Assembly: GCA_028715645.1 (NCBI GenBank)
Contig: JAQURK010000001.1
Coordinates: 17,806 to 81,805 of the forward strand
Direction: 5' to 3'
Length of the DNA stretch: 64,000 bases
From: Candidatus Omnitrophota bacterium
GTDB taxonomy: Bacteria > Omnitrophota > Gorgyraeia > JABMQH01
In this document: positions 1-64,000 of the stretch, piece after piece
How positions within the stretch are numbered: the stretch's first letter is position 1
Layout: every line of letters starts with the position of its first letter
Notes under the pieces: generated by a model
Databases searched by the model: none
Seen by the model: the letters and a program-made list of their open reading frames with translations, nothing else
What the model was told of the DNA's origin: nothing
Position numbers and translations under genes: made by a program

Positions 1-15
1 TAAGCGCTTTCCTGG

Positions 16-909
16 TCATTTTTCCGGAATTTCTTCTTTCTTTTCTTCAAGCAGCGATTCATTTATTTTCACATTCGCCTTAGCCCTTAGACCCGAAACC
101 AGTTTATCAAACGCCTCCCGTTTTTTATTTGCCAAAAGCTCGTTTGAAATCTTTGCCGACACGCTTTTTAAATCCTGTTGTTCGGCCGGTTTTTTATCTG
201 TCAATTTTATGATATGGTACCCAAATTGGGTCTTTACGACCGGGCTAAGCTGCCCCACCTCGAGCTTCGTTACCGCCTCTTCAAACTCAGGCACCATTTG
301 TCCCTTTGTAAAATAACCGAGATCGCCGCCCTTTTGGGCCGAACTATCCTGCGATTTGGTCTTCGCCAGTTCCTCAAAGGAAGCGCCCTTGGAGAGTTCA
401 TCCAGTATGGCTGCCGCTTCTTCCTCGGTTTTCACGAGTATATGGGATGCCCTCCATTTTTCCGGGACATAAAATTCGTCCTTATGGGTATTATAATATT
501 CTTCTATCTGTTGATCGGAAACCTTTGTCTTTTCCTCTACATCATCCTTGATAAGTTTTGATATCATTATCTTTCGCTGAGCCTCTTCCACCATCTCCTT
601 GACCTCCTTATCATTCTGGAGGCCTTTTTTCAAGGCTTCGCTATAAAGGATCTTCTCAAGGACCATATCGTCAACCAGTTCCTTTTTGCGGCCTTTTACC
701 ATGTTCTGGTAATAAGGCGGCAATTTTGAAATCCTCTCATCCACATCTTTCATTGTAATAACGTCGCCGTTAATGTTTGCCACGACGTCTTTCCGCGCCG
801 CGGACGGGGCAGTCTTTGATTTTCCGCATCCCGTAAAAATAACGAGCCCCGCGCCCAATAATACCGTTACGGCGGCCAGCGCAATCCTTCCAAATTTGTT
901 TTCTTTCAT
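16..909 (-). CDS. Parvulin/PpiC-type peptidyl-prolyl cis-trans isomerase, lipoprotein (PrsA/SurA-like)
   Basis: 297-aa ORF. N-terminal signal peptide with lipobox (LIFTGCG). C-terminal parvulin rotamase region with the GYHIIK-type motif. Confidence 0.75.
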   Translation of the reverse strand: MKENKFGRIALAAVTVLLGAGLVIFTGCGKSKTAPSAARKDVVANINGDVITMKDVDERISKLPPYYQNMVKGRKKELVDDMVLEKILYSEALKKGLQNDKEVKEMVEEAQRKIMISKLIKDDVEEKTKVSDQQIEEYYNTHKDEFYVPEKWRASHILVKTEEEAAAILDELSKGASFEELAKTKSQDSSAQKGGDLGYFTKGQMVPEFEEAVTKLEVGQLSPVVKTQFGYHIIKLTDKKPAEQQDLKSVSAKISNELLANKKREAFDKLVSGLRAKANVKINESLLEEKKEEIPEK

Positions 910-968
910 TTCTCTCCTCCTATTTTCTTAATATAATAACATAATCATACCCTTAAATACAACTTTTT

Positions 969-2942
969 TTATCCCTCCTCTTTTAAATTTGTAACCGCGC
1001 TTTTTAACAATCTGCAATAGAGGTCAAAACCCACGGCCTCTATGTAGCCGTGCTGCTCGGAACCAAGGAGGTTTCCGGCGCCCCTCAGCTGAAGGTCCTC
1101 CATGGCTATTTTAAAACCAGAACCCAGTTCTGTAAAATTCTTTATCGCAAGCAGCCGTTTTTCTATATCCTTCGTCAGGATGATATTATTCGGTATTAAA
1201 AAAAAGGCGTAGGCCTTTCGTTTGAATCTTCCTACGCGGCCCCTCAATTGATAAAGGTCGGCAAGTCCAAACATGTCCGCCCTGTTTACGATTATCGTAT
1301 TCGCGTTCGGTATGTCTATACCCGATTCTATGATGGCCGTCGATACCAGAACATCTATCCGGCCGTTTATGAAGCCGGCCATGGCGTTTTCAAGCATTTT
1401 CTCCGACATCTGTCCGTGGGCAATCTCAACGCGGGCCTCAGGCGCCAGGGACTTGATGTGGGCGGCTATTTTTTCTATTCCCAGTATGCGGTTGTGCAGA
1501 AAAAAAACCTGGCCCTTCCTTTCCAGCTCATTTCCTATGGCCTCCTTTATCAGTTTTTCGTCATATTCGCTGACATGCGTCTCGACAGGAAGTCTGTCCT
1601 GAGGAGGCGTGGCAATTATGGAAAGGTCCTTGGCGCCCATGAGAGACATGTATAAGGTCCTGGGTATCGGCGTGGCGGTTAGGGTAAGAACATCCACCAT
1701 CAGGCGCAGCCTTTTTAATTTTTCCTTGTGTCTTACTCCGAACCTCTGTTCCTCGTCGACAATCACGAGCCCCAGGTCCTTGAATTTTATGTCATCCGAA
1801 AGCAGCCTGTGGGTCCCTATCAGTATATCGACGCCGCCGTCCGAAAGGCCTTTTATGATTTCCTGCTGCTCTTTTTCCGTCCTGAACCTGCTAAGCATCC
1901 TTACCGTTACGGGATACCTGGAAAGCCGCAAGCTGAATGTATTATAATGCTGTTCCGCCAGGATCGTGGTCGGCACGAGAACCGCGGCTTGTTTATTATC
2001 CATTACCGCCTTAAACGCCGCCCTGAGGGCGACCTCTGTCTTGCCGTATCCCACATCGCCGCAGAGGAGCCTGTCCATGGGCCTTGAGGATTCCATGTCC
2101 TTTTTTACCTCTATGGTCGAGCGCCTCTGGTCCGGCGTCTCTTCATACGGAAAGGCCTCTTCAAGCTCCCGCTGCCAATCCGTGTCCTTTGAAAAACTAA
2201 AACCTGAAAGTGAGGCCCGTTTTGCCTGCAGCTCCAGAAGCTCGTATGCAAGCGTAAAAACGCCCTTCTTCGCCCTCTCTTTTACCTTCTGCCACAGGTT
2301 TGAGCCCAACTTATAAAGCCGCGGCGGCCTGCCCTCAAAGCCAATATATCTTTGAATAAGGTTGAGTTCGGTTGAAGGGACATACAGGATCTCCTTGTCC
2401 TGATATTCGATAACAAAATGGTCGAGGAAGGCCTTTCCCGTCTTAAGACGCTTTAAACCCCTGTACACGCCTATCCCGTGATCGACGTGGACCACAAGAT
2501 CGCCGGGTGAGATATCGACAAAATTATTTATGGGGATCTCTTCCGTAAATATGAGCGGCGCCCTTATCTTATGCGGCCTCAAGCGCGAGACGGGCAGGAT
2601 GATCGCGATCTGATGCTCCTGGGCATAATTTCCGGTCTGCGGGTCAAAGCCTCTTATCCTCTCGACGATGCTGCCGGAAAATTGTATCCTCACGGGCAGC
2701 TCGAAAGTGACAGGGAACACGTCAATCACTTCGCCCCTGCGGCTAAAGTCGCCTTCTTCGCACACCTGGACGGCATTCGTGTAGCCGAAGTCTATCAGCC
2801 CTTCGACAAACTTCATCACATTCACCGTCTCTTTCACATATATCTTTATACTCTCAAACATAATTGTTTCTCGTGACGGGGCAGCTCGACCGGCGGGCAG
2901 CCTTTCGGCTTGTTTTGCTGCGGCCTGCAATTGATATGTCAT
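969..2942 (-). CDS. mfd: Transcription-repair coupling factor Mfd, short form (about 650 aa)
   Basis: Has a CarD/RID-like segment (DLVVHVDHGIGVY...ILYVPSTELNLIQRY), helicase motif I (GDVGYGKTEVALRAA), motif II (DEEQRFGV) and motif VI (QLRGRVGR). The N-terminal approximately 130 aa (D1a) and the D3 and D7 domains of a 1150-aa Mfd are absent. The upstream spacer is only 200 bp. Confidence 0.75.
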   Translation of the reverse strand: MTYQLQAAAKQAERLPAGRAAPSRETIMFESIKIYVKETVNVMKFVEGLIDFGYTNAVQVCEEGDFSRRGEVIDVFPVTFELPVRIQFSGSIVERIRGFDPQTGNYAQEHQIAIILPVSRLRPHKIRAPLIFTEEIPINNFVDISPGDLVVHVDHGIGVYRGLKRLKTGKAFLDHFVIEYQDKEILYVPSTELNLIQRYIGFEGRPPRLYKLGSNLWQKVKERAKKGVFTLAYELLELQAKRASLSGFSFSKDTDWQRELEEAFPYEETPDQRRSTIEVKKDMESSRPMDRLLCGDVGYGKTEVALRAAFKAVMDNKQAAVLVPTTILAEQHYNTFSLRLSRYPVTVRMLSRFRTEKEQQEIIKGLSDGGVDILIGTHRLLSDDIKFKDLGLVIVDEEQRFGVRHKEKLKRLRLMVDVLTLTATPIPRTLYMSLMGAKDLSIIATPPQDRLPVETHVSEYDEKLIKEAIGNELERKGQVFFLHNRILGIEKIAAHIKSLAPEARVEIAHGQMSEKMLENAMAGFINGRIDVLVSTAIIESGIDIPNANTIIVNRADMFGLADLYQLRGRVGRFKRKAYAFFLIPNNIILTKDIEKRLLAIKNFTELGSGFKIAMEDLQLRGAGNLLGSEQHGYIEAVGFDLYCRLLKSAVTNLKEEG

Positions 2943-3148
2943 GTTATGTCATCCCGAATGTAGTATCTTTTTGGGTTATTCTTCGGGATTCATTCAATTG
3001 CTACGGCCGCAACGCAAAACATTACGCCTCAAGGCAGACCCGCCGGTAGCTGCCCCTTAGCTCACATTGAGAGAAATTTTTACGGTCAGCTAGTAAAGGG
3101 GTCCCCCGAGGGGTGGTGCCGAAGCGGGACGTGAAAATTTCTCCTTCA

Positions 3149-4879
3149 TTACATCTTGTTGGGTGCGGAAACGCCGAGGAGTTTAAGGCCGCTGGCAAGA
3201 ATGATGCGCGCGCAGTCCACAAGGAAGAGCCTCGCCTTAGTCAATTCCGCATCATCGTTTATCACCCTGTGCCTGTCATAAAAGCCGTGGAATGCGCCCG
3301 CAAGTTCCTGCAGGTACGCGACCAGGCCGTGAGGCTCAAGTGTGAGGCCGCAAACCTCTATCACATGCGGAAACTTCCAGAGGAACTTAATCAGGTCTAT
3401 CTCTTCCTTTTCCTTTAACATTGCCATCAGCCTCTCATCGGCCGCTGGAGCCCTTTCCTTCTCAAGGATGCTGCATATCCTCGCATGGGCATACTGCACA
3501 TAATATACGGGGTTCTGAGGGCTGTGTTTCTTCGCCAGCTCCAGGTCAAAGTCAAGGTGGCTGTCGGCCTTCCGCATCAGGAAGAAAAACCTTCCGGCGT
3601 CCCTGCCGACTTCATCTATCAATTCCCTGAGCGTTATAAATTCGCCCTGCCTCGTAGACATGGACACCGGTTTGCCTTCCCTGAAAAGCGTCGCAAGCTG
3701 TATTATGATTACGGAAAGGGAATCCTTGTCAAAGCCGAGGGCCTGTATAGCGGCCTTGAGCCGGGGGATATATCCATGATGGTCCGGACCCCAGATATCT
3801 ATCAATTTATCAAACCCGCGCGCGAATTTATCCTTATGATAGGCGATATCCGGCGCCAGGTAGGTATACGAACCATCGCTTTTTATGACAACTCTGTCCT
3901 TATCATCCCCGAATGCCGTTGATTTGAACCATGAGGCCCCTTCGCTGTCATATACAAACTCCTTGTCCCTTAAAGATTTTATTTGAGCTTCTATTTTTCC
4001 CGACTTCCCCAGTTTTGCCTGGCTGTACCATATGTCAAACCTGATGCCGAAATCGTCCAGGTCTTTTTTTATCGTGCCCATTATCCAGTCGCAGCTGAAA
4101 TGAAGGAATTCCTGCTTCCTGCGGTCGGAGGCCTCGACAAATCTTGATTTGTATTTATCCTCCATGGCCTTTGCGATGTCATAAATATAACCGCCTTTAT
4201 ATCCGTTCTCGGGGAAGTTAAATTCTTTTTTATGAAGCTCAAGGTACCTGGCGAGCACCGAATCGGCCAGGATAGACATCTGGACGCCTTCATCGTTTAT
4301 ATAATATTCCCGCGTCACTTTATATCCGCAAAATTCAAGGATGTTCGCGAGGGAATCGCCGAACGCGGCTTGCCTGGCATGGGCTATAGTAAGCGGCCCT
4401 GTCGGGTTCGCGCTTACGAACTCAGCGAGGACCTTTTTCCCGGCGCCTATCGAGCGGCGGCCGAAATTTTCCTGAGCGCTTGATAATTCTTCCAGGCAAT
4501 TATAAAAAATCCCGTCTGAGAGCCAAAGGTTAATGAACCCGGGCGGTTTAACCTCAAATTTCCTGACCGCGCCTTTTAGCGGCGATTTATTTAAATTTTC
4601 CTCGATGATCGGTATCAATAATGCCGCGAAATCGGCGGGGCGTTTCCCGGCGGCGGCGGCAAGCCTCATGGCGATATTGGTAAAAAGATCGCCATGCTCC
4701 ATCTGCTTGGGGATTTCAAGCTGGACCTGGACATCGTCAGGCAGCCGCTGAAACTCCTTTTTTAGCTGGATTATCGAATCTCTGATCAGGCGGGAGATTT
4801 CTTCTTCGATACCGTGGTTCTTGCGCATCGGGTCTGTTTCTTGGTTTTTGGGAAAGTCACATGAGGGGCGTCGCCCCAT
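3149..4879 (-). CDS. argS: Arginine--tRNA ligase
   Basis: ANPTGPLTIAHARQAAFGD (HIGH-class motif region), DHHGYIPRL, and a C-terminal anticodon-binding domain. The true start is probably the internal MRKNHG near 4828. Confidence 0.9.
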   Translation of the reverse strand: MGRRPSCDFPKNQETDPMRKNHGIEEEISRLIRDSIIQLKKEFQRLPDDVQVQLEIPKQMEHGDLFTNIAMRLAAAAGKRPADFAALLIPIIEENLNKSPLKGAVRKFEVKPPGFINLWLSDGIFYNCLEELSSAQENFGRRSIGAGKKVLAEFVSANPTGPLTIAHARQAAFGDSLANILEFCGYKVTREYYINDEGVQMSILADSVLARYLELHKKEFNFPENGYKGGYIYDIAKAMEDKYKSRFVEASDRRKQEFLHFSCDWIMGTIKKDLDDFGIRFDIWYSQAKLGKSGKIEAQIKSLRDKEFVYDSEGASWFKSTAFGDDKDRVVIKSDGSYTYLAPDIAYHKDKFARGFDKLIDIWGPDHHGYIPRLKAAIQALGFDKDSLSVIIIQLATLFREGKPVSMSTRQGEFITLRELIDEVGRDAGRFFFLMRKADSHLDFDLELAKKHSPQNPVYYVQYAHARICSILEKERAPAADERLMAMLKEKEEIDLIKFLWKFPHVIEVCGLTLEPHGLVAYLQELAGAFHGFYDRHRVINDDAELTKARLFLVDCARIILASGLKLLGVSAPNKM

Positions 4880-5223
4880 AGCCGTTCGAGCTTATAAAAA
4901 GAGCGCGCCTCGTTATGCAGTATATGTACGACAACCGTATTATAATCCAAAAGGACCCACCGGCCTTCGTTATAACCCTCTATATGCCAGGGACGGACTT
5001 TCTTTTTTTTAAGCGACTCTATGATCCCGTCCGCTATGGCCTTTGCCTGACGAGTGGATCCCGCGCTGCATATAAAAAAATAATCGCAGAGATTAGAGGC
5101 CTTGCGCAAATCAAGCGCTATGATCTCCTGGGCCTTCTTATCATCTGCACTTTGTTTTATTAAAAGCAGTAAACTGCTTATTTTCCTAATATCTTGAACA
5201 TCCCGGTCCCGCAGGTCGGGCAT
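4786..5223 (-). CDS. rsfS: Ribosomal silencing factor RsfS (Iojap family)
   Basis: IIALDLRK...DYFFICSAGSTRQAKAIADGI...HIEG...WVLLDYNTVVVHI...FYKLERLW matches RsfS. The start is uncertain: the ORF overlaps the upstream zinc-ribbon ORF and argS, so it may begin downstream of the annotated Met. Confidence 0.8.
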   Translation of the reverse strand: MPDLRDRDVQDIRKISSLLLLIKQSADDKKAQEIIALDLRKASNLCDYFFICSAGSTRQAKAIADGIIESLKKKKVRPWHIEGYNEGRWVLLDYNTVVVHILHNEARSFYKLERLWGDAPHVTFPKTKKQTRCARTTVSKKKSPA

Positions 5224-5366
5224 TTTCCTTTCATTGCCTCACGGCCGTTCTTCATGGTAACCTTGGCGGGATCCTTCATTTCCCTCTTTTCCTTGCACTT
5301 TAAACAATATCCTTCCATTTTCATCCTCCGATTTTTTCTTTGTTTAACAACTTTTTCCGCGTTCAA
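5178..5366 (-). CDS. Small Lys-rich zinc-ribbon protein (C-x2-C ... C-x2-C)
   Basis: 62-aa ORF with CLKC...CPTCG. It sits in a tightly packed, same-strand operon context. Family not recognised. Confidence 0.5.
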   Translation of the reverse strand: MNAEKVVKQRKNRRMKMEGYCLKCKEKREMKDPAKVTMKNGREAMKGKCPTCGTGMFKILGK

Positions 5367-5409
5367 CGAAAAAGTCTATCATATCGCTTACATTCGGTCA
5401 AGGGTAATC

Positions 5410-5979
5410 TTATATATAGAGTTTACTCTTTTCAATATATTCCCTCACCGCATCAGGAACCAGATACCTTATGGACCTGGCTTCCTTCAATCTTTTCCGT
5501 ATATCGCTTGAGGAAATCTCCATCCCGGTTATGGCCACCATCTGGATCGCCTTCGGTACGCCCTGTATCGGAAAACCGGGCCTGTTGGCCACTATGAAGT
5601 TGGAAAGCGCCAGTATCTCATCTATTTTTTTCCATGAAAACAGCTCCTTAAGCGAGTCAGAGCCTGTAATAAAGAAGAATTCGGTATCAGGGGGGAATTG
5701 CGCCTTAAATTTTTTTATTGTATCAACCGAATAGGATTTCTCCCTGGCATCGATCTCTATTTTTGAGACCTCGAACCTGGGATTCCCCTTTACCGCCAGG
5801 GACACCATCTTGAATCTGTGGGCCGCGTCCAGGATCACTTCCTCTTCCTTATGCGGAGGCAGATATGAAGGGACAAATATTATCTTGTCAAGATTCAGTT
5901 TGTGTAGCGCCTCTTCGGCCAAAATCAAATGGCCGATATGGATCGGATTGAATGTCCCGCCTAATATTCCTATTTTCAT
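5410..5979 (-). CDS. nadD: Nicotinate-nucleotide adenylyltransferase
   Basis: MKIGILGGTFNPIHIGHL (HxGH nucleotidyltransferase motif), ~190 aa, NadD-like throughout. Confidence 0.9.
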   Translation of the reverse strand: MKIGILGGTFNPIHIGHLILAEEALHKLNLDKIIFVPSYLPPHKEEEVILDAAHRFKMVSLAVKGNPRFEVSKIEIDAREKSYSVDTIKKFKAQFPPDTEFFFITGSDSLKELFSWKKIDEILALSNFIVANRPGFPIQGVPKAIQMVAITGMEISSSDIRKRLKEARSIRYLVPDAVREYIEKSKLYI

Positions 5980-5985
5980 ATTTAT

Positions 5986-6100
5986 TAACTTAAAAGTAAA
6001 AACGAAAAAGTAAAAACCACAACTTAAAAGTTAAAACTTATAATTAAAACTTTTTACTTTTAACTTTTGGTTTTGCCGTTTTCCTTTTGACTTTTTACTT
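5986..6100. repeat. AT-rich spacer built from an 11-mer (AAAAGTAAAAA) in both orientations
   Basis: TTAAAAGTAAAAA at 5990-6002, AAAAAGTAAAAACC at 6007-6020, TTAAAAGTTAAAAC at 6027-6040, reverse-complement TTTTTACTTTTAA at 6052-6064, and TTTTTACTTAA at about 6085-6097. These create several possible hairpins between proA and nadD. Confidence 0.5.
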
Positions 6101-6102
6101 AA

Positions 6103-7389
6103 CTACTCGCGTACCTGCCCATTACCGTATATCAAATATTTATACGTTGTCAACTCTTCCAATCCTACGGGGCCCCGGGCATGCAACTTTTCTGTCGAGA
6201 TCCCTATTTCCGCGCCCATGCCGAATTGACCTCCGTCGGTAAAACGCGTGGACGCGTTCACGTATACGCAGGCGGAATCCACATTCTTTAAAAAATAATC
6301 GGCATTCTTTTGATTATCCGTAACTATCGCGTCTGAGTGCATGGAGCCATACTTTCTTATATGGGCAACGGCTTCATTCAGGTTTTCCACCACCTTAACG
6401 GACAAGATTAAATCCAAATACTCTGTGCCCCAGTCCTTTTCGGTAGCGGCCTTTATATCCTTTCCGCCGAAGGCAGGGCCGCCTATTGAGGAAATAACCG
6501 AGCGAGTCTTCTCACAGCCCCTGATCTCAACACCGGCATCCCTGAATTTTTTCAGCATGGAAGGCAGGAACCTTGACGCTATTGCCTTATGGACCAAGAG
6601 GGTCTCCATGGCATTACATACTCCGGGCCTCTGGACCTTGGCGTTAAAACATATTGATTCAGCCATGTTTAAATCAGCGTCCTCATCCACATAGGTATGG
6701 CATATCCCCTTATAATGCTTTATAACCGGGATCTTTGACCTTAAAGAAACGAAATTTATCAGCTCTTCTCCGCCCCTTGGCATGACAAGGTCTATATAAT
6801 CTTTTTCGGCAAGCAGGACTTCTATCGCCTTCCTGTCGGTTTCTTCGATCAGGATAATCGCCCTCTCGGGCAAACCGCATGATTTTCCGGCCTTGGATAG
6901 CGCGTTGTATATTGCCGTATTTGAATTTATGGCCTCACTGCCGCCCCTCAAAATAACCGCGTTTCCCGACTTAAGACATAATCCAACGCAGTCGCTTGTA
7001 ACATTCGGCCTTGATTCGTATATGATGAATATAACGCCGATCGGAACCCTGACCTTATCTATCTGGAGGCCATTAGGCCTTTTTACGGAAGATAACTTCT
7101 CGCCTACAGGGTCTTCAAGCCCGGCGATCGTCCTTAATGACCCGGCCATTTCCTTAATCCGCCTCTCATCGAGGCGCAGCCTGTCTGTCATGGCAGGAGA
7201 AAGGCCGTTTTCGCGGGCTGTTTTAAGGTCTTGCGCGTTTGCGGCAAGGATTTTTTTAGCGCCTGCCTCCAGGCCGTCCGCCATCGCCAGAAGACACTCG
7301 TTTTTCTTAGAGGTTTCAAACGCGGCCAATCCCACCGCCGCCTCCTTCGCTCTTGCCGCCAATTGAATAATCTCATCTTTCTTTACCAT
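6103..7389 (-). CDS. proA: Glutamate-5-semialdehyde dehydrogenase (gamma-glutamyl phosphate reductase)
   Basis: 428 aa, aldehyde dehydrogenase fold with typical ProA N- and C-terminal regions (VPIGVIFIIYESRPNVT...). Confidence 0.9.
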   Translation of the reverse strand: MVKKDEIIQLAARAKEAAVGLAAFETSKKNECLLAMADGLEAGAKKILAANAQDLKTARENGLSPAMTDRLRLDERRIKEMAGSLRTIAGLEDPVGEKLSSVKRPNGLQIDKVRVPIGVIFIIYESRPNVTSDCVGLCLKSGNAVILRGGSEAINSNTAIYNALSKAGKSCGLPERAIILIEETDRKAIEVLLAEKDYIDLVMPRGGEELINFVSLRSKIPVIKHYKGICHTYVDEDADLNMAESICFNAKVQRPGVCNAMETLLVHKAIASRFLPSMLKKFRDAGVEIRGCEKTRSVISSIGGPAFGGKDIKAATEKDWGTEYLDLILSVKVVENLNEAVAHIRKYGSMHSDAIVTDNQKNADYFLKNVDSACVYVNASTRFTDGGQFGMGAEIGISTEKLHARGPVGLEELTTYKYLIYGNGQVRE

Positions 7390-7397
7390 ATGATATT

Positions 7398-7426
7398 ATT
7401 ATATCAGCGCTACCTGCCCAAAACAA
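7398..7426 (-). promoter_or_regulatory. Candidate sigma70 promoter for proA, giving a nearly leaderless transcript
   Basis: Minus strand: TTGTTT (-35, 7426-7421), a 17-nt spacer, TATAAT (-10, 7403-7398), then the ATG 9 nt downstream of the -10. Confidence 0.4.
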
Positions 7427-7675
7427 GTATTTATTGCTCGGGGTATTGTTCGCGGCGCTATAATTTTTTCGCAGTGTGCTGCGGTTTACGGCTCGTTCGT
7501 ATGCAGAAATTCCCTCGTAAGAGTAGTATTAGGGCTTTTCTCGGTCAGTTTCTGCACTCACTCGCCGTAATTCCTTGCACACCTATTATGTAAATACCAG
7601 ATGAGGCGATAAAAATTCTCATGCGCCGCTCACAACACCCCTCGCAATATATACCTCTCTCTATGCAACTTGAGA

Positions 7676-7862
7676 GGGACAGCTACCAGGGGGCCTGCCT
7701 TGAGGCGTAAAGATTTTGCGAGCGAGCGTGGGAATTGAATGAAGTCCCGACATTTATACATATTATTACTTGCTTACTTGGTCGGGACGGGAAATCTTCT
7801 ACATATCAATTCCAGCGAGCCGCAAAATTAGCCGAAGGGCAGCCCCCTGGTCAAGCTGTCCC
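7676..7862. ncRNA. Candidate structured RNA element (unclassified); strand not determined
   Basis: A ~23-bp closing stem pairs GGGACAGCUACCAGGGGGCCUGCC (7676-7699) with GGCAGCCCCCUGGUCAAGCUGUCCC (7838-7862); all pairs are Watson-Crick. Inside it sit an 8-bp stem (GGAAUUGA / UCAAUUCC) and an 8-bp apical stem (GUCCCGAC / GUCGGGAC) with a 30-nt AU-rich loop. Confidence 0.35.
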
Positions 7863-7869
7863 GGCACGG

Positions 7870-7914
7870 GTTAATCTACTTTGTTAATCAGTGAGAGGCA
7901 GAGGAAGGTGGTGA
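7870..7914. repeat. Direct repeat copy A (att-like), a duplicate of the MFS gene's 3' end
   Basis: GTTAATCTACTTTGTTAATCAGtGaGAGGCAGAGGAAGGTGGTGA. It is 43/45 identical to 10886-10930, which is the stop-proximal end of the transporter gene. It is read in the same frame as a pseudo C-terminus. Confidence 0.7.
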
Positions 7915-7916
7915 GG

Positions 7917-7951
7917 ATAAAAAAATATGAAGCCACAGATTGTGGCTTCAT
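7917..7951 (-). terminator. Rho-independent terminator of the 896-aa protein gene
   Basis: Minus strand: perfect hairpin ATGAAGCCACA-atc-TGTGGCTTCAT followed by ATTTTTTTAT, directly downstream of the stop at 8011. Confidence 0.7.
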
Positions 7952-8010
7952 ATTATATGACAGGGTGTACCTAAATAGGACGTCTGTTAATACTAATAAC
8001 TCTACAAACT

Positions 8011-10701
8011 CTATTGGCCAACTTTTATCCTTACGCAATGTATGTCAGAAGTGTTGTGGTGAAAATCATCTTCCCGGAGACTCGACCAAATTATACAAAT
8101 TCTATTACCTTGAGGATTGATGGCAATTTTGGGTCCACTCGTAACGCCGCTACCCCCGAATGTATAACCAGTATTAACATACTTATAAACCGGTATAGGT
8201 ACTGAATCAAAAGTCAATCCGCCATCTTCAGAAAAATTAAAGTACATAACAGTGCTCAATAAGTTTATCGTATAGGTCCATCTCGGATCAAAAAAATCCC
8301 CTACATAAGTAACATAGATATTGCCACTATCAGCCGCAACTAAAGAGGACATGCGATAATATGCACGACTGTCACTATATCCAAAGGGATTCATTAGGCT
8401 ATCTATAATTCTGCCATAGTCATCACCTATCGCTAGACAAACGGTTTGCCATTTCCAATGTTCATAGGACTCAACAAAATGCTTTTTACTCCAAATGGTG
8501 TAGATTTCATTATTAGCGCCAATTGCGATATCTGGATCATAGTTATATCCGCCAGAATATTCGTAATATGTATCAACCACTTTTGGTGTTTCAAAGTTAA
8601 GGCCATAATCTTGTGACCTTACCAATCTGATGTCGGTAACATATTCGGGCGGCACGGGCCCCAACACGTCTACACCATATACAAATCTTCCGTCTTTGCT
8701 GCACTCAATGTTGGCCACTGCCACTGCGCTGACTGGCCGTTCAAATGTTAAACCACCATCTATTGATCTTGCACAGTCACCTGAGGCTGACACATATACT
8801 ATATTACCTGATTCTGATACGGCTAAATCTGGATACGTACCATAAGCTAATGCTGCTATTTTATCGCTGAAAGTAATCCCTCCATCAGTAGATTTAATAA
8901 AATACGCTGCATTACTACCACGCCATACAATATAGATGTTGCCACTACCATCTGTGCGAATCTTTGGGAAACTGCCTGTTTCAATAGCCTTCCTTAAAAC
9001 ATTCCATGTAATCCCTCCATCATTTGACTTATCAAAATAAATTTTGCCGTCCCTATTATTTTGCCAAACCGCATAAACTGTGCCTTCAAATATTGCTATA
9101 TCTGGCATTGTTTCAGCGGGATCATTTGTCACTTGAATATTTGGGCTTATATCAATGTTTGGTCTGAGTCGTTGGTAATAAATACGCCCACTCGCGTATC
9201 CGGAATTGCCTGCCGCATCTTTGGTCTCTACAGTAATTGTATTTTCTCCTTCTACAAAATCGCCAACGTAACAACTCCAGGTTGTAGTATCAGGATAACT
9301 TACGGGTCTTACATATAAAGATGGGGCTGTAACTGTAATCGGCGCATTGAGCTCTCTTGCCCCTCCTATAATTTGGCCATCTAAGCTGGTAGAATAATTT
9401 CCGACGGTAACAGTTGGTGGGGTTGTATCCAGGATTATGGTATCGCTAAAGACCTGCGACCAGTTACCGGCCCTGTCAGAGAATTTCACAAATACAGTTT
9501 TTTGGCTATCGCCGGTATATAAACCCCAACTTGCCGCTGTTGAATAAGGTCTGGACGTAGACCAATTTACGCCGTCATTTGAAAATTTCATATCCGCCAG
9601 GCCTGAGCCGCCTTGGTTATCTTGCGCGGCCAAATTTAATATAACTGATACTGAATTTGTGTATTGGGCGTCATTGTTTATTTTTATTGAGCCGGTAGGG
9701 GGCGTTACATCAGAAGATGCTATACTCCAGGTCCCTTTCAGCACATAGCCGCTATAGGCGTTCTGTTTATCGCGTGCAAATAGATACATGTTCTTTTGTC
9801 CTAAAAATGCCGCTTTATATGCAACATTCCACTTCATGGTAAGGGTAGTACCGCTTCTTGAAACGGTTGTTTTTGAGCAATCAAGCTTGCCCCGTGTCAT
9901 CTGGATGATATTGCTTGAACCAGGGGCATAGCCGCCTGTCCAGCCTACACCATCACTTGCGTATAATTTGTTCTCTGGCTGATTGTAGTATACAGCGAAG
10001 CCATTTGGAAAGGTTGCGGTGGTATTTACCAAAAATAGGGCATGGGCTATATCCTGGTAGCCGTTTTGGTCACTGTAGGTAGCGGTGAATTCAACTGCTT
10101 GCTCCGCAATGCTTGAGCCGCTTGAAGGGGTAATTGTGCCGACAGTGGGTGGTTGATTTAACATAATATTCCATGTCCCTTTTAGTATATAATCACTTTT
10201 AGCGCCCTGTTTATCGCGTGCAAATAGATACATGTTCTTTTGTCCTAAAAATGCCGCTTTATATGTAACATTCCACTTTATAGTAAGGGTGGCGCCGCTT
10301 CTAGAAATGGTCGTATTTAAGCAATTAAGCGAGCCTTGTGTATTGCTGATTATGTTGTTAGAACCGGGGGCAAACCCGCCTGTCCATGCTGTTCCATTGT
10401 CACTTCGTAGGTATAATTTGTTCGTTGGCTGATCATAGTATGCAAGGAAGCAGTTTGTATTGCTTGTGTAGGTGGTATTTACAAAAAATAGGGCATGCTG
10501 TATGTCCTGATAGCCGTTTTGGTCTATATAGGTAGTGGTAAATTCAACTGTTGTGTTAGCAATGCTTGAGCTATTAGAAGGCGTGATTGTGCCGACAGTG
10601 GGCGCGTAGTTCAAAGCCGCCGCATAGCAAATACCAGACAATCCCGCGTAAATACTAAAGCTAACAACAGCAAGCAAAATCTTAAATTTTAAGTTTTTCA
10701 T
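8011..10701 (-). CDS. Secreted multidomain protein: signal peptide, two tandem ~150-aa repeats, Ig-like middle region, C-terminal BNR/Asp-box beta-propeller
   Basis: N-terminal signal peptide. Repeats over about aa 33-184 and 185-333 share conserved blocks (PTVGTITPS, YKAAFLGQKNMYLFARDKQ). The C-terminal half has four Asp-box motifs (SNDGGITW, STDGGITF, SIDGGLTF, SEDGGLTF). No sialidase RIP motif was seen. Confidence 0.8.
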   Translation of the reverse strand: MKNLKFKILLAVVSFSIYAGLSGICYAAALNYAPTVGTITPSNSSSIANTTVEFTTTYIDQNGYQDIQHALFFVNTTYTSNTNCFLAYYDQPTNKLYLRSDNGTAWTGGFAPGSNNIISNTQGSLNCLNTTISRSGATLTIKWNVTYKAAFLGQKNMYLFARDKQGAKSDYILKGTWNIMLNQPPTVGTITPSSGSSIAEQAVEFTATYSDQNGYQDIAHALFLVNTTATFPNGFAVYYNQPENKLYASDGVGWTGGYAPGSSNIIQMTRGKLDCSKTTVSRSGTTLTMKWNVAYKAAFLGQKNMYLFARDKQNAYSGYVLKGTWSIASSDVTPPTGSIKINNDAQYTNSVSVILNLAAQDNQGGSGLADMKFSNDGVNWSTSRPYSTAASWGLYTGDSQKTVFVKFSDRAGNWSQVFSDTIILDTTPPTVTVGNYSTSLDGQIIGGARELNAPITVTAPSLYVRPVSYPDTTTWSCYVGDFVEGENTITVETKDAAGNSGYASGRIYYQRLRPNIDISPNIQVTNDPAETMPDIAIFEGTVYAVWQNNRDGKIYFDKSNDGGITWNVLRKAIETGSFPKIRTDGSGNIYIVWRGSNAAYFIKSTDGGITFSDKIAALAYGTYPDLAVSESGNIVYVSASGDCARSIDGGLTFERPVSAVAVANIECSKDGRFVYGVDVLGPVPPEYVTDIRLVRSQDYGLNFETPKVVDTYYEYSGGYNYDPDIAIGANNEIYTIWSKKHFVESYEHWKWQTVCLAIGDDYGRIIDSLMNPFGYSDSRAYYRMSSLVAADSGNIYVTYVGDFFDPRWTYTINLLSTVMYFNFSEDGGLTFDSVPIPVYKYVNTGYTFGGSGVTSGPKIAINPQGNRICIIWSSLREDDFHHNTSDIHCVRIKVGQ

Positions 10702-10803
10702 TGTAGTTCTCCTTGTTTTTATATATCTTTTTAAACTAATTTATTACCAACACAAAAAAAATTAATCTGTACTCTTAAGTCTATCTCTAGCCTTCTGTAA
10801 GAG

Positions 10804-10831
10804 AGTATAGCACATAATTTGTATTTGTCAA
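10804..10831 (-). promoter_or_regulatory. Consensus sigma70 promoter for the 896-aa protein gene
   Basis: Minus strand: TTGACA (10831-10826), a 16-nt spacer, TATACT (10809-10804). AAGGAGAA sits 7 nt before the ATG at 10701. Confidence 0.5.
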
Positions 10832-10885
10832 GTAAATCTTTCTAACTTTTTTAAAGTATAACACCTGTGCGCTATTTACCCACTC

Positions 10886-10930
10886 GTTAATCTACTTTGT
10901 TAATCAGCGGGAGGCAGAGGAAGGTGGTGA
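10886..10930. repeat. Direct repeat copy B (att-like), lying at the 3' end of the MFS transporter CDS
   Basis: GTTAATCTACTTTGTTAATCAGcGgGAGGCAGAGGAAGGTGGTGA. It encodes the last residues ...TTFLCLPLINKVD* of ORF 10887..11900. Confidence 0.7.
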
Positions 10931-11900
10931 AGGCGGAGGCGATGATGAGGCCTTTTAGGCCGATTATTGGTAAAAGGTAGGCGCCCGAAAGATTGCTGGA
11001 CACAAGGGCAAGGTTGCTTATGCTGGCGAGGAACGCGAAAGAAGTGGCCTCAAGGCCATTCACCGTCTTTCGCGCCATTAGGTCCATTATCATAAGGAAG
11101 ATAAACATGCCCATGAGGTTATACAATATGTCGTAGAGAATGGCGGTTACCGGCGTATAATAAAGGTAGCTAATAGTTGTCACGGCGCCTAAAAAAACTG
11201 AAAAATAAAGCCACTTTTTAAGATTGATCCGCTGGCTGAATTTGTAATAAAGCAAAGAGCCCACTATTCCGAAAACAGTGCTTATGGTGCCGAGGGTCCC
11301 TATCCATACCTTCCCCCATTTAAACACATCCCTCTGTATGAAAAATAGCGGCGTGCCGAATGAAGGCGAATATTTGTAAAGAAATATAAATATACCGACG
11401 ATCAGTATTTTTTTATCGGCAAATATTTTTTTCAGGTCGGCAAAAAAAGAAGAGCTGATTTTCCGGCCCCCATCGTCTTCCCTGTAAAAATGAGCGATTA
11501 GCCCTACTATGACATAGACAGGCACAAGGCATAAAAAGGCCTCCCTGTACCCCCATCTTTGAGCGATATATCCGCCGCCTATGCCTGTCAGCATCACCGC
11601 CACTGAAATAGATATCCATTGGACGCTCTGTATCTTTCCGGTTGTCTTATTGCGCTTACCCTCCACGCACATGATCCCGTCGGTGGCGACGTCCCTGAAC
11701 GCGGCATTCGCCGAATTAAGGAGCATAAGCCCGATTAGAAGGGCGATAGGCAAAAAAGCAAGCCCAAGCACAAGGACTATAATTATATCCAGCGCCAGGG
11801 AAATAAAGATCCATATTTTTTTATTAAAATAGTTATCTATGACATAGCCGATCGCCGGTTTTATCAGCCACGCGAAGGTGGTAATACTGGAGATGACCAT
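10887..11900 (-). CDS. Multi-pass membrane transporter (MFS/BT1-like)
   Basis: About 10 hydrophobic segments, Gly-rich loops, transporter-like. The N-terminus may extend upstream through a non-ATG start, as there is no in-frame stop directly upstream. Confidence 0.6.
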   Translation of the reverse strand: MVISSITTFAWLIKPAIGYVIDNYFNKKIWIFISLALDIIIVLVLGLAFLPIALLIGLMLLNSANAAFRDVATDGIMCVEGKRNKTTGKIQSVQWISISVAVMLTGIGGGYIAQRWGYREAFLCLVPVYVIVGLIAHFYREDDGGRKISSSFFADLKKIFADKKILIVGIFIFLYKYSPSFGTPLFFIQRDVFKWGKVWIGTLGTISTVFGIVGSLLYYKFSQRINLKKWLYFSVFLGAVTTISYLYYTPVTAILYDILYNLMGMFIFLMIMDLMARKTVNGLEATSFAFLASISNLALVSSNLSGAYLLPIIGLKGLIIASAFTTFLCLPLINKVD

Positions 11901-12024
11901 GATCTTTTCGGGCGAGAAATTGAGGGTTTCCTTGAGGTAATAAAAAAGGCCTTGCGAGGGAAGGCCTTCGATGCCCTGTGTAAAATATACGACGCTGCTT
12001 AAGGCATAAATCCAGAACGATCTC

Positions 12025-12369
12025 TTATTCAGTCTTGGGCGCCTCCTGTTTTACCGGCGGGATAGCGATTGGCAAAGCGGCCTTCGTTTCAGCGCCGCCA
12101 ATGGCCTTTTTAACACGCTGGGTCTCCATGAGAGACCTGGATCTGTGAGTTGAAAGCGCGGCAAGGCTCAGGCAGGTAAGTAAAAAGATGACCGCGCTCA
12201 CAGAGGTCGCCTTCTGCAAAAATTTCGCGGCCGATGTCCCAAAAAATGTCTGGGTTGAGCTGATCCCGAAGGTATCGCTTAATCCCCCTCCCCTTCCGGC
12301 CTGAAGCAGTATGACAAGGATTAAAACCACAGAAACTATTACGTGAATTACAATAAGTAACGCGTACAT
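12025..12369 (-). CDS. secG: Preprotein translocase subunit SecG
   Basis: Two TM segments and the LLQAGRGGGLSDTFG motif typical of SecG. It lies downstream of tpiA, the classical position. Confidence 0.85.
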   Translation of the reverse strand: MYALLIVIHVIVSVVLILVILLQAGRGGGLSDTFGISSTQTFFGTSAAKFLQKATSVSAVIFLLTCLSLAALSTHRSRSLMETQRVKKAIGGAETKAALPIAIPPVKQEAPKTE

Positions 12370-12395
12370 TTCCTTTTCACCTCTTTTAATTAAGA

Positions 12396-13226
12396 TTACG
12401 CCCGTTTATCCGCGGCCCGCCTTACTATCTCGGTAAAGGTATCGACTTTAAGGCTGGCGCCGCCGACGAGCGCGCCATCAACGTCAGGTTTATCAAGCAG
12501 TGACGAGATATTCTCGGGCGTCACGCTGCCGCCGTATTGTATCCTGACAGCGGAGGCGGCCTCCTTCGAATACTGTCTGCCTATAATTTTCCTTATAAAG
12601 GCATGGACCTCTTCGGCCTGTTCCGGCGTAGCGGTCTTGCCCGTGCCTATAGCCCAAACGGGCTCATAGGCGAAAATCGTGTTTAAAATCTCTTTTTCGG
12701 TAATTGCCTTAAGGGCGCCCTGGACGTGGTCCTCTACCACTTTAAAGGTATCACCGGCCTCCCTTTCAGCCAGCCTTTCGCCAACGCATACTATCGGCGT
12801 AAGCCCGCCGGCAAGGGCGCGTTTCAATTTTTTATTCACCGAGTCATTGGTCTCATTGAAAAATTGCCTTCTCTCGGAATGCCCTATGATCACGTAATCG
12901 GCGCCCGCATCCTTGAGCATTGAAACGGATATCTCTCCTGTATATGCGCCTTTTTCCTCCCAAAAAAGATCCTGGCCGCCTGTCTTTATAGATGAACCCT
13001 TAAGCGCATTCGAGGTTTCGCTTAATGACGTAAACGGCGGGCATACCACCATATCAACACCTTTTACGCCTGACAGGTTCTTTTTAAGCCCGTTAACGAG
13101 TTCAAACGCCTCTTTAATGGTCTTGTTCATTTTCCAATTCCCGGCAATAATGGGTTTTCTCATAAAATTTTCGAAGAAAATTTTATCCCGAGCTGCCATT
13201 GCTTTCATCAGGCAGCGAGGGATCAA
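12396..13226 (-). CDS. tpiA: Triose-phosphate isomerase
   Basis: IIAGNWKMN, IIGHSERR and AYEPVWAIGTG motifs. The true start is probably the internal MRKPIIAGNWKMN near 13160. Confidence 0.9.
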   Translation of the reverse strand: MIPRCLMKAMAARDKIFFENFMRKPIIAGNWKMNKTIKEAFELVNGLKKNLSGVKGVDMVVCPPFTSLSETSNALKGSSIKTGGQDLFWEEKGAYTGEISVSMLKDAGADYVIIGHSERRQFFNETNDSVNKKLKRALAGGLTPIVCVGERLAEREAGDTFKVVEDHVQGALKAITEKEILNTIFAYEPVWAIGTGKTATPEQAEEVHAFIRKIIGRQYSKEAASAVRIQYGGSVTPENISSLLDKPDVDGALVGGASLKVDTFTEIVRRAADKRA

Positions 13227-14407
13227 CTATCCTGTAACGCGGCGATCCCCGGGAGGGTTTTCCCTTCCAGATATTCGAGCGAAGCGCCGCCGCCCGTCGA
13301 GATATGCGACATCTTTGCCTCCAGGCCAAATTTTGCTATAGCTGCCGCGGTATCTCCGCCGCCTATTATCGTGGTAGCCTTCAGGCCTGAGATAAACTTC
13401 GCGATCTCCCTTGAGCCTTTATCAAAGGGGGGCATCTCAAAGACGCCAAGCGGGCCGTTCCATATGATTGTCTTGGCGTTTTTTAGTTCTTCTTCAAATA
13501 ATTTTACCGTCTTAGGGCCGATATCAAGCCCCATCAGGCCGGCAGGGATAGCGGCATCCTTTGTAACCTCTACTCTGGCGGAGGGCTCCAATTTATCCGC
13601 GGCAACATGATCTACAGGTAAAAGGATCTTTACCGAACTTTTCTTCGCGTCCAGAAGGATCTCGCTTGCCAGCCCTGCCTTGTCCGCCTCCAGTTTCGAT
13701 TTCCCTATCTCTATGCCCTTCGCCTTAAGTAAGGTATATGCCATGCCGCCGCCAATCAGGATGGCATCCACCTTTTTCATAAGATTTTTGATGACCTCTA
13801 TCTTATCAGAGACCTTCGCCCCCCCAAGGATGGCGACATAGGGTTTCGCGGGATTGCTGACCGCCTTCTCAAAATACTCTATTTCTTTCTGGACAAGGAA
13901 TCCGGAGACGGAAGCGAGATACCTGGTAACGCCTTCTGTGGAGGCGTGGGCCCTGTGCGCCGTCCCAAAGGCGTCGTTTACATAGACGTCGCCTAGCGAG
14001 GCCAGTGACTTGGCAAAACCGGGGTCGTTTGCCTCTTCTTCCTTATGAACCCGCACGTTTTCAAGCATTACCACATCGCCGGGCTTCATTGCGCCGGTGA
14101 TTTTTTTTACCTCATCGCCCACGCAATCAGGCGCCATTTTTACGGGCCTCCCGATCAATTCGCTTAACCGCTGGGCAACCGGCCTCAAACTGAACTTGGG
14201 CTCCGGCCCTCCCTTCGGCCTGCCCAGATGGCTCATGAGGATCACCTTCGCCCTCTGGCCAATCGCGTATTCTATTGTCGGAACCGCTGCCCTTATCCGC
14301 GCGTCATCTGTGATATTCAGATTCTCATCCTGCGGAACATTAAAATCCACGCGCATGATGACCCTTTTATTTTTTATGTCAACATCCCTTATGCTTTTTT
14401 TATTCAT
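13223..14407 (-). CDS. pgk: Phosphoglycerate kinase
   Basis: 394 aa, PGK family signatures throughout (RVDFNVP..., GGGASLE...). Confidence 0.95.
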   Translation of the reverse strand: MNKKSIRDVDIKNKRVIMRVDFNVPQDENLNITDDARIRAAVPTIEYAIGQRAKVILMSHLGRPKGGPEPKFSLRPVAQRLSELIGRPVKMAPDCVGDEVKKITGAMKPGDVVMLENVRVHKEEEANDPGFAKSLASLGDVYVNDAFGTAHRAHASTEGVTRYLASVSGFLVQKEIEYFEKAVSNPAKPYVAILGGAKVSDKIEVIKNLMKKVDAILIGGGMAYTLLKAKGIEIGKSKLEADKAGLASEILLDAKKSSVKILLPVDHVAADKLEPSARVEVTKDAAIPAGLMGLDIGPKTVKLFEEELKNAKTIIWNGPLGVFEMPPFDKGSREIAKFISGLKATTIIGGGDTAAAIAKFGLEAKMSHISTGGGASLEYLEGKTLPGIAALQDS

Positions 14408-14416
14408 ACGCGGCCC

Positions 14417-15554
<1,138 letters not shown>

Positions 15555-15563
15555 ACTAACAAC

Positions 15564-16559
15564 TTATTTAGCTTCCCTCAATGTTTTTGCCGCCAATTCA
15601 GGCGGTGTTGGATTTATATAAAAACCTGTCCCCCATTCGAAACCCGCCACTCTGGTAATCCTTGGCATGATCTCGATGTGCCAGTGATAATCATCCCTTG
15701 CCAGATCATCGAGCGGAGTACTGTGCAGTATATAGTTATAAGCGGGATCATTAAGAAGTTTCTTGATCCTGGAAAGGGTGTCTTTGAATATGGACGCCAG
15801 ATCATTAATCCCCTCGACCTGGATTTGAGGAAAATCCGAGACGTGTTCTTTCGGAATTATCCAGGTCTCATAAGGGAACCTTGAAACAAACGGGGTAAAG
15901 GACAAAAAGCTCTTGTTCTCCGTAATCGTCAATTCCTTTTCCTGCAGCTCCTGCCTTATCATGTCGCAGTAAACGCATCTTTCCCGGTAACCGAAATATT
16001 TCTCGGCGCCCTCTATCTCGCCTACAACCCGCTTTGGCGCGAATGGGAGGGCGATGAGCTGTGAATGAGGGTGGTCGAGCGAGGCGCCGGCGGTAAAACC
16101 GTAATTCTTGAAGATCAGGATATACTTAAACCGCTTGTCTTTTCTAAGATCCAGGCTCCTGTCCCTGTATGCCCAAAGCATGTCCCTGATTTGAGATTCG
16201 TCCCTGTCCGCTATCTCAGACTCATGGTTTGGCGTATCTATGATAACCTCATGCGCCCCGACGCCGTTCATCAAGTCAAAAACGCCGATGCCGACCCTGT
16301 TCAAGTCGCCTTCTATCTGAAGGGCGGGGAATTTGTTTGGCACCACCCTGACATCCCATCCCGGGGTATTCTTTTCCCTTTTGTGCTTGCTATAGGCCAT
16401 GATCTCAGGCGGCGTCATCTTCTCATTGCCGTTGCAAAACGCGCAGACGCCGGCCTTCTTTGGCGAAGGCACGGACTTATAAAAGTCCGGGCCCTTTGGG
16501 CTGTCATTGTTTATTATGATCCATCTTCCCGTTATCGGGTCTCTTCTTAATTCAGGCAT
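15564..16559 (-). CDS. Galactose-1-phosphate uridylyltransferase-like HIT-family nucleotidyltransferase (paralog 1)
   Basis: MPELRRDPITGRWIII, CAFCNGNE...TPPE zinc site, and the HPH-type motif DHPHSQL typical of GalT. Confidence 0.7.
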   Translation of the reverse strand: MPELRRDPITGRWIIINNDSPKGPDFYKSVPSPKKAGVCAFCNGNEKMTPPEIMAYSKHKREKNTPGWDVRVVPNKFPALQIEGDLNRVGIGVFDLMNGVGAHEVIIDTPNHESEIADRDESQIRDMLWAYRDRSLDLRKDKRFKYILIFKNYGFTAGASLDHPHSQLIALPFAPKRVVGEIEGAEKYFGYRERCVYCDMIRQELQEKELTITENKSFLSFTPFVSRFPYETWIIPKEHVSDFPQIQVEGINDLASIFKDTLSRIKKLLNDPAYNYILHSTPLDDLARDDYHWHIEIMPRITRVAGFEWGTGFYINPTPPELAAKTLREAK

Positions 16560-16563
16560 TTTA

Positions 16564-17577
16564 TTATATCTCCAGTTCCTTCAGATATTTGGCAGCTTCT
16601 TCCGGGGGCGTAGGATTGATATAAACGCCGGTCCCCCATTCAAAACCCGCTACACGGGTTAACTTCGGGATAATCTCTATGTGCCAATGGTAGTCGTCCT
16701 CTATAGTCCTCCAGTACCCGGACTTTCTGCCTACCCTGAAGGGGGCCGTATGGATAATGTAATTATAGGGCGGGTCGCCAAGCGCGACCTTTAATTTTGA
16801 GAGGGTGATCTTAAGAACCCTTGCCAGGTCAAGCCTTGAGGCCTCTGGAAGCCGCGGAAAATCGCAGCTGTGGTCTTTTGGCAATATCCATACCTCAAAC
16901 GGAAACCTTGAGGCGAACGGGGCAATGGCCACAAACCCGTCCATTTCCAATATTATTCTGTCCTGAGCGTCCAATTCCTGTTTTAATATATCGCAAAAAA
17001 CGCATCTGTCCTTATAGTCAAAATACCGCTTGGCGCCGGCAAGCTCTTCCTTTACAAGTTTCGGATTTACAGGCGTGGCTATCAGCTGTGAGCGCGAATG
17101 CCTGTACATGGATTCGCCGTAATTCTTGAATATAAGCACATATTTTAACCTTGTGTCCTTTTCCAGATCGGCGATCCTGTTGATGTATGTGTCTATCATC
17201 TGTTTGATCTGCTCAGGCGGCAATTCGGCAAGATGCGCGATATGTTTAGGCGTTTCAATGACTATCTCATGCGCCCCGACGCCGTTCATAAGATCATAAA
17301 GCCCCTTACCGCGGCGGTTCAATTTGCCTTCTATGCGAAGTATGGGCGCTATGCTGGGCACGACACGGACGTTCCACCCGGGCTGATTTGGCTTTGTGCC
17401 CGGATTGCGTATCGCGAAAATTTCAGGAGGCGTCTTGTTCTCGCTGCCTTCGCAAAAAGGACAACCCTCATCCGGTACCTGTTCCTTCTTGGACAAAAAA
17501 TCTTCAGGCCTTTTAGCGCGTTCCGCTGCTATGATGACCCATCTGCCTGTTATCGGGTCCCTTCTTAATTGCGGCAT
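16564..17577 (-). CDS. Galactose-1-phosphate uridylyltransferase-like HIT-family nucleotidyltransferase (paralog 2)
   Basis: MPQLRRDPITGRWVII, CPFCEGSE...TPPE. Collinear with the downstream paralog, diverged tandem duplicate. Confidence 0.7.
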   Translation of the reverse strand: MPQLRRDPITGRWVIIAAERAKRPEDFLSKKEQVPDEGCPFCEGSENKTPPEIFAIRNPGTKPNQPGWNVRVVPSIAPILRIEGKLNRRGKGLYDLMNGVGAHEIVIETPKHIAHLAELPPEQIKQMIDTYINRIADLEKDTRLKYVLIFKNYGESMYRHSRSQLIATPVNPKLVKEELAGAKRYFDYKDRCVFCDILKQELDAQDRIILEMDGFVAIAPFASRFPFEVWILPKDHSCDFPRLPEASRLDLARVLKITLSKLKVALGDPPYNYIIHTAPFRVGRKSGYWRTIEDDYHWHIEIIPKLTRVAGFEWGTGVYINPTPPEEAAKYLKELEI

Positions 17578-17581
17578 CTTG

Positions 17582-18889
17582 CTATTTCCTCTCCAGTATA
17601 TGTAAAAAATCCCCCGAGTCTACCACACCCAGGATATTACCCTCATCATCCTGAACAATTATAACATCGGCGTCTTTTCCCCTCAAGTCTTTTAAAACAT
17701 CGCCAAGTAATCTGTCGCCCGAAACAACGATTACCTTTTTTCTTATAAGTTCTTTAATGGGCGTGCCCAGGCCTTCGTCGGCCTTTTGCGCCGCCGCGCG
17801 CTCATGAGGCTTGACGGTTTCCGACAACCGTTCCTTTATATATTCATAAAAGGTCGTAATGAGGATGCGCTTATAGCTTATCGCCATCGGGAAAAACGGT
17901 TTTCCCTCGATAAAATTCAGATGGCTTTCAAGAGTCGTTTGGCCCGTGCGCGGATCTATCGTCAAAAGATATCTTAGCGAACTGTCGGGCACTTCCTCCT
18001 CTTTCCCCTCGGGTATTGCCGAAAGATATGTGAGCCTGCAGGCGTCTTCCGGCGTCATATATAGATCCTGGAAATTCCCTTTTATATAGGCGGCGAGGTC
18101 GCTGTCCTGATCTGTACATACAGGCACATATTTTTCCAGGGTATCGATGGCGTCCGCGAGAAAAACGCCCAGCGCGATATCTATGTTATGGAGGAGGCCC
18201 GCGTTTACTATGGCGGCGTCATCCGATTGTCCCGGCCCGAGTTTATACCTTATATAAAAATACCTGACTTTTTTGCCGTCTTTCTTTTCTTCTTCCGGCG
18301 CTACTATCAACCCCCGCGACTTAAATTCATCTATCTCATCCTCATGTTCCTGGTGCGCCAGGCTTTCGCCGTCCAAGCCCATCGCGGCCATAACGTCTAT
18401 GTCGACAAGAAAACATCTTCCATAACCGATGTTGACCTTGTAAATCTTCTCGGCCTCTTTTCTGGCCTCAGGGGTGTCCCTTAGGCCGCCCAGATAGATA
18501 CCATTTAAGATATCCCCGGGATTAATCTGCCTTGTCTTAAAGACGGGTATGCCCAGGATAGGGGTGCCTCTTTTCGCGACAAGCCTGCTTAATTTCTCGC
18601 CCGCGATGACCCTGTTCACAAAATCCTTTATCTCGTCTATAAGCTCCTGCCTTTTTTGTTTTATGAAATTCGGGTCCCTGTCCAGGGCCAATACGACGTC
18701 GTCTATAGTGGTATTTACATAGAATCTCTTATGAAAGGCGCCGGCGCCGTTATGGGCCCTGCCTTCCATCGACTGCATGAAGATAATTTCTTCAATGCGC
18801 GGTGTGGTATCCAGCCTTTCGTTCGTCCTGAGGTTTCTGAAGTCCGCCTGTATCAGATCCCTGGGCGCTATCTTCGAATCGTTTGGCAC
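17582..18889 (-). CDS. Hypothetical protein with C-terminal CBS domain
   Basis: 435 aa. The last ~60 aa are CBS-like (VIVVSGDRLLGDVL...ILGVVDSGDFLHILE). The ~370-aa N-terminal domain was not recognised. Same operon as the GalT-like pair. Confidence 0.6.
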   Translation of the reverse strand: MPNDSKIAPRDLIQADFRNLRTNERLDTTPRIEEIIFMQSMEGRAHNGAGAFHKRFYVNTTIDDVVLALDRDPNFIKQKRQELIDEIKDFVNRVIAGEKLSRLVAKRGTPILGIPVFKTRQINPGDILNGIYLGGLRDTPEARKEAEKIYKVNIGYGRCFLVDIDVMAAMGLDGESLAHQEHEDEIDEFKSRGLIVAPEEEKKDGKKVRYFYIRYKLGPGQSDDAAIVNAGLLHNIDIALGVFLADAIDTLEKYVPVCTDQDSDLAAYIKGNFQDLYMTPEDACRLTYLSAIPEGKEEEVPDSSLRYLLTIDPRTGQTTLESHLNFIEGKPFFPMAISYKRILITTFYEYIKERLSETVKPHERAAAQKADEGLGTPIKELIRKKVIVVSGDRLLGDVLKDLRGKDADVIIVQDDEGNILGVVDSGDFLHILERK

Positions 18890-18942
18890 AATGCGTTAAT
18901 TATAACATAATATATTAACTTTGCAAGTAGATAAATTGAGGT

Positions 18943-19884
18943 TTAGGAGGCGCCTAACACATTACCTGGGGAAAACCGGTGGCCGCTGAGGAATTCCTTA
19001 AATGCCATAGGCCTTGAGCCTTCCTGCTGAAGCCTTTTTACTGCCAAGAAGCCCTGACCCGTCTTTACAATAATGCCCTTGTCTCCTTCGATAGCGATGA
19101 CCTCGCCTGGAACGCCCGTACGGCCTTCATCATAAATGACTTCTGTTTCAAGGATCTTAATGGTATGGCCTTTAAAAAGGGTGAATGCGGAAGGCCAGGG
19201 TAAAAGACCGCGCGCCCTGTTATGCAGCGCCGAAGCGGGCAGTTTCCAGTCTATCAGGCCGTCGCTTTTCTTTAACTTTGGGGCGAATGTCACAAAGGAC
19301 TCATCCTGCTTCTCAAACGACACTTTGTTGTTTTCTATCAAGCCTGCCGCTTCTTTTAAGACAGCGGCCCCCATCAAAGACAACCTCTCGCCCAGGGTGA
19401 CAGCATTATCTTCTTGGCTTATTTCTATTGCCTTGTCGAGAATTATATCGCCGGCATCCATCCTCTCTTCCATTTTAAACACGCTTACGCCTGTTCCTTT
19501 TTCACCGTTTATTATCGCCCAGTTGATAGGCGCCGCCCCGCGGTATCTGGGGAGGAGCGAGGCATGAAGATTTACTGAAAATTTTTTAGGGGCGGCCAAG
19601 ACTTCCCGTTTGAGGATCTGCCCAAATGAGACGACCGCGAATAGGTCGGCGCCCGCGCTTTTAAGTCTTTCGAGGGACGCGCTGTCAGAGGCGTTATCGG
19701 GCTGGAATACGGGCAGGTCAAGGGCGGTCGCGATCTCTTTTACCGGAGAAGGTGTAAGGCGCAGGTGCCTTCCCTTTTTCCTGTCGGGCTGCGTAACCAC
19801 CAGAAGGATCTTATGCCCGGCCTCAAGCAGCGCCTTTAAACTCGGCACCGCAAATCCCGACGTTCCAAAAAACACAATGTTCAT
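18943..19884 (-). CDS. fmt: Methionyl-tRNA formyltransferase
   Basis: MNIVFFGTSGFAVPSL...HASLLPRYRGAAPINWAII...SVFKMEERMDAGDII. Confidence 0.9.
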   Translation of the reverse strand: MNIVFFGTSGFAVPSLKALLEAGHKILLVVTQPDRKKGRHLRLTPSPVKEIATALDLPVFQPDNASDSASLERLKSAGADLFAVVSFGQILKREVLAAPKKFSVNLHASLLPRYRGAAPINWAIINGEKGTGVSVFKMEERMDAGDIILDKAIEISQEDNAVTLGERLSLMGAAVLKEAAGLIENNKVSFEKQDESFVTFAPKLKKSDGLIDWKLPASALHNRARGLLPWPSAFTLFKGHTIKILETEVIYDEGRTGVPGEVIAIEGDKGIIVKTGQGFLAVKRLQQEGSRPMAFKEFLSGHRFSPGNVLGAS

Positions 19885-19887
19885 GAC

Positions 19888-20412
19888 TTAGCAATATCGC
19901 CTGCCGAGGCAGGTGATGCCCATCTTCTTCTTATATTTGGCGATCAGGAGTTTTCTTTTCAGGAAACCCATCCTATCAATAAATAATACCCCGTTTAAAT
20001 GATCCATCTCATGATCTACAATCCGCGCCAGCATATCCGCCGCTTCAAGTGAAAATTCCTTGCCCTCCGGGTCCTTGCCCTTAACTCCGACCAGGCTATA
20101 ACGGGTTACCTCGCCGCTCATGGCGGGTATGCTGAGACAGCCCTCGCAATCCTTAACCCTTTTCCCCTTTCTGCAGGTGATCACCGGGTTTATTATGGCA
20201 AGCTCATCCGCCTTTTCTCCAGTGGGGTTACAGACGATAATCCTTTTTGACACGCCAACCTGAGGGGCCGCAAGACCTACCCCTCTCGCGAAATTCATCG
20301 TCTCGAACATATCCTGGATTAATTTTTTCTCGACAGCGGTAACCGCCCCAACGGCCGTTGCCTTCCGCCTTAAAATCTCGTCCGGAAATTTTCTTATCTC
20401 TAAAATCGCCAT
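19888..20412 (-). CDS. def: Peptide deformylase
   Basis: GVGLAAPQVG, EGCLS and HEMDHLNG metal-binding motifs. Sits directly upstream of fmt. Confidence 0.9.
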   Translation of the reverse strand: MAILEIRKFPDEILRRKATAVGAVTAVEKKLIQDMFETMNFARGVGLAAPQVGVSKRIIVCNPTGEKADELAIINPVITCRKGKRVKDCEGCLSIPAMSGEVTRYSLVGVKGKDPEGKEFSLEAADMLARIVDHEMDHLNGVLFIDRMGFLKRKLLIAKYKKKMGITCLGRRYC

Positions 20413-20414
20413 TT

Positions 20415-22421
20415 TTATACCATGTTTATGGGGTCGACATCTACCGTCATATAGGCGCCCCTTCCTTTTTTAAATTCTGCAACAAGGGGCCTTAATTGTA
20501 AAGAAAAATCTTTATCCGTCCTGAATTTCAAAAAAACATTCCATCTGTAGCTTCCCCTTACTTTTATCAAGGGTGAGGGCACCGGCCCAAGGACCTTAAA
20601 GACCTTTATCCCCCGGATGCGCGCCGCAAAGTCACTCGCCGCCTTTTTCGCCTTTTCCTCTTTGCCCGCCCTGAATGTGAATTTGATCAGCCGGTTATAC
20701 GGAGGAAAACCCAAAAACCTCCTTGTCGGTACTTCCTTTTCATAAAAAGCCTCGTAGTCATGCCTGCTTGCCGCGACGACCGCGTAATTATCGGGGGCAT
20801 ATGACTGTATAATGACCTCTGCGGGCGCCTCCCCCCTGCCTGCCCGACCCGCGACCTGGGTGAGGAGATCGAATGTGCGCTCCGATGCCCTGAAATCAGG
20901 CAGGTTTAACGAGGTGTCCGCAGAGATTACGCCTACCAGCGAAACCTGGGGAAAATCCAGGCCTTTCGCGATCATTTGAGTGCCGACAAGTATATCGATC
21001 TTTCCTTCCTTAAAGGCGTCCAGTATTCTTTCATGCGATCCTTTTTTTGAGGTAGCGTCCGTATCCATGCGGGCGATACGGGCGCTTGGAAAAAGGCGGT
21101 GTAATTCCGATTCGACTTTTTGCGTGCCGGAACCCGAAAATTTTATATATGCCCCCTTACATGAAGGGCATATGCGCGGGACATCAACCTTTCTGTTGCA
21201 ATAATGGCAAACCAGTTTGCCCGCGTCAGAATGATATACAAGCACTGACTTGCATTTTTGACACTCGCAGACATAACCGCACTTTTTGCAGTCAAGATGA
21301 GTGGAAAATCCCCGCCTGTTTAAAAAAAGCATTATCTGCCGTTTTCCGGACAGCGAGCGCGAAATAGCTTCTTCCAGAGGAAATGAAAATACCGCGAGCC
21401 TTTTTCTCTTGGCGAGTTCCTTGCGCATATCCACTATCTTTACTTTGGGAAGCTCTCTTTTTAAGATCCTCTCCGTCAAGCAAATTAACCTATACCTGCC
21501 GGTCTTTGCCGCATGATAGGCCTCGAGGGAAGGAGTGGCGCTGCCCAGTATCACAGTCGAGTTGGTAAGCTCTGCCCTTTTTATCGCGACCTCCCTTGCA
21601 TGGTAACGGGGTGAATCCTCCTGTTTGTATGACGTCTCATGCTCCTCATCAATGATAACGAGCCCCAGATTCTTGACAGGGGCAAAGATAGCGGAACGCG
21701 GCCCTATTACCACACGGCATTGGCCCTGGGCCGTCTTTTGCCATTCACTGAAACGCACGCCGGCTGAAAGCCTTGAATGGATTACTGAAACCTTGTCCCC
21801 AAACCTTGATTTAAAACGTTCGGTTGCCTGGGGGGTCAGCGAGATCTCTGGAACCAGCACGATGCTTGACATCCCGTGTTTTAGCGCGCGGTTTATTGCC
21901 TGCAGATACAATTCCGTTTTTCCGCTGGCTGTTATTCCAAATAAAAGATAAATCTCATGGCGGCGCTTGTCCAGGTCTTCCAGAATAGGCGTGAGGGCCT
22001 TCCTTTGCTGGGAAGTAAGATCAAGGTCAAAACTCTTATCGTATGAGCGCTCTGTTGTACCTTGCCTGGGTATCATCTTGGTTTTTCCCTTTCTTAGAGC
22101 CAAAGGGAGCGTATTTTCTATCGCCTCTCCGCGCGAACAAAAATAATAACCGGACATCCAGGCGGTAAGCCCAAGCATGGCTTCATCCAGCACCGGAATT
22201 TCGTCTATTACATCTTCTATATCCTTTATCTGATAGGGACCGGCCTCTCGGCTGCTTTTTAGTTCATCGGTAATAAGCCCCACAACGTATCCGACGAGCC
22301 TCTTTTTTCCAAACGGAACCCAGACCCGTTTACCCACGGCAATTTTAGTCTCGAGTGAATTGGGAACCGTATAATGGAAGGCTTTATCTATCGGAAGGCC
22401 CACAACAATTTCGGCTATCAT
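20415..22421 (-). CDS. priA: Primosomal protein N' (PriA helicase)
   Basis: Walker A (GITASGKT), DEEHE box (IIDEEHETSY), a Cys-rich zinc-binding insertion (CKKCGYVCECQKC...CHYC...CPSC), and helicase C motifs. Confidence 0.9.
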   Translation of the reverse strand: MIAEIVVGLPIDKAFHYTVPNSLETKIAVGKRVWVPFGKKRLVGYVVGLITDELKSSREAGPYQIKDIEDVIDEIPVLDEAMLGLTAWMSGYYFCSRGEAIENTLPLALRKGKTKMIPRQGTTERSYDKSFDLDLTSQQRKALTPILEDLDKRRHEIYLLFGITASGKTELYLQAINRALKHGMSSIVLVPEISLTPQATERFKSRFGDKVSVIHSRLSAGVRFSEWQKTAQGQCRVVIGPRSAIFAPVKNLGLVIIDEEHETSYKQEDSPRYHAREVAIKRAELTNSTVILGSATPSLEAYHAAKTGRYRLICLTERILKRELPKVKIVDMRKELAKRKRLAVFSFPLEEAISRSLSGKRQIMLFLNRRGFSTHLDCKKCGYVCECQKCKSVLVYHSDAGKLVCHYCNRKVDVPRICPSCKGAYIKFSGSGTQKVESELHRLFPSARIARMDTDATSKKGSHERILDAFKEGKIDILVGTQMIAKGLDFPQVSLVGVISADTSLNLPDFRASERTFDLLTQVAGRAGRGEAPAEVIIQSYAPDNYAVVAASRHDYEAFYEKEVPTRRFLGFPPYNRLIKFTFRAGKEEKAKKAASDFAARIRGIKVFKVLGPVPSPLIKVRGSYRWNVFLKFRTDKDFSLQLRPLVAEFKKGRGAYMTVDVDPINMV

Positions 22422-22424
22422 TTT

Positions 22425-23096
22425 TTATTCCGATGCGCGGAGCGCATGCCTAATCTTTTTCAAATCCTCCCATACCAGGCGTTTATCGCCCGGATTGCGC
22501 AAAAGATACGCGGGATGGAATGTAGGCATGACCTTTATATCATCCATTTCGTAAAATCTGCCCCTTAAGGCGCTGATAGGCGTTGCGCTGTTAAGCAAAA
22601 ATTGCGACGCAAATTTTCCAAGGCAGCATACGACCTTCGGATGAATGGATTCAATTTGCTCAAGGAGAAAATGCGAACAGGCCTCTATCTCATCGGGAAG
22701 AGGGCACCTGTTACCGGGCGGCCTGCATTTTAAAACATTGGCGATATAGACGTCTTCCCTTCGCATACCTATGGCCTCGATCATCTTTGTCAGGAGTTGC
22801 CCTGCCCTTCCGACAAAAGGTAAACCCTGCAGGTCTTCATCCGCCCCTGGCGCCTCTCCCACAAACATCAATCCCGCATGCGGCGAGCCGGAGCCAAAGA
22901 CCATATGAGTGCGCTTTTTATAAAGCGGACATGCCTTGCATGCCTCCGCCGCCTTTTTTATCCCTATCAATCCCTTTCTATCCTTATGCCGAATGTAGTT
23001 ATCCTGTGAAGAAGTTCTTCGCACAAATATCTCATTGATGCCGGCCAGCTTATCTGTCTCCAGATAGCCCTTTATGGACGCGATTATGCTTCGCAT
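22425..23096 (-). CDS. Uracil-DNA glycosylase, family 4
   Basis: GEAPGADEDLQGLPFVGRAGQLL motif and the HPAYLLRNP C-terminal motif. Confidence 0.85.
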   Translation of the reverse strand: MRSIIASIKGYLETDKLAGINEIFVRRTSSQDNYIRHKDRKGLIGIKKAAEACKACPLYKKRTHMVFGSGSPHAGLMFVGEAPGADEDLQGLPFVGRAGQLLTKMIEAIGMRREDVYIANVLKCRPPGNRCPLPDEIEACSHFLLEQIESIHPKVVCCLGKFASQFLLNSATPISALRGRFYEMDDIKVMPTFHPAYLLRNPGDKRLVWEDLKKIRHALRASE

Positions 23097-24241
23097 ACCA
23101 CAAACCTGGCGATTGCCGCCGCGGGATTTTCTTTTTTTATCTTCCTTATATTTTCTTTCATTTGTTTTAACAGGTTCGCGTCATGAAAGATGTCTTTAAT
23201 GATTTTTACCGCCTCTTGAGCCTCGTTTATCCTGAATGCCGCGCCGTTCTTAATAAGAAGGCGGCAATTCCTGCTTTCCTGCCCCGGTATCGGAGAAATT
23301 ATTATAAGCGGCAGCTCCTTTGCCACCGCCTCTGAAGATATCAGCCCTCCGGCCTTTGTTATAGAGACATCGGAAACGCTCATTAGTTCGTCGATGTAAT
23401 CTATGAAACCAAACGTATTCAAGCGGGTCGTTGGTCTTTGGCCCCTTCGGGAGGCTTCGCTCTCGTTGGTCGTTAGTTTATCGAGTCGTGCGCGCAATGC
23501 GGCGTTGTGGCCGCAGACAATTAATATCTGAAGCTGGAGTCCGCTTTTAATCAGGGCCTTGACAAGGGCCTCAATTGGCCCCACGCCAAAACCCCCGCCT
23601 GTTATAAGAACGGTGAACATATCGGGAGATATATTTAGTTTATCGCACACGGCCTTTTTTTCTTTTTGTTCATAAAATTTTGGATGTATCGGCATACCCA
23701 GCACATGTATGTTTTCGACAGAAACGCCCCACTTTTTTATCAGGTCCTGACGGGTCTCATTAAAACTTACGCAGAAGTGATCTGTCTCCCGTGAAAACCA
23801 GAATGAATGCATCCTGAAATCGGTAACACATGTTATAAGCATTGTCTTAAACCTGTTTTCTTTTTTAAGGCGCGAGATCACCTCTCCTGTCAGGAAATGA
23901 GTTGATATTACGATATCAGGATTATACTCAAGTAAAAGATCCTCAAGCGCCCTTGCGTTGTTCTTATTAACAAGGCGCCTGGCTATCCTGACAAAAGGAA
24001 AGAGCTGTCTGATATCAAGACAATAGTAAAAAAAACCCCAGATCGCGGGCATACGCAGCACTACGAATAGATAGGTCCTCGCATATGATCGCTTAAAGAA
24101 GTTTGTTGTATAATGGAGAGCGTCGATTATCTTTATCTGGGTATCCGGCGGGGATAAGCAATCAAGGGCATTCTTGATGGCAAAGGCGGCGCGCTTATGC
24201 CCTTCCCCCGCTGTTGCATAGACAATTAAGATCTTTTTCAT
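23084..24241 (-). CDS. Glycosyltransferase family 28-like (MGDG/diglucosyl-DAG synthase-like)
   Basis: N-terminal MKKILIVYATAGEGHKRAA motif and a C-terminal GT-B domain. Fits a monogalactosyl/glucosyl-diacylglycerol synthase fold. Confidence 0.6.
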   Translation of the reverse strand: MKKILIVYATAGEGHKRAAFAIKNALDCLSPPDTQIKIIDALHYTTNFFKRSYARTYLFVVLRMPAIWGFFYYCLDIRQLFPFVRIARRLVNKNNARALEDLLLEYNPDIVISTHFLTGEVISRLKKENRFKTMLITCVTDFRMHSFWFSRETDHFCVSFNETRQDLIKKWGVSVENIHVLGMPIHPKFYEQKEKKAVCDKLNISPDMFTVLITGGGFGVGPIEALVKALIKSGLQLQILIVCGHNAALRARLDKLTTNESEASRRGQRPTTRLNTFGFIDYIDELMSVSDVSITKAGGLISSEAVAKELPLIIISPIPGQESRNCRLLIKNGAAFRINEAQEAVKIIKDIFHDANLLKQMKENIRKIKKENPAAAIARFVVCEA

Positions 24242-24263
24242 CCTTATTTATCCTTATGTATCC

Positions 24264-24833
24264 CTATATATCCTTATCTTTCTTTATTATCTCCTCTACC
24301 GCTTCTTTCAGGTCCTTTTTAATAATATCCGGTTTTATAGGCCAGTCCTTTGTCTCATCCTCTGTCTTTGTCATGCCGCTTAAAACCAGGACCGTCCTTA
24401 AGCCTGCCCGGTTTCCCGCCTCGATGTCCGTCCTTTTGTCGCCTATCAGATAGGTTTTGGCAAGATTGACATCAAGGTCTTTTATCGCCGGCATAAGCAG
24501 CCCTGTCTTTGGTTTTCTGCAATCGCAGTTATCAGCCGCTGTATGGACACAGTACCTCACCGTCCATATCCTGCCGCCGGCAAGCCTTATCCGCTCAAGC
24601 ATCTTTTCGGTGATTTCTTCCAATCGTTTATCCGTATATATCCCTTTTCCGACGCCGGCCTGGTTTGAGATTACCGCTATCTTCACCCCTTTATCAGTGA
24701 GGTATTTAATCGCCTCCAGGGCGCCGGATAAAAAATGGAAGTCCTCCCAACGGGTGACATAACCTTCCCTGGTAATCTCGCCGGGATCCCTGTTGATAAC
24801 GCCATCCCTGTCGATGAATATCAGTTTATCCAT
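24264..24833 (-). CDS. gmhB: D-glycero-D-manno-heptose 1,7-bisphosphate phosphatase (HAD-IIIA)
   Basis: LIFIDRDGVIN HAD motif I, ~190 aa, GmhB/HisB-N family. Sits in a heptosyltransferase-containing cluster. Confidence 0.8.
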   Translation of the reverse strand: MDKLIFIDRDGVINRDPGEITREGYVTRWEDFHFLSGALEAIKYLTDKGVKIAVISNQAGVGKGIYTDKRLEEITEKMLERIRLAGGRIWTVRYCVHTAADNCDCRKPKTGLLMPAIKDLDVNLAKTYLIGDKRTDIEAGNRAGLRTVLVLSGMTKTEDETKDWPIKPDIIKKDLKEAVEEIIKKDKDI

Positions 24834-25529
24834 TTATGCTTTGAACCGGTATTTAAGAAGCGCCCAAAGCGCGCCGAAGGCATGCCACCAGTAAATCTTT
24901 TTCCCCTCTTCATAACTGCGGCCGTAATATGAGATGGGGACCTCATAGATGCGAAGTTTCTTTTTTAATAATTTTGCCGTTATTTCGGGTTCAACCTCAA
25001 AACCTCTTGATTCGATATTCAGTGTCGCAAGCAGATCGGCCCTGAACATCTTATAGCAGGTCTCGATATCCGTAAGGGTGGTATTGAACAGGATGCCCGC
25101 AAACAGCGTAATTACCTTATTCCCTACCCTGTGCCAAAACATATAAGCCCTCTGCGGCTTCGCGAACGTTAGCCTTGAGCCGTAGACCACATCTGCCCTT
25201 TCTTTACGTATGGGTATCAGCATCTCATCAAATTCCTCAGGATCATATTCCGTATCCGCGTCCTGTATGACAACGACATCGGATGTAACTTCCTTAAAGC
25301 CGGACTTGAGCGCGGCGCCCTTCCCTTGGTTTCGCGCATGGTGGATTATCTTGACCCTTCCGTCCGCGGGAAATTTCTTAAGGATATCGGCTGTTCCGTC
25401 CGTTGAGCCATCGTCGACAACGATCAACTGGCTTACGGCGGCGACCTTAAGAACCCGCGCTATCATCTCCGCAACCGTATTTTTCTCATTATAAACCGGC
25501 ATTACAACCGATAATGACAGCTGTTTCAT
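24834..25529 (-). CDS. GT2 polyprenyl-phosphate glycosyltransferase (DPM1/ArnC-like)
   Basis: SVVMPVYNE...VVDDGSTDGT...D-x-D motif, ~230 aa, soluble. Confidence 0.75.
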   Translation of the reverse strand: MKQLSLSVVMPVYNEKNTVAEMIARVLKVAAVSQLIVVDDGSTDGTADILKKFPADGRVKIIHHARNQGKGAALKSGFKEVTSDVVVIQDADTEYDPEEFDEMLIPIRKERADVVYGSRLTFAKPQRAYMFWHRVGNKVITLFAGILFNTTLTDIETCYKMFRADLLATLNIESRGFEVEPEITAKLLKKKLRIYEVPISYYGRSYEEGKKIYWWHAFGALWALLKYRFKA

Positions 25530-26293
25530 GAAGCCCCCTTTGCCTTTTTTAATTCCCAGTATTTGGCGAAGCTCATAACCTGATAAAGGCCGGCAAAAAA
25601 AGCGACCATAAAGCCGATAAAGCCGTCTTTATAGCCTTTTTTAATAACGAAGGTCTTGAAAAATCTGCCTATGGCCTTTTGGGCCGCTAAACCTTGAGAC
25701 ATTTTTCGCCCGTCCTTAAACCACTTTTTCGCCTCTTCGTCTGTCTGCCTGTTTAAACTTTCAAGGAAGTGGGAGAAATTTGGATAGCCCTTATGTATTA
25801 TATCAGACTTAAGGCATGACCATTGTCCCTCAAGCATGGCCCTGGGATGGACGCCTACTTCTTCATACTTAAAGTTATCTTTTTTAAAAAGTCTCAGTTT
25901 GCCCGCCGGATACCAGCCGCCGTGCCTTACCCAGTAATCGCCGATATAGTTCCTTAAAGGTATGGCAAAGCCTGTAAAATCGGTACCCTTTGCAAACAAA
26001 TTCCCAATCTCTTTTCCCAATTCCGGGGTTGCCGTCTCATCCGCGTCAAGGCTCAGCACCCATTCATTCCGCGCTTTCTGGTATGCCCAATTTCTGTGTA
26101 TGCCTTCCACATCCATTCTGCGCTTAAAGACCTGCGCATTATGACTGCTTGCGATCTCAACCGTCCTGTCCTGGCTGAAATCATCAACCACGATCAATTC
26201 ATCGGCCCATTGGACGCTCTTTAGGCAATCGCCGATGTTCGCCTCTTCATTCTTTGTAATAACCACAACAGATAACGGAACCTTATCAGCCAT
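25526..26293 (-). CDS. GT2 glycosyltransferase (LPS core-type)
   Basis: LSVVVITKNEE...LIVVDDFSQD GT-A motifs. Confidence 0.75.
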   Translation of the reverse strand: MADKVPLSVVVITKNEEANIGDCLKSVQWADELIVVDDFSQDRTVEIASSHNAQVFKRRMDVEGIHRNWAYQKARNEWVLSLDADETATPELGKEIGNLFAKGTDFTGFAIPLRNYIGDYWVRHGGWYPAGKLRLFKKDNFKYEEVGVHPRAMLEGQWSCLKSDIIHKGYPNFSHFLESLNRQTDEEAKKWFKDGRKMSQGLAAQKAIGRFFKTFVIKKGYKDGFIGFMVAFFAGLYQVMSFAKYWELKKAKGAS

Positions 26294-27152
26294 ATAGTCT
26301 CCTCATTTGAAGCAGGCCGGACTTAAGTCCCATTGTATCGATGCCGGCCTCGACTCTCAATTTATCCGCGCGCAAGCCGCCCTTTTTCGGCCTGGACGCC
26401 GGCTGTTTTAATTCAGCCGTAGATGTACCTTTTACGAACGTCTTATCCAGGCCAAACGATTCCGCGATATTTTCCGCGAATTCCGTCCTGTTCAGGTAAT
26501 CGGGTCCCGCCACATTAAATATGCCTTGCCTTTTATCTTTTATCAGCCTGGCGGTGATCGCCGATATATCCTCAACATAGGTTGGGGTCCCAAACTGGTC
26601 ATAAGGCGCCCGTATCTCCCTGTTTTCCTTTAAGGCCCTTATTACCTGCATCGCGAAATTAAGCCCGCTCTGCTGATACCCGTAAAGGCTGCATGTCCTT
26701 ATGATAAGATATCTTTTAAGTTCCTTTTGTATGATTTTTTCTGCCTCCAATTTAGTCCTGCCGTAACAGTTTATGGGGTTAGGCTTGTCTTCTTCGGTGT
26801 ACGGCCCGGCCTCCCCGTCAAAAACATAATCCGAAGAATAAAATACAAGGGAGGAGCCCTGCCGCTTCGCGGCAACAGCCACTTCTTTGGGGCCTTCCGA
26901 ATTCACTTGCCAGGCAAGGTCCTGGTTTTGTTCGCAAAAATCAACCCCGGTGATTGACGCCGTAAGCAAAATTACCTCGGGCCTGGCGCGCGAAATAACC
27001 TCTTTCACGAGGCCTTTTTCGGTTAAATCAATGTAGGCCAGTCCTTTTACCTTCTCGCATTTATCCGCGCCGGCGGCCTCGTTGCCCTTTGAGAGATCCT
27101 TTAAAAGATAATTACCGAGAAATCCGGCGGCGCCGATGATCAGTATCTTCAT
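26286..27152 (-). CDS. dTDP-4-dehydrorhamnose reductase-like (RmlD family)
   Basis: MKILIIGAAGFLG Rossmann motif, YGRTKLEAE catalytic YxxxK, RmlD substrate-binding-type C-terminus. Confidence 0.75.
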   Translation of the reverse strand: MKILIIGAAGFLGNYLLKDLSKGNEAAGADKCEKVKGLAYIDLTEKGLVKEVISRARPEVILLTASITGVDFCEQNQDLAWQVNSEGPKEVAVAAKRQGSSLVFYSSDYVFDGEAGPYTEEDKPNPINCYGRTKLEAEKIIQKELKRYLIIRTCSLYGYQQSGLNFAMQVIRALKENREIRAPYDQFGTPTYVEDISAITARLIKDKRQGIFNVAGPDYLNRTEFAENIAESFGLDKTFVKGTSTAELKQPASRPKKGGLRADKLRVEAGIDTMGLKSGLLQMRRLYG

Positions 27153-28258
27153 TGTGATTTAAGCCCTCTTACGATTCTCGCCAGATCTTGGGCGCCGGGG
27201 CGCAAAAGGACCGCCGCTTTATAGAGGGGCGCAAACTTCATAAGAAGTGAGGCGACGCGTTCATCGTCGGAAATAATAAGGTCGTAGCTTTTTTTTCTTT
27301 TGATAAGGACCTGCCACAGAGAGGACCATATAAAATTTTTGTCTCCGCAAAATTTAAGATGAACATTCGCGTGCTCAGCCAGCCCCGACTGTTCAAAAAT
27401 ATTAAGCCGGGCGGAGGGGTCCTCGCCTTTGATGAAGAGGTACATATAATTTCCATCTCTTGCCAGCTGGATGGATGAAGAAAGCGCGTTTTTAAATTCG
27501 CCGTTTTTTGTCTCGCGGCTCACAACTTGAAGAATTCTAAGCGGCCTGCCCCATTTTTTATAAAATCTTTCCTTATTCTTTTCCGCGATTGCGTTGATCT
27601 TTCTTACCTGCCCCGTTGAGCCGTGGCCGTGATGCCATACATATGAACCGCGCGCGATCACGCACCTGTAGCCCGCCCTTGCCGCGGTCATGGAATAATC
27701 CGTGTCTTCATACAGGGCAAGGACATACCCCTCGTCGATAAAACCGATCTTTTCGATTACCTCTTTTTTTATAAGCATGCAAAACGAGATGCAGTGCCCC
27801 ACCTCCAGGTATTTGTCTTTATAACCGAAAAGCGAGGCGGCATAGTCATTTAAGGGCATGCATTCCGGCGGTACCTGGTTAAAATTATTACTGGAAGGGT
27901 TTATCATCCCTATCTCGCGGTTATTTCCCGCAAGGTCTATCATGACGGATAGCCATCCCGGCGTAACCGTAGTGTCGCTGTCTAAAAAACATACAAAATC
28001 CGCCTGTATGTCCCCAAGAGCGATATTTCTTGCCTTTCCCGGGCCGGCATTTTCACTGTTAAATTTCACCTCAATATCTACATTGTCGTTGCCTTTGAGG
28101 CCGCGCAGGTATTCGCGCGTATCGTCCCGGCTGGCATTATCCACTATGATAAGACGGCTTTTGACGCCGGTGCAGGCAAGGACGCTGTTTACGCATCCCT
28201 TTATATATTCAAGGCCGTTCCATGTAACTACGATTATATCGCACCTGTATTTTGCCAT
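27149..28258 (-). CDS. GT2 glycosyltransferase with a C-terminal extension
   Basis: DIIVVTWNG...IIVDNASRDDT, DSD motif, ~130-aa unknown C-terminal domain. Confidence 0.7.
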   Translation of the reverse strand: MAKYRCDIIVVTWNGLEYIKGCVNSVLACTGVKSRLIIVDNASRDDTREYLRGLKGNDNVDIEVKFNSENAGPGKARNIALGDIQADFVCFLDSDTTVTPGWLSVMIDLAGNNREIGMINPSSNNFNQVPPECMPLNDYAASLFGYKDKYLEVGHCISFCMLIKKEVIEKIGFIDEGYVLALYEDTDYSMTAARAGYRCVIARGSYVWHHGHGSTGQVRKINAIAEKNKERFYKKWGRPLRILQVVSRETKNGEFKNALSSSIQLARDGNYMYLFIKGEDPSARLNIFEQSGLAEHANVHLKFCGDKNFIWSSLWQVLIKRKKSYDLIISDDERVASLLMKFAPLYKAAVLLRPGAQDLARIVRGLKSQ

Positions 28259-29106
28259 TAACCGATACTCTTCGCCATAGCCATTTGTTCCAGCATCGCT
28301 GACACCCTCTTGTCGTAGGTGTGCGATGAGGCCGCGAGGTCTTTTCCGGCCGCGGCCACAGCCCTTCTTTCATTATTATTTTCCAGATAGCGCTTAATCA
28401 TGAGAAATATTTCTTGAGGCGAGCTGTATACCGCCACATTTTTTTTATCCTCAAAAAGACCGTCAAACCCGTTTCCCTCCACATGGTTTGTAAGCAGCAT
28501 TGCCCCGCAGGCCATTACCTCAAATACCCGCATATTTATATCGTTTGCTATGGAATAATTAAACCCTATCTTTGCCTTGCTGTATATCTCTGATATTTGC
28601 GTAAAGGGAGCGTTGCCTATATAGGAACCCGGAAACCTTTCCCTTATCTCCTGGAGAAGCAGCTTTCTCGGCAATCCCCCGTCGTTTCCAATAAAGGCGA
28701 TGTCGATTGTTCTTTCCGTGCCCAAATCGCGGTGCAACTCGGAGTCGCAGGCGTGGGGCAGCCAAGAAACTTTATCTCCGCAGACGGCCTTGAGTTTAAG
28801 GTAACCGTCGTATTGCGCGCAAAAGACATGGTCATATAGTGGCGCCACGCCATTTATGGCCAAAAAGGGCTTTTTTAGATGGACGTCGCTCGCGTAAAAG
28901 AAAGAGGGCTTAAGCCTGCCATGCGGGATATCGTATTTATAATCGCCGTCATCTATCCTTAGATAGCAGTCAAACCGGGGCTCGATGCGGCCCGAATCCT
29001 TTAACCAGAAATGAGTCACGGCGTGGCCGGCCTTTACAAACGCTTTTTTATAATATTCGCCCAGGGTATCTTCCCGCAACTTATCATATATTATCGCGAT
29101 ATTCAT
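28258..29106 (-). CDS. CgeB-family / GT1-like glycosyltransferase
   Basis: C-terminal GT1-like region (FEVMACGAMLLTN) with a CgeB/DUF3880-like N-terminus. Confidence 0.55.
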   Translation of the reverse strand: MNIAIIYDKLREDTLGEYYKKAFVKAGHAVTHFWLKDSGRIEPRFDCYLRIDDGDYKYDIPHGRLKPSFFYASDVHLKKPFLAINGVAPLYDHVFCAQYDGYLKLKAVCGDKVSWLPHACDSELHRDLGTERTIDIAFIGNDGGLPRKLLLQEIRERFPGSYIGNAPFTQISEIYSKAKIGFNYSIANDINMRVFEVMACGAMLLTNHVEGNGFDGLFEDKKNVAVYSSPQEIFLMIKRYLENNNERRAVAAAGKDLAASSHTYDKRVSAMLEQMAMAKSIG

Positions 29107-29135
29107 AAACTTATATATATCCTTATCTATCCCTA

Positions 29136-29495
29136 TTATTCCCTATTATTCCTTATTTCATACCCCTTTTCCGTTTCAATCAAAATTTTCGCGTCTAACC
29201 CAAATCCCCTGACCCATTTTCTCGTTTGTTCTTTTGTTACAATTACCGTTTCCAATCCTTCCAGTATCCGGTGCCATAAAAAATAAAAAAACAGGTACGG
29301 GTTAAAAAAAATTCTTGGGATCGCGTGAATCCTCAAGCCGTCGGGCCTGGTAATGACGCCCAGGACCCTTTTATTTACTGTGCCCTTGATGATAATATCT
29401 ACGGATAAATTGTTTTTTAACAGCGCCGAGGAAAGTTCCTTCGCGCCGCGCCAGCCAACCTCAGAAATGATCAGGGCCTTTTTACATCCAGTCAT
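29136..29495 (-). CDS. Hypothetical protein
   Basis: 119-aa ORF packed between two sugar enzymes on the same strand. No recognised motif. Confidence 0.35.
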   Translation of the reverse strand: MTGCKKALIISEVGWRGAKELSSALLKNNLSVDIIIKGTVNKRVLGVITRPDGLRIHAIPRIFFNPYLFFYFLWHRILEGLETVIVTKEQTRKWVRGFGLDAKILIETEKGYEIRNNRE

Positions 29496-30417
29496 ATTTC
29501 CAACCGCGCGGAGGATCGGCCTTCATGGCCTCAAGGCCCTCCCTTATACCTAATCCTCTTACTAAAAGGTCCTTTTCCATCTTGTCTATTTTATAACTCG
29601 TATTCTTCGGGCGCTGGGCCAGCTGACTAAAAAAAGAACTGGCAACGGGGTTAATGAGGCCTCTGTCAAGCCCAAAGCAATCAGCCACATTAAGGGCAAG
29701 GTCATATCTGGATACTGTTTCTCCGCCCGCGATATGATAAATGCCCTCTTTTTCATGTCTGACAATGGCCCATATGGCCTCGGCCGCGTTACCCGCAAAA
29801 AGATGGTTATTGTAGATATCGTTAACTATGTTTAGCCTTTCTTTCCTTAAGAGCCTCTCGAGGATCCAGGTTACGGGATTCTGCCTTTCAAGGGGATGGT
29901 TCCAGCCATACATGGTCATAAGCCGGACAATAGAGTACTTAATGCCGCTTGAGGCAAGGGCTTTCTCCGTTTCTAATTTCGTTATCCCGTAATAATCAAC
30001 GGGGTTAGGCGCCGCCGCCTCATCATAAGGGGGATGCTCTCCGTCAAATACGGCGTTTGAAGACGTAAAAATCATCGAGCAGCCGTTTTCGGCGCAGGCC
30101 TCTATCATATTCCTGGAACCGATGATATTGGTAAGCTCTGCCTGGTTTTTATTCTTTTCGCAATAATCGACATTGCCTATGGAGGCGGCGTGGATAACGG
30201 TATCCGGGGAATATCCTTTGAATGCGGCCCTCACTTGATCCCGGCTGGTTATATCAAACTCGCGGTATTCGCATCTTCCGGCCTTCGAAAGGCGGTCTTT
30301 TGGGAATTTATAGTATCCTGCGCATATAGTGAATGAAAAGGGCATACGCGCTATAAGGGAAATACCAAGAAGGCCCGTGCCGCCCGTCAATAATATCTTA
30401 CGCGCCACCGGTTTCAC
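29482..30417 (-). CDS. NAD(P)-dependent sugar-nucleotide reductase/epimerase (RmlD-like)
   Basis: ILLTGGTGLLG Rossmann motif and YGITKLETE catalytic motif. Confidence 0.7.
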   Translation of the reverse strand: MKPVARKILLTGGTGLLGISLIARMPFSFTICAGYYKFPKDRLSKAGRCEYREFDITSRDQVRAAFKGYSPDTVIHAASIGNVDYCEKNKNQAELTNIIGSRNMIEACAENGCSMIFTSSNAVFDGEHPPYDEAAAPNPVDYYGITKLETEKALASSGIKYSIVRLMTMYGWNHPLERQNPVTWILERLLRKERLNIVNDIYNNHLFAGNAAEAIWAIVRHEKEGIYHIAGGETVSRYDLALNVADCFGLDRGLINPVASSFFSQLAQRPKNTSYKIDKMEKDLLVRGLGIREGLEAMKADPPRGWKYDWM

Positions 30418-31480
30418 CTCCTAAAAAATTATCGATCGCGGCCATGATCTCTTTTGTCTCAAGGGCGGTGAGGCATTCGTCATGAGCGCAGGATTTTAAT
30501 TTGAATCTTTGATAGCAGGGCTGGCAGACCAGGTCTTTTTTTATAACGAGACTGTTTGCGTCTTTAGGATACGGCCCATAGACCTCCGGGTCAACAGGGC
30601 CGAATATCGCGACGGTCTTGACGCCCTGGCTGACGGCGATATGCAGCGGCCCGCCGTCATTGCAGATAACCAGGCCGCATCTTTTTATCAGGGCGGCAAA
30701 CCTTGAAAGCGTTGTCCGGCCGCAGGCGAGAATCGGCTCTTGCCTGATAAGGCTGGCGATCTGATTGCAGAGCGCGATCTCGGACATATCGCCGAACAGT
30801 ATTAGTCTGGGGCGGATCTTGTCCGATATCAGATTGGCAAGTCGTGCGAACCTGTGCGCGGGCCACTGTTTTTTGTAGGCATCTACTCCCCAGCTGGCGC
30901 CTCCGCCCGGAATGAGCCCTATCAGCATATCATTTTCGCCGATACCATTTTCGGACAGATAGGCATTCGCCCATTTCACATCCTCCTGGTCCAGAGGGAA
31001 TTCAAGGCCCTTGGGCCTCGGTTCAATGCCGAGCAATTTTAAGATATCGAGGTAATAACTGACTATGTGCCTTTTTTCGTAACCGGCAATCTTGATTTTA
31101 TCCGTCAGGAATATACCCCGGTTTTTATAATTATAACCAATCCTTTTTTTTATGCCGATAAGCCATGAAAAGAAACCGAATTCGCGACCGAGGGAAAGAT
31201 CGATAACACAATCAAACTGTTTTTTCCTGATGGAACCTAAAAATTTCACAAACTTCCGAAAGCCCATTATCCGTGAGACCTTCCATAATTTCCTGAATTT
31301 ATCTTTTTCATAAATAAAAACTTTATCGACCTTGGGATTGCTAAGCAATATGTCCTTGGCCCTGGCATTGCATACAAACCCTATGTATGAATCCGGCATG
31401 GCCTCCTTTAGATTGGCGATGAGAGGTGTGGTAAAAAGGACGTCGCCTATGCCAAACGGATTTATTATAAGAATTCTCAT
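30398..31480 (-). CDS. GT9 ADP-heptose:LPS heptosyltransferase
   Basis: MRILIINPFGIGDVLFTTP N-terminal motif and a GT9 C-terminal domain. Confidence 0.8.
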   Translation of the reverse strand: MRILIINPFGIGDVLFTTPLIANLKEAMPDSYIGFVCNARAKDILLSNPKVDKVFIYEKDKFRKLWKVSRIMGFRKFVKFLGSIRKKQFDCVIDLSLGREFGFFSWLIGIKKRIGYNYKNRGIFLTDKIKIAGYEKRHIVSYYLDILKLLGIEPRPKGLEFPLDQEDVKWANAYLSENGIGENDMLIGLIPGGGASWGVDAYKKQWPAHRFARLANLISDKIRPRLILFGDMSEIALCNQIASLIRQEPILACGRTTLSRFAALIKRCGLVICNDGGPLHIAVSQGVKTVAIFGPVDPEVYGPYPKDANSLVIKKDLVCQPCYQRFKLKSCAHDECLTALETKEIMAAIDNFLGGETGGA

Positions 31481-32562
31481 TTTATTTTTGCTAAAACTTC
31501 CTCAGGCGTTATTGCCTCAAGCCTGTCTTTTTCTATTATGATATGACCGGCGCCATATGGCCCCCATCGCATCGGCCTGCTTCCGGCATCCTGCCTTCCA
31601 AAAAGCGCGACTACAGGAGTGCCTACCGCGGCGGCGATGTGGACGGGGCCGCTGTCGCTTGATACCAAGAATTTGCAATTTTTAAACAACGCCGCCAGTT
31701 CCCTCAGGGACAGGGCGCCGGTAAAATCAATTACTTTATTCACCATCCCTGAAATGACCTCTTTAGCCGATTGAACCTCATCCGGCCCGCATATCATCAC
31801 TACATTATACCCTTTTTGCGTAAGTAAATCCGCTAGTTTAGAGAAATTGGTTTTCGGCCACTGTTTTTTTGGATTGCTTGTACAGGGATGGACGGCTATC
31901 AGCCGGCAAATGTCGCTGCCGGGCGGGAGCGCCTTTTTTAATTTCTCAATTATAATATGGCCCGCGGTATCCGTCACCGTAAGGACGGGCCGCGCGTTTT
32001 TCGGTTCTATGCCAAGCGATCTAATCAGGTCAAGGTTATACTCTACCTCATGCCTCTCGGCCAGGAATTTCCGGTCGCTAACCCTGTGGGTAAGAAAAAA
32101 TCCCCATTTTCTGTCAAATCCGGCCCTGACAGGGATCCCCGCCAAAAAAACCGCCAGATGAAACTCCTTTTTTGGGTTAGCTATAATCGCCATATCAAAT
32201 TTCTTTTCTTTTAAAATTCTTTTTAACTTGAGGGCCCCGAGTACCGCCCCCTTATGTATCCTTATTTTTCCTTCTTTATCCTTATATTCTTTATACTCTA
32301 TGATTTCTTTTACATAGGGGTTGTCCTCAATCAATTCCCTTACCGCCGGATTTATCATCATACTGATATCCGCCTCAGGCCATTTTTCCTTTAGGGCTGT
32401 TATGACCGGAAGGGTAAGCACGACCTCGCCGATCCGGTCCGTCCTTATAACCAGGATTTTCATTTTATCCTTCTTAGTGAGACGGCCAGGCCGGCTATGA
32501 ACCAGAATACCACCACAAGCTTTGAAAAATAAAAGCTTGATTCGGTAAGGCCGTTTAAACAA
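31477..32562 (-). CDS. GT9 ADP-heptose:LPS heptosyltransferase
   Basis: MKILVIRTDRIGEVVLTLP. The probable true start is the internal Met near 32463, which removes the overlap with the ligase gene. Confidence 0.8.
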   Translation of the reverse strand: MFKRPYRIKLLFFKACGGILVHSRPGRLTKKDKMKILVIRTDRIGEVVLTLPVITALKEKWPEADISMMINPAVRELIEDNPYVKEIIEYKEYKDKEGKIRIHKGAVLGALKLKRILKEKKFDMAIIANPKKEFHLAVFLAGIPVRAGFDRKWGFFLTHRVSDRKFLAERHEVEYNLDLIRSLGIEPKNARPVLTVTDTAGHIIIEKLKKALPPGSDICRLIAVHPCTSNPKKQWPKTNFSKLADLLTQKGYNVVMICGPDEVQSAKEVISGMVNKVIDFTGALSLRELAALFKNCKFLVSSDSGPVHIAAAVGTPVVALFGRQDAGSRPMRWGPYGAGHIIIEKDRLEAITPEEVLAKIK

Positions 32563-33668
32563 AACGCGAAGATGCCGCAGCCCAACCCCAATGCGGCATT
32601 CCTTATATACCCTTCTTTATCCCTATCATTCCCTATTATTCCCTTTATTTCCAAGAAAAACGCCGCTAAAATCCACAGGAATATCCCAAGCCCGGTAAGC
32701 CCCATCTCGCCGGCCATCTGCAGATAATTATTGTGCGCATAACACTGTTCGGCGGTTATCACTGTGACGTCGCGGACCTTGTATTTGGGATAGGCCTTCA
32801 TAAAGGTATTTATTCCTACACCTATTACCGGATGGTCTTTGATCATATGAACCGCCGATCTGTAAAACGCGATCCGGTCCGCGTTGCAAAAAAACTCGAT
32901 AGGCGACTTTGTCGTCTTTCCCCATTCCTTTACGCCGTTTGGTATCAAAAAAGGCATCGCTGCCAGGGACACAGCCAGGGCCAGCATGACCCATTTATCT
33001 TTTTTAACAACCGCCATAAGGGCGATGGCGCCGTAAAAGGCCAGGACCGCGCCTCTCGAGAACGTAAGGACAACACAGACGGTTATCAAAATCGCGGCTG
33101 CCAGAACCAGCCCTTTAAGCAGTTTCTTGAACTCATACAGGGCAAGGGTCCATATTACAGGGACAACAGTGACAAGGTATATGCCGAAATCGTTGCAATG
33201 CTTGTACGCGGCGGTCATGCGTTTCAGGCCTATGTTTATGATCAACGGGTTTGAACGCAGCGCATCCCTTCCGGTAATATACTGGATAACACCGTCTATG
33301 CAAGCGATCGAAGCGCCGATTAGCAAAGCGGCCGTTATCCTTTTCGCCGTCCTTAGGTCATTGACGCCTTCGATCATCATAAAATAGATACCCAGGTATT
33401 TCAAAACCTTTATGAGGCCCTTTAAGCTGGTGCCCGGTTCGATCGAATTAAAGATCGAAAGACACGCGATGATAAAAAAAAGAAATAAGGGCAGGTTAAG
33501 CCGGGTATATCTTAAGGTCAGGTCTTTTTTTAGGCATTTTTTTAAGAGCCAGAAAACAATCGCCATCCCGAGCAGGGTGTTTACCGCGCCGCTTGAAAGC
33601 GGAAGAAAAAACGCCGCGCCGATAATCGAAAGCTCGATAACCCTCTCGCAAATTTTCGCCATCTTCAC
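32460..33668 (-). CDS. O-antigen ligase family membrane protein (WaaL/RfaL-like)
   Basis: About 10-12 TM segments with a large periplasmic loop of Wzy_C type. Adjacent to heptosyltransferases. Confidence 0.65.
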   Translation of the reverse strand: MKMAKICERVIELSIIGAAFFLPLSSGAVNTLLGMAIVFWLLKKCLKKDLTLRYTRLNLPLFLFFIIACLSIFNSIEPGTSLKGLIKVLKYLGIYFMMIEGVNDLRTAKRITAALLIGASIACIDGVIQYITGRDALRSNPLIINIGLKRMTAAYKHCNDFGIYLVTVVPVIWTLALYEFKKLLKGLVLAAAILITVCVVLTFSRGAVLAFYGAIALMAVVKKDKWVMLALAVSLAAMPFLIPNGVKEWGKTTKSPIEFFCNADRIAFYRSAVHMIKDHPVIGVGINTFMKAYPKYKVRDVTVITAEQCYAHNNYLQMAGEMGLTGLGIFLWILAAFFLEIKGIIGNDRDKEGYIRNAALGLGCGIFAFCLNGLTESSFYFSKLVVVFWFIAGLAVSLRRIK

Positions 33669-34381
33669 CCCTTCTTTAGTCTCAGGCTTACCACCCCAAG
33701 CTGGGTCTTCGCCTTAATCAGCACCGGAACCCTGCGTTGATCATCGCTGATATAGATTACCGCGTCCATGCTGTGGTACATGCTTTTATTCTCACGTCTG
33801 ATTTTGGAGTCCAGGACCCAGCAATCAAATTTACCAATTTTTTTCCTGCCTGTAACCTTCGAGTCAAATATATATGTGGACTGGTTATTGTTAACCATCT
33901 GTTTGATCTCGAGGCCCTCCTTTAACTCATGAGCCCTCAGATAATATATTGCCGAAATCGGATCCCTTACATCTGATGGAACTTTTTTAACACCTTTTCC
34001 CTCTGCATACATTATATTGTTCGCCCTGTCATATACAACCCTGCGCGCGTCTTCTGGTTTGCCGGCGATTTTTAGGAGCTGCTCAAATTTATACGGATAA
34101 AATCTATCTCTATCTATATACGAATTTAAATCTGCCTCCGCCTTAAAAAGCAACCCTATCCATTTTGCGGTCGCCGCCTGGCAGGTAACAAGATAGGACT
34201 TCTTGCCTTCATAGGCAGTGTCTTTCATTTCTATAACTGCATTTCCTACAGGAATAAGATAAAGATACTTTACGGAATATACCAACCTTTCACCGTTTTC
34301 AATCTTAGGGCCTTGGGCGCCTAAGATACCTACACACAGAATAAATATAAAAATAAGCGCTGATACCCTGCATCCCTTCAT
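33665..34381 (-). CDS. Secreted hypothetical protein (signal peptide)
   Basis: 238 aa, N-terminal signal peptide. Family not recognised. Confidence 0.5.
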   Translation of the reverse strand: MKGCRVSALIFIFILCVGILGAQGPKIENGERLVYSVKYLYLIPVGNAVIEMKDTAYEGKKSYLVTCQAATAKWIGLLFKAEADLNSYIDRDRFYPYKFEQLLKIAGKPEDARRVVYDRANNIMYAEGKGVKKVPSDVRDPISAIYYLRAHELKEGLEIKQMVNNNQSTYIFDSKVTGRKKIGKFDCWVLDSKIRRENKSMYHSMDAVIYISDDQRRVPVLIKAKTQLGVVSLRLKKG

Positions 34382-34391
34382 ATTCTTCCTC

Positions 34392-35111
34392 CTATTTTTT
34401 ATACAACCCCAGTCTGAGCCGCAAGACCATTATAACGGATTCTATAAAAACCCCGAGCGACATCTTCGAGCGACCCTTGCGCCTTTCAACGAATACGATC
34501 GGTATCTCCTTAATTTTAAAACCCTTCTTAAAAATCCTGTATTTCATCTCAACCAAAAAAGAGTATCCATCCGATTCAATACTATCCAGGGAAATGGCGC
34601 TCAAGGCCCTTTTTCTATAGCATATAAATCCGCTTGTGACATCATTCACAGGCAAGCCTGTAATAAGGCGGGCGTATGTATTTGCGCCTGAACTTAGTAT
34701 GATCCGCCACAGCGGCCAATTCAGGACACTGATCCCTCCTTCCAGATACCGCGAACCAATAACAACATCGCTTTCTTCAGCGGCCTTCAAAAAATCTGGT
34801 GTGTAGGAGGGGTCATGGGAAAAATCTGCGTCCATCCCGATGATGAAATCAGCCCCCTGGGCGATGGCCCGTTTAAACCCTTCCACGTAAGCGGCCCCTA
34901 ATCCCCTTTTAGCCATTCTGCGCACAATCTCGACCCTGGGCAATCTTTTGCCGATATCCTCTACCACCTGCCATGTCCCATCTGGAGAATTATCATCCAC
35001 CACAATTATCCTGATATTTAAATTAAGGGCCTCTATCCTCTGGATTAATCCGACGATATTTTCCTTTTCGTTATAGGTAGGGATCACTACGATTATTTTT
35101 TCATTTTTCAT
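34392..35111 (-). CDS. GT2 polyprenyl-phosphate glycosyltransferase (DPM synthase-like)
   Basis: IIVVIPTYNEKENI...IIVVDDNSPDGT and a DAD motif. Confidence 0.8.
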   Translation of the reverse strand: MKNEKIIVVIPTYNEKENIVGLIQRIEALNLNIRIIVVDDNSPDGTWQVVEDIGKRLPRVEIVRRMAKRGLGAAYVEGFKRAIAQGADFIIGMDADFSHDPSYTPDFLKAAEESDVVIGSRYLEGGISVLNWPLWRIILSSGANTYARLITGLPVNDVTSGFICYRKRALSAISLDSIESDGYSFLVEMKYRIFKKGFKIKEIPIVFVERRKGRSKMSLGVFIESVIMVLRLRLGLYKK

Positions 35112-36731
35112 TTACAGGCCCTTCTCTGAAACTAAATCCTTCATATCGTATACCGCTACCTCCCGGGCAAAGATATCATCCTTGTGACTTAGATAATCTG
35201 TTCTTCCCGTGAATTTGACCATCTCATAGAAGGAAGGAAAATAGAAATAAAACGGATCAGGTACCAGTAATCTCGGCCTGGATCTAAAATGAAATTCGTC
35301 CGTATTAAGCCAACTATCGGGACTTACCATCAGATAAACCTTCCCTCTGGAATTGGCCCCGCCCCTGGCCTCTGACCAATTGGCAACGCATATTATTTTA
35401 GCATCATTCAGCTTGGGCATAAGCAGATCGCTTGTCGTAGCCACATAATAAGAGGTGGTCAGGATTTTTTCCGCTTTATTTGCCAGTAAAAAGTCTTCTA
35501 TAACGTTAAAGTGCGACCTTACCTGTCTTACTGCCTTTACTGAGCAGTAGCCTCCTTCTATGATGAGCAAGATGATAAGCGCCCTCTGTAGATTTCGATT
35601 GTTTAACATATCGGCTATAAAAACGCCCATAATTACGCAAAATATGGGATAGGTGGCCAATATAAGCCGAAACTGTCTCTCGTGGCTCGCAAAAAATTGC
35701 CAGTATATCAGCATGCCGGCAGATAATACAAATAAGGCCAGCGCCACAAAACTCTTCTTTTTCAAGACATGTTTCAAAAAGTAAGCTATGCTCGATATGA
35801 TCATAAAAATGGTAAAAAACCAGCCGTTATAAAACCCACTCAAGCAAATCAGATGCCAATGCCCCAGATTTTTATTATTCAATAAACCATTCTGTATCGC
35901 ATCGCCGCTGTCCAAAAAAAAGACTTGGCCAACATAACCTTTATGTATAAAGGTAAACAATGGTGCCGTCTCGTTTCTGCCAAAAATAGACATTATCAAA
36001 AATACAAAAGGCAAAACAAGAAATCCCAGTAAAAAGGTAAATATCCTTAATGGCAATCTCTTGAAAGGAACGAATTTTTCAAAGCAACAAATGACAATTT
36101 CAAACATAATAAGAACAGGGACATAAAATATCGTGACTGTATGCGCTGTAAACGCGAGGCCAAGGATAAGACCTGTCAAAAACATGACTCCCGCGCCGTT
36201 TGTCTTTTTGACGTATGTCCTCAAATACAGAAAGAAGGCCAATACTACAAAAAAGGTCTGGTCTACGTGGCTCATATATGACCGCGAATAATAGACGTGG
36301 AAACCCGAAATCGCCAATAACATCGCCGCGATCAGGCCTGCCCGCTCGCTATAAAATTCTTTACCCATAGCAAAGGCAAGCCATACCGTAAGAACTCCAA
36401 ATAAAGCAATTATCATCATGGGGCCATATTGACTAATGCCAAATAAAAAAAGACCTAAAATTCCAAACAGGATATGATTTGGCTTGCCGGCAAAAGAATC
36501 TGTAACAGGGAGAAGCGCATTAAGGAAGTTTCCGCCGTCTTTAATAAAAAAATTTTCAATGCTTGCTTTCCCAGCGCAGGCCGCCCTATAATAAACGGTC
36601 TCATCAGGAAGGAAAAGGCCCCTTTTTGTTAGATCATAAAATCTCAGGGATGCCGCCATTATCAAAATCAGCAGAAGATAGATCAAGCCCTTTTTCCTAT
36701 TCATTTGTGTGTGCCCCCGCCTGGCCCGCAA
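35112..36731 (-). CDS. GT-C membrane glycosyltransferase (ArnT/PMT-like, GT39/83)
   Basis: 539 aa, about 12 TM segments, hydrophilic C-terminal domain. Paired with an upstream DPM-synthase-like GT2. Confidence 0.6.
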   Translation of the reverse strand: MRARRGHTQMNRKKGLIYLLLILIMAASLRFYDLTKRGLFLPDETVYYRAACAGKASIENFFIKDGGNFLNALLPVTDSFAGKPNHILFGILGLFLFGISQYGPMMIIALFGVLTVWLAFAMGKEFYSERAGLIAAMLLAISGFHVYYSRSYMSHVDQTFFVVLAFFLYLRTYVKKTNGAGVMFLTGLILGLAFTAHTVTIFYVPVLIMFEIVICCFEKFVPFKRLPLRIFTFLLGFLVLPFVFLIMSIFGRNETAPLFTFIHKGYVGQVFFLDSGDAIQNGLLNNKNLGHWHLICLSGFYNGWFFTIFMIISSIAYFLKHVLKKKSFVALALFVLSAGMLIYWQFFASHERQFRLILATYPIFCVIMGVFIADMLNNRNLQRALIILLIIEGGYCSVKAVRQVRSHFNVIEDFLLANKAEKILTTSYYVATTSDLLMPKLNDAKIICVANWSEARGGANSRGKVYLMVSPDSWLNTDEFHFRSRPRLLVPDPFYFYFPSFYEMVKFTGRTDYLSHKDDIFAREVAVYDMKDLVSEKGL

Positions 36732-38535
36732 TTATTTCATAAACATCTGTATCACCAAAGTTTTTAATAAACTTTAAACCTGGCAGCCTTTTCCTCTTAA
36801 TCTTCTCAAATTCATCTGCTATCTCTATATCGTTAGATTCGGCATAACCGCTTGCATGGATGATCACATATTTAACACTCAACCAATTCAACACCCTCGC
36901 TGTCCGTGGGTCGGATAATTTCCAGATGCTTTTCGCAATGCTGTTGCCAAACGTTCCGGGGCTTGTCCCATTTATTATCTTCTTCTCATGTATGGTCTGG
37001 CAGAACTTGTAATACTCATTAGGGCTTTCAGTATCCAAAGGATATTCCGCAATAGCAAAATCGCCCTTTTCCTGCTTTAGCCAATCATACACCCTTGGGT
37101 ACTTTGACATATCTATGATTTTGAACGGGGGGAAATTCAAAAATTCAAATAAAACCAACGCGCACATTAAAGACGCGAACGCTGTCTTGGCCCTATTGTT
37201 TTTGAACCTTTCAAGTATAAATTTTAGCCCAAATCCCGCCAGGACCGAAATCGCGAGCATTACAACTATGCCGAACCTGCAATAGGCCCTGAACATCGGT
37301 AATATCTTATACATAAAAAATGACGGCATATAAATCTTAAAATACGGAAATGTAAAATACGGCGGCTGGGAAAACAGCCATGCGACAAACGCAAGCCACA
37401 CAAAGAAACCAATATAAAAATCATCGTCATTGCTAGGAAGCTGCCGAAGGCGGCTGACGAAGCAATCTCTTTTTTGAGATTGCTTCGCCCCTTCGGGGCT
37501 CGCAATGACGGACATTGTCTTTCGCCTTTTTCTCCAATTTCTACATGCGATAAACGCAAGGATAATCGGCGTCCACCCCAAATACAACGTATGCTCCGTA
37601 TAGCTGACCCCATATAATGGAGAACCGATAAGCCCTTCACTAAATTTTCCAAAAACGGGATGCGTGGTCGCAGGTAATAAATAGCTAAGCGGCTTGGCTG
37701 ATTGCGTAAAAAGATCCTGGAAGGACCTTATATAACCTTTACTCAGCAGTTCCTGTGCACTTACAGGATGTAAATAACCACCTGCTATTCTAATTAATAT
37801 GGGAGATAGAACCAGAAGCATTGCTAAGCAGGATACTATTAAAAAACACACAAAGCGATAAGGGGGTTTTTTAAATATTTTTAATGAATATACTATCTCA
37901 TAAACAACAAACAGCGAAACTGCTACGCTCATAAAATACGTATAATAATAGTCAAAAAAGGCAACGAGTAAAAATGCCACAGCACAAAAAATAACATTTT
38001 TTAAACTCTGCTTTTCTCTAAGCTTAAAAATGGATAATATTAAAAGTGGCATCCACTGAATCTGGGCAAGGCCGAGGTGCTGCCATATCCTAACAAAATG
38101 ATATGGAAGGAATGCATAAATAACACCTGAAATAAATGCTGAGGCCCTATCTTTGGTCATAAACAGAACCAGCCAATACATAAACACCGCCGAGAGAATA
38201 AAAGACAAAAATACCTGCGCATTATATGTAAAAATAGGGTTTGTCAACATGGAAATCCAGCGGGTCAGGAAAAGCCAGATGGGATAAAAATTTGTGCCAT
38301 GTTTAAAATTCACACCAAATGGAAAAGATATATACGAACATTCGCCGAAATCATCCGTCTTATTATGAAAGCAGCGCTTCTGCCACCAGTAATACCATAT
38401 ACTGGCCTGTGGCTCATCGGTGTTTTCAAATCCGGGAATGGCGGAATTAATTTTAAGTACAAGCGGATATGTAAAAACAACTGTTGTCATTACAATAAAC
38501 AATAGAAATACCAGCGTTGTTTTTTTCATTTCCAC
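36697..38535 (-). CDS. Large polytopic membrane protein, GT-C/YfhO-like
   Basis: 612 aa, many TM segments, periplasmic C-terminal domain. Contains a palindromic in-frame segment at 37443-37497. Confidence 0.5.
   Translation of the reverse strand: MEMKKTTLVFLLFIVMTTVVFTYPLVLKINSAIPGFENTDEPQASIWYYWWQKRCFHNKTDDFGECSYISFPFGVNFKHGTNFYPIWLFLTRWISMLTNPIFTYNAQVFLSFILSAVFMYWLVLFMTKDRASAFISGVIYAFLPYHFVRIWQHLGLAQIQWMPLLILSIFKLREKQSLKNVIFCAVAFLLVAFFDYYYTYFMSVAVSLFVVYEIVYSLKIFKKPPYRFVCFLIVSCLAMLLVLSPILIRIAGGYLHPVSAQELLSKGYIRSFQDLFTQSAKPLSYLLPATTHPVFGKFSEGLIGSPLYGVSYTEHTLYLGWTPIILAFIACRNWRKRRKTMSVIASPEGAKQSQKRDCFVSRLRQLPSNDDDFYIGFFVWLAFVAWLFSQPPYFTFPYFKIYMPSFFMYKILPMFRAYCRFGIVVMLAISVLAGFGLKFILERFKNNRAKTAFASLMCALVLFEFLNFPPFKIIDMSKYPRVYDWLKQEKGDFAIAEYPLDTESPNEYYKFCQTIHEKKIINGTSPGTFGNSIAKSIWKLSDPRTARVLNWLSVKYVIIHASGYAESNDIEIADEFEKIKRKRLPGLKFIKNFGDTDVYEIIAGQAGAHTNE
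37443..37497. repeat. Long palindrome inside a CDS
   Basis: CGAAGCAATCTC-TTTTTT-GAGATTGCTTCG (perfect 12-bp stem) extended by GCCGAAGG / CCTTCGGGGC. It encodes a hydrophilic loop (PEGAKQSQKRDCFVSRLRQ). Confidence 0.4.
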
Positions 38536-39569
38536 ATTTGCTTTCCGTATATATAAGGGATTTTAAAAAATACATTCGGGACAAGTTTAAAAGTATCGCA
38601 CTTACTGCAGCTCGGTAACTTACTGTAATTACTCTCTTTCTGCATTTTTCTTATATTAAGGATTTTGGAATTATTCGAAAAATATATACCAAAAAGTGTC
38701 TGATTTAGCACATTACCCAATAATAAATCTTTTATAGGCTCATTTGAATAATAAGCAGCATCGCACGGGTAGACATCGCCGTTTATCCTTACCGCCATCC
38801 TGCTCCAGCACTGCGCGCATGGATAGAGATTTGGCCAACTCCCTTCGCATTTCAGAGCAGAAACATCTATTATACCCGCATGCGTCACGGGCTCGTGAAC
38901 GAAAACCTTATCCTGACCCCCTATTTTGCCTTTCCAGAAACTTATGCCTTTTGCCAGAGAAGGGTTGGTCTTTATCGTCTTAATAAATTGAATATGCAGG
39001 ACGGGGATATTTGATTTTAATTCTTTTCTGATTTTTAAAAAATTCTGCATATTTTCAGTAACTTTTTCATATAAATCTGCGCCCATCAATTCCCTATATG
39101 ATTCTCTGTCTGCGGCATTAATACTTACCGTAATTTCATCTACCCCTGCCTGAATAAGGTCATAGGCCCTCTTTTCTGAAAGCGCAACTGCATTAGTTGT
39201 AAAACTAAATTTTATTTCATCGCTGATCTCTTTAACACGCGCCACCAAATCTATTAGGCCGTGGTACAAAAGGGGATCACCTAAGCCATTTGTCATAAAA
39301 ACAATTTTTTTGCCGGATTTAAACAGATCCCGTATCTCTTTTAAGACTTTATCCAGTACCTCAGGCATAATATCTTCTGATTTAAAATTACCGTCTTTTA
39401 CCCAGGTTGTCCTGGAGCACATTTCACAGAGAAGATTACACCGCGTAGTAACTTCACAATTTACCGAATAAATAGAATTAAGCATAGAAAACCTGTAGAA
39501 CAGCCTTACCGGAAGGCTATTCTTAATTAAATTGAGATTTTCTGGGGGTATCAATTTTCTCAACAGCAT
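38526..39569 (-). CDS. Radical SAM enzyme with C-terminal SPASM/twitch-like Cys cluster
   Basis: CNLLCEMC (CxxxCxxC) near the N-terminus. C-terminal CEGSW...CAQCWSRM...YPCD. Confidence 0.8.
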   Translation of the reverse strand: MLLRKLIPPENLNLIKNSLPVRLFYRFSMLNSIYSVNCEVTTRCNLLCEMCSRTTWVKDGNFKSEDIMPEVLDKVLKEIRDLFKSGKKIVFMTNGLGDPLLYHGLIDLVARVKEISDEIKFSFTTNAVALSEKRAYDLIQAGVDEITVSINAADRESYRELMGADLYEKVTENMQNFLKIRKELKSNIPVLHIQFIKTIKTNPSLAKGISFWKGKIGGQDKVFVHEPVTHAGIIDVSALKCEGSWPNLYPCAQCWSRMAVRINGDVYPCDAAYYSNEPIKDLLLGNVLNQTLFGIYFSNNSKILNIRKMQKESNYSKLPSCSKCDTFKLVPNVFFKIPYIYGKQMWK

Positions 39570-40534
39570 TCTAATTTTATCCTGGGCGTGTAATTTAACT
39601 CTCTTTTCGCCTTAGCCGAAGATAGGCATAGATCCGCTATGGGACTTTTAGCTATAAGGCGCACCATTGGTGACCACGGTATGATACGCCCGAATAAATA
39701 CATAATCCTTAATAAGGTAATTGGTATCCTAAAAGGGGCAACCTCTTTATTTAATTTTTTGGCGGCTATTTTCAGATAATCTCCCGCTGAAATATTCTCG
39801 CCCCCTAAAATATATTCCTCTCCTGCCTTGCCGTAAAGGGCTGCTGATATTATGCCGTTAACTAAATCTTCAACCGCAACATAATTAAAAATCCTGTCTG
39901 AGGGACCTATAAGATTCATTAAACCACCAGGGATACCTCCGCCTATTCTTTCCCATAAAAATCTCTGCAGGCCAAAAGATTTAACAGGCATCGAGGAAGA
40001 GAAATCCGCAGGGTCTATCACTGCGGTCGGATAGACAACCACCACCGGCAAGATAGTCTTAGCCTCCCGCACTAATCTTAGGGCCTCTATCTTTGTCTGA
40101 AGATAATAGTCATATCCGCAAAAATTTTTCTGCAGCCACTTTTCATCTCTTTCGAGTTTGCCGGTAGGTTCAAAAACCGCTGCCGTTGAAACATAGACAA
40201 ACTTCTTAACTCCTGCATTCTTGGTAATCTCTAAAATGTTTTTTGTTCCGCCTATGTTTATCTCATTAAACTTATTTAGTCTATTGTCAGCAATATTCTG
40301 ATAGACTGCCAGGTGAAAGACATATTCGCAGTCCGCCATGGCTTCTTTTATGACCACGTTATCGTTTATGCCGCCCTTTATTATTTTTACATTACCAATC
40401 TGCGGCCACAAGTTATCGCCTTTCCTGGTTAATACCTTTACGAAAAATTCTGAAGAGGAAAGTTTCTCAACCAACAAGTGTCCTATTTTCCCTGTCCCAC
40501 CCGTAACAAAAACCCTCTTATCTTCTACGGCCAT
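39560..40534 (-). CDS. NAD-dependent epimerase/dehydratase (SDR family)
   Basis: VFVTGGTGKIGHLLVEKL and catalytic YLQTK. Confidence 0.8.
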   Translation of the reverse strand: MAVEDKRVFVTGGTGKIGHLLVEKLSSSEFFVKVLTRKGDNLWPQIGNVKIIKGGINDNVVIKEAMADCEYVFHLAVYQNIADNRLNKFNEINIGGTKNILEITKNAGVKKFVYVSTAAVFEPTGKLERDEKWLQKNFCGYDYYLQTKIEALRLVREAKTILPVVVVYPTAVIDPADFSSSMPVKSFGLQRFLWERIGGGIPGGLMNLIGPSDRIFNYVAVEDLVNGIISAALYGKAGEEYILGGENISAGDYLKIAAKKLNKEVAPFRIPITLLRIMYLFGRIIPWSPMVRLIAKSPIADLCLSSAKAKRELNYTPRIKLECC

Positions 40535-41758
40535 TTATGCCCTTTGATTCTTAATAACCTTAGAAAAAATTTCATCCACCCTCTTGTCCCAGTTCCACTC
40601 GTGGGCCCATTCAATCGCGTCCTTGCGTACCTTATCAAATAAATCTTTATTCGATAGGAGGTTCAAAATATTCTTTGCGAATAATTCAAAATTAAAGCAG
40701 GGCGTTTTTATCATCCCTTTTGGATAATATGTCTTCAAAGACTCTAAATTAAAACTGACTGCTGGCAAACCGCAGGCCATAGCTTCACAGGACGCCATTC
40801 CTCCGGAATCGTACGTAGCCGGATGGACTACGATTTTTGCGGATTTCAATAGCTCAATTTTTTCAACCCCATCTACATAGCCATGCATGGATACGCTATT
40901 CTGAAACCCGAGTGCAGTTATTTTATCCTCTATATCTTTTTGCAACGATCCATAGCCTATGATCAAAAGTTTCGCCTCTTTTTTACCGGCCAATACAATC
41001 CTCCATATATCTAATAATCCTAGAACACCCTTCTGCGGATGAAACCTGCCTATGAAAACTGCGTCATATTTTTTAATGGCTGGCTCTGGCACCGAATCGG
41101 ATAGGGTGCAATCAACACCTCCGCGGATAACTATAATTTTGTTTTCGCCACGTTTTTCTGTAATAAATCTATCTACATCTGGCTGGCTCGTAACGAAAAC
41201 AGTATCAGCAAATATTTTTACCAGTAAATAAACCGGATACTGCGATATATAAAATATAAGCCCCCTTAGAAAATTCTTTCCCTTGTAGGGGTTGTTTTTG
41301 TCAAACGGATTTGGCGCGGAAAGATAAAAACCTGCGATCCATCTGGACCTAGGATACAATCTGTTCATAAGCCAGCCGGGAATTGCATCCGGCCAGAAAT
41401 CAGAGGTCGAATAAACTATTGCCCCGCTTGCTTCAGCTCCTTTGCCCTGTAATTTTAAACTTAGCACATTCAGAGCACCTTTTATGGTCAATACTGTATA
41501 AAATACGGCCAGACCAAGTTTTTTATATTTGCCGCCCTTTAAAATAAAATAATTGGCCTTATCCAGCCCATTCCTGATACAGGTGGTATATCCCTGCTCC
41601 GTAACAAATATATTTATGCCTACACCTTCCAGCCTCAGCCATCTGCGCGCGATTTCAATAAATATCCTTGTACCACCGCACATACCCTCATCGCCCATGG
41701 TATAAGCGATCATACTTATGATGATCTTATTATTTGGCATTATTCTTCCTGTAATCAA
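40535..41758 (-). CDS. Glycosyltransferase family 4 (GT-B)
   Basis: C-terminal VHPATYDSGGMASCEAMACGLPAVS EX7E-type motif. Confidence 0.8.
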   Translation of the reverse strand: MITGRIMPNNKIIISMIAYTMGDEGMCGGTRIFIEIARRWLRLEGVGINIFVTEQGYTTCIRNGLDKANYFILKGGKYKKLGLAVFYTVLTIKGALNVLSLKLQGKGAEASGAIVYSTSDFWPDAIPGWLMNRLYPRSRWIAGFYLSAPNPFDKNNPYKGKNFLRGLIFYISQYPVYLLVKIFADTVFVTSQPDVDRFITEKRGENKIIVIRGGVDCTLSDSVPEPAIKKYDAVFIGRFHPQKGVLGLLDIWRIVLAGKKEAKLLIIGYGSLQKDIEDKITALGFQNSVSMHGYVDGVEKIELLKSAKIVVHPATYDSGGMASCEAMACGLPAVSFNLESLKTYYPKGMIKTPCFNFELFAKNILNLLSNKDLFDKVRKDAIEWAHEWNWDKRVDEIFSKVIKNQRA

Positions 41759-42761
41759 TTATTTTCTGTACGATACAATTCTCATCCAACAAATCCATAC
41801 AGTTAGGTTTTTTATCACAAATTACTTTCTTCATGCAGCACAAGCAGTCCATGTGGAGAGAAACTGCCTCGCCCTTTGAATAGAATTCAATTTCCTGCGG
41901 TGGCGTAGGCCCGAAAAACGCTATCGTATACTTTCCCAAGTATATACTTATATGCATCGCAAGTGTATCTGCAGAAACAACTACATCGCATATATTTATC
42001 AGCGAAGAGAATCTGCGCAGGGAACTATGATAGCCGGAATCAATAAGTTTCCTGTCCGCCTGTTGCCTTATTATCCTGTTCCGCTCGCATTCCTTCTCCC
42101 CACCAAACAGCACGACCTTGAATTTTTCTTTTATCAGTTTATCAATAAGCTTGACTGTCTTATCCAGCGGCATCTCTTTGAGGGGCCAGCGCCTGCCTGC
42201 GCTTGTATTGATACCCACCACGATATCTTTATCTAGATCAATCCTGTATTGTCTTGCAAAATCCAGCCCGTCTTTTTCTTCCTGTTTCGTAAGCTTCAGC
42301 ATGGGTTTATATTTTGAACTATAGGGGATATCTATAATATCGCACATGATCTTCTGGTAGCTGAACTGATTTTTTTTCTTCAACAGATCACGATCTTCTC
42401 CTCCCAACAGGCTCATGGCCATCCAATAACCAGTCCTTTCGGTTCCTAGTATTTTACCATCCTTAAGATAATACCCGAACCTTTTCCCTTTTAAATCGCT
42501 CGCAAGCTGGCATGCATCCCAGTCCTCATCCAGGTTAATAATTAAATCATATTCGGATTTTTTAAATTCTTCTGTCAGTTCCGACTCAACATATATCTTG
42601 TCTATCAGCGGATGGTTCTCCAAGATAGGCTTGGACAAATCGGTGGTTATCCAGTAAATCTTTGCATCCAGATATTTTTCCTTAAGGGCCGGCAGTATGG
42701 CCGTTGTTCTTAAGACATCCCCTATTGCGGCGTATTTGATGACTACTATTTTTTTACTCAT
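41730..42761 (-). CDS. GT9 heptosyltransferase-family glycosyltransferase (third copy)
   Basis: MSKKIVVIKYAAIGDVLRTTAILPAL N-terminal GT9 motif. Confidence 0.75.
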   Translation of the reverse strand: MSKKIVVIKYAAIGDVLRTTAILPALKEKYLDAKIYWITTDLSKPILENHPLIDKIYVESELTEEFKKSEYDLIINLDEDWDACQLASDLKGKRFGYYLKDGKILGTERTGYWMAMSLLGGEDRDLLKKKNQFSYQKIMCDIIDIPYSSKYKPMLKLTKQEEKDGLDFARQYRIDLDKDIVVGINTSAGRRWPLKEMPLDKTVKLIDKLIKEKFKVVLFGGEKECERNRIIRQQADRKLIDSGYHSSLRRFSSLINICDVVVSADTLAMHISIYLGKYTIAFFGPTPPQEIEFYSKGEAVSLHMDCLCCMKKVICDKKPNCMDLLDENCIVQKIIDYRKNNAK

Positions 42762-44142
42762 AGCTAAGCTTGATACCGTAAAGCAAAAAATCCGATGTCC
42801 TCCTTAATTTCCGGTATATCCTTCCCAACATTCGCTTCACAAAAGCCGTTCTAGGCAAGTTTATAACAAACCTAAAAATACCAAGGTAGTAAAGAACCGG
42901 AAATTTTACAATAAGGGCAAATACCTTCTGGAGATTCTCGATTTTCTTTTTATATGATTTGGAAAATTTTAAAACTGTAGAATTAAAGAAATTATTGTCA
43001 ATGACCTCATAGTTGCCATCGAAAAATCCTTTTTGTATTGCATAATCGGCAAGCGGGGTCCCCGGATATGGCTGATATATGGATACCCATGCATACGTAG
43101 GCTTGCACCTTATATTAAGCTTGAGTGTGGCCAGATCCGATTTAAAATTACCGCCGGGCAGACCCAGCATATTCTGCATCATTGTTTTGATATTGCTTTT
43201 CCTGAAAAGGTCCATGGCATTTACTATCTCATCATACTTCATGTTTCTCTGCAAAACCTCATTCCTGAGATAGTCATCCCCAGATTCCGCTGCTATGTGA
43301 ACACTTATACAATTCGCGTCTTTAAGCATCTGGACTTTTTCGGCATCTACCTTATTTGCCCTCACATGGCAATGCAAGGGCAAATTAACCCCTTTTTTGT
43401 ACTTTTCTGAAAATTCAGCCAACCAGTTTTTATTCAGCGTAAATGTATCATCCTGAAAATACACTATTTTCGTGGGAGAACTGTTCACTACCATCTCGAT
43501 TTCTTTTATTACATTATCAACAGATCTGTACCGTACGCGGTTGCCCAGATTTTTGTAAAGCTCGAAATATTTCTCATTAAAACAGTAGCTGCACTTAAAT
43601 GGGCAACCCCTGGTTGCCATAAAGTGTTTTATAGGGCCCTGTTTTATAAAATCATATTTAAAAAATATGTCCCTGTCCGGAAACGGAAGATTGTCAAGAT
43701 TGTCAAGTAGCGGCGCCAGGGAATTATGCGATATCCTGGAAGCTTGCTTGTATGAAAGATTAGGAACTTCTTTAATCGAAATTTCATTCTTTAAAAATTT
43801 TATGAACTTAACGACTGCCACCTCTCCTTCGCCACGTATGACATAATCAACATCTTTATCATTAATTACCTCTGGAAAAAATGTCGGGTGAGGACCGCCC
43901 ATTACTGAAATAAATTTATGGATATTTTTAAGTTCCGAATTTATTTTTAAAAAATTCTTTTGTGACCCGGTAATAACACTATAGCCGATAATATCCGGTT
44001 TAAAAGACAAGGTTTTTCCGCGGTAATCCTCCCCCGCTTTAACCAGATCAAGTTCAAGGCCTTCTTTCTTTAAGATAGAGGAAATATACATTATCCCTAG
44101 CTGCTCCATAAAAAAATTATTTGTAATAAAAAGGAATCTCAT
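42754..44142 (-). CDS. B12-binding radical SAM enzyme
   Basis: N-terminal cobalamin-binding-like domain and ATRGCPFKCSYCFN (CxxxCxxC). Confidence 0.85.
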   Translation of the reverse strand: MRFLFITNNFFMEQLGIMYISSILKKEGLELDLVKAGEDYRGKTLSFKPDIIGYSVITGSQKNFLKINSELKNIHKFISVMGGPHPTFFPEVINDKDVDYVIRGEGEVAVVKFIKFLKNEISIKEVPNLSYKQASRISHNSLAPLLDNLDNLPFPDRDIFFKYDFIKQGPIKHFMATRGCPFKCSYCFNEKYFELYKNLGNRVRYRSVDNVIKEIEMVVNSSPTKIVYFQDDTFTLNKNWLAEFSEKYKKGVNLPLHCHVRANKVDAEKVQMLKDANCISVHIAAESGDDYLRNEVLQRNMKYDEIVNAMDLFRKSNIKTMMQNMLGLPGGNFKSDLATLKLNIRCKPTYAWVSIYQPYPGTPLADYAIQKGFFDGNYEVIDNNFFNSTVLKFSKSYKKKIENLQKVFALIVKFPVLYYLGIFRFVINLPRTAFVKRMLGRIYRKLRRTSDFLLYGIKLSYE

Positions 44143-45302
44143 TTCTTATTCTCTTCTATAGCTTTCAGCAATCTCCCGACATGATTTTTTATATCTATAG
44201 TTTTAATATCCAGCCATGCCTGCTTTCCCATTTCGTACGCCCTGTCGGGAGTATTTATAAGCAGTCTGATATAATGAAGATATTGTTCTAAATTATCCTG
44301 CGGCGGATAAAATCCATCTCGTTCGTGAATCAAAAAATCAGATATTCCGCAACCCTGTGGAGCTATAAAAGTAACTCCGTTGCAAGCCGCCTCATATAAT
44401 GTAGAACCCCAAGCCTCTATCAGCGGATGAATTAAAAAAAAGGCCTCGTCAAAAAACTTTTGTATGCCGCCTTCATCTAGATCGGTAAGAAAAACTATGC
44501 GTTCACCTAGGCCTTCTTTGGAAATAGACTTTTTTACTTCCGTAAGGTATTCCGCGGGGTGCCACTGCCCCGCTACATAAAGCTTGTGCTCAACAGGTAA
44601 TTTTTTTATTATCCTTATCAGGAACTCAAAGTTTTTTGAGAAATCCCATTTTGTAAATGCTGATAATCTATTACCCCTTTGGGAAGGTATTGCATCCCGG
44701 CGCTTATATGTGGCGGGAGGAATAATGTAAACCTTCTTGCCACTTATTTTTTCCAGATAATCAGCCTCGAATCTAGATTGTTTACATACGGCTATGGCAT
44801 TTTTTAGTATAAGTCTGTCGGTGAATTTAGACAACACAAAAACTGGATAGAAAAAAAACCTCAGGGCCTTTTTGTTCAGGTATACCTTTTTAATTATATA
44901 CGAAATCGAATCGTGCACATAAGCAACATAGGGGATTTTCTTAACTTTGGACAACGAATATGCGGAAAAACAGGTATAACCAAGATGGCTTATGATACAA
45001 CTGTACCTATTTCGCTTTATCATTAAGGGAAGAAAGATTATATACAAAATATGGAAAAGGGAGAAAAATGAAAAAAGTGGTATTTTGGCATTTATGCGCA
45101 GACAGCGAGGTAATTCGTTCCATAATACCCTGACCTTTATGCCTGCCAGCATATCGCTATACAGGCCCTGGCTGTTATCATAAAGCACTAACAGCTCGGC
45201 GGTTGTGCCCATTATCTGCATCTGACGCACTTCTTCTATAGCCAGCTTGCTGGTGCCACCCTTGGCTATCTGATCTATCAATACCCCTATCTTCCCGTAC
45301 AT
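44139..45302 (-). CDS. Glycosyltransferase family 4
   Basis: C-terminal HPLIEAWGSTLYEAACNGVTFIAP. Confidence 0.7.
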   Translation of the reverse strand: MYGKIGVLIDQIAKGGTSKLAIEEVRQMQIMGTTAELLVLYDNSQGLYSDMLAGIKVRVLWNELPRCLRINAKIPLFSFFSLFHILYIIFLPLMIKRNRYSCIISHLGYTCFSAYSLSKVKKIPYVAYVHDSISYIIKKVYLNKKALRFFFYPVFVLSKFTDRLILKNAIAVCKQSRFEADYLEKISGKKVYIIPPATYKRRDAIPSQRGNRLSAFTKWDFSKNFEFLIRIIKKLPVEHKLYVAGQWHPAEYLTEVKKSISKEGLGERIVFLTDLDEGGIQKFFDEAFFLIHPLIEAWGSTLYEAACNGVTFIAPQGCGISDFLIHERDGFYPPQDNLEQYLHYIRLLINTPDRAYEMGKQAWLDIKTIDIKNHVGRLLKAIEENKK

Positions 45303-45335
45303 AGGTTATGATTATATCATGGAAAATATACTAGA

Positions 45336-46364
45336 TTACCATTTTTTCCTGCTCAAGGGTCTTGAAATAAAAAGACTCTCCACGCTTGAAGCGGCATATA
45401 TAAATAAGGTTATAACGCATGCGGGGATATGAAAAAACCAAGCTGCGTCCCTCTTCTTGGCATAGCTCCTTATGGCCTGCAAAACCAGGGGAAATACTAA
45501 AATGCTGTAGAACGTAAACTTTATCGCGCCAGCAACGCGCATGCCGCCCCATTTGTACCTTCGCAGCCCAAGTTTCTTATAATATTGGTAGTCCCTTACG
45601 CGGCGCGTCTGCTTGTGTATAAACCTGGAGAGGCCACCCGCGAATATGTGAATGATACCGACTTTGACCTTCGCGACCTTCAGTTTATAACCCATGGACG
45701 AGAGCTCATAAAGCAGGTCGATGTCAAATAGATAATTTTCCATCTTACATTTGTCTAAAACATTTTTACGTATAAAAAAACCGTTGGCGCCAATGGTGGG
45801 CATATGTTTGCCGTTTAACTCAATCTTCAGATAATCGCCCTTGTCTTCTTCTTTGCGCGGCATGTCTGTCCATCGTCCGGTCAGGGTGCTGCGCCTGTCA
45901 TAATTGCCCAAAAAGAGGCATAGGGGGTCATTCATACCCAGGAGGGCGCTGTAGCGCGTAACATAGCCGTCGCTTTTCCTGTAGGTATATTCAAGCGGTT
46001 CGCTCGCTATAATCTCCCCATCGGAGAAAGGCTCAACCATCCTTCGCATCCAGCCTTGAGAGGGCAAAATGTTATCGCTGTCAATGAATGCGATTATTTC
46101 TCCTGAGGAGGCCTTCGTGCAAACCGCCTTCCCTGCCTCCCCCGTCCTTAACGGATTATCCAGGATTTTCAAACTAACACCGCTGTTATAGTCGGCGGAT
46201 ATTGATTTAATTATTTCTATTGTTCTGTCTATTGAGCCGCCGTCCGCGATAACGATCTCAATTTTATCTTTTGGGTAATCCTGCAAAAAAATGCTTTCAA
46301 GACACCGCCCTATGGTATTTTCGGCATTCAGGGTTGGTATATCGACAGAGACCGCGGGAAACAT
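45336..46364 (-). CDS. GT2 glycosyltransferase with C-terminal TM segments
   Basis: VSVDIPTLNAENTI...IADGGSIDRT, DSD motif. Confidence 0.75.
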   Translation of the reverse strand: MFPAVSVDIPTLNAENTIGRCLESIFLQDYPKDKIEIVIADGGSIDRTIEIIKSISADYNSGVSLKILDNPLRTGEAGKAVCTKASSGEIIAFIDSDNILPSQGWMRRMVEPFSDGEIIASEPLEYTYRKSDGYVTRYSALLGMNDPLCLFLGNYDRRSTLTGRWTDMPRKEEDKGDYLKIELNGKHMPTIGANGFFIRKNVLDKCKMENYLFDIDLLYELSSMGYKLKVAKVKVGIIHIFAGGLSRFIHKQTRRVRDYQYYKKLGLRRYKWGGMRVAGAIKFTFYSILVFPLVLQAIRSYAKKRDAAWFFHIPACVITLFIYAASSVESLFISRPLSRKKW

Positions 46365-46366
46365 GA

Positions 46367-47359
46367 TTACCTCTTGATTTTTGTATGCATTTTTTTAACC
46401 CTGTCCAGGTCTGACTCAACCATCATTTTGACAAGGCCTTCAAATGTTACCGTCGGGCCCCAATCCAGTCTTTTCCTGGCTTTACCGGAATCCCCCTTTA
46501 GCACATTGATTTCTGAAGGCCGATAAAGCATCTTATCAATAATGGTATATTTTTTCCAGTTGAGACCTGCATAATCAAATGCCAATTCCGCAAATTCTTT
46601 TACAGAATGGGCCTTCCCCGTGGCAATTACGTAATCTTCGGGCCTGTCCTGTTGAAGCATAAGCCACATCGCCCTTACATAATCCCCTGCAAACCCCCAA
46701 TCTCTTTTGGCATTCAAGTTCCCCAGGTGTAATCTGTTTGAGACACCAAGCTTAATTTCGGCGACGGCATTTGAAATCTTTCGGCTTACAAATTCAAAAC
46801 CGCGGCGAGGGCTTTCATGATTAAACAGAATTCCGGAAAGGGCAAAAAGATCATACGCCTCGCGATAATTCTGGGTCAGGTAAAATCCGGCAACCTTTGA
46901 AATCCCATAGGGTGAACGCGGATGAAATGCCGTAGTCTCATTTTGAGGCGTTTCTTTGGCCTGGCCGAACATTTCACTCGATGCCGCAAAATAAAATTTA
47001 CATTTTGGCGCCCGCTCCTTGATTGCGGACAAAACAAAATGCGTCCCGTTGATGTTTGTATTTAGCGTTGAAAACTCATCCTCAAAGGAATAACTGACAA
47101 AACTCTGAGCAGCCAGATGGTAACATTCATCCGGCTTCACCTTCTCTACTATCTTGAACATGCTTGCATAACTTTCTAAAGAACCCGGATGAATAACAAT
47201 TTTATCCAGAATGTGATTTATCCTCCAGAGATGATATCCCGGATCTTCAATGGCTACCCTCCTGACTATCCCATGAACCTTATAGCCCTTTCTCAAAAGA
47301 AACTCCGCCAGATATGAACCATCCTGTCCATCTATTCCGGTAATCAGCGCCTTTTTCAT
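46367..47359 (-). CDS. gmd: GDP-mannose 4,6-dehydratase family
   Basis: ALITGIDGQDGSYLAEFLLRKGYKVHGI matches the GMD N-terminal signature. YGISKVAG...ILFNHESPRRG. Confidence 0.8.
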   Translation of the reverse strand: MKKALITGIDGQDGSYLAEFLLRKGYKVHGIVRRVAIEDPGYHLWRINHILDKIVIHPGSLESYASMFKIVEKVKPDECYHLAAQSFVSYSFEDEFSTLNTNINGTHFVLSAIKERAPKCKFYFAASSEMFGQAKETPQNETTAFHPRSPYGISKVAGFYLTQNYREAYDLFALSGILFNHESPRRGFEFVSRKISNAVAEIKLGVSNRLHLGNLNAKRDWGFAGDYVRAMWLMLQQDRPEDYVIATGKAHSVKEFAELAFDYAGLNWKKYTIIDKMLYRPSEINVLKGDSGKARKRLDWGPTVTFEGLVKMMVESDLDRVKKMHTKIKR

Positions 47360-48855
47360 AACTCACTCCTTTTTTTAAAATCAGAAATATGGCCCATCAC
47401 CTTCATTCCCGACCTCCCAAAATAACTTAACTCGGAGAGGTCCCTAAGTTTTATAAACCGATTAAATAAAAATTGCGGGTTAAGCGCTACCTTGTAAATA
47501 TCCCGCACAAGATCCAGGACCTCTTTATCATTCATGGATACCTTCATTACCGGCTCCTTCATGCCGTACCTGTCCCAATCTTCGGTTTTTAACCATCCGT
47601 TTTTTTTGCATTCCTCAAATAGAGGAGAATGAGGATAAGGGATAACGACCGTAGCCTGCACCGTATAGGCATAGCCTTTCTTTAAAAGATACGCTCCCAA
47701 TTTTAGTCTTTCTTTCGCATCCTCATAGGTTTCCCACGGATAACCAAACATAATGGTGATATGCGGGTATAACCCTGCTGCCCTTGCCGCCTTGCAATCA
47801 TTAACGATGTTTTCTACCTTTAAATTTTTTTTCAACCTATCCAGGGTCTTTTGGTTTGCGGATTCCATACCAAAAAGCAGCAATCTAAAATTCGCCTTTT
47901 TCATTAATTTAAAATCTTCTTTTTTAAGGCTGCCAAACCGCATGTTGCAGTCAAAATAAACTTTTTTATTATATCCTCCGGCGATCATCCCTTTACAGAA
48001 ATCATTAAGCCAGCCTCCGATGGGAAAAGTACCCGTATCATCCATTATTTCGCGGATTTTATTATTTTTTACAAGCGCGCCGATTTCATACAGAACATTT
48101 TCAACCTTGCGAACTCTAAATTGCGGATACAAGGTAGGCCAGCTGCAAAAAGTGCATTTGCCCCACCAGCAGTCACGGCCCGACATTATGTAGGTACCCG
48201 GCGTGCGCTTGTAGTTCCCGTTTGTGTAGGCGTAGTGTTTCCATTCGGTGAGCTCACGGTCAACAAAAGGCAGGGAATTTAGGTCGTGGTTGAGCTGGAA
48301 TTTGCCCGTGTTCCGTATGTGGCCATTCGAACGGTACCAAATCCCGGGTTCCAGATTAGTAATCGGTAATTGGTAATCGGTAATTGGTAATTTACTAAGA
48401 GTCTTGCATAAATTTAATAATAAGAAATCATAATCACCGCCGGTGAGCACAAAATCTACTTTGGAGTTCGCAAATGATTCCTCGGGTAACGCGGTGACAT
48501 GGTCGCCGAATAAAATGGTCAATGGTCTATAGTCAATGGCCGATAGTCCGTTAATGTCATTTATTATTTTCCAATGCTGTTTCACGACCGGGGTCTTGGT
48601 CTCAAAGGCGATGAGGCCTGGCTTCTGGTCTTTTATGAAATTTAAAAATCTTTCATAGTCCCATCTTTGAGCAATGCTGTCATTCCATATAACATCAAAA
48701 CCTGCATTTTTCAGCATCGTTGCGGCATACGCGGGGACTATGGGGTATATATAGGTGGGGCTTTTAAACCATTGAAATTGTCTGTTTTGAGACAAAAGCG
48801 GCGTTCCCGCGCCTTTTAATGGCGGATATGAAATTATAACCTTAAATTTTTTCAT
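47356..48855 (-). CDS. B12-binding-like / radical SAM-like enzyme with non-canonical Cys motif
   Basis: N-terminal B12-binding-like fold. The Cys cluster is CWWGKCTFC (C-x4-C-x2-C). Contains an in-frame 14-bp x2 DNA repeat (LPITDYQLPITN). Confidence 0.6.
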   Translation of the reverse strand: MKKFKVIISYPPLKGAGTPLLSQNRQFQWFKSPTYIYPIVPAYAATMLKNAGFDVIWNDSIAQRWDYERFLNFIKDQKPGLIAFETKTPVVKQHWKIINDINGLSAIDYRPLTILFGDHVTALPEESFANSKVDFVLTGGDYDFLLLNLCKTLSKLPITDYQLPITNLEPGIWYRSNGHIRNTGKFQLNHDLNSLPFVDRELTEWKHYAYTNGNYKRTPGTYIMSGRDCWWGKCTFCSWPTLYPQFRVRKVENVLYEIGALVKNNKIREIMDDTGTFPIGGWLNDFCKGMIAGGYNKKVYFDCNMRFGSLKKEDFKLMKKANFRLLLFGMESANQKTLDRLKKNLKVENIVNDCKAARAAGLYPHITIMFGYPWETYEDAKERLKLGAYLLKKGYAYTVQATVVIPYPHSPLFEECKKNGWLKTEDWDRYGMKEPVMKVSMNDKEVLDLVRDIYKVALNPQFLFNRFIKLRDLSELSYFGRSGMKVMGHISDFKKRSEL

Positions 48856-50216
48856 CTCTTGAGTTTTGTCATAAAGGAGTCGAAAACATTACTTATAAAA
48901 AGGCGCTCATCCTTCGTTATGCCGGGATAAACGCCTATCCAAAACAGATTATTCATAACCATGTCGGAGTTCTTCAAAGAACCAAAAATTTTGTACTTAA
49001 CATCCCGATAGGCCGGCTGTCTTGTGAGGTTTCCGCCGAACAACATACGGGTGGCAATCTTGTTTTTTCCCAGGTAGTTTACAATTTCATTCCGCGTAAA
49101 CGGGACATCACCCCTAACCAAAATCGGAAAGCCGAACCATGATGGTTTTGAATGTTTCGCGGGGCGCGGTAAAATAAAGTATCTTTCATATTTCACCAGC
49201 GCCTTTTGAAAGAATTGAAAATTTTCCTGTCTCTTTCTAATGAATCCGCGCAGTTTTTCGAGCTGTGCGCATCCGATAGCAGCCTGCATATCCGTAATTT
49301 TCAAATTATACCCAATATGAGAATACACATATTTATGGTCGTATCCGTAAGGGAGTTTGCCCAATTTTTGCGAAAACCGCTTACCACAGGTATTGTCATG
49401 GCCCGGTTCGCACCAGCAAAACCTGCCCCAGTCTCTTAGTGACAACAATGCCTTTTGCAGGTCAGGATCGCGCGTCAAGACCGCTCCCCCCTCACCCATT
49501 GTTATATGGTGGGCAGGGTAAAAACTGCAGGTTGAGATATCTCCAAAGGTCCCCGTATACCTTTCCTTGTATTTTGAACCCAGGCCGTCGCAGTTATCCT
49601 CAATAAACCAAAGGTTATGCCTTTTTGCAACCTGTAAAATCCTTTCAATGTCCATGGGATTGCCAAGGGTATGGGGAACAAAAATTGCCCTGGTTTTTTT
49701 AGTCACAGCCCTTTCTATTTTTTCCGCTTGAATATTATATGTCCCTAGCTCTACATCAATGAATACTGGGATTAACCTGTTTTGTATAATAGGATTGAGC
49801 GTCGTAGGAAAGCCGCAGGCAGTAGTAATCACCTCATCCCCCGGCCTTAATCGTCTTTCCTTTAATAAAGGCGAGGTTAGCGCTGACACTGCCAGAAGAT
49901 TTGCTGATGAGCCTGAATTAGTTAAAAGGCAGTATTTGACCCCCAGAAATTCGGCGAATTTATTCTCAAACTCTTTGGCATATCTACCCGAAGTAAGCCA
50001 AAAATCAAGCGATGAATCAACCAGATTAATCAATTCAGCGGAGTCGTAGACCCTTGTTGCATAGGGAATTGCGGTCTTGCCCGGGATGAATTCTTTATCT
50101 ACACCTTTGGCCTTATGGAACTTTCTGATTAATTTAAATATTTCTTTTTTGATATTGTTTTCCGATGTCATAACTGTTACCACCCGGGTTCTTCCAATAA
50201 ATTGCAAGTCTTGCAA
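48852..50216 (-). CDS. ddhC: CDP-6-deoxy-D-xylo-4-hexulose 3-dehydrase (E1), DegT/DnrJ family
   Basis: DegT-family fold with His replacing the PLP-lysine (FYPAHHITMGEGG), plus FCWCEPGHDNTC (C-x-C-x7-C), the diagnostic E1 [2Fe-2S] motif. Confidence 0.85.
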   Translation of the reverse strand: MQDLQFIGRTRVVTVMTSENNIKKEIFKLIRKFHKAKGVDKEFIPGKTAIPYATRVYDSAELINLVDSSLDFWLTSGRYAKEFENKFAEFLGVKYCLLTNSGSSANLLAVSALTSPLLKERRLRPGDEVITTACGFPTTLNPIIQNRLIPVFIDVELGTYNIQAEKIERAVTKKTRAIFVPHTLGNPMDIERILQVAKRHNLWFIEDNCDGLGSKYKERYTGTFGDISTCSFYPAHHITMGEGGAVLTRDPDLQKALLSLRDWGRFCWCEPGHDNTCGKRFSQKLGKLPYGYDHKYVYSHIGYNLKITDMQAAIGCAQLEKLRGFIRKRQENFQFFQKALVKYERYFILPRPAKHSKPSWFGFPILVRGDVPFTRNEIVNYLGKNKIATRMLFGGNLTRQPAYRDVKYKIFGSLKNSDMVMNNLFWIGVYPGITKDERLFISNVFDSFMTKLKR

Positions 50217-51205
50217 ATCTGCGGCGGTTCAGGATTGGGATCCAAAAGCCCCTGCCGCATCTTTACCAGGGTCGGATGGTTAAAGATCTCTTCAGGGGCG
50301 TTTTCAAATAGATTGCTGTTTGGACCCTCCAATATCATGTCAGTGCCGCAACAAACTGCCATCTTCCCGGACATATCACAGCTGATACGCTGCCATAATT
50401 GCGGACAGCGTTTTTTTGCCCCCTTGGCCTTAACTACTGCTGGCCAAAGGCAAAAACCTGGTAAGGCCTCATTTATCCGACGTTGCAATTCAATATATGC
50501 AGGGCTGTTATCAGGGATAATCTCTTCCGGCTTGGGTTTTATGCCCACCGGCCGATACATAAAGAACCTTAAAGAAAGGCATCCCGCATCACGAAGGAAA
50601 CGCGCCGTATTAAGCAGGCCCTCTGGAAACTTCTCCACCATGGTTCGCAATAACACAATGCTTGCATGCACGGGAAAAACTCGATTAATCTCTGGTAGGT
50701 CTCCTTCTATGTCGGATTGGTTCGTATCGTAGATAGATACGTTGATCCGTGAAACGCCAGCCTGCCTTAGCTCAGCAATACGCTGGGCCAACAACAAACC
50801 ATTCGTAGAAATATTGGTGATATGCCCGCGTTCTGTCAAATAAGCGATAATACAGCCTAAATCTTCAACCAGAAGCGGTTCCCCGCCCAAGAGATCAACC
50901 AACAGGCAATTTGCGAATAACGGATTTGCGAAAATGCACTTTACTTTCTCAAGGGTGGCCTCTCTTTCCCATAAATCTGCTTTGCCTTCATGTGATATTC
51001 TGGCCACACTGCAATAACCGCAATCAAGGTTACACCTTAAAGTAACCAACATTGCGCCAATTTGTGGAGTATAGCGGCGGATGGGTATTACCGACTCGCG
51101 TTTTAGGCAACGGTATTTTAGGTAATTCCAAAGCTTGGGGGCCGCCTTTAATGGCCGGACCTTTTTTAGCATCTCAGTGCGATACGAAAGATACGACATC
51201 TTCAT
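50177..51205 (-). CDS. Radical SAM enzyme with SPASM-like C-terminal Cys cluster
   Basis: LRCNLDCGYC (CxxxCxxC). C-terminal CPQLW...CDMSGKMAVCCG...CKTC. Confidence 0.8.
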   Translation of the reverse strand: MKMSYLSYRTEMLKKVRPLKAAPKLWNYLKYRCLKRESVIPIRRYTPQIGAMLVTLRCNLDCGYCSVARISHEGKADLWEREATLEKVKCIFANPLFANCLLVDLLGGEPLLVEDLGCIIAYLTERGHITNISTNGLLLAQRIAELRQAGVSRINVSIYDTNQSDIEGDLPEINRVFPVHASIVLLRTMVEKFPEGLLNTARFLRDAGCLSLRFFMYRPVGIKPKPEEIIPDNSPAYIELQRRINEALPGFCLWPAVVKAKGAKKRCPQLWQRISCDMSGKMAVCCGTDMILEGPNSNLFENAPEEIFNHPTLVKMRQGLLDPNPEPPQICKTCNLLEEPGW

Positions 51206-52138
51206 TTAAAAATTTATACGCTCTTTTTCAATAACCATCGGCCTCTTTAAAACCTGGGTATGTATCGAGCCTACATATTCGCCGATTATCCCTATAAATA
51301 CCATTTGCATAGAAGCAAAAAAGAAAAAGCCGATAACTAACGGGGCGATCCCGAGAGAAAACCTGTTCCAGAATAAAAGTTTATATACAAGATATCCCAG
51401 GGCCACCAGGAAGCATAATAAAGCTGAAAAAAATCCCAGCATGGTAGCGAGACGAAGGGGTATCTTGGAATGGCTGGTGATACCCAGCATTGCGTAATCA
51501 TAAAGAATATAGAAATTATTCTTTGTAATTCCCCACTTGCGTTTGGGTTGTATATACGGTATTTCGGCGCGCTCAAAACCTATTTCACAGATGAGGCCGC
51601 GAAAATACGGCAGCGGATCATCGAGTTTGCGTATAATCTTAATTACCTCCTGATCGTACAAGCCGAATCCTGTGAAATTTTTGATAAGCTTGATGTCGGA
51701 TAGGCCGCCGATAAGGTTGTAATAGGCGTTCTTAAAAATATTCAGTATAGGGGATTCTTGACTTTGGATCCTCACACCCACTACAATCCTGTAACCTTCC
51801 TCCCATTTTTTTATGAAGTCTACTATCATCTCTGGGGGTTGTTGCATATCTGACACTATGCTTATAACAGCGTCTCCCTGGGCCTGTAACATCGCATAAA
51901 CAGGTGATCTCAGCTGGCCGAAATTTCTGGTATTTAATATCACCTTTATATTTCTATCCTGCCTTGCGATATCTCTTAATATTTCCTGAGTCCTGTCTCT
52001 GGAATCATTATCAATAAAGATATGTTCGTAACTATATCCCTTAAGATCCGAAAAAATATTCTTTATCCGGCTATAGATTTCCTGTATGTTGCCTTCTTCA
52101 TTATAACATTGCGTAACAACACTAATATGCTTCACCAT
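51206..52138 (-). CDS. GT2 polyprenyl-phosphate glycosyltransferase (GtrB/ArnC-like)
   Basis: ISVVTQCYNEEGNI...IFIDNDSRDRT and two C-terminal TM helices. Confidence 0.8.
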   Translation of the reverse strand: MVKHISVVTQCYNEEGNIQEIYSRIKNIFSDLKGYSYEHIFIDNDSRDRTQEILRDIARQDRNIKVILNTRNFGQLRSPVYAMLQAQGDAVISIVSDMQQPPEMIVDFIKKWEEGYRIVVGVRIQSQESPILNIFKNAYYNLIGGLSDIKLIKNFTGFGLYDQEVIKIIRKLDDPLPYFRGLICEIGFERAEIPYIQPKRKWGITKNNFYILYDYAMLGITSHSKIPLRLATMLGFFSALLCFLVALGYLVYKLLFWNRFSLGIAPLVIGFFFFASMQMVFIGIIGEYVGSIHTQVLKRPMVIEKERINF

Positions 52139-53118
52139 TTTCTCCTCTCAGCTTGTATTTCGCTTGTCTTCCCTTCTCCATTCTCATCGTCTTTTATGAA
52201 ATATTTTTTGCGTAACTCTTTTGCGTAGTTCAAGTAAAGATCTTCTTTAATGGCATTGACGTCTAGGGTATTTTTAATTTTTTTATAGTGACCAGATAAA
52301 TCGGCTATCGCCCTCTCATATGTAGTAAATTGGAACTTTCCTATTTCAGAAATAAGCCTTTTGTTGTCCCCCGAATACTCAACTCCGACTCCTGGATTTA
52401 ATACTCTTATTTCACATTTATGGTCGCTTACTTTATTAACCAGGCCAGCGATTGTCAGCAAATCAATCGATTCTGTCGGGGTGATATTAAAAATTTTTTC
52501 CTTCGTTTTATTGTTTACAAAGTATACAACTATCTTATAAAGGTCATTACTATATAAATAATCATAAATAACATTTTGATTGATGACTATAGGCATACCA
52601 AGTAGATTTTTCACTATTGAGTTAGATATAAATTTATAACGATAATTCTCGTCTTTCCCGAATATACCAAATATTCTAAAACAAATTAAATTTTCGCTGT
52701 TTGTGTCTTGAATATATTTTGAAATCAAGTATTTTGAATAACTATGGCTATCTTCGGGAATGTATTTGCCAAAATATTCTTCGGACATCTTTTTGTACCA
52801 ATGGCTCCTTGAATACTCTGAACCGCTGCCTAAATTTATCATTTTCATGGAAGGCGTCATATGTCTTTCTATATTAAAAAACATGCGTAAATTATTTTCA
52901 CATGTATTTACGGGGTAAGACGTACCATTTCTTGATGTTGTTGCACAATGTATAATAGTTTCAATATGGTTTTTTTTAAAATATTTGCCTACCTCATTGG
53001 GGTTTGTCAGATCTAGCTCATCTTTAGATGGAGATAATACTGAATATTTGTCTTTTAAAAATAACTCCACTAAATTGCGACCGACAAAACCTCCCGATCC
53101 AGTTATTAAAATACTCAT
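52132..53118 (-). CDS. NAD-dependent epimerase/dehydratase (SDR)
   Basis: MSILITGSGGFVGRNL and YLISKY catalytic motif. Confidence 0.7.
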   Translation of the reverse strand: MSILITGSGGFVGRNLVELFLKDKYSVLSPSKDELDLTNPNEVGKYFKKNHIETIIHCATTSRNGTSYPVNTCENNLRMFFNIERHMTPSMKMINLGSGSEYSRSHWYKKMSEEYFGKYIPEDSHSYSKYLISKYIQDTNSENLICFRIFGIFGKDENYRYKFISNSIVKNLLGMPIVINQNVIYDYLYSNDLYKIVVYFVNNKTKEKIFNITPTESIDLLTIAGLVNKVSDHKCEIRVLNPGVGVEYSGDNKRLISEIGKFQFTTYERAIADLSGHYKKIKNTLDVNAIKEDLYLNYAKELRKKYFIKDDENGEGKTSEIQAERRKW

Positions 53119-53138
53119 AAATACCTATACCTCTTTAG

Positions 53139-54179
53139 TTAAAACCAGTTAATTTTTTTCCAATCAGCAGGATACGCATCTGACCTATCTACTTGAGGCA
53201 AGATATTCTGGTAAAAGAAAGTGTCTCTATTCCCGCACTGACAACTATACTTATTATCATAAGAAAACCACTTCGTACCCAATCCACGTTTTACTATCGT
53301 TTCCAAATCCTCACTAAAAATATTACCGATTGTAATTGGAATCCAAGGACATGGTAACACATCGCCATACGCTGTAATAGAAAAATGTCTCTTCATGCAA
53401 AGACATCCAAATTGGTGACCACAATTTGGAGATAGATGTGTTGAAATATTGTATTTTCCTTGCAAAGATTGGATATATTCAATATCTTTTGAATCGCATA
53501 TTTCGTCCTTATATTCTTCAAATGCTCCCGTGGGCTTTGCATGAATAATGCTTGCATGCTCTCCAAATTGAGCAATATAATCCAATTGCTTAATTAATTC
53601 TCCGCTATTTATCAGGCTTTTAGTGGCGACAATGTTAATAATGACTCCCAGTCCATATTTATTACAATACTTCAAGGCTTCAATACATCTTTTCCATGAT
53701 CCTTTTACCCCCCTAAACATGTTGTGGTTATATTCAAGGCCATCAATACTTAAATGAATTCTGTCAATACCTATTTCCACCAACCATTTTATCTTCTCTT
53801 CACTTAATAACCATCCATTTGTATCCATACTAATAACAAATCTACTGGGGCCTATCGCATCAACGACATCCTTCAGATCCGGAAAAATTAAAGGTTCTCC
53901 TCCAGAAATACAAATACTTGCCAAACCCATTGCATCAGCTTGATCTGCAATTCGTTTAACGTCTGCGATAGATAAAAGCCTGCCATTTTTTTTCTTGAAT
54001 TTTTCAATAGCGCAATGCTTGCATTTAAAATTGCAATCATATTTATATTGTAGCTGAATTAAAGCAACGCATTCTTTATTTTTTATCTTTTCTGGGTGTT
54101 TAATTATTTTTTCATATGCCAATGACTTTTTTTCCTGCAATTTCACTCTGTTCTTTTTTTCTCTATCTGTCATTTCCAT
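53139..54179 (-). CDS. Radical SAM enzyme (SPASM/twitch-like)
   Basis: CNFKCKHC (CxxxCxxC). C-terminal Cys-rich region (CGHQFGCLC...CPW...CQCG). Confidence 0.8.
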   Translation of the reverse strand: MEMTDREKKNRVKLQEKKSLAYEKIIKHPEKIKNKECVALIQLQYKYDCNFKCKHCAIEKFKKKNGRLLSIADVKRIADQADAMGLASICISGGEPLIFPDLKDVVDAIGPSRFVISMDTNGWLLSEEKIKWLVEIGIDRIHLSIDGLEYNHNMFRGVKGSWKRCIEALKYCNKYGLGVIINIVATKSLINSGELIKQLDYIAQFGEHASIIHAKPTGAFEEYKDEICDSKDIEYIQSLQGKYNISTHLSPNCGHQFGCLCMKRHFSITAYGDVLPCPWIPITIGNIFSEDLETIVKRGLGTKWFSYDNKYSCQCGNRDTFFYQNILPQVDRSDAYPADWKKINWF

Positions 54180-54183
54180 TTTT

Positions 54184-55329
54184 CTATCCCCCTTTTATAA
54201 ACTCAATTTTATTTCCCTGCAGCACCGCAATATTTACACCAGCATTCATCTGCATCAGTGTTTTCAACACTTCACCTGGATAAAGTCCCGGCACCATGAC
54301 TATCACTAAATCTACTTTCCTTTCCTTCAAATACTCCGGAGCTACTATATTCAAATGTAAAATAGGAGTAACCCTTCCCTGCTTAAACTTTGCCGAGTCG
54401 ATTATATATTCAATATTTTTTAACTTGCTTAATGCTAACAATGCAAGCGTCCTATGGCCCGCACCCCAGACGGCTACTTTTTTATTTTGTGATTTGTAGT
54501 CACTAACAACCTGCTGTAAATTTTTAATAAGTTTTTCCACTTCACTAAAATCTCTGGAAATATCTAAAACTTGCCTCTTTTTCACTATGAGCGCGATATC
54601 ATTATCCTCATTAATTGTATAGCACTCCAATACCTCAAAGCCATTCATTTCAAAAGCATGGGTTAATGTCGTTTTAGTGAAATATGAAAGGTGGTCAGCG
54701 ACAAATTCATTAAAACATTTTGTTTTTAACAAATAATCCAAATTGGGAACACTTACAAACCCTGCGGCGGCGGCGGATGCATTGTTATATATCGTTCCGA
54801 TAATATGTCCGGGATCGGGCAAATGTTCCAGGTAATTTAATAAAACAAAGGCGCCAAATGGATGGCCTGGTATTTTATCCATGTCTCCAATATAACCTTT
54901 AATCATTTTTCTACCGGCGGATTTCCCAATCGCGACCGATTCAGACGAGGCCTCGATCCCAACTGCCTTTAAACCCGCCTCTTCCAAGACGTCCAGCATG
55001 TGGCCCTCGCCGCTGCCGACCTCTATAACCTTTTTTCCCTTTAACCCGAATTTATTAACAAACCCCTGTATTTGCGAAAGCCTGGCCATCCTTGTCTTAG
55101 GGGAGAACGACGCGGCAGTAATTACTTTTTTAAAATATTCTACAGGCCTGGTATTTATCTGAACTAGACCGCAGGCAGAACATTGGTATATGTTCAAGGT
55201 TATCCCTTTATCCTTTTTAAATTCATTTTTTTTCGGAAAATATTGGGCGGCCTTTGGCATTCCGTTTAATCGCAATAATGGGCGCGGAAACAAGCCGCGG
55301 CCGCATAAGCGGCATCTATTAGGATTCAT
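54184..55329 (-). CDS. SAM-dependent sugar C-methyltransferase (TylC3-like) with N-terminal zinc ribbon
   Basis: CRLCGRGL...CSACG zinc ribbon. VIEVGSGEGHMLD SAM motif. C-methyltransferase-type C-terminal domain. Confidence 0.8.
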   Translation of the reverse strand: MNPNRCRLCGRGLFPRPLLRLNGMPKAAQYFPKKNEFKKDKGITLNIYQCSACGLVQINTRPVEYFKKVITAASFSPKTRMARLSQIQGFVNKFGLKGKKVIEVGSGEGHMLDVLEEAGLKAVGIEASSESVAIGKSAGRKMIKGYIGDMDKIPGHPFGAFVLLNYLEHLPDPGHIIGTIYNNASAAAAGFVSVPNLDYLLKTKCFNEFVADHLSYFTKTTLTHAFEMNGFEVLECYTINEDNDIALIVKKRQVLDISRDFSEVEKLIKNLQQVVSDYKSQNKKVAVWGAGHRTLALLALSKLKNIEYIIDSAKFKQGRVTPILHLNIVAPEYLKERKVDLVIVMVPGLYPGEVLKTLMQMNAGVNIAVLQGNKIEFIKGG

Positions 55330-55353
55330 GACAAACTCCGGTTTTTCTTATTT

Positions 55354-56136
55354 TCAGACATCAAGTCTTTTCTCAAGCATTGCGATTCTCTTTTCGTCTT
55401 CGTTTGTGACGCGGTGATAGTACCGCCTTTTACTCTTTAGCCAAAGAAGCTCAAATTTTATGCCTAAGGGAAGCCCCTTCGAGATATTCTTAATCGCGTT
55501 TTTATGATAGACCAATTTCCGCGTTTCAAATTTACCTAAAAGATTTTCTGATATAATGGTCTCTATAAAGGGTACGCTCTCAATCGAAATGGCCCCGCCA
55601 AGCGCGGTCTTTAAGCCCTTTTCCTTCGCCTTCTGAAAAACATCAAGACAGTATTTTAACATCTCATCGCTGTTCACAAAATTCCTGTCGGCGCCGAGGG
55701 AAGCGGTAAAGTCTACCCTTCCCACGGTTATACCGCTCAACAGGCCTATCTTATCTACATTCAATATCTCGTCTATATTACGGTATGCCGTAATCGTTTC
55801 AATATTAACTGCAAACTCGATATCCTTCTGATTATCTTCGGGCACAAAGGTGTCAATCGCGCTTAAAAATTTACTCACGGCAAAAGCGGTTTCAGCCATC
55901 GGGGCGATAATCCCCCTCGCCCCTAGTGAGAGGGCCTCGTATATGTCGGTTACGGCCTCCACCCCGCCAATTTTCAGGATTAAAGGCAATTGCGCCATAT
56001 TCGCTACGTCCTTTAATCTCATCAACTCGACCAGCCGGCTGCCTTCATTTTCATATTCCGCCTTGATCTCAAAAACGCCGTACTCATTTTTTAATTTTTT
56101 CAACAATTCGATCATTTCATATTCCAAAACATTCAT
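55354..56136 (-). CDS. HpcH/HpaI aldolase / citrate-lyase beta-like protein
   Basis: TIM-barrel aldolase motifs (GARGIIAPMAET...). Associated with the downstream TPP enzyme. Confidence 0.7.
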   Translation of the reverse strand: MNVLEYEMIELLKKLKNEYGVFEIKAEYENEGSRLVELMRLKDVANMAQLPLILKIGGVEAVTDIYEALSLGARGIIAPMAETAFAVSKFLSAIDTFVPEDNQKDIEFAVNIETITAYRNIDEILNVDKIGLLSGITVGRVDFTASLGADRNFVNSDEMLKYCLDVFQKAKEKGLKTALGGAISIESVPFIETIISENLLGKFETRKLVYHKNAIKNISKGLPLGIKFELLWLKSKRRYYHRVTNEDEKRIAMLEKRLDV

Positions 56137-56918
56137 TTCCCCTCCTTAAGATATTGCAGTAATTTATGAAGATTTTCAATAATAAGAACATCCCGCTTTA
56201 AAACACTGCCTTTTAGGCCGATTAAAATTGCCTTACTGTTATAGTTCAAGGCCATTACAATATCGCTTTCATATGAATCACCCACTACCATAATCTCATG
56301 GGGTTTAACTCCAAAGGTTTTTGAAATCCTGGATAAAATATATGTGTTCGGTTTTCCAACAATAAAATCCGGTCTTCTATTTGCGGATGCGGCTATTGCC
56401 CCTACCATCGCGCCGCAGCCGGGCATATATTTGTTTTTTTCGACCGGGAAAAAATTATCTTCATTGCACGCAATAAACCTGCCCCCTTTCAATAAGACCG
56501 AGAGGGCGGTTGCTATCTTTTTATAATTAAAATCAAGGTCAAGGCCGACAACAAGGTTTCGCGCCGAAGCATTATCCATAATCCTGAGGCCGCTGTTTTT
56601 AATTTCCCTGCGAAGGCCACGAGAACCAACCACATACAAATTATCTATTCCTGACTCGTTAAGATAAAAGGCCGTCAGGGCAGAAGAGGTATAGAGTTCG
56701 CTCAGTCCGCACTTAATCCCCAGCCTGTTTAATTTTTCGCTCACTTCTCTTTTTGTCCTCGAGGAGTTGTTTGTGAAAAATACAACCTTATACCTTTTTC
56801 TTAAATAATCAACAAGTTCGATTGCGCCTGTAATAACGTCTCCTCCCATATAGAGGGTGCCGTCCAAGTCAAGCGCAAACAGCTTTATCTTCCCGGCGCA
56901 TTCAAACCTTTTCCGCAT
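56133..56918 (-). CDS. HAD-superfamily hydrolase, subfamily IIA
   Basis: FALDLDGTLY motif I, FFTNNSSR, and a C-terminal GD motif. Confidence 0.8.
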   Translation of the reverse strand: MRKRFECAGKIKLFALDLDGTLYMGGDVITGAIELVDYLRKRYKVVFFTNNSSRTKREVSEKLNRLGIKCGLSELYTSSALTAFYLNESGIDNLYVVGSRGLRREIKNSGLRIMDNASARNLVVGLDLDFNYKKIATALSVLLKGGRFIACNEDNFFPVEKNKYMPGCGAMVGAIAASANRRPDFIVGKPNTYILSRISKTFGVKPHEIMVVGDSYESDIVMALNYNSKAILIGLKGSVLKRDVLIIENLHKLLQYLKEGK

Positions 56919-58707
56919 CCGTATCCTTTTTGATCATATTTAAATAAAATTCATCCCGCGCAAGAAGGGGGGAAAGATCTTCCAACGGCCTTGATATGAT
57001 TCGCCCGTCCGCCATTTTTTCCGACGACAATTTGGGGGCAAAGACATAATCCTTATTCAAAATAACTTCGCAGATCAATCCTGTCCGGCAAGACAAAATA
57101 TCCTTAATTACCATTCCCATCCTAGCGGTGGAATTTATTCTAAAATAATTTAAGCCGTATAAATCCGCGACCTTGGAGAAATCCGGAAATGAGACACCCG
57201 ATTCCTTATTACAGCCTATAAATTTCTTATTAAAAAATTCTGTTTGAGTCAGCTCAATTGAGCGGTAGCCTTGATTATTTAAAATAAATATTTTTATCGG
57301 CAGATTATAGTGCCTTATGGTCTGAAATTCCTGAATATTCATCTGAATGCTGCCGTCGCCTGCGATACAAACTATGTCCTTATTCCCCGCCAGGGCGGCG
57401 CCGATGGAAGCGGGCAAATCATACCCCATCGAGGCGCAGCCGGAATTCCAAAAAATACGCTGCCCTGTCTTGACAATGCCTGCTTGAAACAGGCCAACAC
57501 ACGCGGTTCCGTTTCCGGCGATGATAATAGCATCATCATCCAGAGCGGCCGTCAATTCTTCAACAAAATGGTAGGGGTGAACGGACGATTCGCTTTGGGT
57601 TTTGTATTCATCCAAAACAACAGGATATCTTTTCTTAAGGCTGCGGCACCGTTCAAGCCATGATTTATCAATTTTGAGACCTTTTTGGATTCTTTCCAAT
57701 AACATGGTTATAAAAACCTTTGCGTCAGAATGAACCAGTAGGTCGCCTTTTAATGTTTTTTTACGCAGCTCCGCTTCGTCAATATCAATGACTATTTTCA
57801 TTGCGCGACTGGCAAATGAGGCCCAGTTGTAGCTGACCTGCCTGATATTATTTCTGGTTCCAAGGCATATAACAAGGTCCGCGTTTTGAAGGGCAAAATT
57901 TCCTGCGCGGCTTCCGAGCGTCCCTATCCTGCCGATAAAATTATCTGAATTGGAGGCGATTAAATCGAATCCATTAAATGTGGTGACGACGGGGATGTCC
58001 AATAACTCAACCAGTTTCAAAAACTCTTTTTTGGCCTTTGCAATCCTGATACCATGTCCGGCAATGAATAGCGGCCGTTTGGCCTTTTTAAGCTCTTTAA
58101 TAACAACCGCCATGACTCCGTCTTCTGCCGCCTGCGGAATATAATTCATTTTATCGCCCTGAAGATTCCGTTCATCAATCAACGCCCCTTGAATATTCAA
58201 TGGAATATCCAGCCATACCGGCCCCGGCCTTCCCGAGGTAGCGGTATAAATGGCCCTGTCTAATTCCATTTTTATGGCATCGGGCTCAGTCACCATCTTT
58301 GCATATTTGGTAACCGGCTTTACAATATCAATTATATTAATCTCCTGATCGCCCAATTGGCGTAAGCGGTTGCCGGGATCAGACGCGATGGTTGTTTCAT
58401 ATTTTACTTGGCCGGAAAGGTATAATACGGGGACGGAGTCAAGCCACTGCCCAACAACCCCTGTTAAGGTATTGGTTCCTCCGGGGCCAGATGTAACACT
58501 AACAACCGCCAACCCTCCCTTTGTTCTGGCATACCCTTCCGCCGCAATCGCAGCCGCCTGCTCATGGTGGGCGCACACATATTTAATTCGTTTTTCCTTT
58601 TGCAAGGCGTCATTTAGATGCATCGCGCCGCCGCCAACCACAAGAAAGACATGCCTAATCCCATAATCGGCTAAATAGTTAAAGATATAATCAGCTACCC
58701 TTATCAT
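56902..58707 (-). CDS. Thiamine-pyrophosphate enzyme, acetolactate-synthase large-subunit-like (YerE-like candidate)
   Basis: 601 aa with N-terminal TPP-Pyr, central and C-terminal TPP-PP domains (GDGS...N motif). Confidence 0.85.
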   Translation of the reverse strand: MIRVADYIFNYLADYGIRHVFLVVGGGAMHLNDALQKEKRIKYVCAHHEQAAAIAAEGYARTKGGLAVVSVTSGPGGTNTLTGVVGQWLDSVPVLYLSGQVKYETTIASDPGNRLRQLGDQEINIIDIVKPVTKYAKMVTEPDAIKMELDRAIYTATSGRPGPVWLDIPLNIQGALIDERNLQGDKMNYIPQAAEDGVMAVVIKELKKAKRPLFIAGHGIRIAKAKKEFLKLVELLDIPVVTTFNGFDLIASNSDNFIGRIGTLGSRAGNFALQNADLVICLGTRNNIRQVSYNWASFASRAMKIVIDIDEAELRKKTLKGDLLVHSDAKVFITMLLERIQKGLKIDKSWLERCRSLKKRYPVVLDEYKTQSESSVHPYHFVEELTAALDDDAIIIAGNGTACVGLFQAGIVKTGQRIFWNSGCASMGYDLPASIGAALAGNKDIVCIAGDGSIQMNIQEFQTIRHYNLPIKIFILNNQGYRSIELTQTEFFNKKFIGCNKESGVSFPDFSKVADLYGLNYFRINSTARMGMVIKDILSCRTGLICEVILNKDYVFAPKLSSEKMADGRIISRPLEDLSPLLARDEFYLNMIKKDTDAEKV

Positions 58708-58736
58708 AATTTCTTTAGAACCCCTTTAATGAAATG

Positions 58737-59231
58737 TTACAAATACTTTCTGTATATTTCATGAAATTTTAATAAATTCTCAGGGCAGGTCTTATGCCAC
58801 ATAAGGTATCCCGCGTCGCTGCTGGAAAGCTCTGTATTTTTAGGAACAAAATCTGATGTCAATGAACATTTAAACAAGATTGAAATGAAATGGCCTCTGA
58901 CGTCATGTTCTTTTAGAATTATTTGATTTATCGCAATGGGGGCGGGATCAAAATTAACGGGCGCCCCTATTTCAGCTTCAGCCACTTTTTTGACCCTTGT
59001 ATCCAGGGTTTCTTTGAATCTGACGATGCCGCCCGGCAGATGCCATCCCTTGCCCGAGTATTTGTCGTCCCTCCACGATAGGAGCGTACGCTTAAATTCA
59101 TCCTTTATCAAGAGGTCAACATTTACCAGCGGGGTCACTCGGCTTATGTAATAGAATACCTCATCGGGTAGGCCCGCCTTGGGATTCGGGCTGTGTTTTT
59201 CAATGATTGCTATGGCATCCGTAAGATTCAT
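58737..59231 (-). CDS. Nudix hydrolase, GDP-mannose mannosyl hydrolase-like
   Basis: GWHLPGGIVRFKETLDTRVKKVAEAEIG variant Nudix box. ~160 aa like Gmm/WcaH. Sits in a GDP-sugar context (gmd nearby). Confidence 0.65.
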   Translation of the reverse strand: MNLTDAIAIIEKHSPNPKAGLPDEVFYYISRVTPLVNVDLLIKDEFKRTLLSWRDDKYSGKGWHLPGGIVRFKETLDTRVKKVAEAEIGAPVNFDPAPIAINQIILKEHDVRGHFISILFKCSLTSDFVPKNTELSSSDAGYLMWHKTCPENLLKFHEIYRKYL

Positions 59232-59248
59232 AAAATACCCTCGATTGA

Positions 59249-59989
59249 TTAAAATTCTATTTTTGTATCATCTATGGCCGCAAAGGTATTCCTGAATATG
59301 GATCTTGCCTCCATCTCGGCCTTCTTTCGATCCTTCAGGGTTAAATATAAATTACTATCAAAGTGTACCAAGGCCAGCCTTTTTATCCCGGCGGCCTTTG
59401 CCATCTGTGACGCGCTTCGCGGATTCAGGTGCGGCCAGTTATTATCCTCTTTATTAGATTTATACGCGCATTCCGAAATAAGCAAGTCCGCGCCCTTAGC
59501 CAGATGATAGAGATTTTTACAAACCCCCGTATCGGTACAAAAACTGATTATTTTATTTTCCAGAGAAAAACGATATCCGTAGCAGGTAACCGGATGTCTC
59601 AGCTTTTTAAATTTAACATCTAAAGGACTGGAATTTTTTTTATTTAGCTCATGCAGTCTCAGATCCATCTTCAATTTCGCGAATGGCATCGTGTAAGGTT
59701 TATTAATAATTTGACGGAAAAACCTTTTCAGGCCAGGAGGCCCATATACATCTATCCCCTGCGGAAAACTGAATTTAGCCAGGGTATGCAAACCAATAAC
59801 ATGATCTAAATGAAAATGGCTTAAAAATAAATAAACTGGTTTTTGTCCTGTAACGTACCGGCCTATTTTATAAAATCCGCCGCCTGCATCCAGGATTATA
59901 TATTCCGTTCTTGTTTCAATAAGCACGCAGAGGGTATTGCCTGTTTTTGTATCATACCAGCCGTTTGTACCCAAAAAAATGATCTTCAT
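59249..59989 (-). CDS. MBL-fold metallo-hydrolase
   Basis: HFHLDHVIGL (HxHxDH) motif. Confidence 0.8.
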   Translation of the reverse strand: MKIIFLGTNGWYDTKTGNTLCVLIETRTEYIILDAGGGFYKIGRYVTGQKPVYLFLSHFHLDHVIGLHTLAKFSFPQGIDVYGPPGLKRFFRQIINKPYTMPFAKLKMDLRLHELNKKNSSPLDVKFKKLRHPVTCYGYRFSLENKIISFCTDTGVCKNLYHLAKGADLLISECAYKSNKEDNNWPHLNPRSASQMAKAAGIKRLALVHFDSNLYLTLKDRKKAEMEARSIFRNTFAAIDDTKIEF

Positions 59990-60960
59990 ATTTGCCTAAA
60001 AATTTTCTTATACCAGTTTATGGTTAATGTCAGTCCCCTGTCTAATGAATATACCGGCTTCCATCCCAAGACCCTCCTGGCCTTTTTCGCAGACAGGTAC
60101 TGTTTTTTTATTTCGTATCTTGCCTTATTAATAACCTTGCAATTTAATTTTTTATTGGCTGATCTATAAATCTTCTTTGTCAATCCCAGCACCGAAATCG
60201 GATCTTCATTGCTAAAATTAAAGGCCTCCCCATAGATCCCCTTCTTAACCATCCTTTCCGCCAGCATGATGTAGCCGTTTACAATATCGCCTATGTATAC
60301 ATAATCCCTTATGAATTTACCATCGCTTCGTATCAACAGCGTCTCATTGGTAATAGCGCAGCGTATGGCATCCGGCACGAGTCTGGAAAAATGAAAATCC
60401 CCTTCTCCGTAAATATTTCCGCACCTGGTAATGCAGACAGGGACATTATAGGTATTAAAATATGTATAGGCCAGCAAATCAGCGCAGCTCTTGGATACAT
60501 CGTAAGGATGAGCGCCCTTAAGCGACGCTTCTTCGGTATAGGGTAGTTTCTTGTGCGCACCGTAAGCCTTATCGCTGGAGGCTATCACAACGGCTTCTAT
60601 AAATTTTTTATTACGGGATGCCTCTAAAATATTCCATGTGCCTTCTATATTTGATTTGAAGGCCTTGACAGGTTTTTTATTTGCTTCGCCGACAATCGCC
60701 TCGGCCGCCAGATGAAAAATCACCTCTGGTTTATGCCTGGCTATAATGCGGTTTATAAGCCTCATATCCGCGACATCACCTTTTACGCAAATAATATTCC
60801 TCCTTGAATCCTCCAGTATGGAGATAGGCCTGTTAATTACTTTGTCTACGCCAATTACAGCGGCCCCGCGCTTCAAAAGCGCCCTGGCAAGCCATGATCC
60901 CAAAAACCCTTCATGCCCCGTTATCAGCACCTTCTTATTTTCCCAAAACTTATTCGGCAT
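59986..60960 (-). CDS. ddhB: CDP-glucose 4,6-dehydratase-like SDR
   Basis: VLITGHEGFLGSWLARAL resembles the RfbG GHTGFKGSWL signature. YDVSK catalytic motif. Adjacent to rfbF. Confidence 0.75.
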   Translation of the reverse strand: MPNKFWENKKVLITGHEGFLGSWLARALLKRGAAVIGVDKVINRPISILEDSRRNIICVKGDVADMRLINRIIARHKPEVIFHLAAEAIVGEANKKPVKAFKSNIEGTWNILEASRNKKFIEAVVIASSDKAYGAHKKLPYTEEASLKGAHPYDVSKSCADLLAYTYFNTYNVPVCITRCGNIYGEGDFHFSRLVPDAIRCAITNETLLIRSDGKFIRDYVYIGDIVNGYIMLAERMVKKGIYGEAFNFSNEDPISVLGLTKKIYRSANKKLNCKVINKARYEIKKQYLSAKKARRVLGWKPVYSLDRGLTLTINWYKKIFRQI

Positions 60961-60961
60961 T

Positions 60962-61738
60962 TTAGCTCCAAACCTTCCAGGGGGCGCATCCTGATTGCCA
61001 GAGTTTTTCCAGCTCTATCCTATCCCTTAGGGTATCCATGCATTTCCAGAATCCGCTATGCTTATAGGCGGCCAATTGGCCATCTCTCACTAGGCCTTCG
61101 AGCGGCTCTCTTTCCCATATCGTGGCATCGCCCTCTTTTATGTAGTTAAATATCTCCGGGTCCAAAACAAAAAATCCGGCATTTATCCAGCTGTCCTCTC
61201 CCCTCGGTTTTTCAAGAAACGATTTCACGCTGTTATTATCACGAATATCCAAAATGCCGAATCTGCCGGTTGTTTGAACAGCGGTCAATGTAGCAAGTCC
61301 TTTATTCTTTCTGTGGGCCTTGATAAGGGCCTTTATATCTATATCCGCTACCCCATCGCCATAGGTCAGCATAAATGTCTCATCACCGATATACCTCTCA
61401 ACCCTTTTTAACCTTCCGCCCGTCAGCGTCTCGCCTCCCGTATCCACCAGCGTAACCTTCCATGGTTCGGATGCCGTCTGATGTACTTTCATTTTATTTG
61501 ATGTAAGGTCGATAGTTACATCAGTCATATGCAAAAAATAGTGCGAAAAATATTCCTTTATGATATAACCGCGGTAACCCAGGCATATAATAAATTCGTT
61601 GACGCCGTAATGCGAGAATATCTTCATGATGTGCCATAGAATAGGTTTGCCTCCTATCTCTATCATAGGCTTTGGTATAACCTCTGTCTCTTCGCTAATC
61701 CTTGTCCCTCTTCCCCCTGCAAGCACAACTACTTTCAT
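60962..61738 (-). CDS. ddhA: Glucose-1-phosphate cytidylyltransferase
   Basis: MKVVVLAGGRGTRISEETEVIPKPMIEIGGKPILWHIMKIFSHYGVNEFIICLGYRGYIIKEYF, near-collinear with RfbF. Confidence 0.9.
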   Translation of the reverse strand: MKVVVLAGGRGTRISEETEVIPKPMIEIGGKPILWHIMKIFSHYGVNEFIICLGYRGYIIKEYFSHYFLHMTDVTIDLTSNKMKVHQTASEPWKVTLVDTGGETLTGGRLKRVERYIGDETFMLTYGDGVADIDIKALIKAHRKNKGLATLTAVQTTGRFGILDIRDNNSVKSFLEKPRGEDSWINAGFFVLDPEIFNYIKEGDATIWEREPLEGLVRDGQLAAYKHSGFWKCMDTLRDRIELEKLWQSGCAPWKVWS

Positions 61739-62730
61739 TTTTTACCTCCCATATCATCAGTTCCTTCATCATCCTCTTCTTTTAAGCGCCGGGAAGATAG
61801 GCCCTTAATAAAATAAACACCGTATGCCAGATGGGTTAAGATGATCCCGGCAAAAACTATAAATTTCAGTCTCAGCCTGCCCGCTTGTTTAAAAGAATAC
61901 AATAAACTCAAAAATACGTACAGTGCAATAGTGAATAGATAGAAATCCCTTACAAAGGGATCAAAAATCGCGATAATGCCTCCTGCGATTAGGCCCAGAA
62001 TAAAAAAACTCGGGATAAAATAGCTAATCTTAAGAGAGGTGGAAGGAAATCTCTTCGCAAAATAGCCTCTATGCAGGGCATAGTTTCTAATCTGTTTTAA
62101 GTGGGGAATAAATAACGGCCGCCTGTGATGATATACCAACACGTGCGGATCATATTCTATCTTCATTTTAAGCTCTTTTGTTATTTTAAGACATAACACC
62201 GTATCTTCTCCGGGCCAAAACGCCGTGTCAAATCCGCCTATTTTTTCGAATACATCCCGTCTTATAAGAAAATTACAGGAAGGATAGTCATCCAGATCGC
62301 ATCTGAATTTAGGTATATAACGCCTCATGTGTGGTCCGCTTACTAAAAACGAAGAATATACAAACCCGCTTGCCTTTCTCCTTAAACCGTCATCCTCCGG
62401 AGTAACCGCCGGGCCGCAGACCACGGCGACATCCGGATCTTTAAAATAGACAACGGCATTTCTTAACCAATCCCTCCTGGGAAAGGCGTCGTCATCCAAA
62501 AAGGCAAGGATATCCGATTCAAGGCCCTTTACGGCAAGGTCTCTTTTTTGGGCGGGGCCTACCTTTCCTGTGGGGACCACCCTTACCTTGTTCCTGTAAG
62601 GCAATTCGACCGGCTCATCCGGCAGTATAATTATTTCAAAATCAGGATAATCAAGTAAAAGGCAGTTCTCTATGCACTCCCTTAAATTTTTATTATCAGC
62701 CTTGATTGGTATAAGTATGGAAACTTTCAT
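61735..62730 (-). CDS. GT2 glycosyltransferase with C-terminal TM helices
   Basis: VSILIPIKADN...DDDAF motifs, hydrophobic C-terminus. Confidence 0.7.
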   Translation of the reverse strand: MKVSILIPIKADNKNLRECIENCLLLDYPDFEIIILPDEPVELPYRNKVRVVPTGKVGPAQKRDLAVKGLESDILAFLDDDAFPRRDWLRNAVVYFKDPDVAVVCGPAVTPEDDGLRRKASGFVYSSFLVSGPHMRRYIPKFRCDLDDYPSCNFLIRRDVFEKIGGFDTAFWPGEDTVLCLKITKELKMKIEYDPHVLVYHHRRPLFIPHLKQIRNYALHRGYFAKRFPSTSLKISYFIPSFFILGLIAGGIIAIFDPFVRDFYLFTIALYVFLSLLYSFKQAGRLRLKFIVFAGIILTHLAYGVYFIKGLSSRRLKEEDDEGTDDMGGKK

Positions 62731-62753
62731 AGATGCATCATTCCTGCCCCGTG

Positions 62754-63491
62754 TTATTCATAATAGCGCAAGATGTACATTCTGTACCATACCGCCATCG
62801 TATCCCACCAGGTGTCATAAATAGCTTTGATGCCGATCCTGCCCCAGTCTACTCTTTTATAATTCATGACTACAGGGGCCTCGGCTACTTTGTACCCAAA
62901 ATGATGCGCAAGAACCAGAAGTTCAAGGTCAGAGGCGAATTTTTTTACTAAGCTTTTTGGCATTACCTTTTCAAGTACGGCCCTTTTAAACAGCTTAAGG
63001 CCGGTCTGGGTATCCCTGATCGGGAGGCCGAACATAAGCTTTACCAGGAAGAAATATATGGAACTGACAATGCGCCTGTAAACGGGATATTCCAGTTTGG
63101 AATTAGGGTGCCTCTTTGAACCTATTACCACATCCGCCTCATCCAGCCGCAGAATATCAAAAAAGGTCTGGAGCTGTACGGGATGCAGATCCATATCTGA
63201 ATCAAGGAAAACCACATATTGCCCTTTTATATATCTGAAACCCTTTTTAAGCGCCCTGCCCTTTCCATAATTCTCCTTGTTTTGTATAACCGATATTTTA
63301 TCAAACATACCAGCCGCTCTTTGAGCCTCCTTATATGTATTATCCTCGCTTCCATCATCTACAACGACAATTTCATAATCACATCCAAACTCCTCAAAGG
63401 TTTCAGCTGTTTCTTTTATATTATTAAATATCTGCCTGCCTTCATTATGGGCGGGCATGATTACTGATATGGTCTCTTTTAAAAATTTCAT
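62754..63491 (-). CDS. GT2 polyprenyl-phosphate glycosyltransferase (DPM-like)
   Basis: ISVIMPAHNEG...IVVVDDGSEDNT and a DSD motif. Confidence 0.8.
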   Translation of the reverse strand: MKFLKETISVIMPAHNEGRQIFNNIKETAETFEEFGCDYEIVVVDDGSEDNTYKEAQRAAGMFDKISVIQNKENYGKGRALKKGFRYIKGQYVVFLDSDMDLHPVQLQTFFDILRLDEADVVIGSKRHPNSKLEYPVYRRIVSSIYFFLVKLMFGLPIRDTQTGLKLFKRAVLEKVMPKSLVKKFASDLELLVLAHHFGYKVAEAPVVMNYKRVDWGRIGIKAIYDTWWDTMAVWYRMYILRYYE

Positions 63492-63492
63492 A

Positions 63493-64000
63493 TTAACTGC
63501 CCTTCAAAGAAGATCTGAGATTAATTACAAACAAAACAAGCGAGTTAACGAGGAGTATGAATAAAACCTGCGATAGCGCGGCGTGGAAAATTAATATCGC
63601 TAAAACCTGCAGCATGCTAAACAGGACCAAACTTTTAAGAAACATAAATTTAGATACCGAAAGCTGATACAACAAAAGGACGGACAGCAACGAAAAGAAA
63701 ATCATTGCTATGCTAAATAACCGCCCCAAAAAAATTATCTCAAGGTTAACCTTCCCAGTCAAAATTTTCAAAAAGACCTCCGGAAAAATATTATACGCGA
63801 GCACGACACATAGGCATAAAAGAACAGTATATCCTAAACTCTTTAATAGCAAAAAGCGCGAATCTTTATTCTGCGCATGGAGACCTGCAGCGTGGGGAAA
63901 CATGACCGTGTAAATTGCCCCTGGTATAAAAAAAACCATCTTCCCTATTAACTGGGCCACGGAATAATAACCGGCCAGGATAGGATCAAAAAAATGTTTA
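63493..64000 (-). CDS. Polysaccharide flippase (Wzx/MOP-like), C-terminal part; gene continues beyond the window
   Basis: Polytopic hydrophobic C-terminus. The reading frame stays open past position 64000 (GTG at 63960 is internal). Confidence 0.55.
   Translation of the reverse strand, partial: KHFFDPILAGYYSVAQLIGKMVFFIPGAIYTVMFPHAAGLHAQNKDSRFLLLKSLGYTVLLCLCVVLAYNIFPEVFLKILTGKVNLEIIFLGRLFSIAMIFFSLLSVLLLYQLSVSKFMFLKSLVLFSMLQVLAILIFHAALSQVLFILLVNSLVLFVINLRSSLKGS

Follow-up and report, generated by a model that had tools for sequence, protein, structure and literature searches.

An Omnitrophota LPS/O-antigen locus of mosaic structure, with a probable acyl-branched-sugar cassette and radical SAM enzymes

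Do five radical SAM (rSAM) enzymes encoded within one glycan locus act in a single sugar pathway, or is the locus assembled from separable units? The initial annotation of the 64 kb stretch analysed here (the window), which comes from an uncultivated Omnitrophota bacterium, had assigned all five, together with a TPP enzyme and a C-methyltransferase, to one undescribed pathway. The five reading frames it listed are indeed present on the minus strand (Table 1), each exceeding the Pfam Radical_SAM cutoff of 29.5 bits (S1, 72; B1, 83.7; B2, 49.1; S2, 52.5; S3, 91.5 bits), and no further rSAM was found in the window by phmmer and motif scanning. They lie inside one gap-free minus-strand operon, the LPS/O-antigen character of which, also proposed earlier, is marked by an O-antigen ligase, GT9 heptosyltransferases, Wzx and a GT-C enzyme; the presence of the ligase in particular identifies the locus as LPS-related. 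Between 36.7 and 64 kb the gene spacing ranges from -29 to +33 nt and, since no interval exceeds 33 nt, a precursor-peptide reading frame cannot fit, as had been noted. The cluster reaches from at least ~32.4 kb as far as the end of the window (64 kb), wider than the limits first given. Our comparisons revealed that the locus is a mosaic of a conserved backbone and one inserted cassette, and we consider it probable that this cassette is a mobile acyl-branched-sugar unit with rSAM tailoring.

Table 1. Genes of the LPS/O-antigen operon, with positions in the 64 kb window
Feature	Position	Strand	Unit	Evidence or remark
O-antigen ligase (Wzy_C)	32460..33668	-		Pfam 77.4 bits
GT-C fold glycosyltransferase (STT3/PMT/ArnT-like)	35112..36731	-		eight TM-like segments
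612 aa polytopic membrane protein	36697..38535	-		seven TM-like segments
rSAM S1, SPASM, paired with SDR39	38526..39569	-	backbone	top solved relative BtrN 4m7t, 37 bits
SDR39 (HpnA-like SDR)	39560..40534	-	module C	10 nt overlap with S1 start
GT4 glycosyltransferase	40535..41758	-	module C	Pfam
GT9 (heptosyltransferase-family) glycosyltransferase	41730..42761	-		Pfam
rSAM B1, B12-binding domain	42754..44142	-	variable segment	top solved relative AprD4 6fd2, 73.6 bits
GT4 glycosyltransferase	44139..45302	-	variable segment	Pfam
GT2 glycosyltransferase	45336..46364	-	backbone	2 TM segments; 11 loci have an orthologue downstream of B2
GDP-mannose 4,6-dehydratase-like (Gmd)	46367..47359	-	backbone	Pfam 383 bits; TIGR01472 399 bits, cutoff 415
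rSAM B2, B12-domain-type	47356..48855	-	module A	split from GT2b by insertion
RfbH/DdhC (E1), CDP-6-deoxy-4-keto-hexose 3-dehydrase	48852..50216	-	module B	PRK15407 704 bits, cutoff 423
rSAM S2, accessory SPASM-like	50177..51205	-	module B	Pfam
GtrB/ArnC/PgfS-like polyprenyl-phosphate glycosyltransferase, accessory	51206..52138	-	module B	2 TM segments
SDR52, NDP-sugar epimerase/reductase type	52132..53118	-	module B	Pfam and NCBIfam
rSAM S3, core SPASM/twitch	53139..54179	-	module B	Pfam
TylC3/TcaB9-like sugar C-methyltransferase (CMT)	54184..55329	-	module B	Methyltransf_23 and Methyltransf_14 (53.4 bits) above cutoff
Divergent HpcH/HpaI-family (class II pyruvate) aldolase-like	55354..56136	-	module B	Pfam 37.6 bits (weak), cutoff 25
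HAD-IIA phosphatase	56133..56918	-	module B	TIGR01460 subfamily 122.6 bits, cutoff 100
YerE-like ThDP-dependent carboligase, 601 aa	56902..58707	-	module B	three TPP domains
NUDIX hydrolase, weakly GDP-mannose mannosyl hydrolase-like	58737..59231	-	module B	Pfam and NCBIfam
MBL-fold hydrolase (RNase Z/phosphodiesterase-like), accessory	59249..59989	-	within cassette	Pfam Lactamase_B_2; NCBIfam sub-cutoff
Probable CDP-glucose 4,6-dehydratase (RfbG)	59986..60960	-	module B	TIGR02622 234 bits, cutoff 278
RfbF, glucose-1-phosphate cytidylyltransferase	60962..61738	-	module B	TIGR02623 424.6 bits, cutoff 300
GT2b, membrane-anchored GT2	61735..62730	-	module A	three C-terminal TM-like segments
GT2a, soluble polyprenyl-phosphate-type GT2	62754..63491	-	module A	Pfam GT2 110 bits; no TM segment
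Wzx-type (Polysacc_synt) flippase, C-terminal part	63493..64000	-	module A	frame open to 63999, leaves window

Profile searches bore out the typing of the rSAM enzymes in part. Of the two proposed B12-type proteins, B1 carries a clear B12-binding domain (52.6 bits), whereas B2 reached 26.7 bits against a cutoff of 32.1; among the three proposed SPASM-type proteins, S1 (34.3 bits) and S3 (27.2 bits) passed and S2 fell just short (21.3 against 21.5 bits). The expected CX3CX2C motif was found in four enzymes (CNLLCEMC in S1 and CPFKCSYC in B1, for example) but not in B2, where it is CX4CX2C (CWWGKCTFC). The five are mutually at most 32% identical, over partial alignments only, and are not recent paralogues of one another. 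None reached a curated NCBIfam cutoff for housekeeping enzymes, MiaB and QueE included, or for peptide maturases; this, with the lack of a precursor reading frame, supports the view that the five serve neither in housekeeping nor in RiPP maturation. B2, S2 and S3 each belong to a tight, uncharacterised family with 53–92% identity across phyla; nearly all of the loci inspected for the B2 family place it among glycan genes, and most of those inspected for the S2 and S3 families do likewise. Owing to this conservation and setting, the three families are good candidates for oxygen-independent sugar tailoring.

The backbone runs in the order Wzx, GT2a, GT2b, B2, Gmd, GT2, GT4, SDR, S1, membrane protein, GT-C, O-antigen ligase and heptosyltransferases. 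Its module A is widespread: the B2 family, for which a collection with one genome per species gave at least 590 confirmed matches, accompanies Wzx-GT2-GT2 in most of ~80 genomes, nearly all of which lack the ThDP module. The flippase matches the ~420 aa Wzx cluster that occupies position -3 relative to the B12-rSAM in 26 loci, a GT2a orthologue occupies position -2 in 41 loci, and in 57 of 78 loci GT2b is the immediate upstream neighbour of B2 (-1), overlapping its start by 4–8 nt in L001, L107 and L108. The top NCBIfam matches of GT2a were PpgS, ArnC and AglJ, each below cutoff, while that of GT2b was MftF-like (105 bits). Downstream, L108, which is the nearest related locus, carries a GT4, a SPASM rSAM and an SDR in the manner of module C, comprising a 47% identical GT4 orthologue directly upstream of the rSAM/SDR pair, a 64% identical SDR39 orthologue adjoining the rSAM, and a 33% identical counterpart of S1 at the equivalent position. 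The 612 aa membrane protein beside S1 had no match in the Pfam search; its homologues (34–45% identity) occur in four B2 loci, and it is possibly a polymerase or a GT-C-like transferase. In the variable segment, the GT4 has no orthologue in the 80 loci, and B1 is part of a diffuse superfamily with 4198 representatives at E<1e-30, the nearest of which is 56% identical and the rest at most 45%, with enzymes resembling it near B2 in 14 loci.

Most likely, B2 would partner GT2b and modify a sugar that is already lipid-linked, the reaction being a C-methylation, a dehydration or an HpnJ-like rearrangement. The AlphaFold2 model of B2 (pLDDT 84.7) gave AprD4 as its top fold match (TM 0.73/0.80), followed by MgmA, TsrM and OxsB, and the family alignment showed an invariant CX4CX2C motif plus five more conserved cysteines. 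A competing view, that B1 and B2 are both cobalamin-dependent sugar C-methyltransferases (GenK/MoeK5/Fom3-like) and not dehydratases or rearrangement enzymes, draws on the fact that C-methyltransferases, sugar methylases among them, form by far the best-represented and most studied group of B12-dependent rSAM enzymes, on the clear B12-binding domain of B1 and on the appearance of MgmA and TsrM among the fold matches of B2. However, the top solved relative of both proteins is AprD4, a diol dehydratase without cobalamin binding, and among curated families the top match is HpnJ, for which ring contraction has been proposed. For B2, the likeness to AprD4 and the sub-cutoff B12-binding match weigh against a B12-dependent methylase, as do its atypical motif and extra cysteines. 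We therefore regard methylation by both enzymes as a possibility, but an unlikely one, and keep dehydration and rearrangement in the proposed range for B2.

The insertion was evident from two loci of close Omnitrophota relatives, L107 and L108, with B2 76–77% and Wzx 57–68% identical, where Wzx-GT2a-GT2b-B2 is uninterrupted. Downstream of B2, L108 has Gmd and GT2 in the window order (Gmd 80% identical, at the equivalent position), and L107 has the two swapped; the GT2 orthologues are 59–62% identical. In the window, unlike in these loci, GT2b and B2 are separated by a 12.9 kb cassette (module B, 48852-61738). The order (RfbF-dehydratase)-NUDIX-ThDP-HAD-HpcH-CMT-S3-SDR-RfbH recurs in L083, L090, L095, L098 and L102, and part of it is also present in L085 and L104. 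The same cassette in L109 includes the GT2 at 51206 (77%), S2 (69%) and additional rSAMs, and in L088 the aldolase is replaced by NeuB and a HAD protein beside the ThDP enzyme, with six rSAMs. We regard module B as a real, horizontally mobile unit. A single linear pathway, in which the ThDP enzyme and the C-methyltransferase would join all five rSAMs in building one heavily tailored dideoxysugar, would be in keeping with the gap-free same-strand operon and with the 5–6 rSAMs gathered in one sugar-nucleotide cassette in L088 and L109. It is nevertheless improbable: B2 travels with module A in loci nearly always devoid of the ThDP module, the L108 counterpart of the S1/SDR39 pair stands in a backbone without module B, a B1 orthologue was found in no module B locus, and the five enzymes are mutually unrelated. 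The neighbourhood comparison that had been proposed thus placed S3 and S2 in sugar cassettes and B2 and S1 in a separate backbone, and the claim of one pathway for all five was not supported; only S3 (core) and S2 (accessory) belong to the ThDP cassette.

The enzymes first noted around the rSAMs (C-methyltransferase, E1, HpcH, HAD, TPP and MBL proteins) all gave profile matches, that of HpcH being weak. The dehydratase is kept beside RfbF in L083, L088 and L102. The probable start of RfbH is the ATG at 50171, which makes the protein 439 aa long like its homologues; it shows Cys209-x57-Cys267-x-Cys269-x7-Cys277 with His replacing the PLP lysine, which we take to be the E1 signature. The CDP-3,6-dideoxy-4-ketohexose route put forward earlier is thus complete in the locus except for the E3 (DdhD) reductase, which was absent from the window in a Pfam search of essentially all reading frames. 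The ThDP enzyme scored 410 bits to JanthE (8rph), its top solved relative, versus at most 260 bits to any acetolactate synthase/AHAS, and 356 bits against the 538 cutoff of the true acetolactate synthase profile. This supports its earlier assignment as YerE-like, with JanthE as the sole link. The HpcH-like protein (orthologues of 52–82% identity in all module B loci) has YfaU (2vws) as its top solved relative and keeps the acidic Glu/Asp pair in the alignment, with Lys at the position of what is presumably the catalytic Arg of YfaU. HAD-IIA lies between the ThDP and HpcH genes in every related locus, and the ThDP gene has a NUDIX orthologue (64–73%) as its immediate upstream neighbour in L083, L090, L095 and L098; the MBL hydrolase has a 49% homologue in L095. 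The CMT has TylC3 (4rv9) and TcaB9 as its top solved relatives, its Methyltransf_13 match being sub-cutoff, and SDR52 is a candidate YerF-like reductase. The GT2 at 51206 gave sub-cutoff matches to PgfS (187 bits, over its full length) and to ArnC (119 bits), and has orthologues of 62–77% identity in L090, L095 and L109.

With these gene identities established, we infer substrates and rSAM chemistry by combining family assignments with the YerE/ErwE/MMAR_2332 scheme from the literature. RfbF, the 4,6-dehydratase and RfbH would yield CDP-4-keto-3,6-dideoxyglucose and, as an E3 gene is absent, RfbH may draw electrons from a general ferredoxin/flavodoxin system. The HpcH-type aldolase and HAD-IIA would supply a functionalised 2-oxo acid, for which pyruvate and a phosphorylated aldehyde are possible precursors, and the YerE-like enzyme would join this acid decarboxylatively to C4 of the sugar; the branch ketone would then be reduced by the SDR, and C-methylation carried out by the TylC3-like enzyme. 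S3, always present, and S2 as an accessory would perform oxygen-independent radical tailoring; together with the adjoining SDRs, this would most likely be an AprD4/AprD3-like deoxygenation or a BtrN-like oxidation and re-reduction leading to epimerisation. Finally, the GtrB/ArnC-like GT2 would place the finished sugar on polyprenyl phosphate for periplasmic transfer by the GT-C enzyme. Alternatively, module B might make a small acyloin or hydroxy-acid substituent for the glycan, or its ThDP enzyme might act on a non-sugar ketone, leaving the sugar unbranched. JanthE, described as a YerE-like enzyme (PMC12188165), and other such enzymes do act in vitro on many ketones and aldehydes that are not sugars, and the aldolase and HAD roles leave room for this reading; yet RfbF, the 4,6-dehydratase and the E1 dehydrase, consistently linked to the cassette, are the published acceptor-producing set (PMC9306805), and Pfam searches found no acyl/CoA ligase or acyltransferase in the cassette, so that we hold it to be quite improbable.

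Returning to the acyl-branched-sugar reading, S3 is the core rSAM of the cassette. Its family (57–92% identity across phyla) includes members named Omnitrophica, Desulfobacterales, Elusimicrobia, Cloacimonas and Bacteroidales, with Cys49/53/56 and Cys90/259/277/313 conserved; the order ThDP-HAD-HpcH-CMT-S3 is kept in six further loci, and the S3-SDR pair is adjacent in L084, L091, L097, L098 and L102. The AlphaFold2 model (pLDDT 91) gave generic SPASM/twitch fold matches, to SkfB, SuiB, PqqE, MoaA, BlsE and viperin at TM 0.5–0.6, and these do not discriminate between chemistries. The S2 family (58–75% identity, ~340 aa, ten conserved cysteines) is found in the module B variant of L109, and L088 and L089 have it in sugar clusters rich in rSAMs. 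A rival view is that the SPASM-type enzymes mature peptides or proteins, as RiPP, anSME-like or metalloenzyme maturases, or are lineage housekeeping enzymes merely beside glycan genes. In its favour, SPASM domains usually mark peptide modification, SkfB, SuiB, PqqE and anSME are among the top S3 fold matches, and in L084 the S3-SDR pair adjoins complex I genes with the rest of module B and sugar genes absent nearby. It is nevertheless very improbable: the narrow gaps exclude a precursor, NCBIfam maturase, MoaA, MiaB and QueE cutoffs were not approached, neither a sulfatase nor any other target protein is encoded in the vicinity, S3 holds the same sugar-cassette slot in those six loci, and each of the five loci examined for S2 has it in a sugar cluster.

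The locus can finally be set beside known systems. AprD4, the solved neighbour of B1 by sequence and of B2 by fold, acts on sugars or cyclitols, as does BtrN, the closest solved relative of S1. A "unifying scheme for acyl-branched sugars" has been published, combining a ThDP enzyme, an aldolase, a CDP-dideoxyhexose and a reductase, optionally with a methyltransferase; its aldolase is the HpcH/citrate-lyase-family MMAR_2331, its CDP-sugar genes are those for CDP-4-keto-3,6-dideoxyglucose, and a SAM methyltransferase is present in R. palustris (PMC9306805). The branched-sugar logic is therefore already published (PMC9306805), and of the pathway first presented as undescribed, the rSAM decoration is the undescribed part. 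The cassette fits that scheme with RfbF, RfbG, RfbH/E1, the YerE-like ThDP enzyme, the HpcH-family aldolase, the SDR and the TylC3-like C-methyltransferase, whereas the HAD-IIA phosphatase, S3 and S2 are without counterpart in it.

The window is almost wholly occupied by a single gene array on the minus strand, in which consecutive reading frames are separated by -29 to +33 nt from 36.7 kb to the window end. The array encodes an O-antigen ligase, three members of the GT9 heptosyltransferase family, a GT-C enzyme, and a Wzx flippase, together with many GT2 and GT4 glycosyltransferases and RmlD-like, Gmd, and GmhB-like proteins. The combination of ligase, GT9, GT-C, flippase, and sugar genes therefore identifies an LPS core/O-antigen region. 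The part from 1 to 23 kb carries housekeeping genes (PGK, TIM, GAPDH, PriA, Fmt, Def, ArgRS, and Mfd), with two tandem, diverged GalT-like genes adjoining GAPDH, PGK, and TIM. It also holds a gene for an 896 aa protein, around which the G+C content is low (0.42) and the GC skew is briefly positive, though the coding strand is that of its neighbours.

Pfam searches located five radical SAM (rSAM) enzymes in this array (S1, B1, B2, S2, and S3) exactly where the initial annotation had placed them and no further ones in the 64 kb window; every neighbouring enzyme that the annotation had named was also present. All five score 49–92 bits against PF04055 (Radical_SAM, cutoff 29.5), which, together with the three-Cys motif, served as the rSAM test, while the SPASM test relied on PF13186, the C-terminal Cys-rich auxiliary-cluster domain. 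Of the anticipated signatures, the SPASM domains of S1 and S3, the B12-binding domain of B1, and the CX3CX2C motif of four of the five enzymes were found, whereas the SPASM domain of S2 (0.2 bits short) and the B12-binding domain of B2 stayed below cutoff, and B2 carries a CX4CX2C motif instead. The five are not paralogues of one another, and none reaches the cutoff of any curated NCBIfam family. For the SPASM-type enzymes, the best models were MoaA, AhbD, or a tungsten-cofactor maturase (60–106 bits, cutoffs 231–500). As the initial annotation held, housekeeping families of the MiaB, RlmN, QueE, or MoaA type do not account for them, since their scores lie far below the cutoffs: no rSAM of the window attains the curated score of MoaA (at best 60–97 bits, cutoffs 231–325), MiaB/RimO or HemW (approximately 19–22 bits), LipS, or other housekeeping families. 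A role in RiPP maturation fares no better, as all maturase models score far under cutoff and no precursor gene is adjacent; with intergenic gaps of at most 33 nt, the array has no room for the precursor peptide ORF whose absence had been remarked on.

Positions and main attributes of the features in the window and in related loci (L numbers) from other genomes and metagenomes
Feature	Sequence	Coordinates	Attributes
Aldehyde-dehydrogenase-like and cytidylyltransferase-like genes	window	5410-7389	
896 aa protein	window	8011-10701	faint Ig-like (Big_3_3) match only
Low-G+C segment around the 896 aa gene	window	9000-12000	
GalT-like gene pair	window	15564-17577	galactose-1-phosphate uridylyltransferase / HIT-family, DUF4921
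GT-C enzyme	window	35112-36731	
S1, rSAM	window	38526-39569 (-)	rSAM + SPASM; SPASM 34.3 bits (cutoff 21.5)
HpnA-like SDR	window	39560-40534	
B1, rSAM	window	42754-44142 (-)	B12-binding + rSAM; PF02310 52.6 bits (cutoff 32.1)
B2, rSAM	window	47356-48855 (-)	rSAM; PF02310 26.7 bits (cutoff 32.1)
Cys motif of B2	window	48145-48171	CWWGKCTFC, residues 229-237
Module B, inserted cassette	window	48852-61738	12.9 kb
RfbH	window	48852-50216	
S2, rSAM	window	50177-51205 (-)	rSAM; SPASM 21.3 bits (cutoff 21.5)
Low-G+C segment of module B	window	51000-55000	
GT2_51, glycosyltransferase	window	51206-52138	
SDR52, SDR	window	52132-53118	
S3, rSAM	window	53139-54179 (-)	rSAM + SPASM; SPASM 27.2 bits (cutoff 21.5)
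CMT, C-methyltransferase	window	54184-55329	
HpcH-like protein	window	55354-56136	
HAD-IIA protein	window	56133-56918	
ThDP enzyme	window	56902-58707	
NUDIX protein	window	58737-59231	
4,6-dehydratase	window	59986-60960	
RfbF	window	60962-61738	
GT2b	window	61735-62730	
GT2a	window	62754-63491	
SemiSWEET-type gene	L002	17041-17304	
S3 orthologue and SDR	L084 (Elusimicrobia-like contig)	10001-12071	
S2 locus	L086 and L087 (Polyangia)		YfhO-S2-split transketolase-SDR/GT2 fusion
S2 locus	L088	1435-15817	NeuB-cupin + HAD + ThDP enzyme beside RfbF, dehydratase, six rSAMs; NeuB-cupin + HAD replace HpcH aldolase
S2 locus	L089 (Nanoarchaeota)		SDR-S2-B12-rSAM-GT2-SDR-split transketolase-B12-rSAM-methyltransferase
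Module B variant with S2	L109	1-14059	ThDP (75%), HAD, HpcH, CMT (76%), different SPASM rSAM, SDR, an rSAM, GT2_51 (77%), then B12-rSAM, methyltransferase, S2 (69%), B12-rSAM, RfbH (65%), Wzx
bAvd / 23S_rRNA_IVP-family gene	L108	8674-9027	117 aa

Comparison of gene neighbourhoods revealed two nested mobile modules. In the first, B2 follows a flippase and two GT2 glycosyltransferases: GT2b (~327 aa) lies directly upstream of B2 in 57 of the 78 loci analysed, GT2a (~261 aa) at position -2 in 41/78, and a Polysacc_synt/Wzx flippase (~420 aa) at position -3 in 26/78, with the GT2b and B2 reading frames overlapping by 4–8 nt in L001, L107, and L108. The window carries the flippase gene (running off its end), GT2a, and GT2b, with B2 following them only after 12.9 kb. 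In the closest Omnitrophota relatives, L107 and L108 (B2 76–77% identical), the four genes are contiguous, and L108 continues downstream of B2 in the window's order with Gmd (80%) and a GT2 (62%) and, further along, with a GT4 (47%), a SPASM rSAM (33% to S1), an SDR (64% to the HpnA-like SDR), and a large unannotated protein cut by the locus end. The window is thus an L108-like backbone into which a second module, the module B cassette, has been inserted between GT2b and B2.

Some variation was also seen around this backbone. In L108, GT2a and GT2b are separated by an inserted bAvd / 23S_rRNA_IVP-family gene. A gene for a SemiSWEET-type (MtN3_slv/PQ-loop) membrane protein of ~87 aa lies immediately or closely downstream of B2 in approximately 15 loci (at +1 in L012, L017, L020, L026, L049, and L055, and also in L002) and is absent from the window's module. 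Aldehyde-dehydrogenase-like and cytidylyltransferase-like genes, which in many Omnitrophota (L002, L008, L055, and others) precede B2 by 9–10 genes, lie ~40 kb downstream of it on the same strand in the window, a shift that points to rearrangement of a conserved neighbourhood.

An exact-sequence look-up with the window's B2 gave no record, but a "Candidatus Omnitrophica bacterium" MAG encodes a 100% identical protein on a contig of 125 kb. The best 120 database clusters of the B2 family are 63–77% identical to B2, and the named ones are almost all from Omnitrophota. Scanning a one-genome-per-species collection confirmed at least 590 matching stretches; among the matches listed, hosts beyond Omnitrophota (53–69% identity) include Nitrospirota, Desulfobacterota, Chloroflexota, Actinomycetota, spirochaetes, Brevinematales, Firestonebacteria, and several archaea. 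Across 119 sequences, conservation reaches 98% or more at 139 positions, including C229, C234, and C237 of the CX4CX2C motif, which is invariant in all 119 family members, and five further cysteines (150, 287, 303, 354, and 416) are 97–100% conserved, hinting at an auxiliary cluster. An AF2 model of B2 (pLDDT 84.7, pTM 0.88) displayed an N-terminal alpha/beta domain and matched best the fold of AprD4 (TM 0.73/0.80), followed by MgmA, TsrM, and OxsB; AprD4 has the same type of N-terminal domain, yet it does not bind cobalamin.

Module B was traced by exact-protein look-ups and a metagenome scan, which revealed the conserved order (RfbF-4,6-dehydratase)-NUDIX-ThDP-HAD-IIA-HpcH-like-CMT-S3-SDR-RfbH, full or nearly so in L083, L090, L095, L098, and L102, partial in L085 and L104, and fragmentary on short contigs. 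RfbF (425 bits, NCBIfam cutoff 300) and RfbH, which passes the curated equivalog score of the E1 3-dehydrase (704 bits, cutoff 423), are clearly assigned, and the 4,6-dehydratase matches best the CDP-glucose 4,6-dehydratase model (234 bits, under the cutoff of 278). RfbH contains C209-x57-C267-x-C269-x7-C277 together with a histidine ('PAHH') at the position of the PLP lysine of aminotransferases, which we take to be the signature of the [2Fe-2S] E1/RfbH/DdhC enzymes. Its translation probably starts at the ATG at 50171 (439 aa, homologue-like), 6 nt after the S2 stop, rather than at the TTG at 50216. Neither the window ORFs nor the L083 and L085 gene tables contain an E3 (DdhD/AscD) reductase, judged by Fer2, FAD_binding_6, or NAD_binding_1 proteins, and nothing was found in support of S2 as its substitute.

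The best solved relative of the ThDP enzyme is by far 8rph (410 bits, against at most 260 for any AHAS), which is the YerE-like enzyme JanthE (PMC12188165). By sequence, the enzyme is best classed in the YerE-like subclass, as the initial annotation had suspected, and not as a true acetolactate synthase, the comparison being with JanthE. Its linkage with CDP-4-keto-3,6-dideoxyhexose genes is kept in seven related loci. An acetolactate synthase proper of branched-chain amino acid synthesis was rejected because, apart from this JanthE-like character, the enzyme scores 356 bits against the curated cutoff of 538 and the small subunit is absent. A PEP-mutase/phosphonate pathway was likewise dismissed, as the HpcH-like protein has no PEP_mutase match and the ThDP enzyme possesses an ALS middle domain, unlike phosphonopyruvate decarboxylase.

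The methyltransferase CMT exceeds the cutoffs of Methyltransf_23 (57.6 bits) and Methyltransf_14 (53.4 bits), with Methyltransf_13 (26.7 bits) below 31.3, and its best solved relatives, TylC3 and TcaB9, place it among C-methyltransferases of that type. End-to-end alignment with PgfS and ArnC, together with two TM segments at the C-terminus, suggests that the glycosyltransferase GT2_51 attaches the finished sugar to polyprenyl phosphate, from which, for instance, the GT-C enzyme could transfer it in the periplasm. In module B loci, the stretch from the SDR to RfbH is a variable slot that holds GT2_51 plus one to four extra rSAMs and methyltransferases. The G+C content over GT2_51, SDR52, S3, and CMT is 0.34–0.37, against 0.40–0.50 elsewhere, consistent with acquisition of part of the insert from a foreign source.

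Within the cassette, S3 occupies a fixed position. Its family is 57–92% identical over 120 clusters, with named members from Omnitrophica, Desulfobacterales, Elusimicrobia, Cloacimonas, and Bacteroidales. The conserved cysteines (C49/53/56, C90, C259, C277, and C313 at 99–100%; C261 at 88%) form a pattern that suggests a single, twitch-like auxiliary cluster, while the S3 model (pLDDT 91) matched SkfB, SuiB, PqqE, MoaA, BlsE, EpeE, anSME, and viperin in Foldseek at TM 0.5–0.6, a generic result that does not discriminate among them. Adjacency of an rSAM and an SDR is recurrent: S1 overlaps the HpnA-like SDR by 10 nt, and S3 is paired with SDR52 even where the rest of the module is missing. In this latter case (L084), an S3 orthologue (75%) is accompanied solely by the partner SDR (60%), the two immediately following a complex I / hydrogenase-like operon, with no sugar genes near the pair.

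The S2 family is 58–75% identical and ~340 aa long. The public annotation gives the window's S2 as 291 aa, which, compared with this family length, probably reflects a mis-called start, and the 342 aa ORF aligns with the family over 99% of its length. Seven conserved C-terminal cysteines would be compatible with two auxiliary clusters. All five S2 loci examined (L086, L087, L088, L089, and L109) are sugar clusters. In the metagenomic sugar-nucleotide cassettes L088 and L109, five or six different rSAMs stand in a row with a YerE-like ThDP enzyme. The gene content of L088 backs the idea that a phosphorylated 2-oxo-acid precursor might be made, dephosphorylated, and passed to the ThDP enzyme.

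B1 lies in a variable GT4/GT9 segment. Its superfamily is large and diffuse, with 4198 representatives at E<1e-30, of which the nearest is 56% identical and the rest at most 45%. In 14 loci, canonical-motif B12-type rSAMs like B1 are encoded no more than 10 kb from B2, and 18 of 82 loci carry two or more rSAMs. Since a scan of viral contigs yielded no relatives of B1 or S1, comparisons for both draw on little more than L108 and the representative search.

Taken together, module B probably encodes a YerE-type branched-sugar pathway, whose product would be a C4 acyl-branched, C-methylated CDP-3,6-dideoxyhexose, and we consider it about equally probable that the rSAMs act on glycan intermediates. 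Any particular chemistry is doubtful. The SPASM/twitch rSAMs and their SDR partners might catalyze radical dehydration followed by reduction, in the manner of AprD4/AprD3, or alternatively oxidation followed by re-reduction (a BtrN-like epimerisation), in either case with the sugar itself or its side chain as the target; B2, with GT2b, might methylate, dehydrate, or rearrange a lipid-linked sugar, the last as proposed for HpnJ. More tentatively, these parts could together represent an unrecognised, widespread toolkit of glycan-tailoring rSAMs in anaerobic bacteria and archaea. In it, the HpnJ/AprD4-like B2 family and a membrane GT2 would remodel a lipid-linked sugar during Wzx-dependent O-antigen assembly (by contracting its ring to a carbocycle, by removing oxygen, or by C-methylation), and SPASM/twitch rSAM-SDR pairs would deoxygenate or epimerise YerE-type acyl-branched CDP-dideoxyhexoses in reactions that need no oxygen. 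If so, its products would be higher-carbon branched sugars unseen in any characterised LPS.

Antibiotic pathways provide the known cases in which radical SAM enzymes tailor sugars (GenK, AprD4, DesII, and BtrN). In the literature searched, we found no description of rSAMs that function within gene clusters for O-antigen, capsule, or S-layer glycans and nothing relevant on rSAMs in Omnitrophota, and glycan or polysaccharide cases are absent from two recent B12-rSAM reviews. The pathway had initially been called undescribed, which is correct for the rSAM decoration in the literature found, and not for the branched-sugar core, which was already known (PMC9306805); the Wzx-GT2-GT2-rSAM module is also new with respect to that literature. 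The three rSAM families (B2, S2, and S3), each tight, spread across phyla, and fixed in its place within glycan cassettes, offer enzymologists concrete entry points, and the nine-gene minimal cassette (L102-like) and the four-gene Wzx-GT2-GT2-rSAM module are starting units suited to finding novel branched sugars and new carbohydrate chemistry that proceeds without oxygen. With these findings, the rule published for mining genomes for acyl-branched sugars reaches uncultivated anaerobes as well, and surface-glycan diversity in Omnitrophota is seen to involve whole sugar-pathway cassettes inserted into a conserved backbone.

Among known systems, BtrN (2-deoxy-scyllo-inosamine dehydrogenase, a twitch-domain rSAM acting on a sugar-like alcohol) is the best solved relative of S1 and shares an auxiliary Fe-S domain with it; however, the match amounts to only 37 bits, and S1 has a longer, SPASM-type C-terminus and lies in an LPS locus. 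In hopanoid cyclitol-ether formation by HpnI/HpnK/HpnJ, a GT2 acts first, and a B12-type rSAM is then proposed to contract the ring of a lipid-linked hexosamine. HpnJ (TIGR03471) is the top curated family for both B2 (130.5 bits) and B1 (124.6 bits), with near full-length alignment, albeit far below the cutoff of 577.6, and the genetic coupling of B2 with a membrane GT2 mirrors the succession of HpnI and HpnJ; unlike in that system, hopanoid synthesis genes are absent from the window and the context is Wzx-dependent glycan assembly. AprD4/AprD3, which perform the C3' deoxygenation of apramycin, combine an rSAM 1,2-diol dehydratase with an NADPH-dependent reductase on a carbohydrate substrate, a logic that resembles the rSAM/SDR pairs of the window. 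AprD4 is the closest solved relative of B1 by sequence (73.6 bits) and of B2 by predicted fold, with a Rossmann-like N-terminal domain preceding the rSAM barrel; its curated model (NF033070, cutoff 500) gives 83 bits for B1 and 29 bits for B2. In contrast to AprD4, the SDR-paired rSAMs are of SPASM type, and aminoglycoside genes are absent.

The closest counterparts of module B are the YerE/ErwE/MMAR_2332/MyGE pathways (yersiniose, erwiniose, caryophyllose, gastriose, and the O-antigen cluster of R. palustris CGA009), which it matches gene for gene. Long acyl-branched LPS sugars, as Steitz et al. (2022, PMC9306805) showed, are built there by a YerE-family ThDP enzyme and a pyruvate aldolase, the source of a functionalised 2-oxo acid, together with CDP-4-keto-3,6-dideoxyglucose genes, a reductase, and, in R. 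palustris, a SAM methyltransferase; MMAR_2331 belongs to the aldolase/citrate-lyase family (PMC9306805), the name of Pfam HpcH_HpaI. According to a later review, in silico work has predicted more than 200 acyl-branched-sugar clusters, most with product unknown. Module B shares with these pathways the YerE-like carboligase, RfbF/4,6-dehydratase/E1, the pyruvate-aldolase-family gene as the putative source of the 2-oxo-acid donor, the SDR reductase, and the location in an LPS locus, and with the R. palustris cluster the SAM methyltransferase, yet it differs in the absence of an E3 reductase and in its uncultivated anaerobic hosts. Beyond the YerE-type scheme, it adds a HAD-IIA phosphatase gene that always separates those of the ThDP enzyme and the aldolase, a NUDIX hydrolase gene, optional extra rSAMs, and a SPASM/twitch rSAM (S3, or another SPASM rSAM in L109) that is always linked, between CMT and the SDR.

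What the first reader, a model, noticed from the sequence alone, without database searches (positions are those of the whole stretch)
48852..61738. CDP-3,6-dideoxyhexose pathway core (ddhA, ddhB, E1) with accessory branching and methylation enzymes; E3 reductase not in window
Three pathway genes are present:
- rfbF-like cytidylyltransferase (60962-61738), nearly collinear with Salmonella RfbF;
- rfbG-like 4,6-dehydratase (59986-60960);
- an E1 3-dehydrase (48852-50216) with the His-for-Lys substitution and the C-x-C-x7-C iron-sulfur motif.

The partner E3 reductase is not seen. A C-methyltransferase and a YerE-like TPP enzyme are interspersed, so the end product is likely not a plain abequose/paratose/tyvelose but a branched or methylated derivative (yersiniose-like).
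Basis: partly seen in the sequence, partly recalled or inferred. Interest (0 to 1): 0.65.

Follow-up and report, generated by a model that had tools for sequence, protein, structure and literature searches.

The report
Branched dideoxy-sugar biosynthesis operon, no E3
The three CDP-3,6-dideoxyhexose genes are real and belong to a tightly packed operon, shared by many bacterial phyla, that most likely makes a long-side-chain branched sugar for the cell surface; it is a new variant of a known kind of pathway rather than a new kind.

Summary
RfbF (60962-61738) and E1/RfbH (48852-50171; the true start is probably the ATG at 50171, not the TTG at 50216) pass their NCBIfam cut-offs. They align end to end with the Salmonella and Yersinia crystal-structure proteins. 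E1 keeps the His-for-Lys substitution and all four [2Fe-2S] cysteines. The RfbG-like gene is a divergent CDP-glucose 4,6-dehydratase: it scores below the family cut-off but keeps the Asp-Lys pair. No E3-type reductase occurs in the window or in about 65 related loci.

The genes between them are not loose accessories. RfbF, RfbG, a ThDP enzyme, a HAD phosphatase, an HpcH-fold aldolase, an SDR, RfbH and an ArnC-like GT2 form a conserved operon. It occurs in Omnitrophota, CPR bacteria, Campylobacter concisus, Chlorobiaceae, SAR11 and others.

This matches the published scheme for erwiniose and caryophyllose: an aldolase makes an alpha-keto acid, and a YerE-like ThDP enzyme attaches it to C4 of CDP-4-keto-3,6-dideoxyglucose. 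The window version adds a sugar C-methyltransferase, radical SAM enzymes and a Nudix protein.

The product is unknown. E1 presumably draws electrons from a housekeeping ferredoxin or flavodoxin. I rate it a new variant of a known kind, of moderate interest.

The parts
60962..61738 (-). RfbF/DdhA, glucose-1-phosphate cytidylyltransferase (makes CDP-glucose)
   Evidence: TIGR02623 at 424.6 bits, above the cut-off of 300. 1TZF at E 2.7e-105, collinear over residues 2-257.
59986..60960 (-). Divergent short (324 aa) CDP-glucose 4,6-dehydratase (RfbG/DdhB-like)
   Evidence: TIGR02622 at 234 bits, below the cut-off of 278 but the best family. Best PDB hits are 1WVG and 1RKX. The SSDKAY Asp-Lys pair and YDVSK are kept. 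It starts 1 nt after the rfbF stop.
59249..59989 (-). Metallo-beta-lactamase-fold hydrolase (RNase Z-like); role unknown
   Evidence: Pfam Lactamase_B_2. A homologue sits at the same position after rfbG in 4 related loci: L033, L037, L046 and L057.
58737..59231 (-). Nudix protein with a degenerate Nudix box, weakly similar to GDP-mannose mannosyl hydrolase
   Evidence: Pfam NUDIX E 1.3e-4. NF011963 E 5.5e-9. It is 54-74% identical in 12 related loci, all of the HAD type. The box reads GGIVRFKETLDTRVKKVAEAEIG.
56902..58707 (-). ThDP-dependent carboligase of the YerE/JanthE-like group (proposed C4 branching enzyme)
   Evidence: All three TPP_enzyme domains are present. Best PDB hit is 8RPH (JanthE) at 410 bits, then 5AHK at 260 bits, against plant AHAS at 238 bits. 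PMC12188165 identifies 8RPH as JanthE. Homologues are 67-79% identical across phyla.
56133..56918 (-). HAD-IIA phosphatase, overlapping the ThDP gene by 17 nt
   Evidence: TIGR01460 HAD-SF-IIA at 122.6 bits, above the cut-off of 100. Present in 37 of 65 related loci. It never co-occurs with the AroB-like phospholyase module.
55354..56136 (-). HpcH/HpaI-fold class II aldolase-like protein; the signature gene of the cassette
   Evidence: Pfam HpcH_HpaI E 1.9e-9. The AlphaFold model has pLDDT 91. Foldseek top hits are SwHKA, HpaI and YfaU at TM about 0.6. The metal ligands E113 and D142 are kept, and K55 aligns with the catalytic Arg of YfaU. 1156 protein clusters match in the public database.
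54184..55329 (-). NDP-hexose C-methyltransferase (TylC3/TcaB9/MtmC type)
   Evidence: Pfam Methyltransf_13 (zinc ribbon, below its cut-off), Methyltransf_23 and Methyltransf_14 (C-terminal). Best PDB hits are 4RV9 (D-mycarose 3-C-methyltransferase) and TcaB9. Present in 19 related loci.
53139..54179 (-). Radical SAM/SPASM enzyme; substrate unknown
   Evidence: Pfam Radical_SAM plus SPASM. It is 63-92% identical (one locus 40%) in 8 related loci. The nearest structures, MoaA and SkfB, match only weakly.
52132..53118 (-). Extended SDR (RmlD-like N-terminus); proposed side-chain or C4 ketoreductase in the role of YerF
   Evidence: Pfam Epimerase and RmlD_sub_bind. GxxGxxG and YLISK motifs are visible in the translation. 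Present in 40 of 65 related loci.
51206..52138 (-). GT2 polyprenyl-phosphate glycosyltransferase (ArnC/GtrB/PgfS-like)
   Evidence: NF047588 PgfS E 3.7e-55 and ArnC NF007986 E 1.9e-34, both below their cut-offs. Present in 31 related loci, often next to GtrA.
50177..51205 (-). Radical SAM enzyme with a twitch/SPASM C-terminus
   Evidence: Pfam Radical_SAM plus SPASM. NF033640 twitch domain. Homologues at 54-55% identity occur only in L017 and L054.
48852..50171 (-). E1 / RfbH / DdhC: PMP- and [2Fe-2S]-dependent CDP-4-keto-6-deoxyglucose 3-dehydrase
   Evidence: NF011936 at 703.8 bits. 3BCX at E 1.4e-162. His221/His222 and Cys194/252/254/262 are present. The public gene call is 439 aa.
47356..48855 (-). 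B12-binding radical SAM enzyme, overlapping the E1 stop by 4 nt; probable methyltransferase-type tailoring enzyme
   Evidence: Pfam B12-binding (below its cut-off) plus Radical_SAM. Only weak HpnJ and BchE hits. Not conserved in related loci.

Best explanation
The region is one long minus-strand operon in a Candidatus Omnitrophica genome. It most likely builds a CDP-activated 3,6-dideoxyhexose carrying a long acyl-derived branch on C4.

Proposed steps:
1. RfbF makes CDP-glucose.
2. The RfbG-like SDR makes CDP-4-keto-6-deoxyglucose.
3. E1 removes the 3-OH. It uses PMP and its [2Fe-2S] cluster, with electrons from a housekeeping ferredoxin or flavodoxin system rather than a dedicated E3.
4. In parallel, the HpcH-fold aldolase condenses pyruvate with a phosphorylated aldehyde, and the HAD-IIA phosphatase removes the phosphate. 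This gives a hydroxylated alpha-keto acid.
5. The YerE/JanthE-like ThDP enzyme decarboxylates that acid and adds the acyl anion to the C4 ketone.
6. The SDR reduces the resulting side-chain ketone.
7. In this elaborated version, the TylC3-type C-methyltransferase and the radical SAM enzymes tailor the sugar further.
8. The ArnC-like GT2 loads the sugar onto a polyprenyl phosphate for transfer to a surface glycan outside the cytoplasmic membrane.

What is shown: the gene identities, the E1 motifs, the operon conservation and the absence of E3. What is inferred: the order of steps, the phosphorylated precursor, the electron donor and the product.
For: Enzyme identities:
- RfbF, RfbG-like and E1.
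- The ThDP enzyme hits the YerE-like enzyme JanthE (8RPH) best, at 410 bits against 238 bits for AHAS (PMC12188165).
- The aldolase fold is supported by a pLDDT 91 model whose top Foldseek hits are all class II pyruvate aldolases.

Operon structure:
- The ThDP, HAD and HpcH genes overlap by 17 and 4 nt.
- The trio is syntenic with RfbF, RfbG, RfbH and the SDR in Wolfebacteria, Desulfococcaceae and a metagenome contig.
- Among 65 loci carrying the aldolase, 51 have the ThDP enzyme, 44 RfbG, 40 the SDR, 38 RfbH, 37 RfbF and 31 the ArnC-like GT2.
- C. concisus has the minimal order RfbF-RfbG-TPP-HAD-HpcH-SDR-RfbH...GtrA-GT2.

Phosphorylated precursor:
- HAD (37 loci) and an AroB-like 'sugar phosphate phospholyase' (TIGR04425, 425 bits) with a short-chain reductase (14 loci) never co-occur. 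Both sit next to the aldolase. This suggests that both remove a phosphate from the side-chain precursor.

Published precedent:
- The scheme of pyruvate aldolase, YerE-like ThDP enzyme and reductase acting on CDP-4-keto-3,6-dideoxyglucose was proposed for erwiniose, caryophyllose and gastriose, and the ThDP step was tested in vitro with analogue acceptor substrates. An aldolase/citrate-lyase-family gene (MMAR_2331) lies next to the ThDP gene, and the R. palustris cluster also has a SAM methyltransferase (PMC9306805).
- SpnQ, an E1 homologue, works with general ferredoxin or flavodoxin reductases (PMC8987622).
Against: - No product structure or biochemical data exist for any member of this cassette.
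- The ThDP enzyme is only about 35% identical to JanthE. It scores only slightly better against PpYerE (260 bits) than against AHAS (238 bits). I could not compare it with YerE, ErwE or MMAR_2332 themselves.
- The aldolase-like protein is remote from characterised HpcH enzymes (15-20% identity, TM about 0.6). An invariant Lys sits where they have the catalytic Arg.
- A Novosphingobium megaplasmid has RfbF-RfbG-HpcH-like with no ThDP enzyme or RfbH nearby. The aldolase-like protein may therefore act on the nucleotide sugar itself.
- The phosphorylated precursor is inferred only from the HAD versus AroB-like alternation.
- E3 could still be encoded elsewhere in the genome. Only 64 kb of a 125 kb contig was visible.
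Confidence: 0.55

Rival explanations
1. Plain yersiniose-type pathway. The ThDP enzyme uses pyruvate to add a two-carbon acetyl branch and the SDR reduces it. The HAD and HpcH-like genes have another job, such as supplying or recycling pyruvate or modifying the glycan.
For: RfbF, RfbG, E1, a ThDP enzyme and an SDR are exactly the yersiniose gene set apart from E3. PMC12247030 lists pyruvate among the donor substrates accepted by JanthE, the closest solved relative. The HpcH-like protein has Lys in place of the catalytic Arg.
Against: The ThDP, HAD and HpcH genes are translationally coupled. The aldolase co-occurs with the ThDP gene in 51 of 65 loci across more than ten phyla. In the characterised erwiniose and caryophyllose clusters, an aldolase next to the ThDP gene marks a longer donor, and ErwE refuses pyruvate (PMC9306805).
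Confidence: 0.15
2. Reversed order, or direct action on the sugar. The HpcH-like enzyme works on the nucleotide sugar itself. It might add pyruvate to the C4 ketone, or extend an acetyl branch after the ThDP step, rather than pre-forming a free alpha-keto acid.
For: The Novosphingobium humi megaplasmid has RfbF-RfbG-HpcH-like...GT2 with no ThDP enzyme or RfbH within 12 kb. The family is very divergent from free-acid aldolases and has an altered catalytic residue. Several loci with adequate flanks lack the ThDP gene, for example L058 and L056.
Against: The closest structures are all pyruvate or hydroxypyruvate aldolases acting on small aldehydes. A 38%-identical homologue in Ilyobacter sits among organic-acid enzymes. 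The alternation between HAD and the AroB-like lyase is easier to explain with a small phosphorylated acid. For erwiniose the reversed order was tested and disfavoured (PMC9306805).
Confidence: 0.15
3. Two separate products. RfbF, RfbG, E1 and the SDR make an ordinary or C-methylated 3,6-dideoxyhexose. The ThDP-HAD-HpcH module makes an unrelated non-sugar substituent or metabolite.
For: The SDR has an RmlD-like N-terminus compatible with a C4 ketoreductase. The operon also encodes other sugar pathways: GDP-mannose dehydratase at 46367-47359 and many glycosyltransferases.
Against: The ThDP enzyme's best solved relative is a YerE-like ketone-accepting carboligase. RfbH and the ThDP-HpcH pair travel together across phyla in one small operon with a single ArnC-like transferase.
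Confidence: 0.1
4. The E1 homologue does not do reductive 3-deoxygenation here, because there is no E3. Instead it acts like ColD or an aminotransferase.
For: No E3 in the window or in the related loci. SpnQ shows aminotransferase activity when no reductase is supplied (PMC8987622).
Against: All four [2Fe-2S] cysteines and the catalytic His are kept here. In 35 full-length cassette homologues, 33 keep the C-x-C-x7-C motif and 30 keep the HH motif. The score against the E1 structure (545 bits) far exceeds that against ColD (192 bits).
Confidence: 0.03

Closest known systems
Biosynthetic clusters for erwiniose, caryophyllose and gastriose (ErwE/ErwI/ErwF of Pectobacterium atrosepticum; MMAR_2331/2332 of Mycobacterium marinum; MyGE/MygI/MygF of M. 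gastri; putative R. palustris CGA009 cluster). Source: PMC9306805.
   Same: The logic and gene set match. Both have genes for CDP-4-keto-3,6-dideoxyglucose, a YerE-like ThDP carboligase, an adjacent pyruvate-aldolase-type gene, an NAD(P)H reductase and a glycosyltransferase. [quoted passage not shown] The R. palustris cluster also has a SAM methyltransferase.
   Different: This cassette has no E3. It has a HAD-IIA phosphatase, replaced in some relatives by an AroB-like phospholyase plus a reductase. Its HpcH-like protein carries Lys where the catalytic Arg should be. This window also has a TylC3-type sugar C-methyltransferase, up to four radical SAM enzymes, a Nudix protein and an MBL hydrolase. 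The hosts are mostly uncultivated phyla. I could not test orthology to ErwE, MMAR_2332 or MMAR_2331.
Yersiniose A pathway of Yersinia pseudotuberculosis (DdhA-D, YerE, YerF)
   Same: RfbF, RfbG, E1, a ThDP branching enzyme and a reductase; a CDP-linked 3,6-dideoxy-4-keto acceptor.
   Different: Yersinia has the dedicated E3 (DdhD/AscD) and no aldolase or phosphatase, and YerE prefers pyruvate, giving a two-carbon branch. The window's ThDP enzyme scores little better against the YerE homologue PpYerE than against AHAS.
JanthE (Janthinobacterium sp. HH01; PDB 8RPH/8RPI/8RPJ)
   Same: It is the closest solved relative of the window's ThDP enzyme: 410 bits, aligned from residue 2 to 591 including the C-terminal PLEDLSPL tail. 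[quoted passage not shown]
   Different: Identity is only about 35%. JanthE has an unusual CDG ThDP motif, whereas the window protein has the canonical GDG. I do not know JanthE's physiological role or gene neighbourhood.
SpnQ (spinosyn forosamine pathway), an E1 homologue without a dedicated E3
   Same: A PMP/[2Fe-2S] 3-dehydrase whose gene cluster lacks E3 and which uses general ferredoxin or flavodoxin reductases (PMC8987622).
   Different: SpnQ acts on a TDP-2,6-dideoxy sugar in an actinomycete secondary-metabolite cluster. The window's protein is a true RfbH equivalog (704 bits) next to CDP-glucose enzymes.

Membership tests
CDP-3,6-dideoxyhexose (ddh/asc/rfb) pathway | Glucose-1-phosphate cytidylyltransferase (DdhA/RfbF) | tested here: met
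   TIGR02623 at 424.6 bits, above the cut-off of 300.25. 1TZF at E 2.7e-105, collinear.
CDP-3,6-dideoxyhexose (ddh/asc/rfb) pathway | CDP-glucose 4,6-dehydratase (DdhB/RfbG) with the Asp-Lys catalytic pair | tested here: inconclusive
   The best family and best structures are the CDP enzymes, and the D-K pair and YxxxK motif are present. However, 234 bits is below the curated cut-off of 278, and the protein is about 30 residues shorter than the canonical enzymes.
CDP-3,6-dideoxyhexose (ddh/asc/rfb) pathway | E1 (DdhC/AscC/RfbH): His in place of the PLP lysine, and a C-x57-C-x-C-x7-C [2Fe-2S] motif | tested here: met
   NF011936 at 703.8 bits, above the cut-off of 423. 3BCX at E 1.4e-162. H221 and C194/252/254/262 are present.
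CDP-3,6-dideoxyhexose (ddh/asc/rfb) pathway | E3 (DdhD/AscD): an FNR-like NADH:[2Fe-2S] reductase encoded with E1 | tested here: not met
   No Fer2, FAD_binding_6 or NAD_binding_1 domain in any ORF of 100 aa or more. No plant-type ferredoxin Cys motif in the window's six frames or in the ORFs of 66 related loci. The rest of the genome was not visible.
YerE-type acyl-branched sugar clusters (scheme of PMC9306805) | ThDP-dependent carboligase of the YerE-like subclass | tested here: inconclusive
   The best solved relative is the YerE-like enzyme JanthE (410 bits), well above AHAS (238 bits). PpYerE scores only 260 bits. I could not obtain YerE, ErwE or MMAR_2332 for a phylogeny.
YerE-type acyl-branched sugar clusters (scheme of PMC9306805) | Pyruvate aldolase gene adjacent to the ThDP gene, supplying a longer alpha-keto acid donor | tested here: inconclusive
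   An HpcH/HpaI-fold gene lies one gene downstream of the ThDP gene, coupled through the HAD gene by 17-nt and 4-nt overlaps. It matches Pfam PF03328, and Foldseek top hits are class II pyruvate aldolases with the metal ligands kept. However, the catalytic Arg aligns with Lys, and no activity data exist.
YerE-type acyl-branched sugar clusters (scheme of PMC9306805) | NAD(P)H-dependent reductase (YerF-like) for the side-chain ketone | tested here: inconclusive
   A conserved extended SDR (52132-53118) occurs in 40 of 65 loci. Orthology to YerF was not tested because I had no sequence for it.
NDP-hexose C-methyltransferases (TylC3/TcaB9/MtmC) | Three-part architecture: N-terminal zinc ribbon, class I SAM domain, C-terminal Methyltransf_14 domain | tested here: met
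   Methyltransf_14 at 53.4 bits (cut-off 23.5) and Methyltransf_23 at 57.6 bits. Methyltransf_13 at 26.7 bits is below its cut-off of 31.3, but CxxC...CxxC is visible. Best PDB hits are 4RV9 and TcaB9.
Gtr/Arn-type polyprenyl-phosphate-sugar decoration systems | GtrB/ArnC-like GT2, a GtrA-type flippase and a GT-C transferase | tested here: inconclusive
   The ArnC/PgfS-like GT2 is present. GtrA is present in 23 related loci, but no GtrA homologue was found in the window. A GT-C-like ORF (STT3/PMT_2) lies at 35112-36731.

The most novel reading that the evidence does not exclude
The aldolase-ThDP-SDR-RfbFGH cassette defines a widespread, so far undescribed family of higher-carbon branched surface sugars.
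- Spread: more than 1000 protein clusters of the signature aldolase, in Omnitrophota, CPR/Patescibacteria, SAR11, SAR86, Chlorobiaceae, Campylobacter concisus and others.
- Side chain: it would come from a phosphorylated 2-keto-3-deoxy acid that is dephosphorylated either hydrolytically (HAD) or by elimination (AroB-like lyase plus reductase).
- Tailoring: in the Omnitrophota and CPR version, the sugar is then C-methylated and modified by radical SAM enzymes.
- Electrons: E1 is driven by housekeeping ferredoxin or flavodoxin, so E3 is dispensable in nature for CDP-sugar 3-deoxygenation.
Probability: 0.3. Interest if true: 0.6.

Novelty: new variant of a known kind. Interest (0 to 1): 0.45.

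Why it matters
Acyl-branched 3,6-dideoxyhexoses such as yersiniose, erwiniose and caryophyllose have been described in only a handful of cultured bacteria. There they are surface-glycan components, and the M. marinum caryophyllose-containing glycolipid has a reported immunomodulatory effect (PMC9306805). This window shows that the same chemical logic is packaged as a compact, horizontally shared operon in many uncultivated lineages. These include ultra-small CPR bacteria and Omnitrophota, and also the human-associated Campylobacter concisus, which can be cultured and would allow the product to be determined.

The cassette also offers a natural test of two questions. One is whether E1-type 3-deoxygenation needs a dedicated E3. 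The other is how the side-chain donor is made, given the alternation between HAD and the AroB-like module. The YerE-like ThDP enzymes are also sought as biocatalysts for tertiary alcohols, so a large, well conserved new subfamily has practical interest.

Tried and rejected
- **Reading beyond the window to look for E3.** Exact-protein look-ups returned nothing or only short Logan contigs of 2.9 and 5.5 kb. The 125 kb NCBI contig could not be fetched.
- **Looking for E3 by motif instead.** No plant-type ferredoxin Cys motif occurs in the window or the related loci.
- **Comparing with YerE, ErwE, MMAR_2332 and MMAR_2331.** Their sequences were not obtainable. The paper's supplement is not held. 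The 2024 survey of more than 200 YerE-like clusters (Krug et al., Angew. Chem. e202403535) is not held.
- **Plasmid search with the ThDP enzyme.** It found only an ordinary ilvB.
- **Searching the window for cassette genes seen elsewhere.** No homologue of GtrA, the roughly 690-aa membrane protein, the AroB-like lyase or the 437-aa radical SAM enzyme turned up.
- **A combined literature search** on RfbH, radical SAM, thiamine, C-methyltransferase and CDP-glucose found no paper.
- **E1 as a DegT-type aminotransferase or a ColD-type dehydratase.** I considered and rejected this.
- **RfbF or RfbG as dTDP or UDP enzymes.** I considered and rejected this.

Full report
**Source and layout**

The window comes from a Candidatus Omnitrophica metagenome-assembled genome. 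The E1, ThDP and aldolase-like proteins are each 100% identical to NCBI proteins from a 125,466-bp contig of that organism. Every gene from about 23 kb to the right end lies on the minus strand. From 42754 to 63960 the genes overlap or are at most 33 nt apart, so they form one long operon. G+C is lower here (0.34-0.44) than in the housekeeping part of the window (0.46-0.51).

RfbF (60962-61738):
- It scores 424.6 bits on the glucose-1-phosphate cytidylyltransferase equivalog (cut-off 300); the next family scores 95 bits.
- It aligns over residues 2-257 with residues 4-258 of Salmonella RfbF (1TZF), E 2.7e-105.

The RfbG-like gene (59986-60960):
- It starts one base after the rfbF stop.
- Its best family (TIGR02622, 234 bits) and best structures (1WVG and 1RKX, 156 bits) are CDP-glucose 4,6-dehydratases, ahead of the dTDP enzymes at 181 and 133 bits.
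- It keeps SSDKAY and YDVSK. The Asp-Lys pair replaces the Asp-Glu pair of dTDP-glucose dehydratases; that distinction rests on my own knowledge of the Salmonella and Yersinia structures.
- It falls short of the curated cut-off of 278 bits and is about 30 residues shorter than the canonical enzymes. I therefore call it a divergent CDP-glucose dehydratase.

E1 (48852-50216):
- It scores 703.8 bits on the RfbH equivalog (cut-off 423).
- It hits the Yersinia E1 structure at E 1.4e-162, against 192 bits for ColD and 146 bits or less for the lysine-containing DegT-type aminotransferases listed with it.
- It has SFYPAHHITMGEGG and Cys194/252/254/262. These match His220 and Cys193/251/253/261 of AscC, given the one-residue offset in the alignment.
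- The real start is almost certainly the ATG at 50171, five bases after the stop of the upstream gene. Both public gene calls give 439 aa, and the AscC alignment begins there.

**E3 is absent, and not only here**

None of the ORFs of 100 aa or more that I scanned from the window (essentially every minus-strand one) has a ferredoxin, FAD_binding_6 or NAD_binding_1 domain. No CX4CX2C-x20-40-C motif occurs in any frame. The tight gene spacing leaves no room for a missed gene within the operon. The same motif is absent from all 839 ORFs of 120 aa or more in the 66 related loci examined.

E1 normally receives two electrons from E3. The E1 homologue SpnQ instead uses general ferredoxin or flavodoxin reductase pairs (PMC8987622). 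Of 35 full-length cassette E1 homologues, 33 keep the C-x-C-x7-C motif and 30 keep the HH motif. The most economical reading is therefore that a housekeeping electron donor is used. This is inferred, because the rest of these genomes could not be searched.

**The interspersed genes form a conserved cassette**

The ThDP enzyme has homologues 67-79% identical in Omnitrophota, Parcubacteria, Wolfebacteria, Elusimicrobia, Desulfococcaceae and marine samples. Three neighbourhoods carry most of the same genes, in similar order: NTP-transferase, SDR dehydratase, Nudix, (B12 radical SAM), ThDP enzyme, HAD, HpcH-like, C-methyltransferase, radical SAM/SPASM, SDR, and DegT/RfbH. The Desulfococcaceae locus lacks the NTP-transferase and DegT genes.

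A scan of species-representative genomes with the HpcH-like protein returned 63 loci from more than fifteen lineages. They include cultured Campylobacter concisus, Chlorobium sp. N1, Leptolyngbya and Pseudothioglobus. Clustering all ORFs gave these counts among the 65 loci that carry the aldolase-like gene:

| Gene | Loci |
|---|---|
| ThDP enzyme | 51 |
| RfbG | 44 |
| SDR | 40 |
| RfbH | 38 |
| HAD | 37 |
| RfbF | 37 |
| ArnC-like GT2 | 31 |
| C-methyltransferase | 19 |
| B12 radical SAM | 13 |
| Nudix | 12 |
| This radical SAM/SPASM | 8 |

Many contigs are short, so these are lower bounds. The minimal operon, as in C. concisus, is RfbF-RfbG-ThDP-HAD-HpcH-SDR-RfbH-(large membrane protein)-GtrA-GT2. 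The window carries the elaborated version.

**What the cassette proteins are**

- *ThDP enzyme.* It has the three standard domains. Its best solved relative is 8RPH (410 bits, aligned 2-591), then 5AHK (260 bits), then plant AHAS (238 bits). 8RPH is JanthE, a YerE-like enzyme that couples alpha-keto acids to ketones (PMC12188165, PMC12247030). 5AHK is, to my knowledge, PpYerE. Identity to JanthE is about 35%; this figure is approximate because I rebuilt the JanthE sequence by hand from the printed alignment.
- *HpcH-like protein.* It gives only a weak Pfam hit. An AlphaFold model with pLDDT 91 finds class II pyruvate or hydroxy-keto-acid aldolases as its top matches (SwHKA, HpaI, YfaU; TM about 0.6, 15-20% identity). 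E113 and D142 align with the metal ligands of YfaU. The invariant K55 aligns with its catalytic Arg74, though through a weak alignment segment.
- *HAD.* It belongs to subfamily IIA.
- *C-methyltransferase.* It has the TylC3/TcaB9 architecture.
- *GT2 at 51206-52138.* It resembles ArnC and PgfS. In relatives it sits beside GtrA. This suggests transfer to a polyprenyl phosphate and use outside the cytoplasmic membrane.

**Fit to known chemistry**

Steitz et al. (PMC9306805) proposed a unifying scheme for erwiniose, caryophyllose and gastriose and tested the ThDP enzymes in vitro with analogue acceptors. A pyruvate aldolase makes a hydroxylated alpha-keto acid. A YerE-like ThDP enzyme adds it to CDP-4-keto-3,6-dideoxyglucose. 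A reductase then finishes the branch. [quoted passage not shown] The cassette here has the same parts in one operon, so I assign it to this kind of pathway.

One further observation bears on the donor. The HAD (37 loci) and an AroB-like 'sugar phosphate phospholyase' (TIGR04425, 425 bits, above its cut-off) with a short-chain reductase (14 loci) never co-occur, and both sit next to the aldolase gene. Two different ways of removing a phosphate at the same position suggest that the side-chain precursor is phosphorylated. It could be the aldol product of pyruvate with a triose, tetrose or glycolaldehyde phosphate. This is inference only.

**Caveats and rivals**

- The aldolase-like protein is remote from characterised enzymes.
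- A Novosphingobium megaplasmid has RfbF-RfbG-HpcH-like with no ThDP enzyme or RfbH, so the protein might act on the nucleotide sugar directly.
- An Ilyobacter homologue, by contrast, sits among organic-acid enzymes.
- A plain yersiniose product, or two separate products, cannot be excluded.
- The roles of the Nudix protein, the MBL hydrolase and the four radical SAM enzymes are unknown.

**Novelty**

The gene identities and the general scheme are known. A 2024 in-silico survey reportedly lists more than 200 YerE-like clusters (cited in PMC12247030; I could not read it). What appears new relative to the literature I could access:
- E3 is consistently absent.
- HAD and the AroB-like module alternate.
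- The aldolase has Lys in place of the catalytic Arg.
- The Omnitrophota and CPR version is elaborated with C-methylation and radical SAM enzymes.
- The cassette is spread across uncultivated phyla.

I rate it a new variant of a known kind, with moderate interest.

Noticed in passing
L037:8262-10000, L039, L048, L061 and 10 other related loci: In 14 related loci the HAD phosphatase is replaced by an AroB-like 'sugar phosphate phospholyase (cyclizing)' (TIGR04425, 425 bits), with a FabG-like short-chain reductase beside it in 13 of them. The two solutions never co-occur, and both lie next to the aldolase-like gene.
   Followed up: partly
window 55354-56136 (residue K55): The HpcH-fold protein has an invariant Lys where YfaU and HpaI have the catalytic Arg (R74/R70), while the two metal ligands are kept. 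The meaning for catalysis is unknown.
   Followed up: partly
L072 (Novosphingobium humi megaplasmid NZ_CP103869.1, 1001256-1026026): RfbF, RfbG and a 42%-identical HpcH-like gene are adjacent, with an ArnC-like GT2 3 kb downstream, but no ThDP enzyme or RfbH lies within 12 kb. This may be a variant in which the aldolase-like enzyme works without the ThDP step.
   Followed up: no
L071 (Ilyobacter polytropus pILYOP01, 159322-160095): A 38%-identical homologue of the aldolase-like protein sits among aconitase, isocitrate/isopropylmalate dehydrogenases, PrpF and a 2-hydroxycarboxylate transporter. That is an organic-acid context, not a sugar one.
   Followed up: no
window 59249-59989: An MBL-fold (RNase Z-like) gene directly follows rfbG. 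A homologue (45-53% identity) sits at the same position in Chlorobiaceae and Nealsonbacteria loci (L033, L037, L046, L057). Its role is unknown.
   Followed up: partly
window 58737-59231: The Nudix protein has a degenerate Nudix box (KVAEAEIG instead of REUXEEXGU) and a weak match to GDP-mannose mannosyl hydrolase. It may be a CDP-sugar glycosyl hydrolase or a non-hydrolytic relative.
   Followed up: no
window 42754-44142, 47356-48855, 38526-39569, 50177-51205, 53139-54179: Five radical SAM genes (two B12-binding, three SPASM/twitch) lie within 16 kb of a glycan operon. That is an unusually high density for a surface-polysaccharide locus.
   Followed up: partly
window 46367-47359: A GDP-mannose 4,6-dehydratase scores 399 bits, just under the cut-off of 415. 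It indicates a second, GDP-linked 6-deoxy sugar pathway in the same operon. No obvious partner reductase was identified.
   Followed up: no
window 52001-54000: This is the lowest G+C of the window (0.337). It covers the SDR and the radical SAM/SPASM gene.
   Followed up: no
window 15564-16559 and 16564-17577: Two adjacent paralogous galactose-1-phosphate uridylyltransferase-like genes (GalP_UDP_transf/DUF4921) lie next to the glycolysis genes gap, pgk and tpi.
   Followed up: no
window 36697-38535, 8011-10701 and 17582-18889: Three large ORFs (612, 896 and 435 aa) have no Pfam match. The 612-aa ORF lies inside the glycan region, next to a GT-C-like (STT3/PMT_2) gene at 35112-36731.
   Followed up: no
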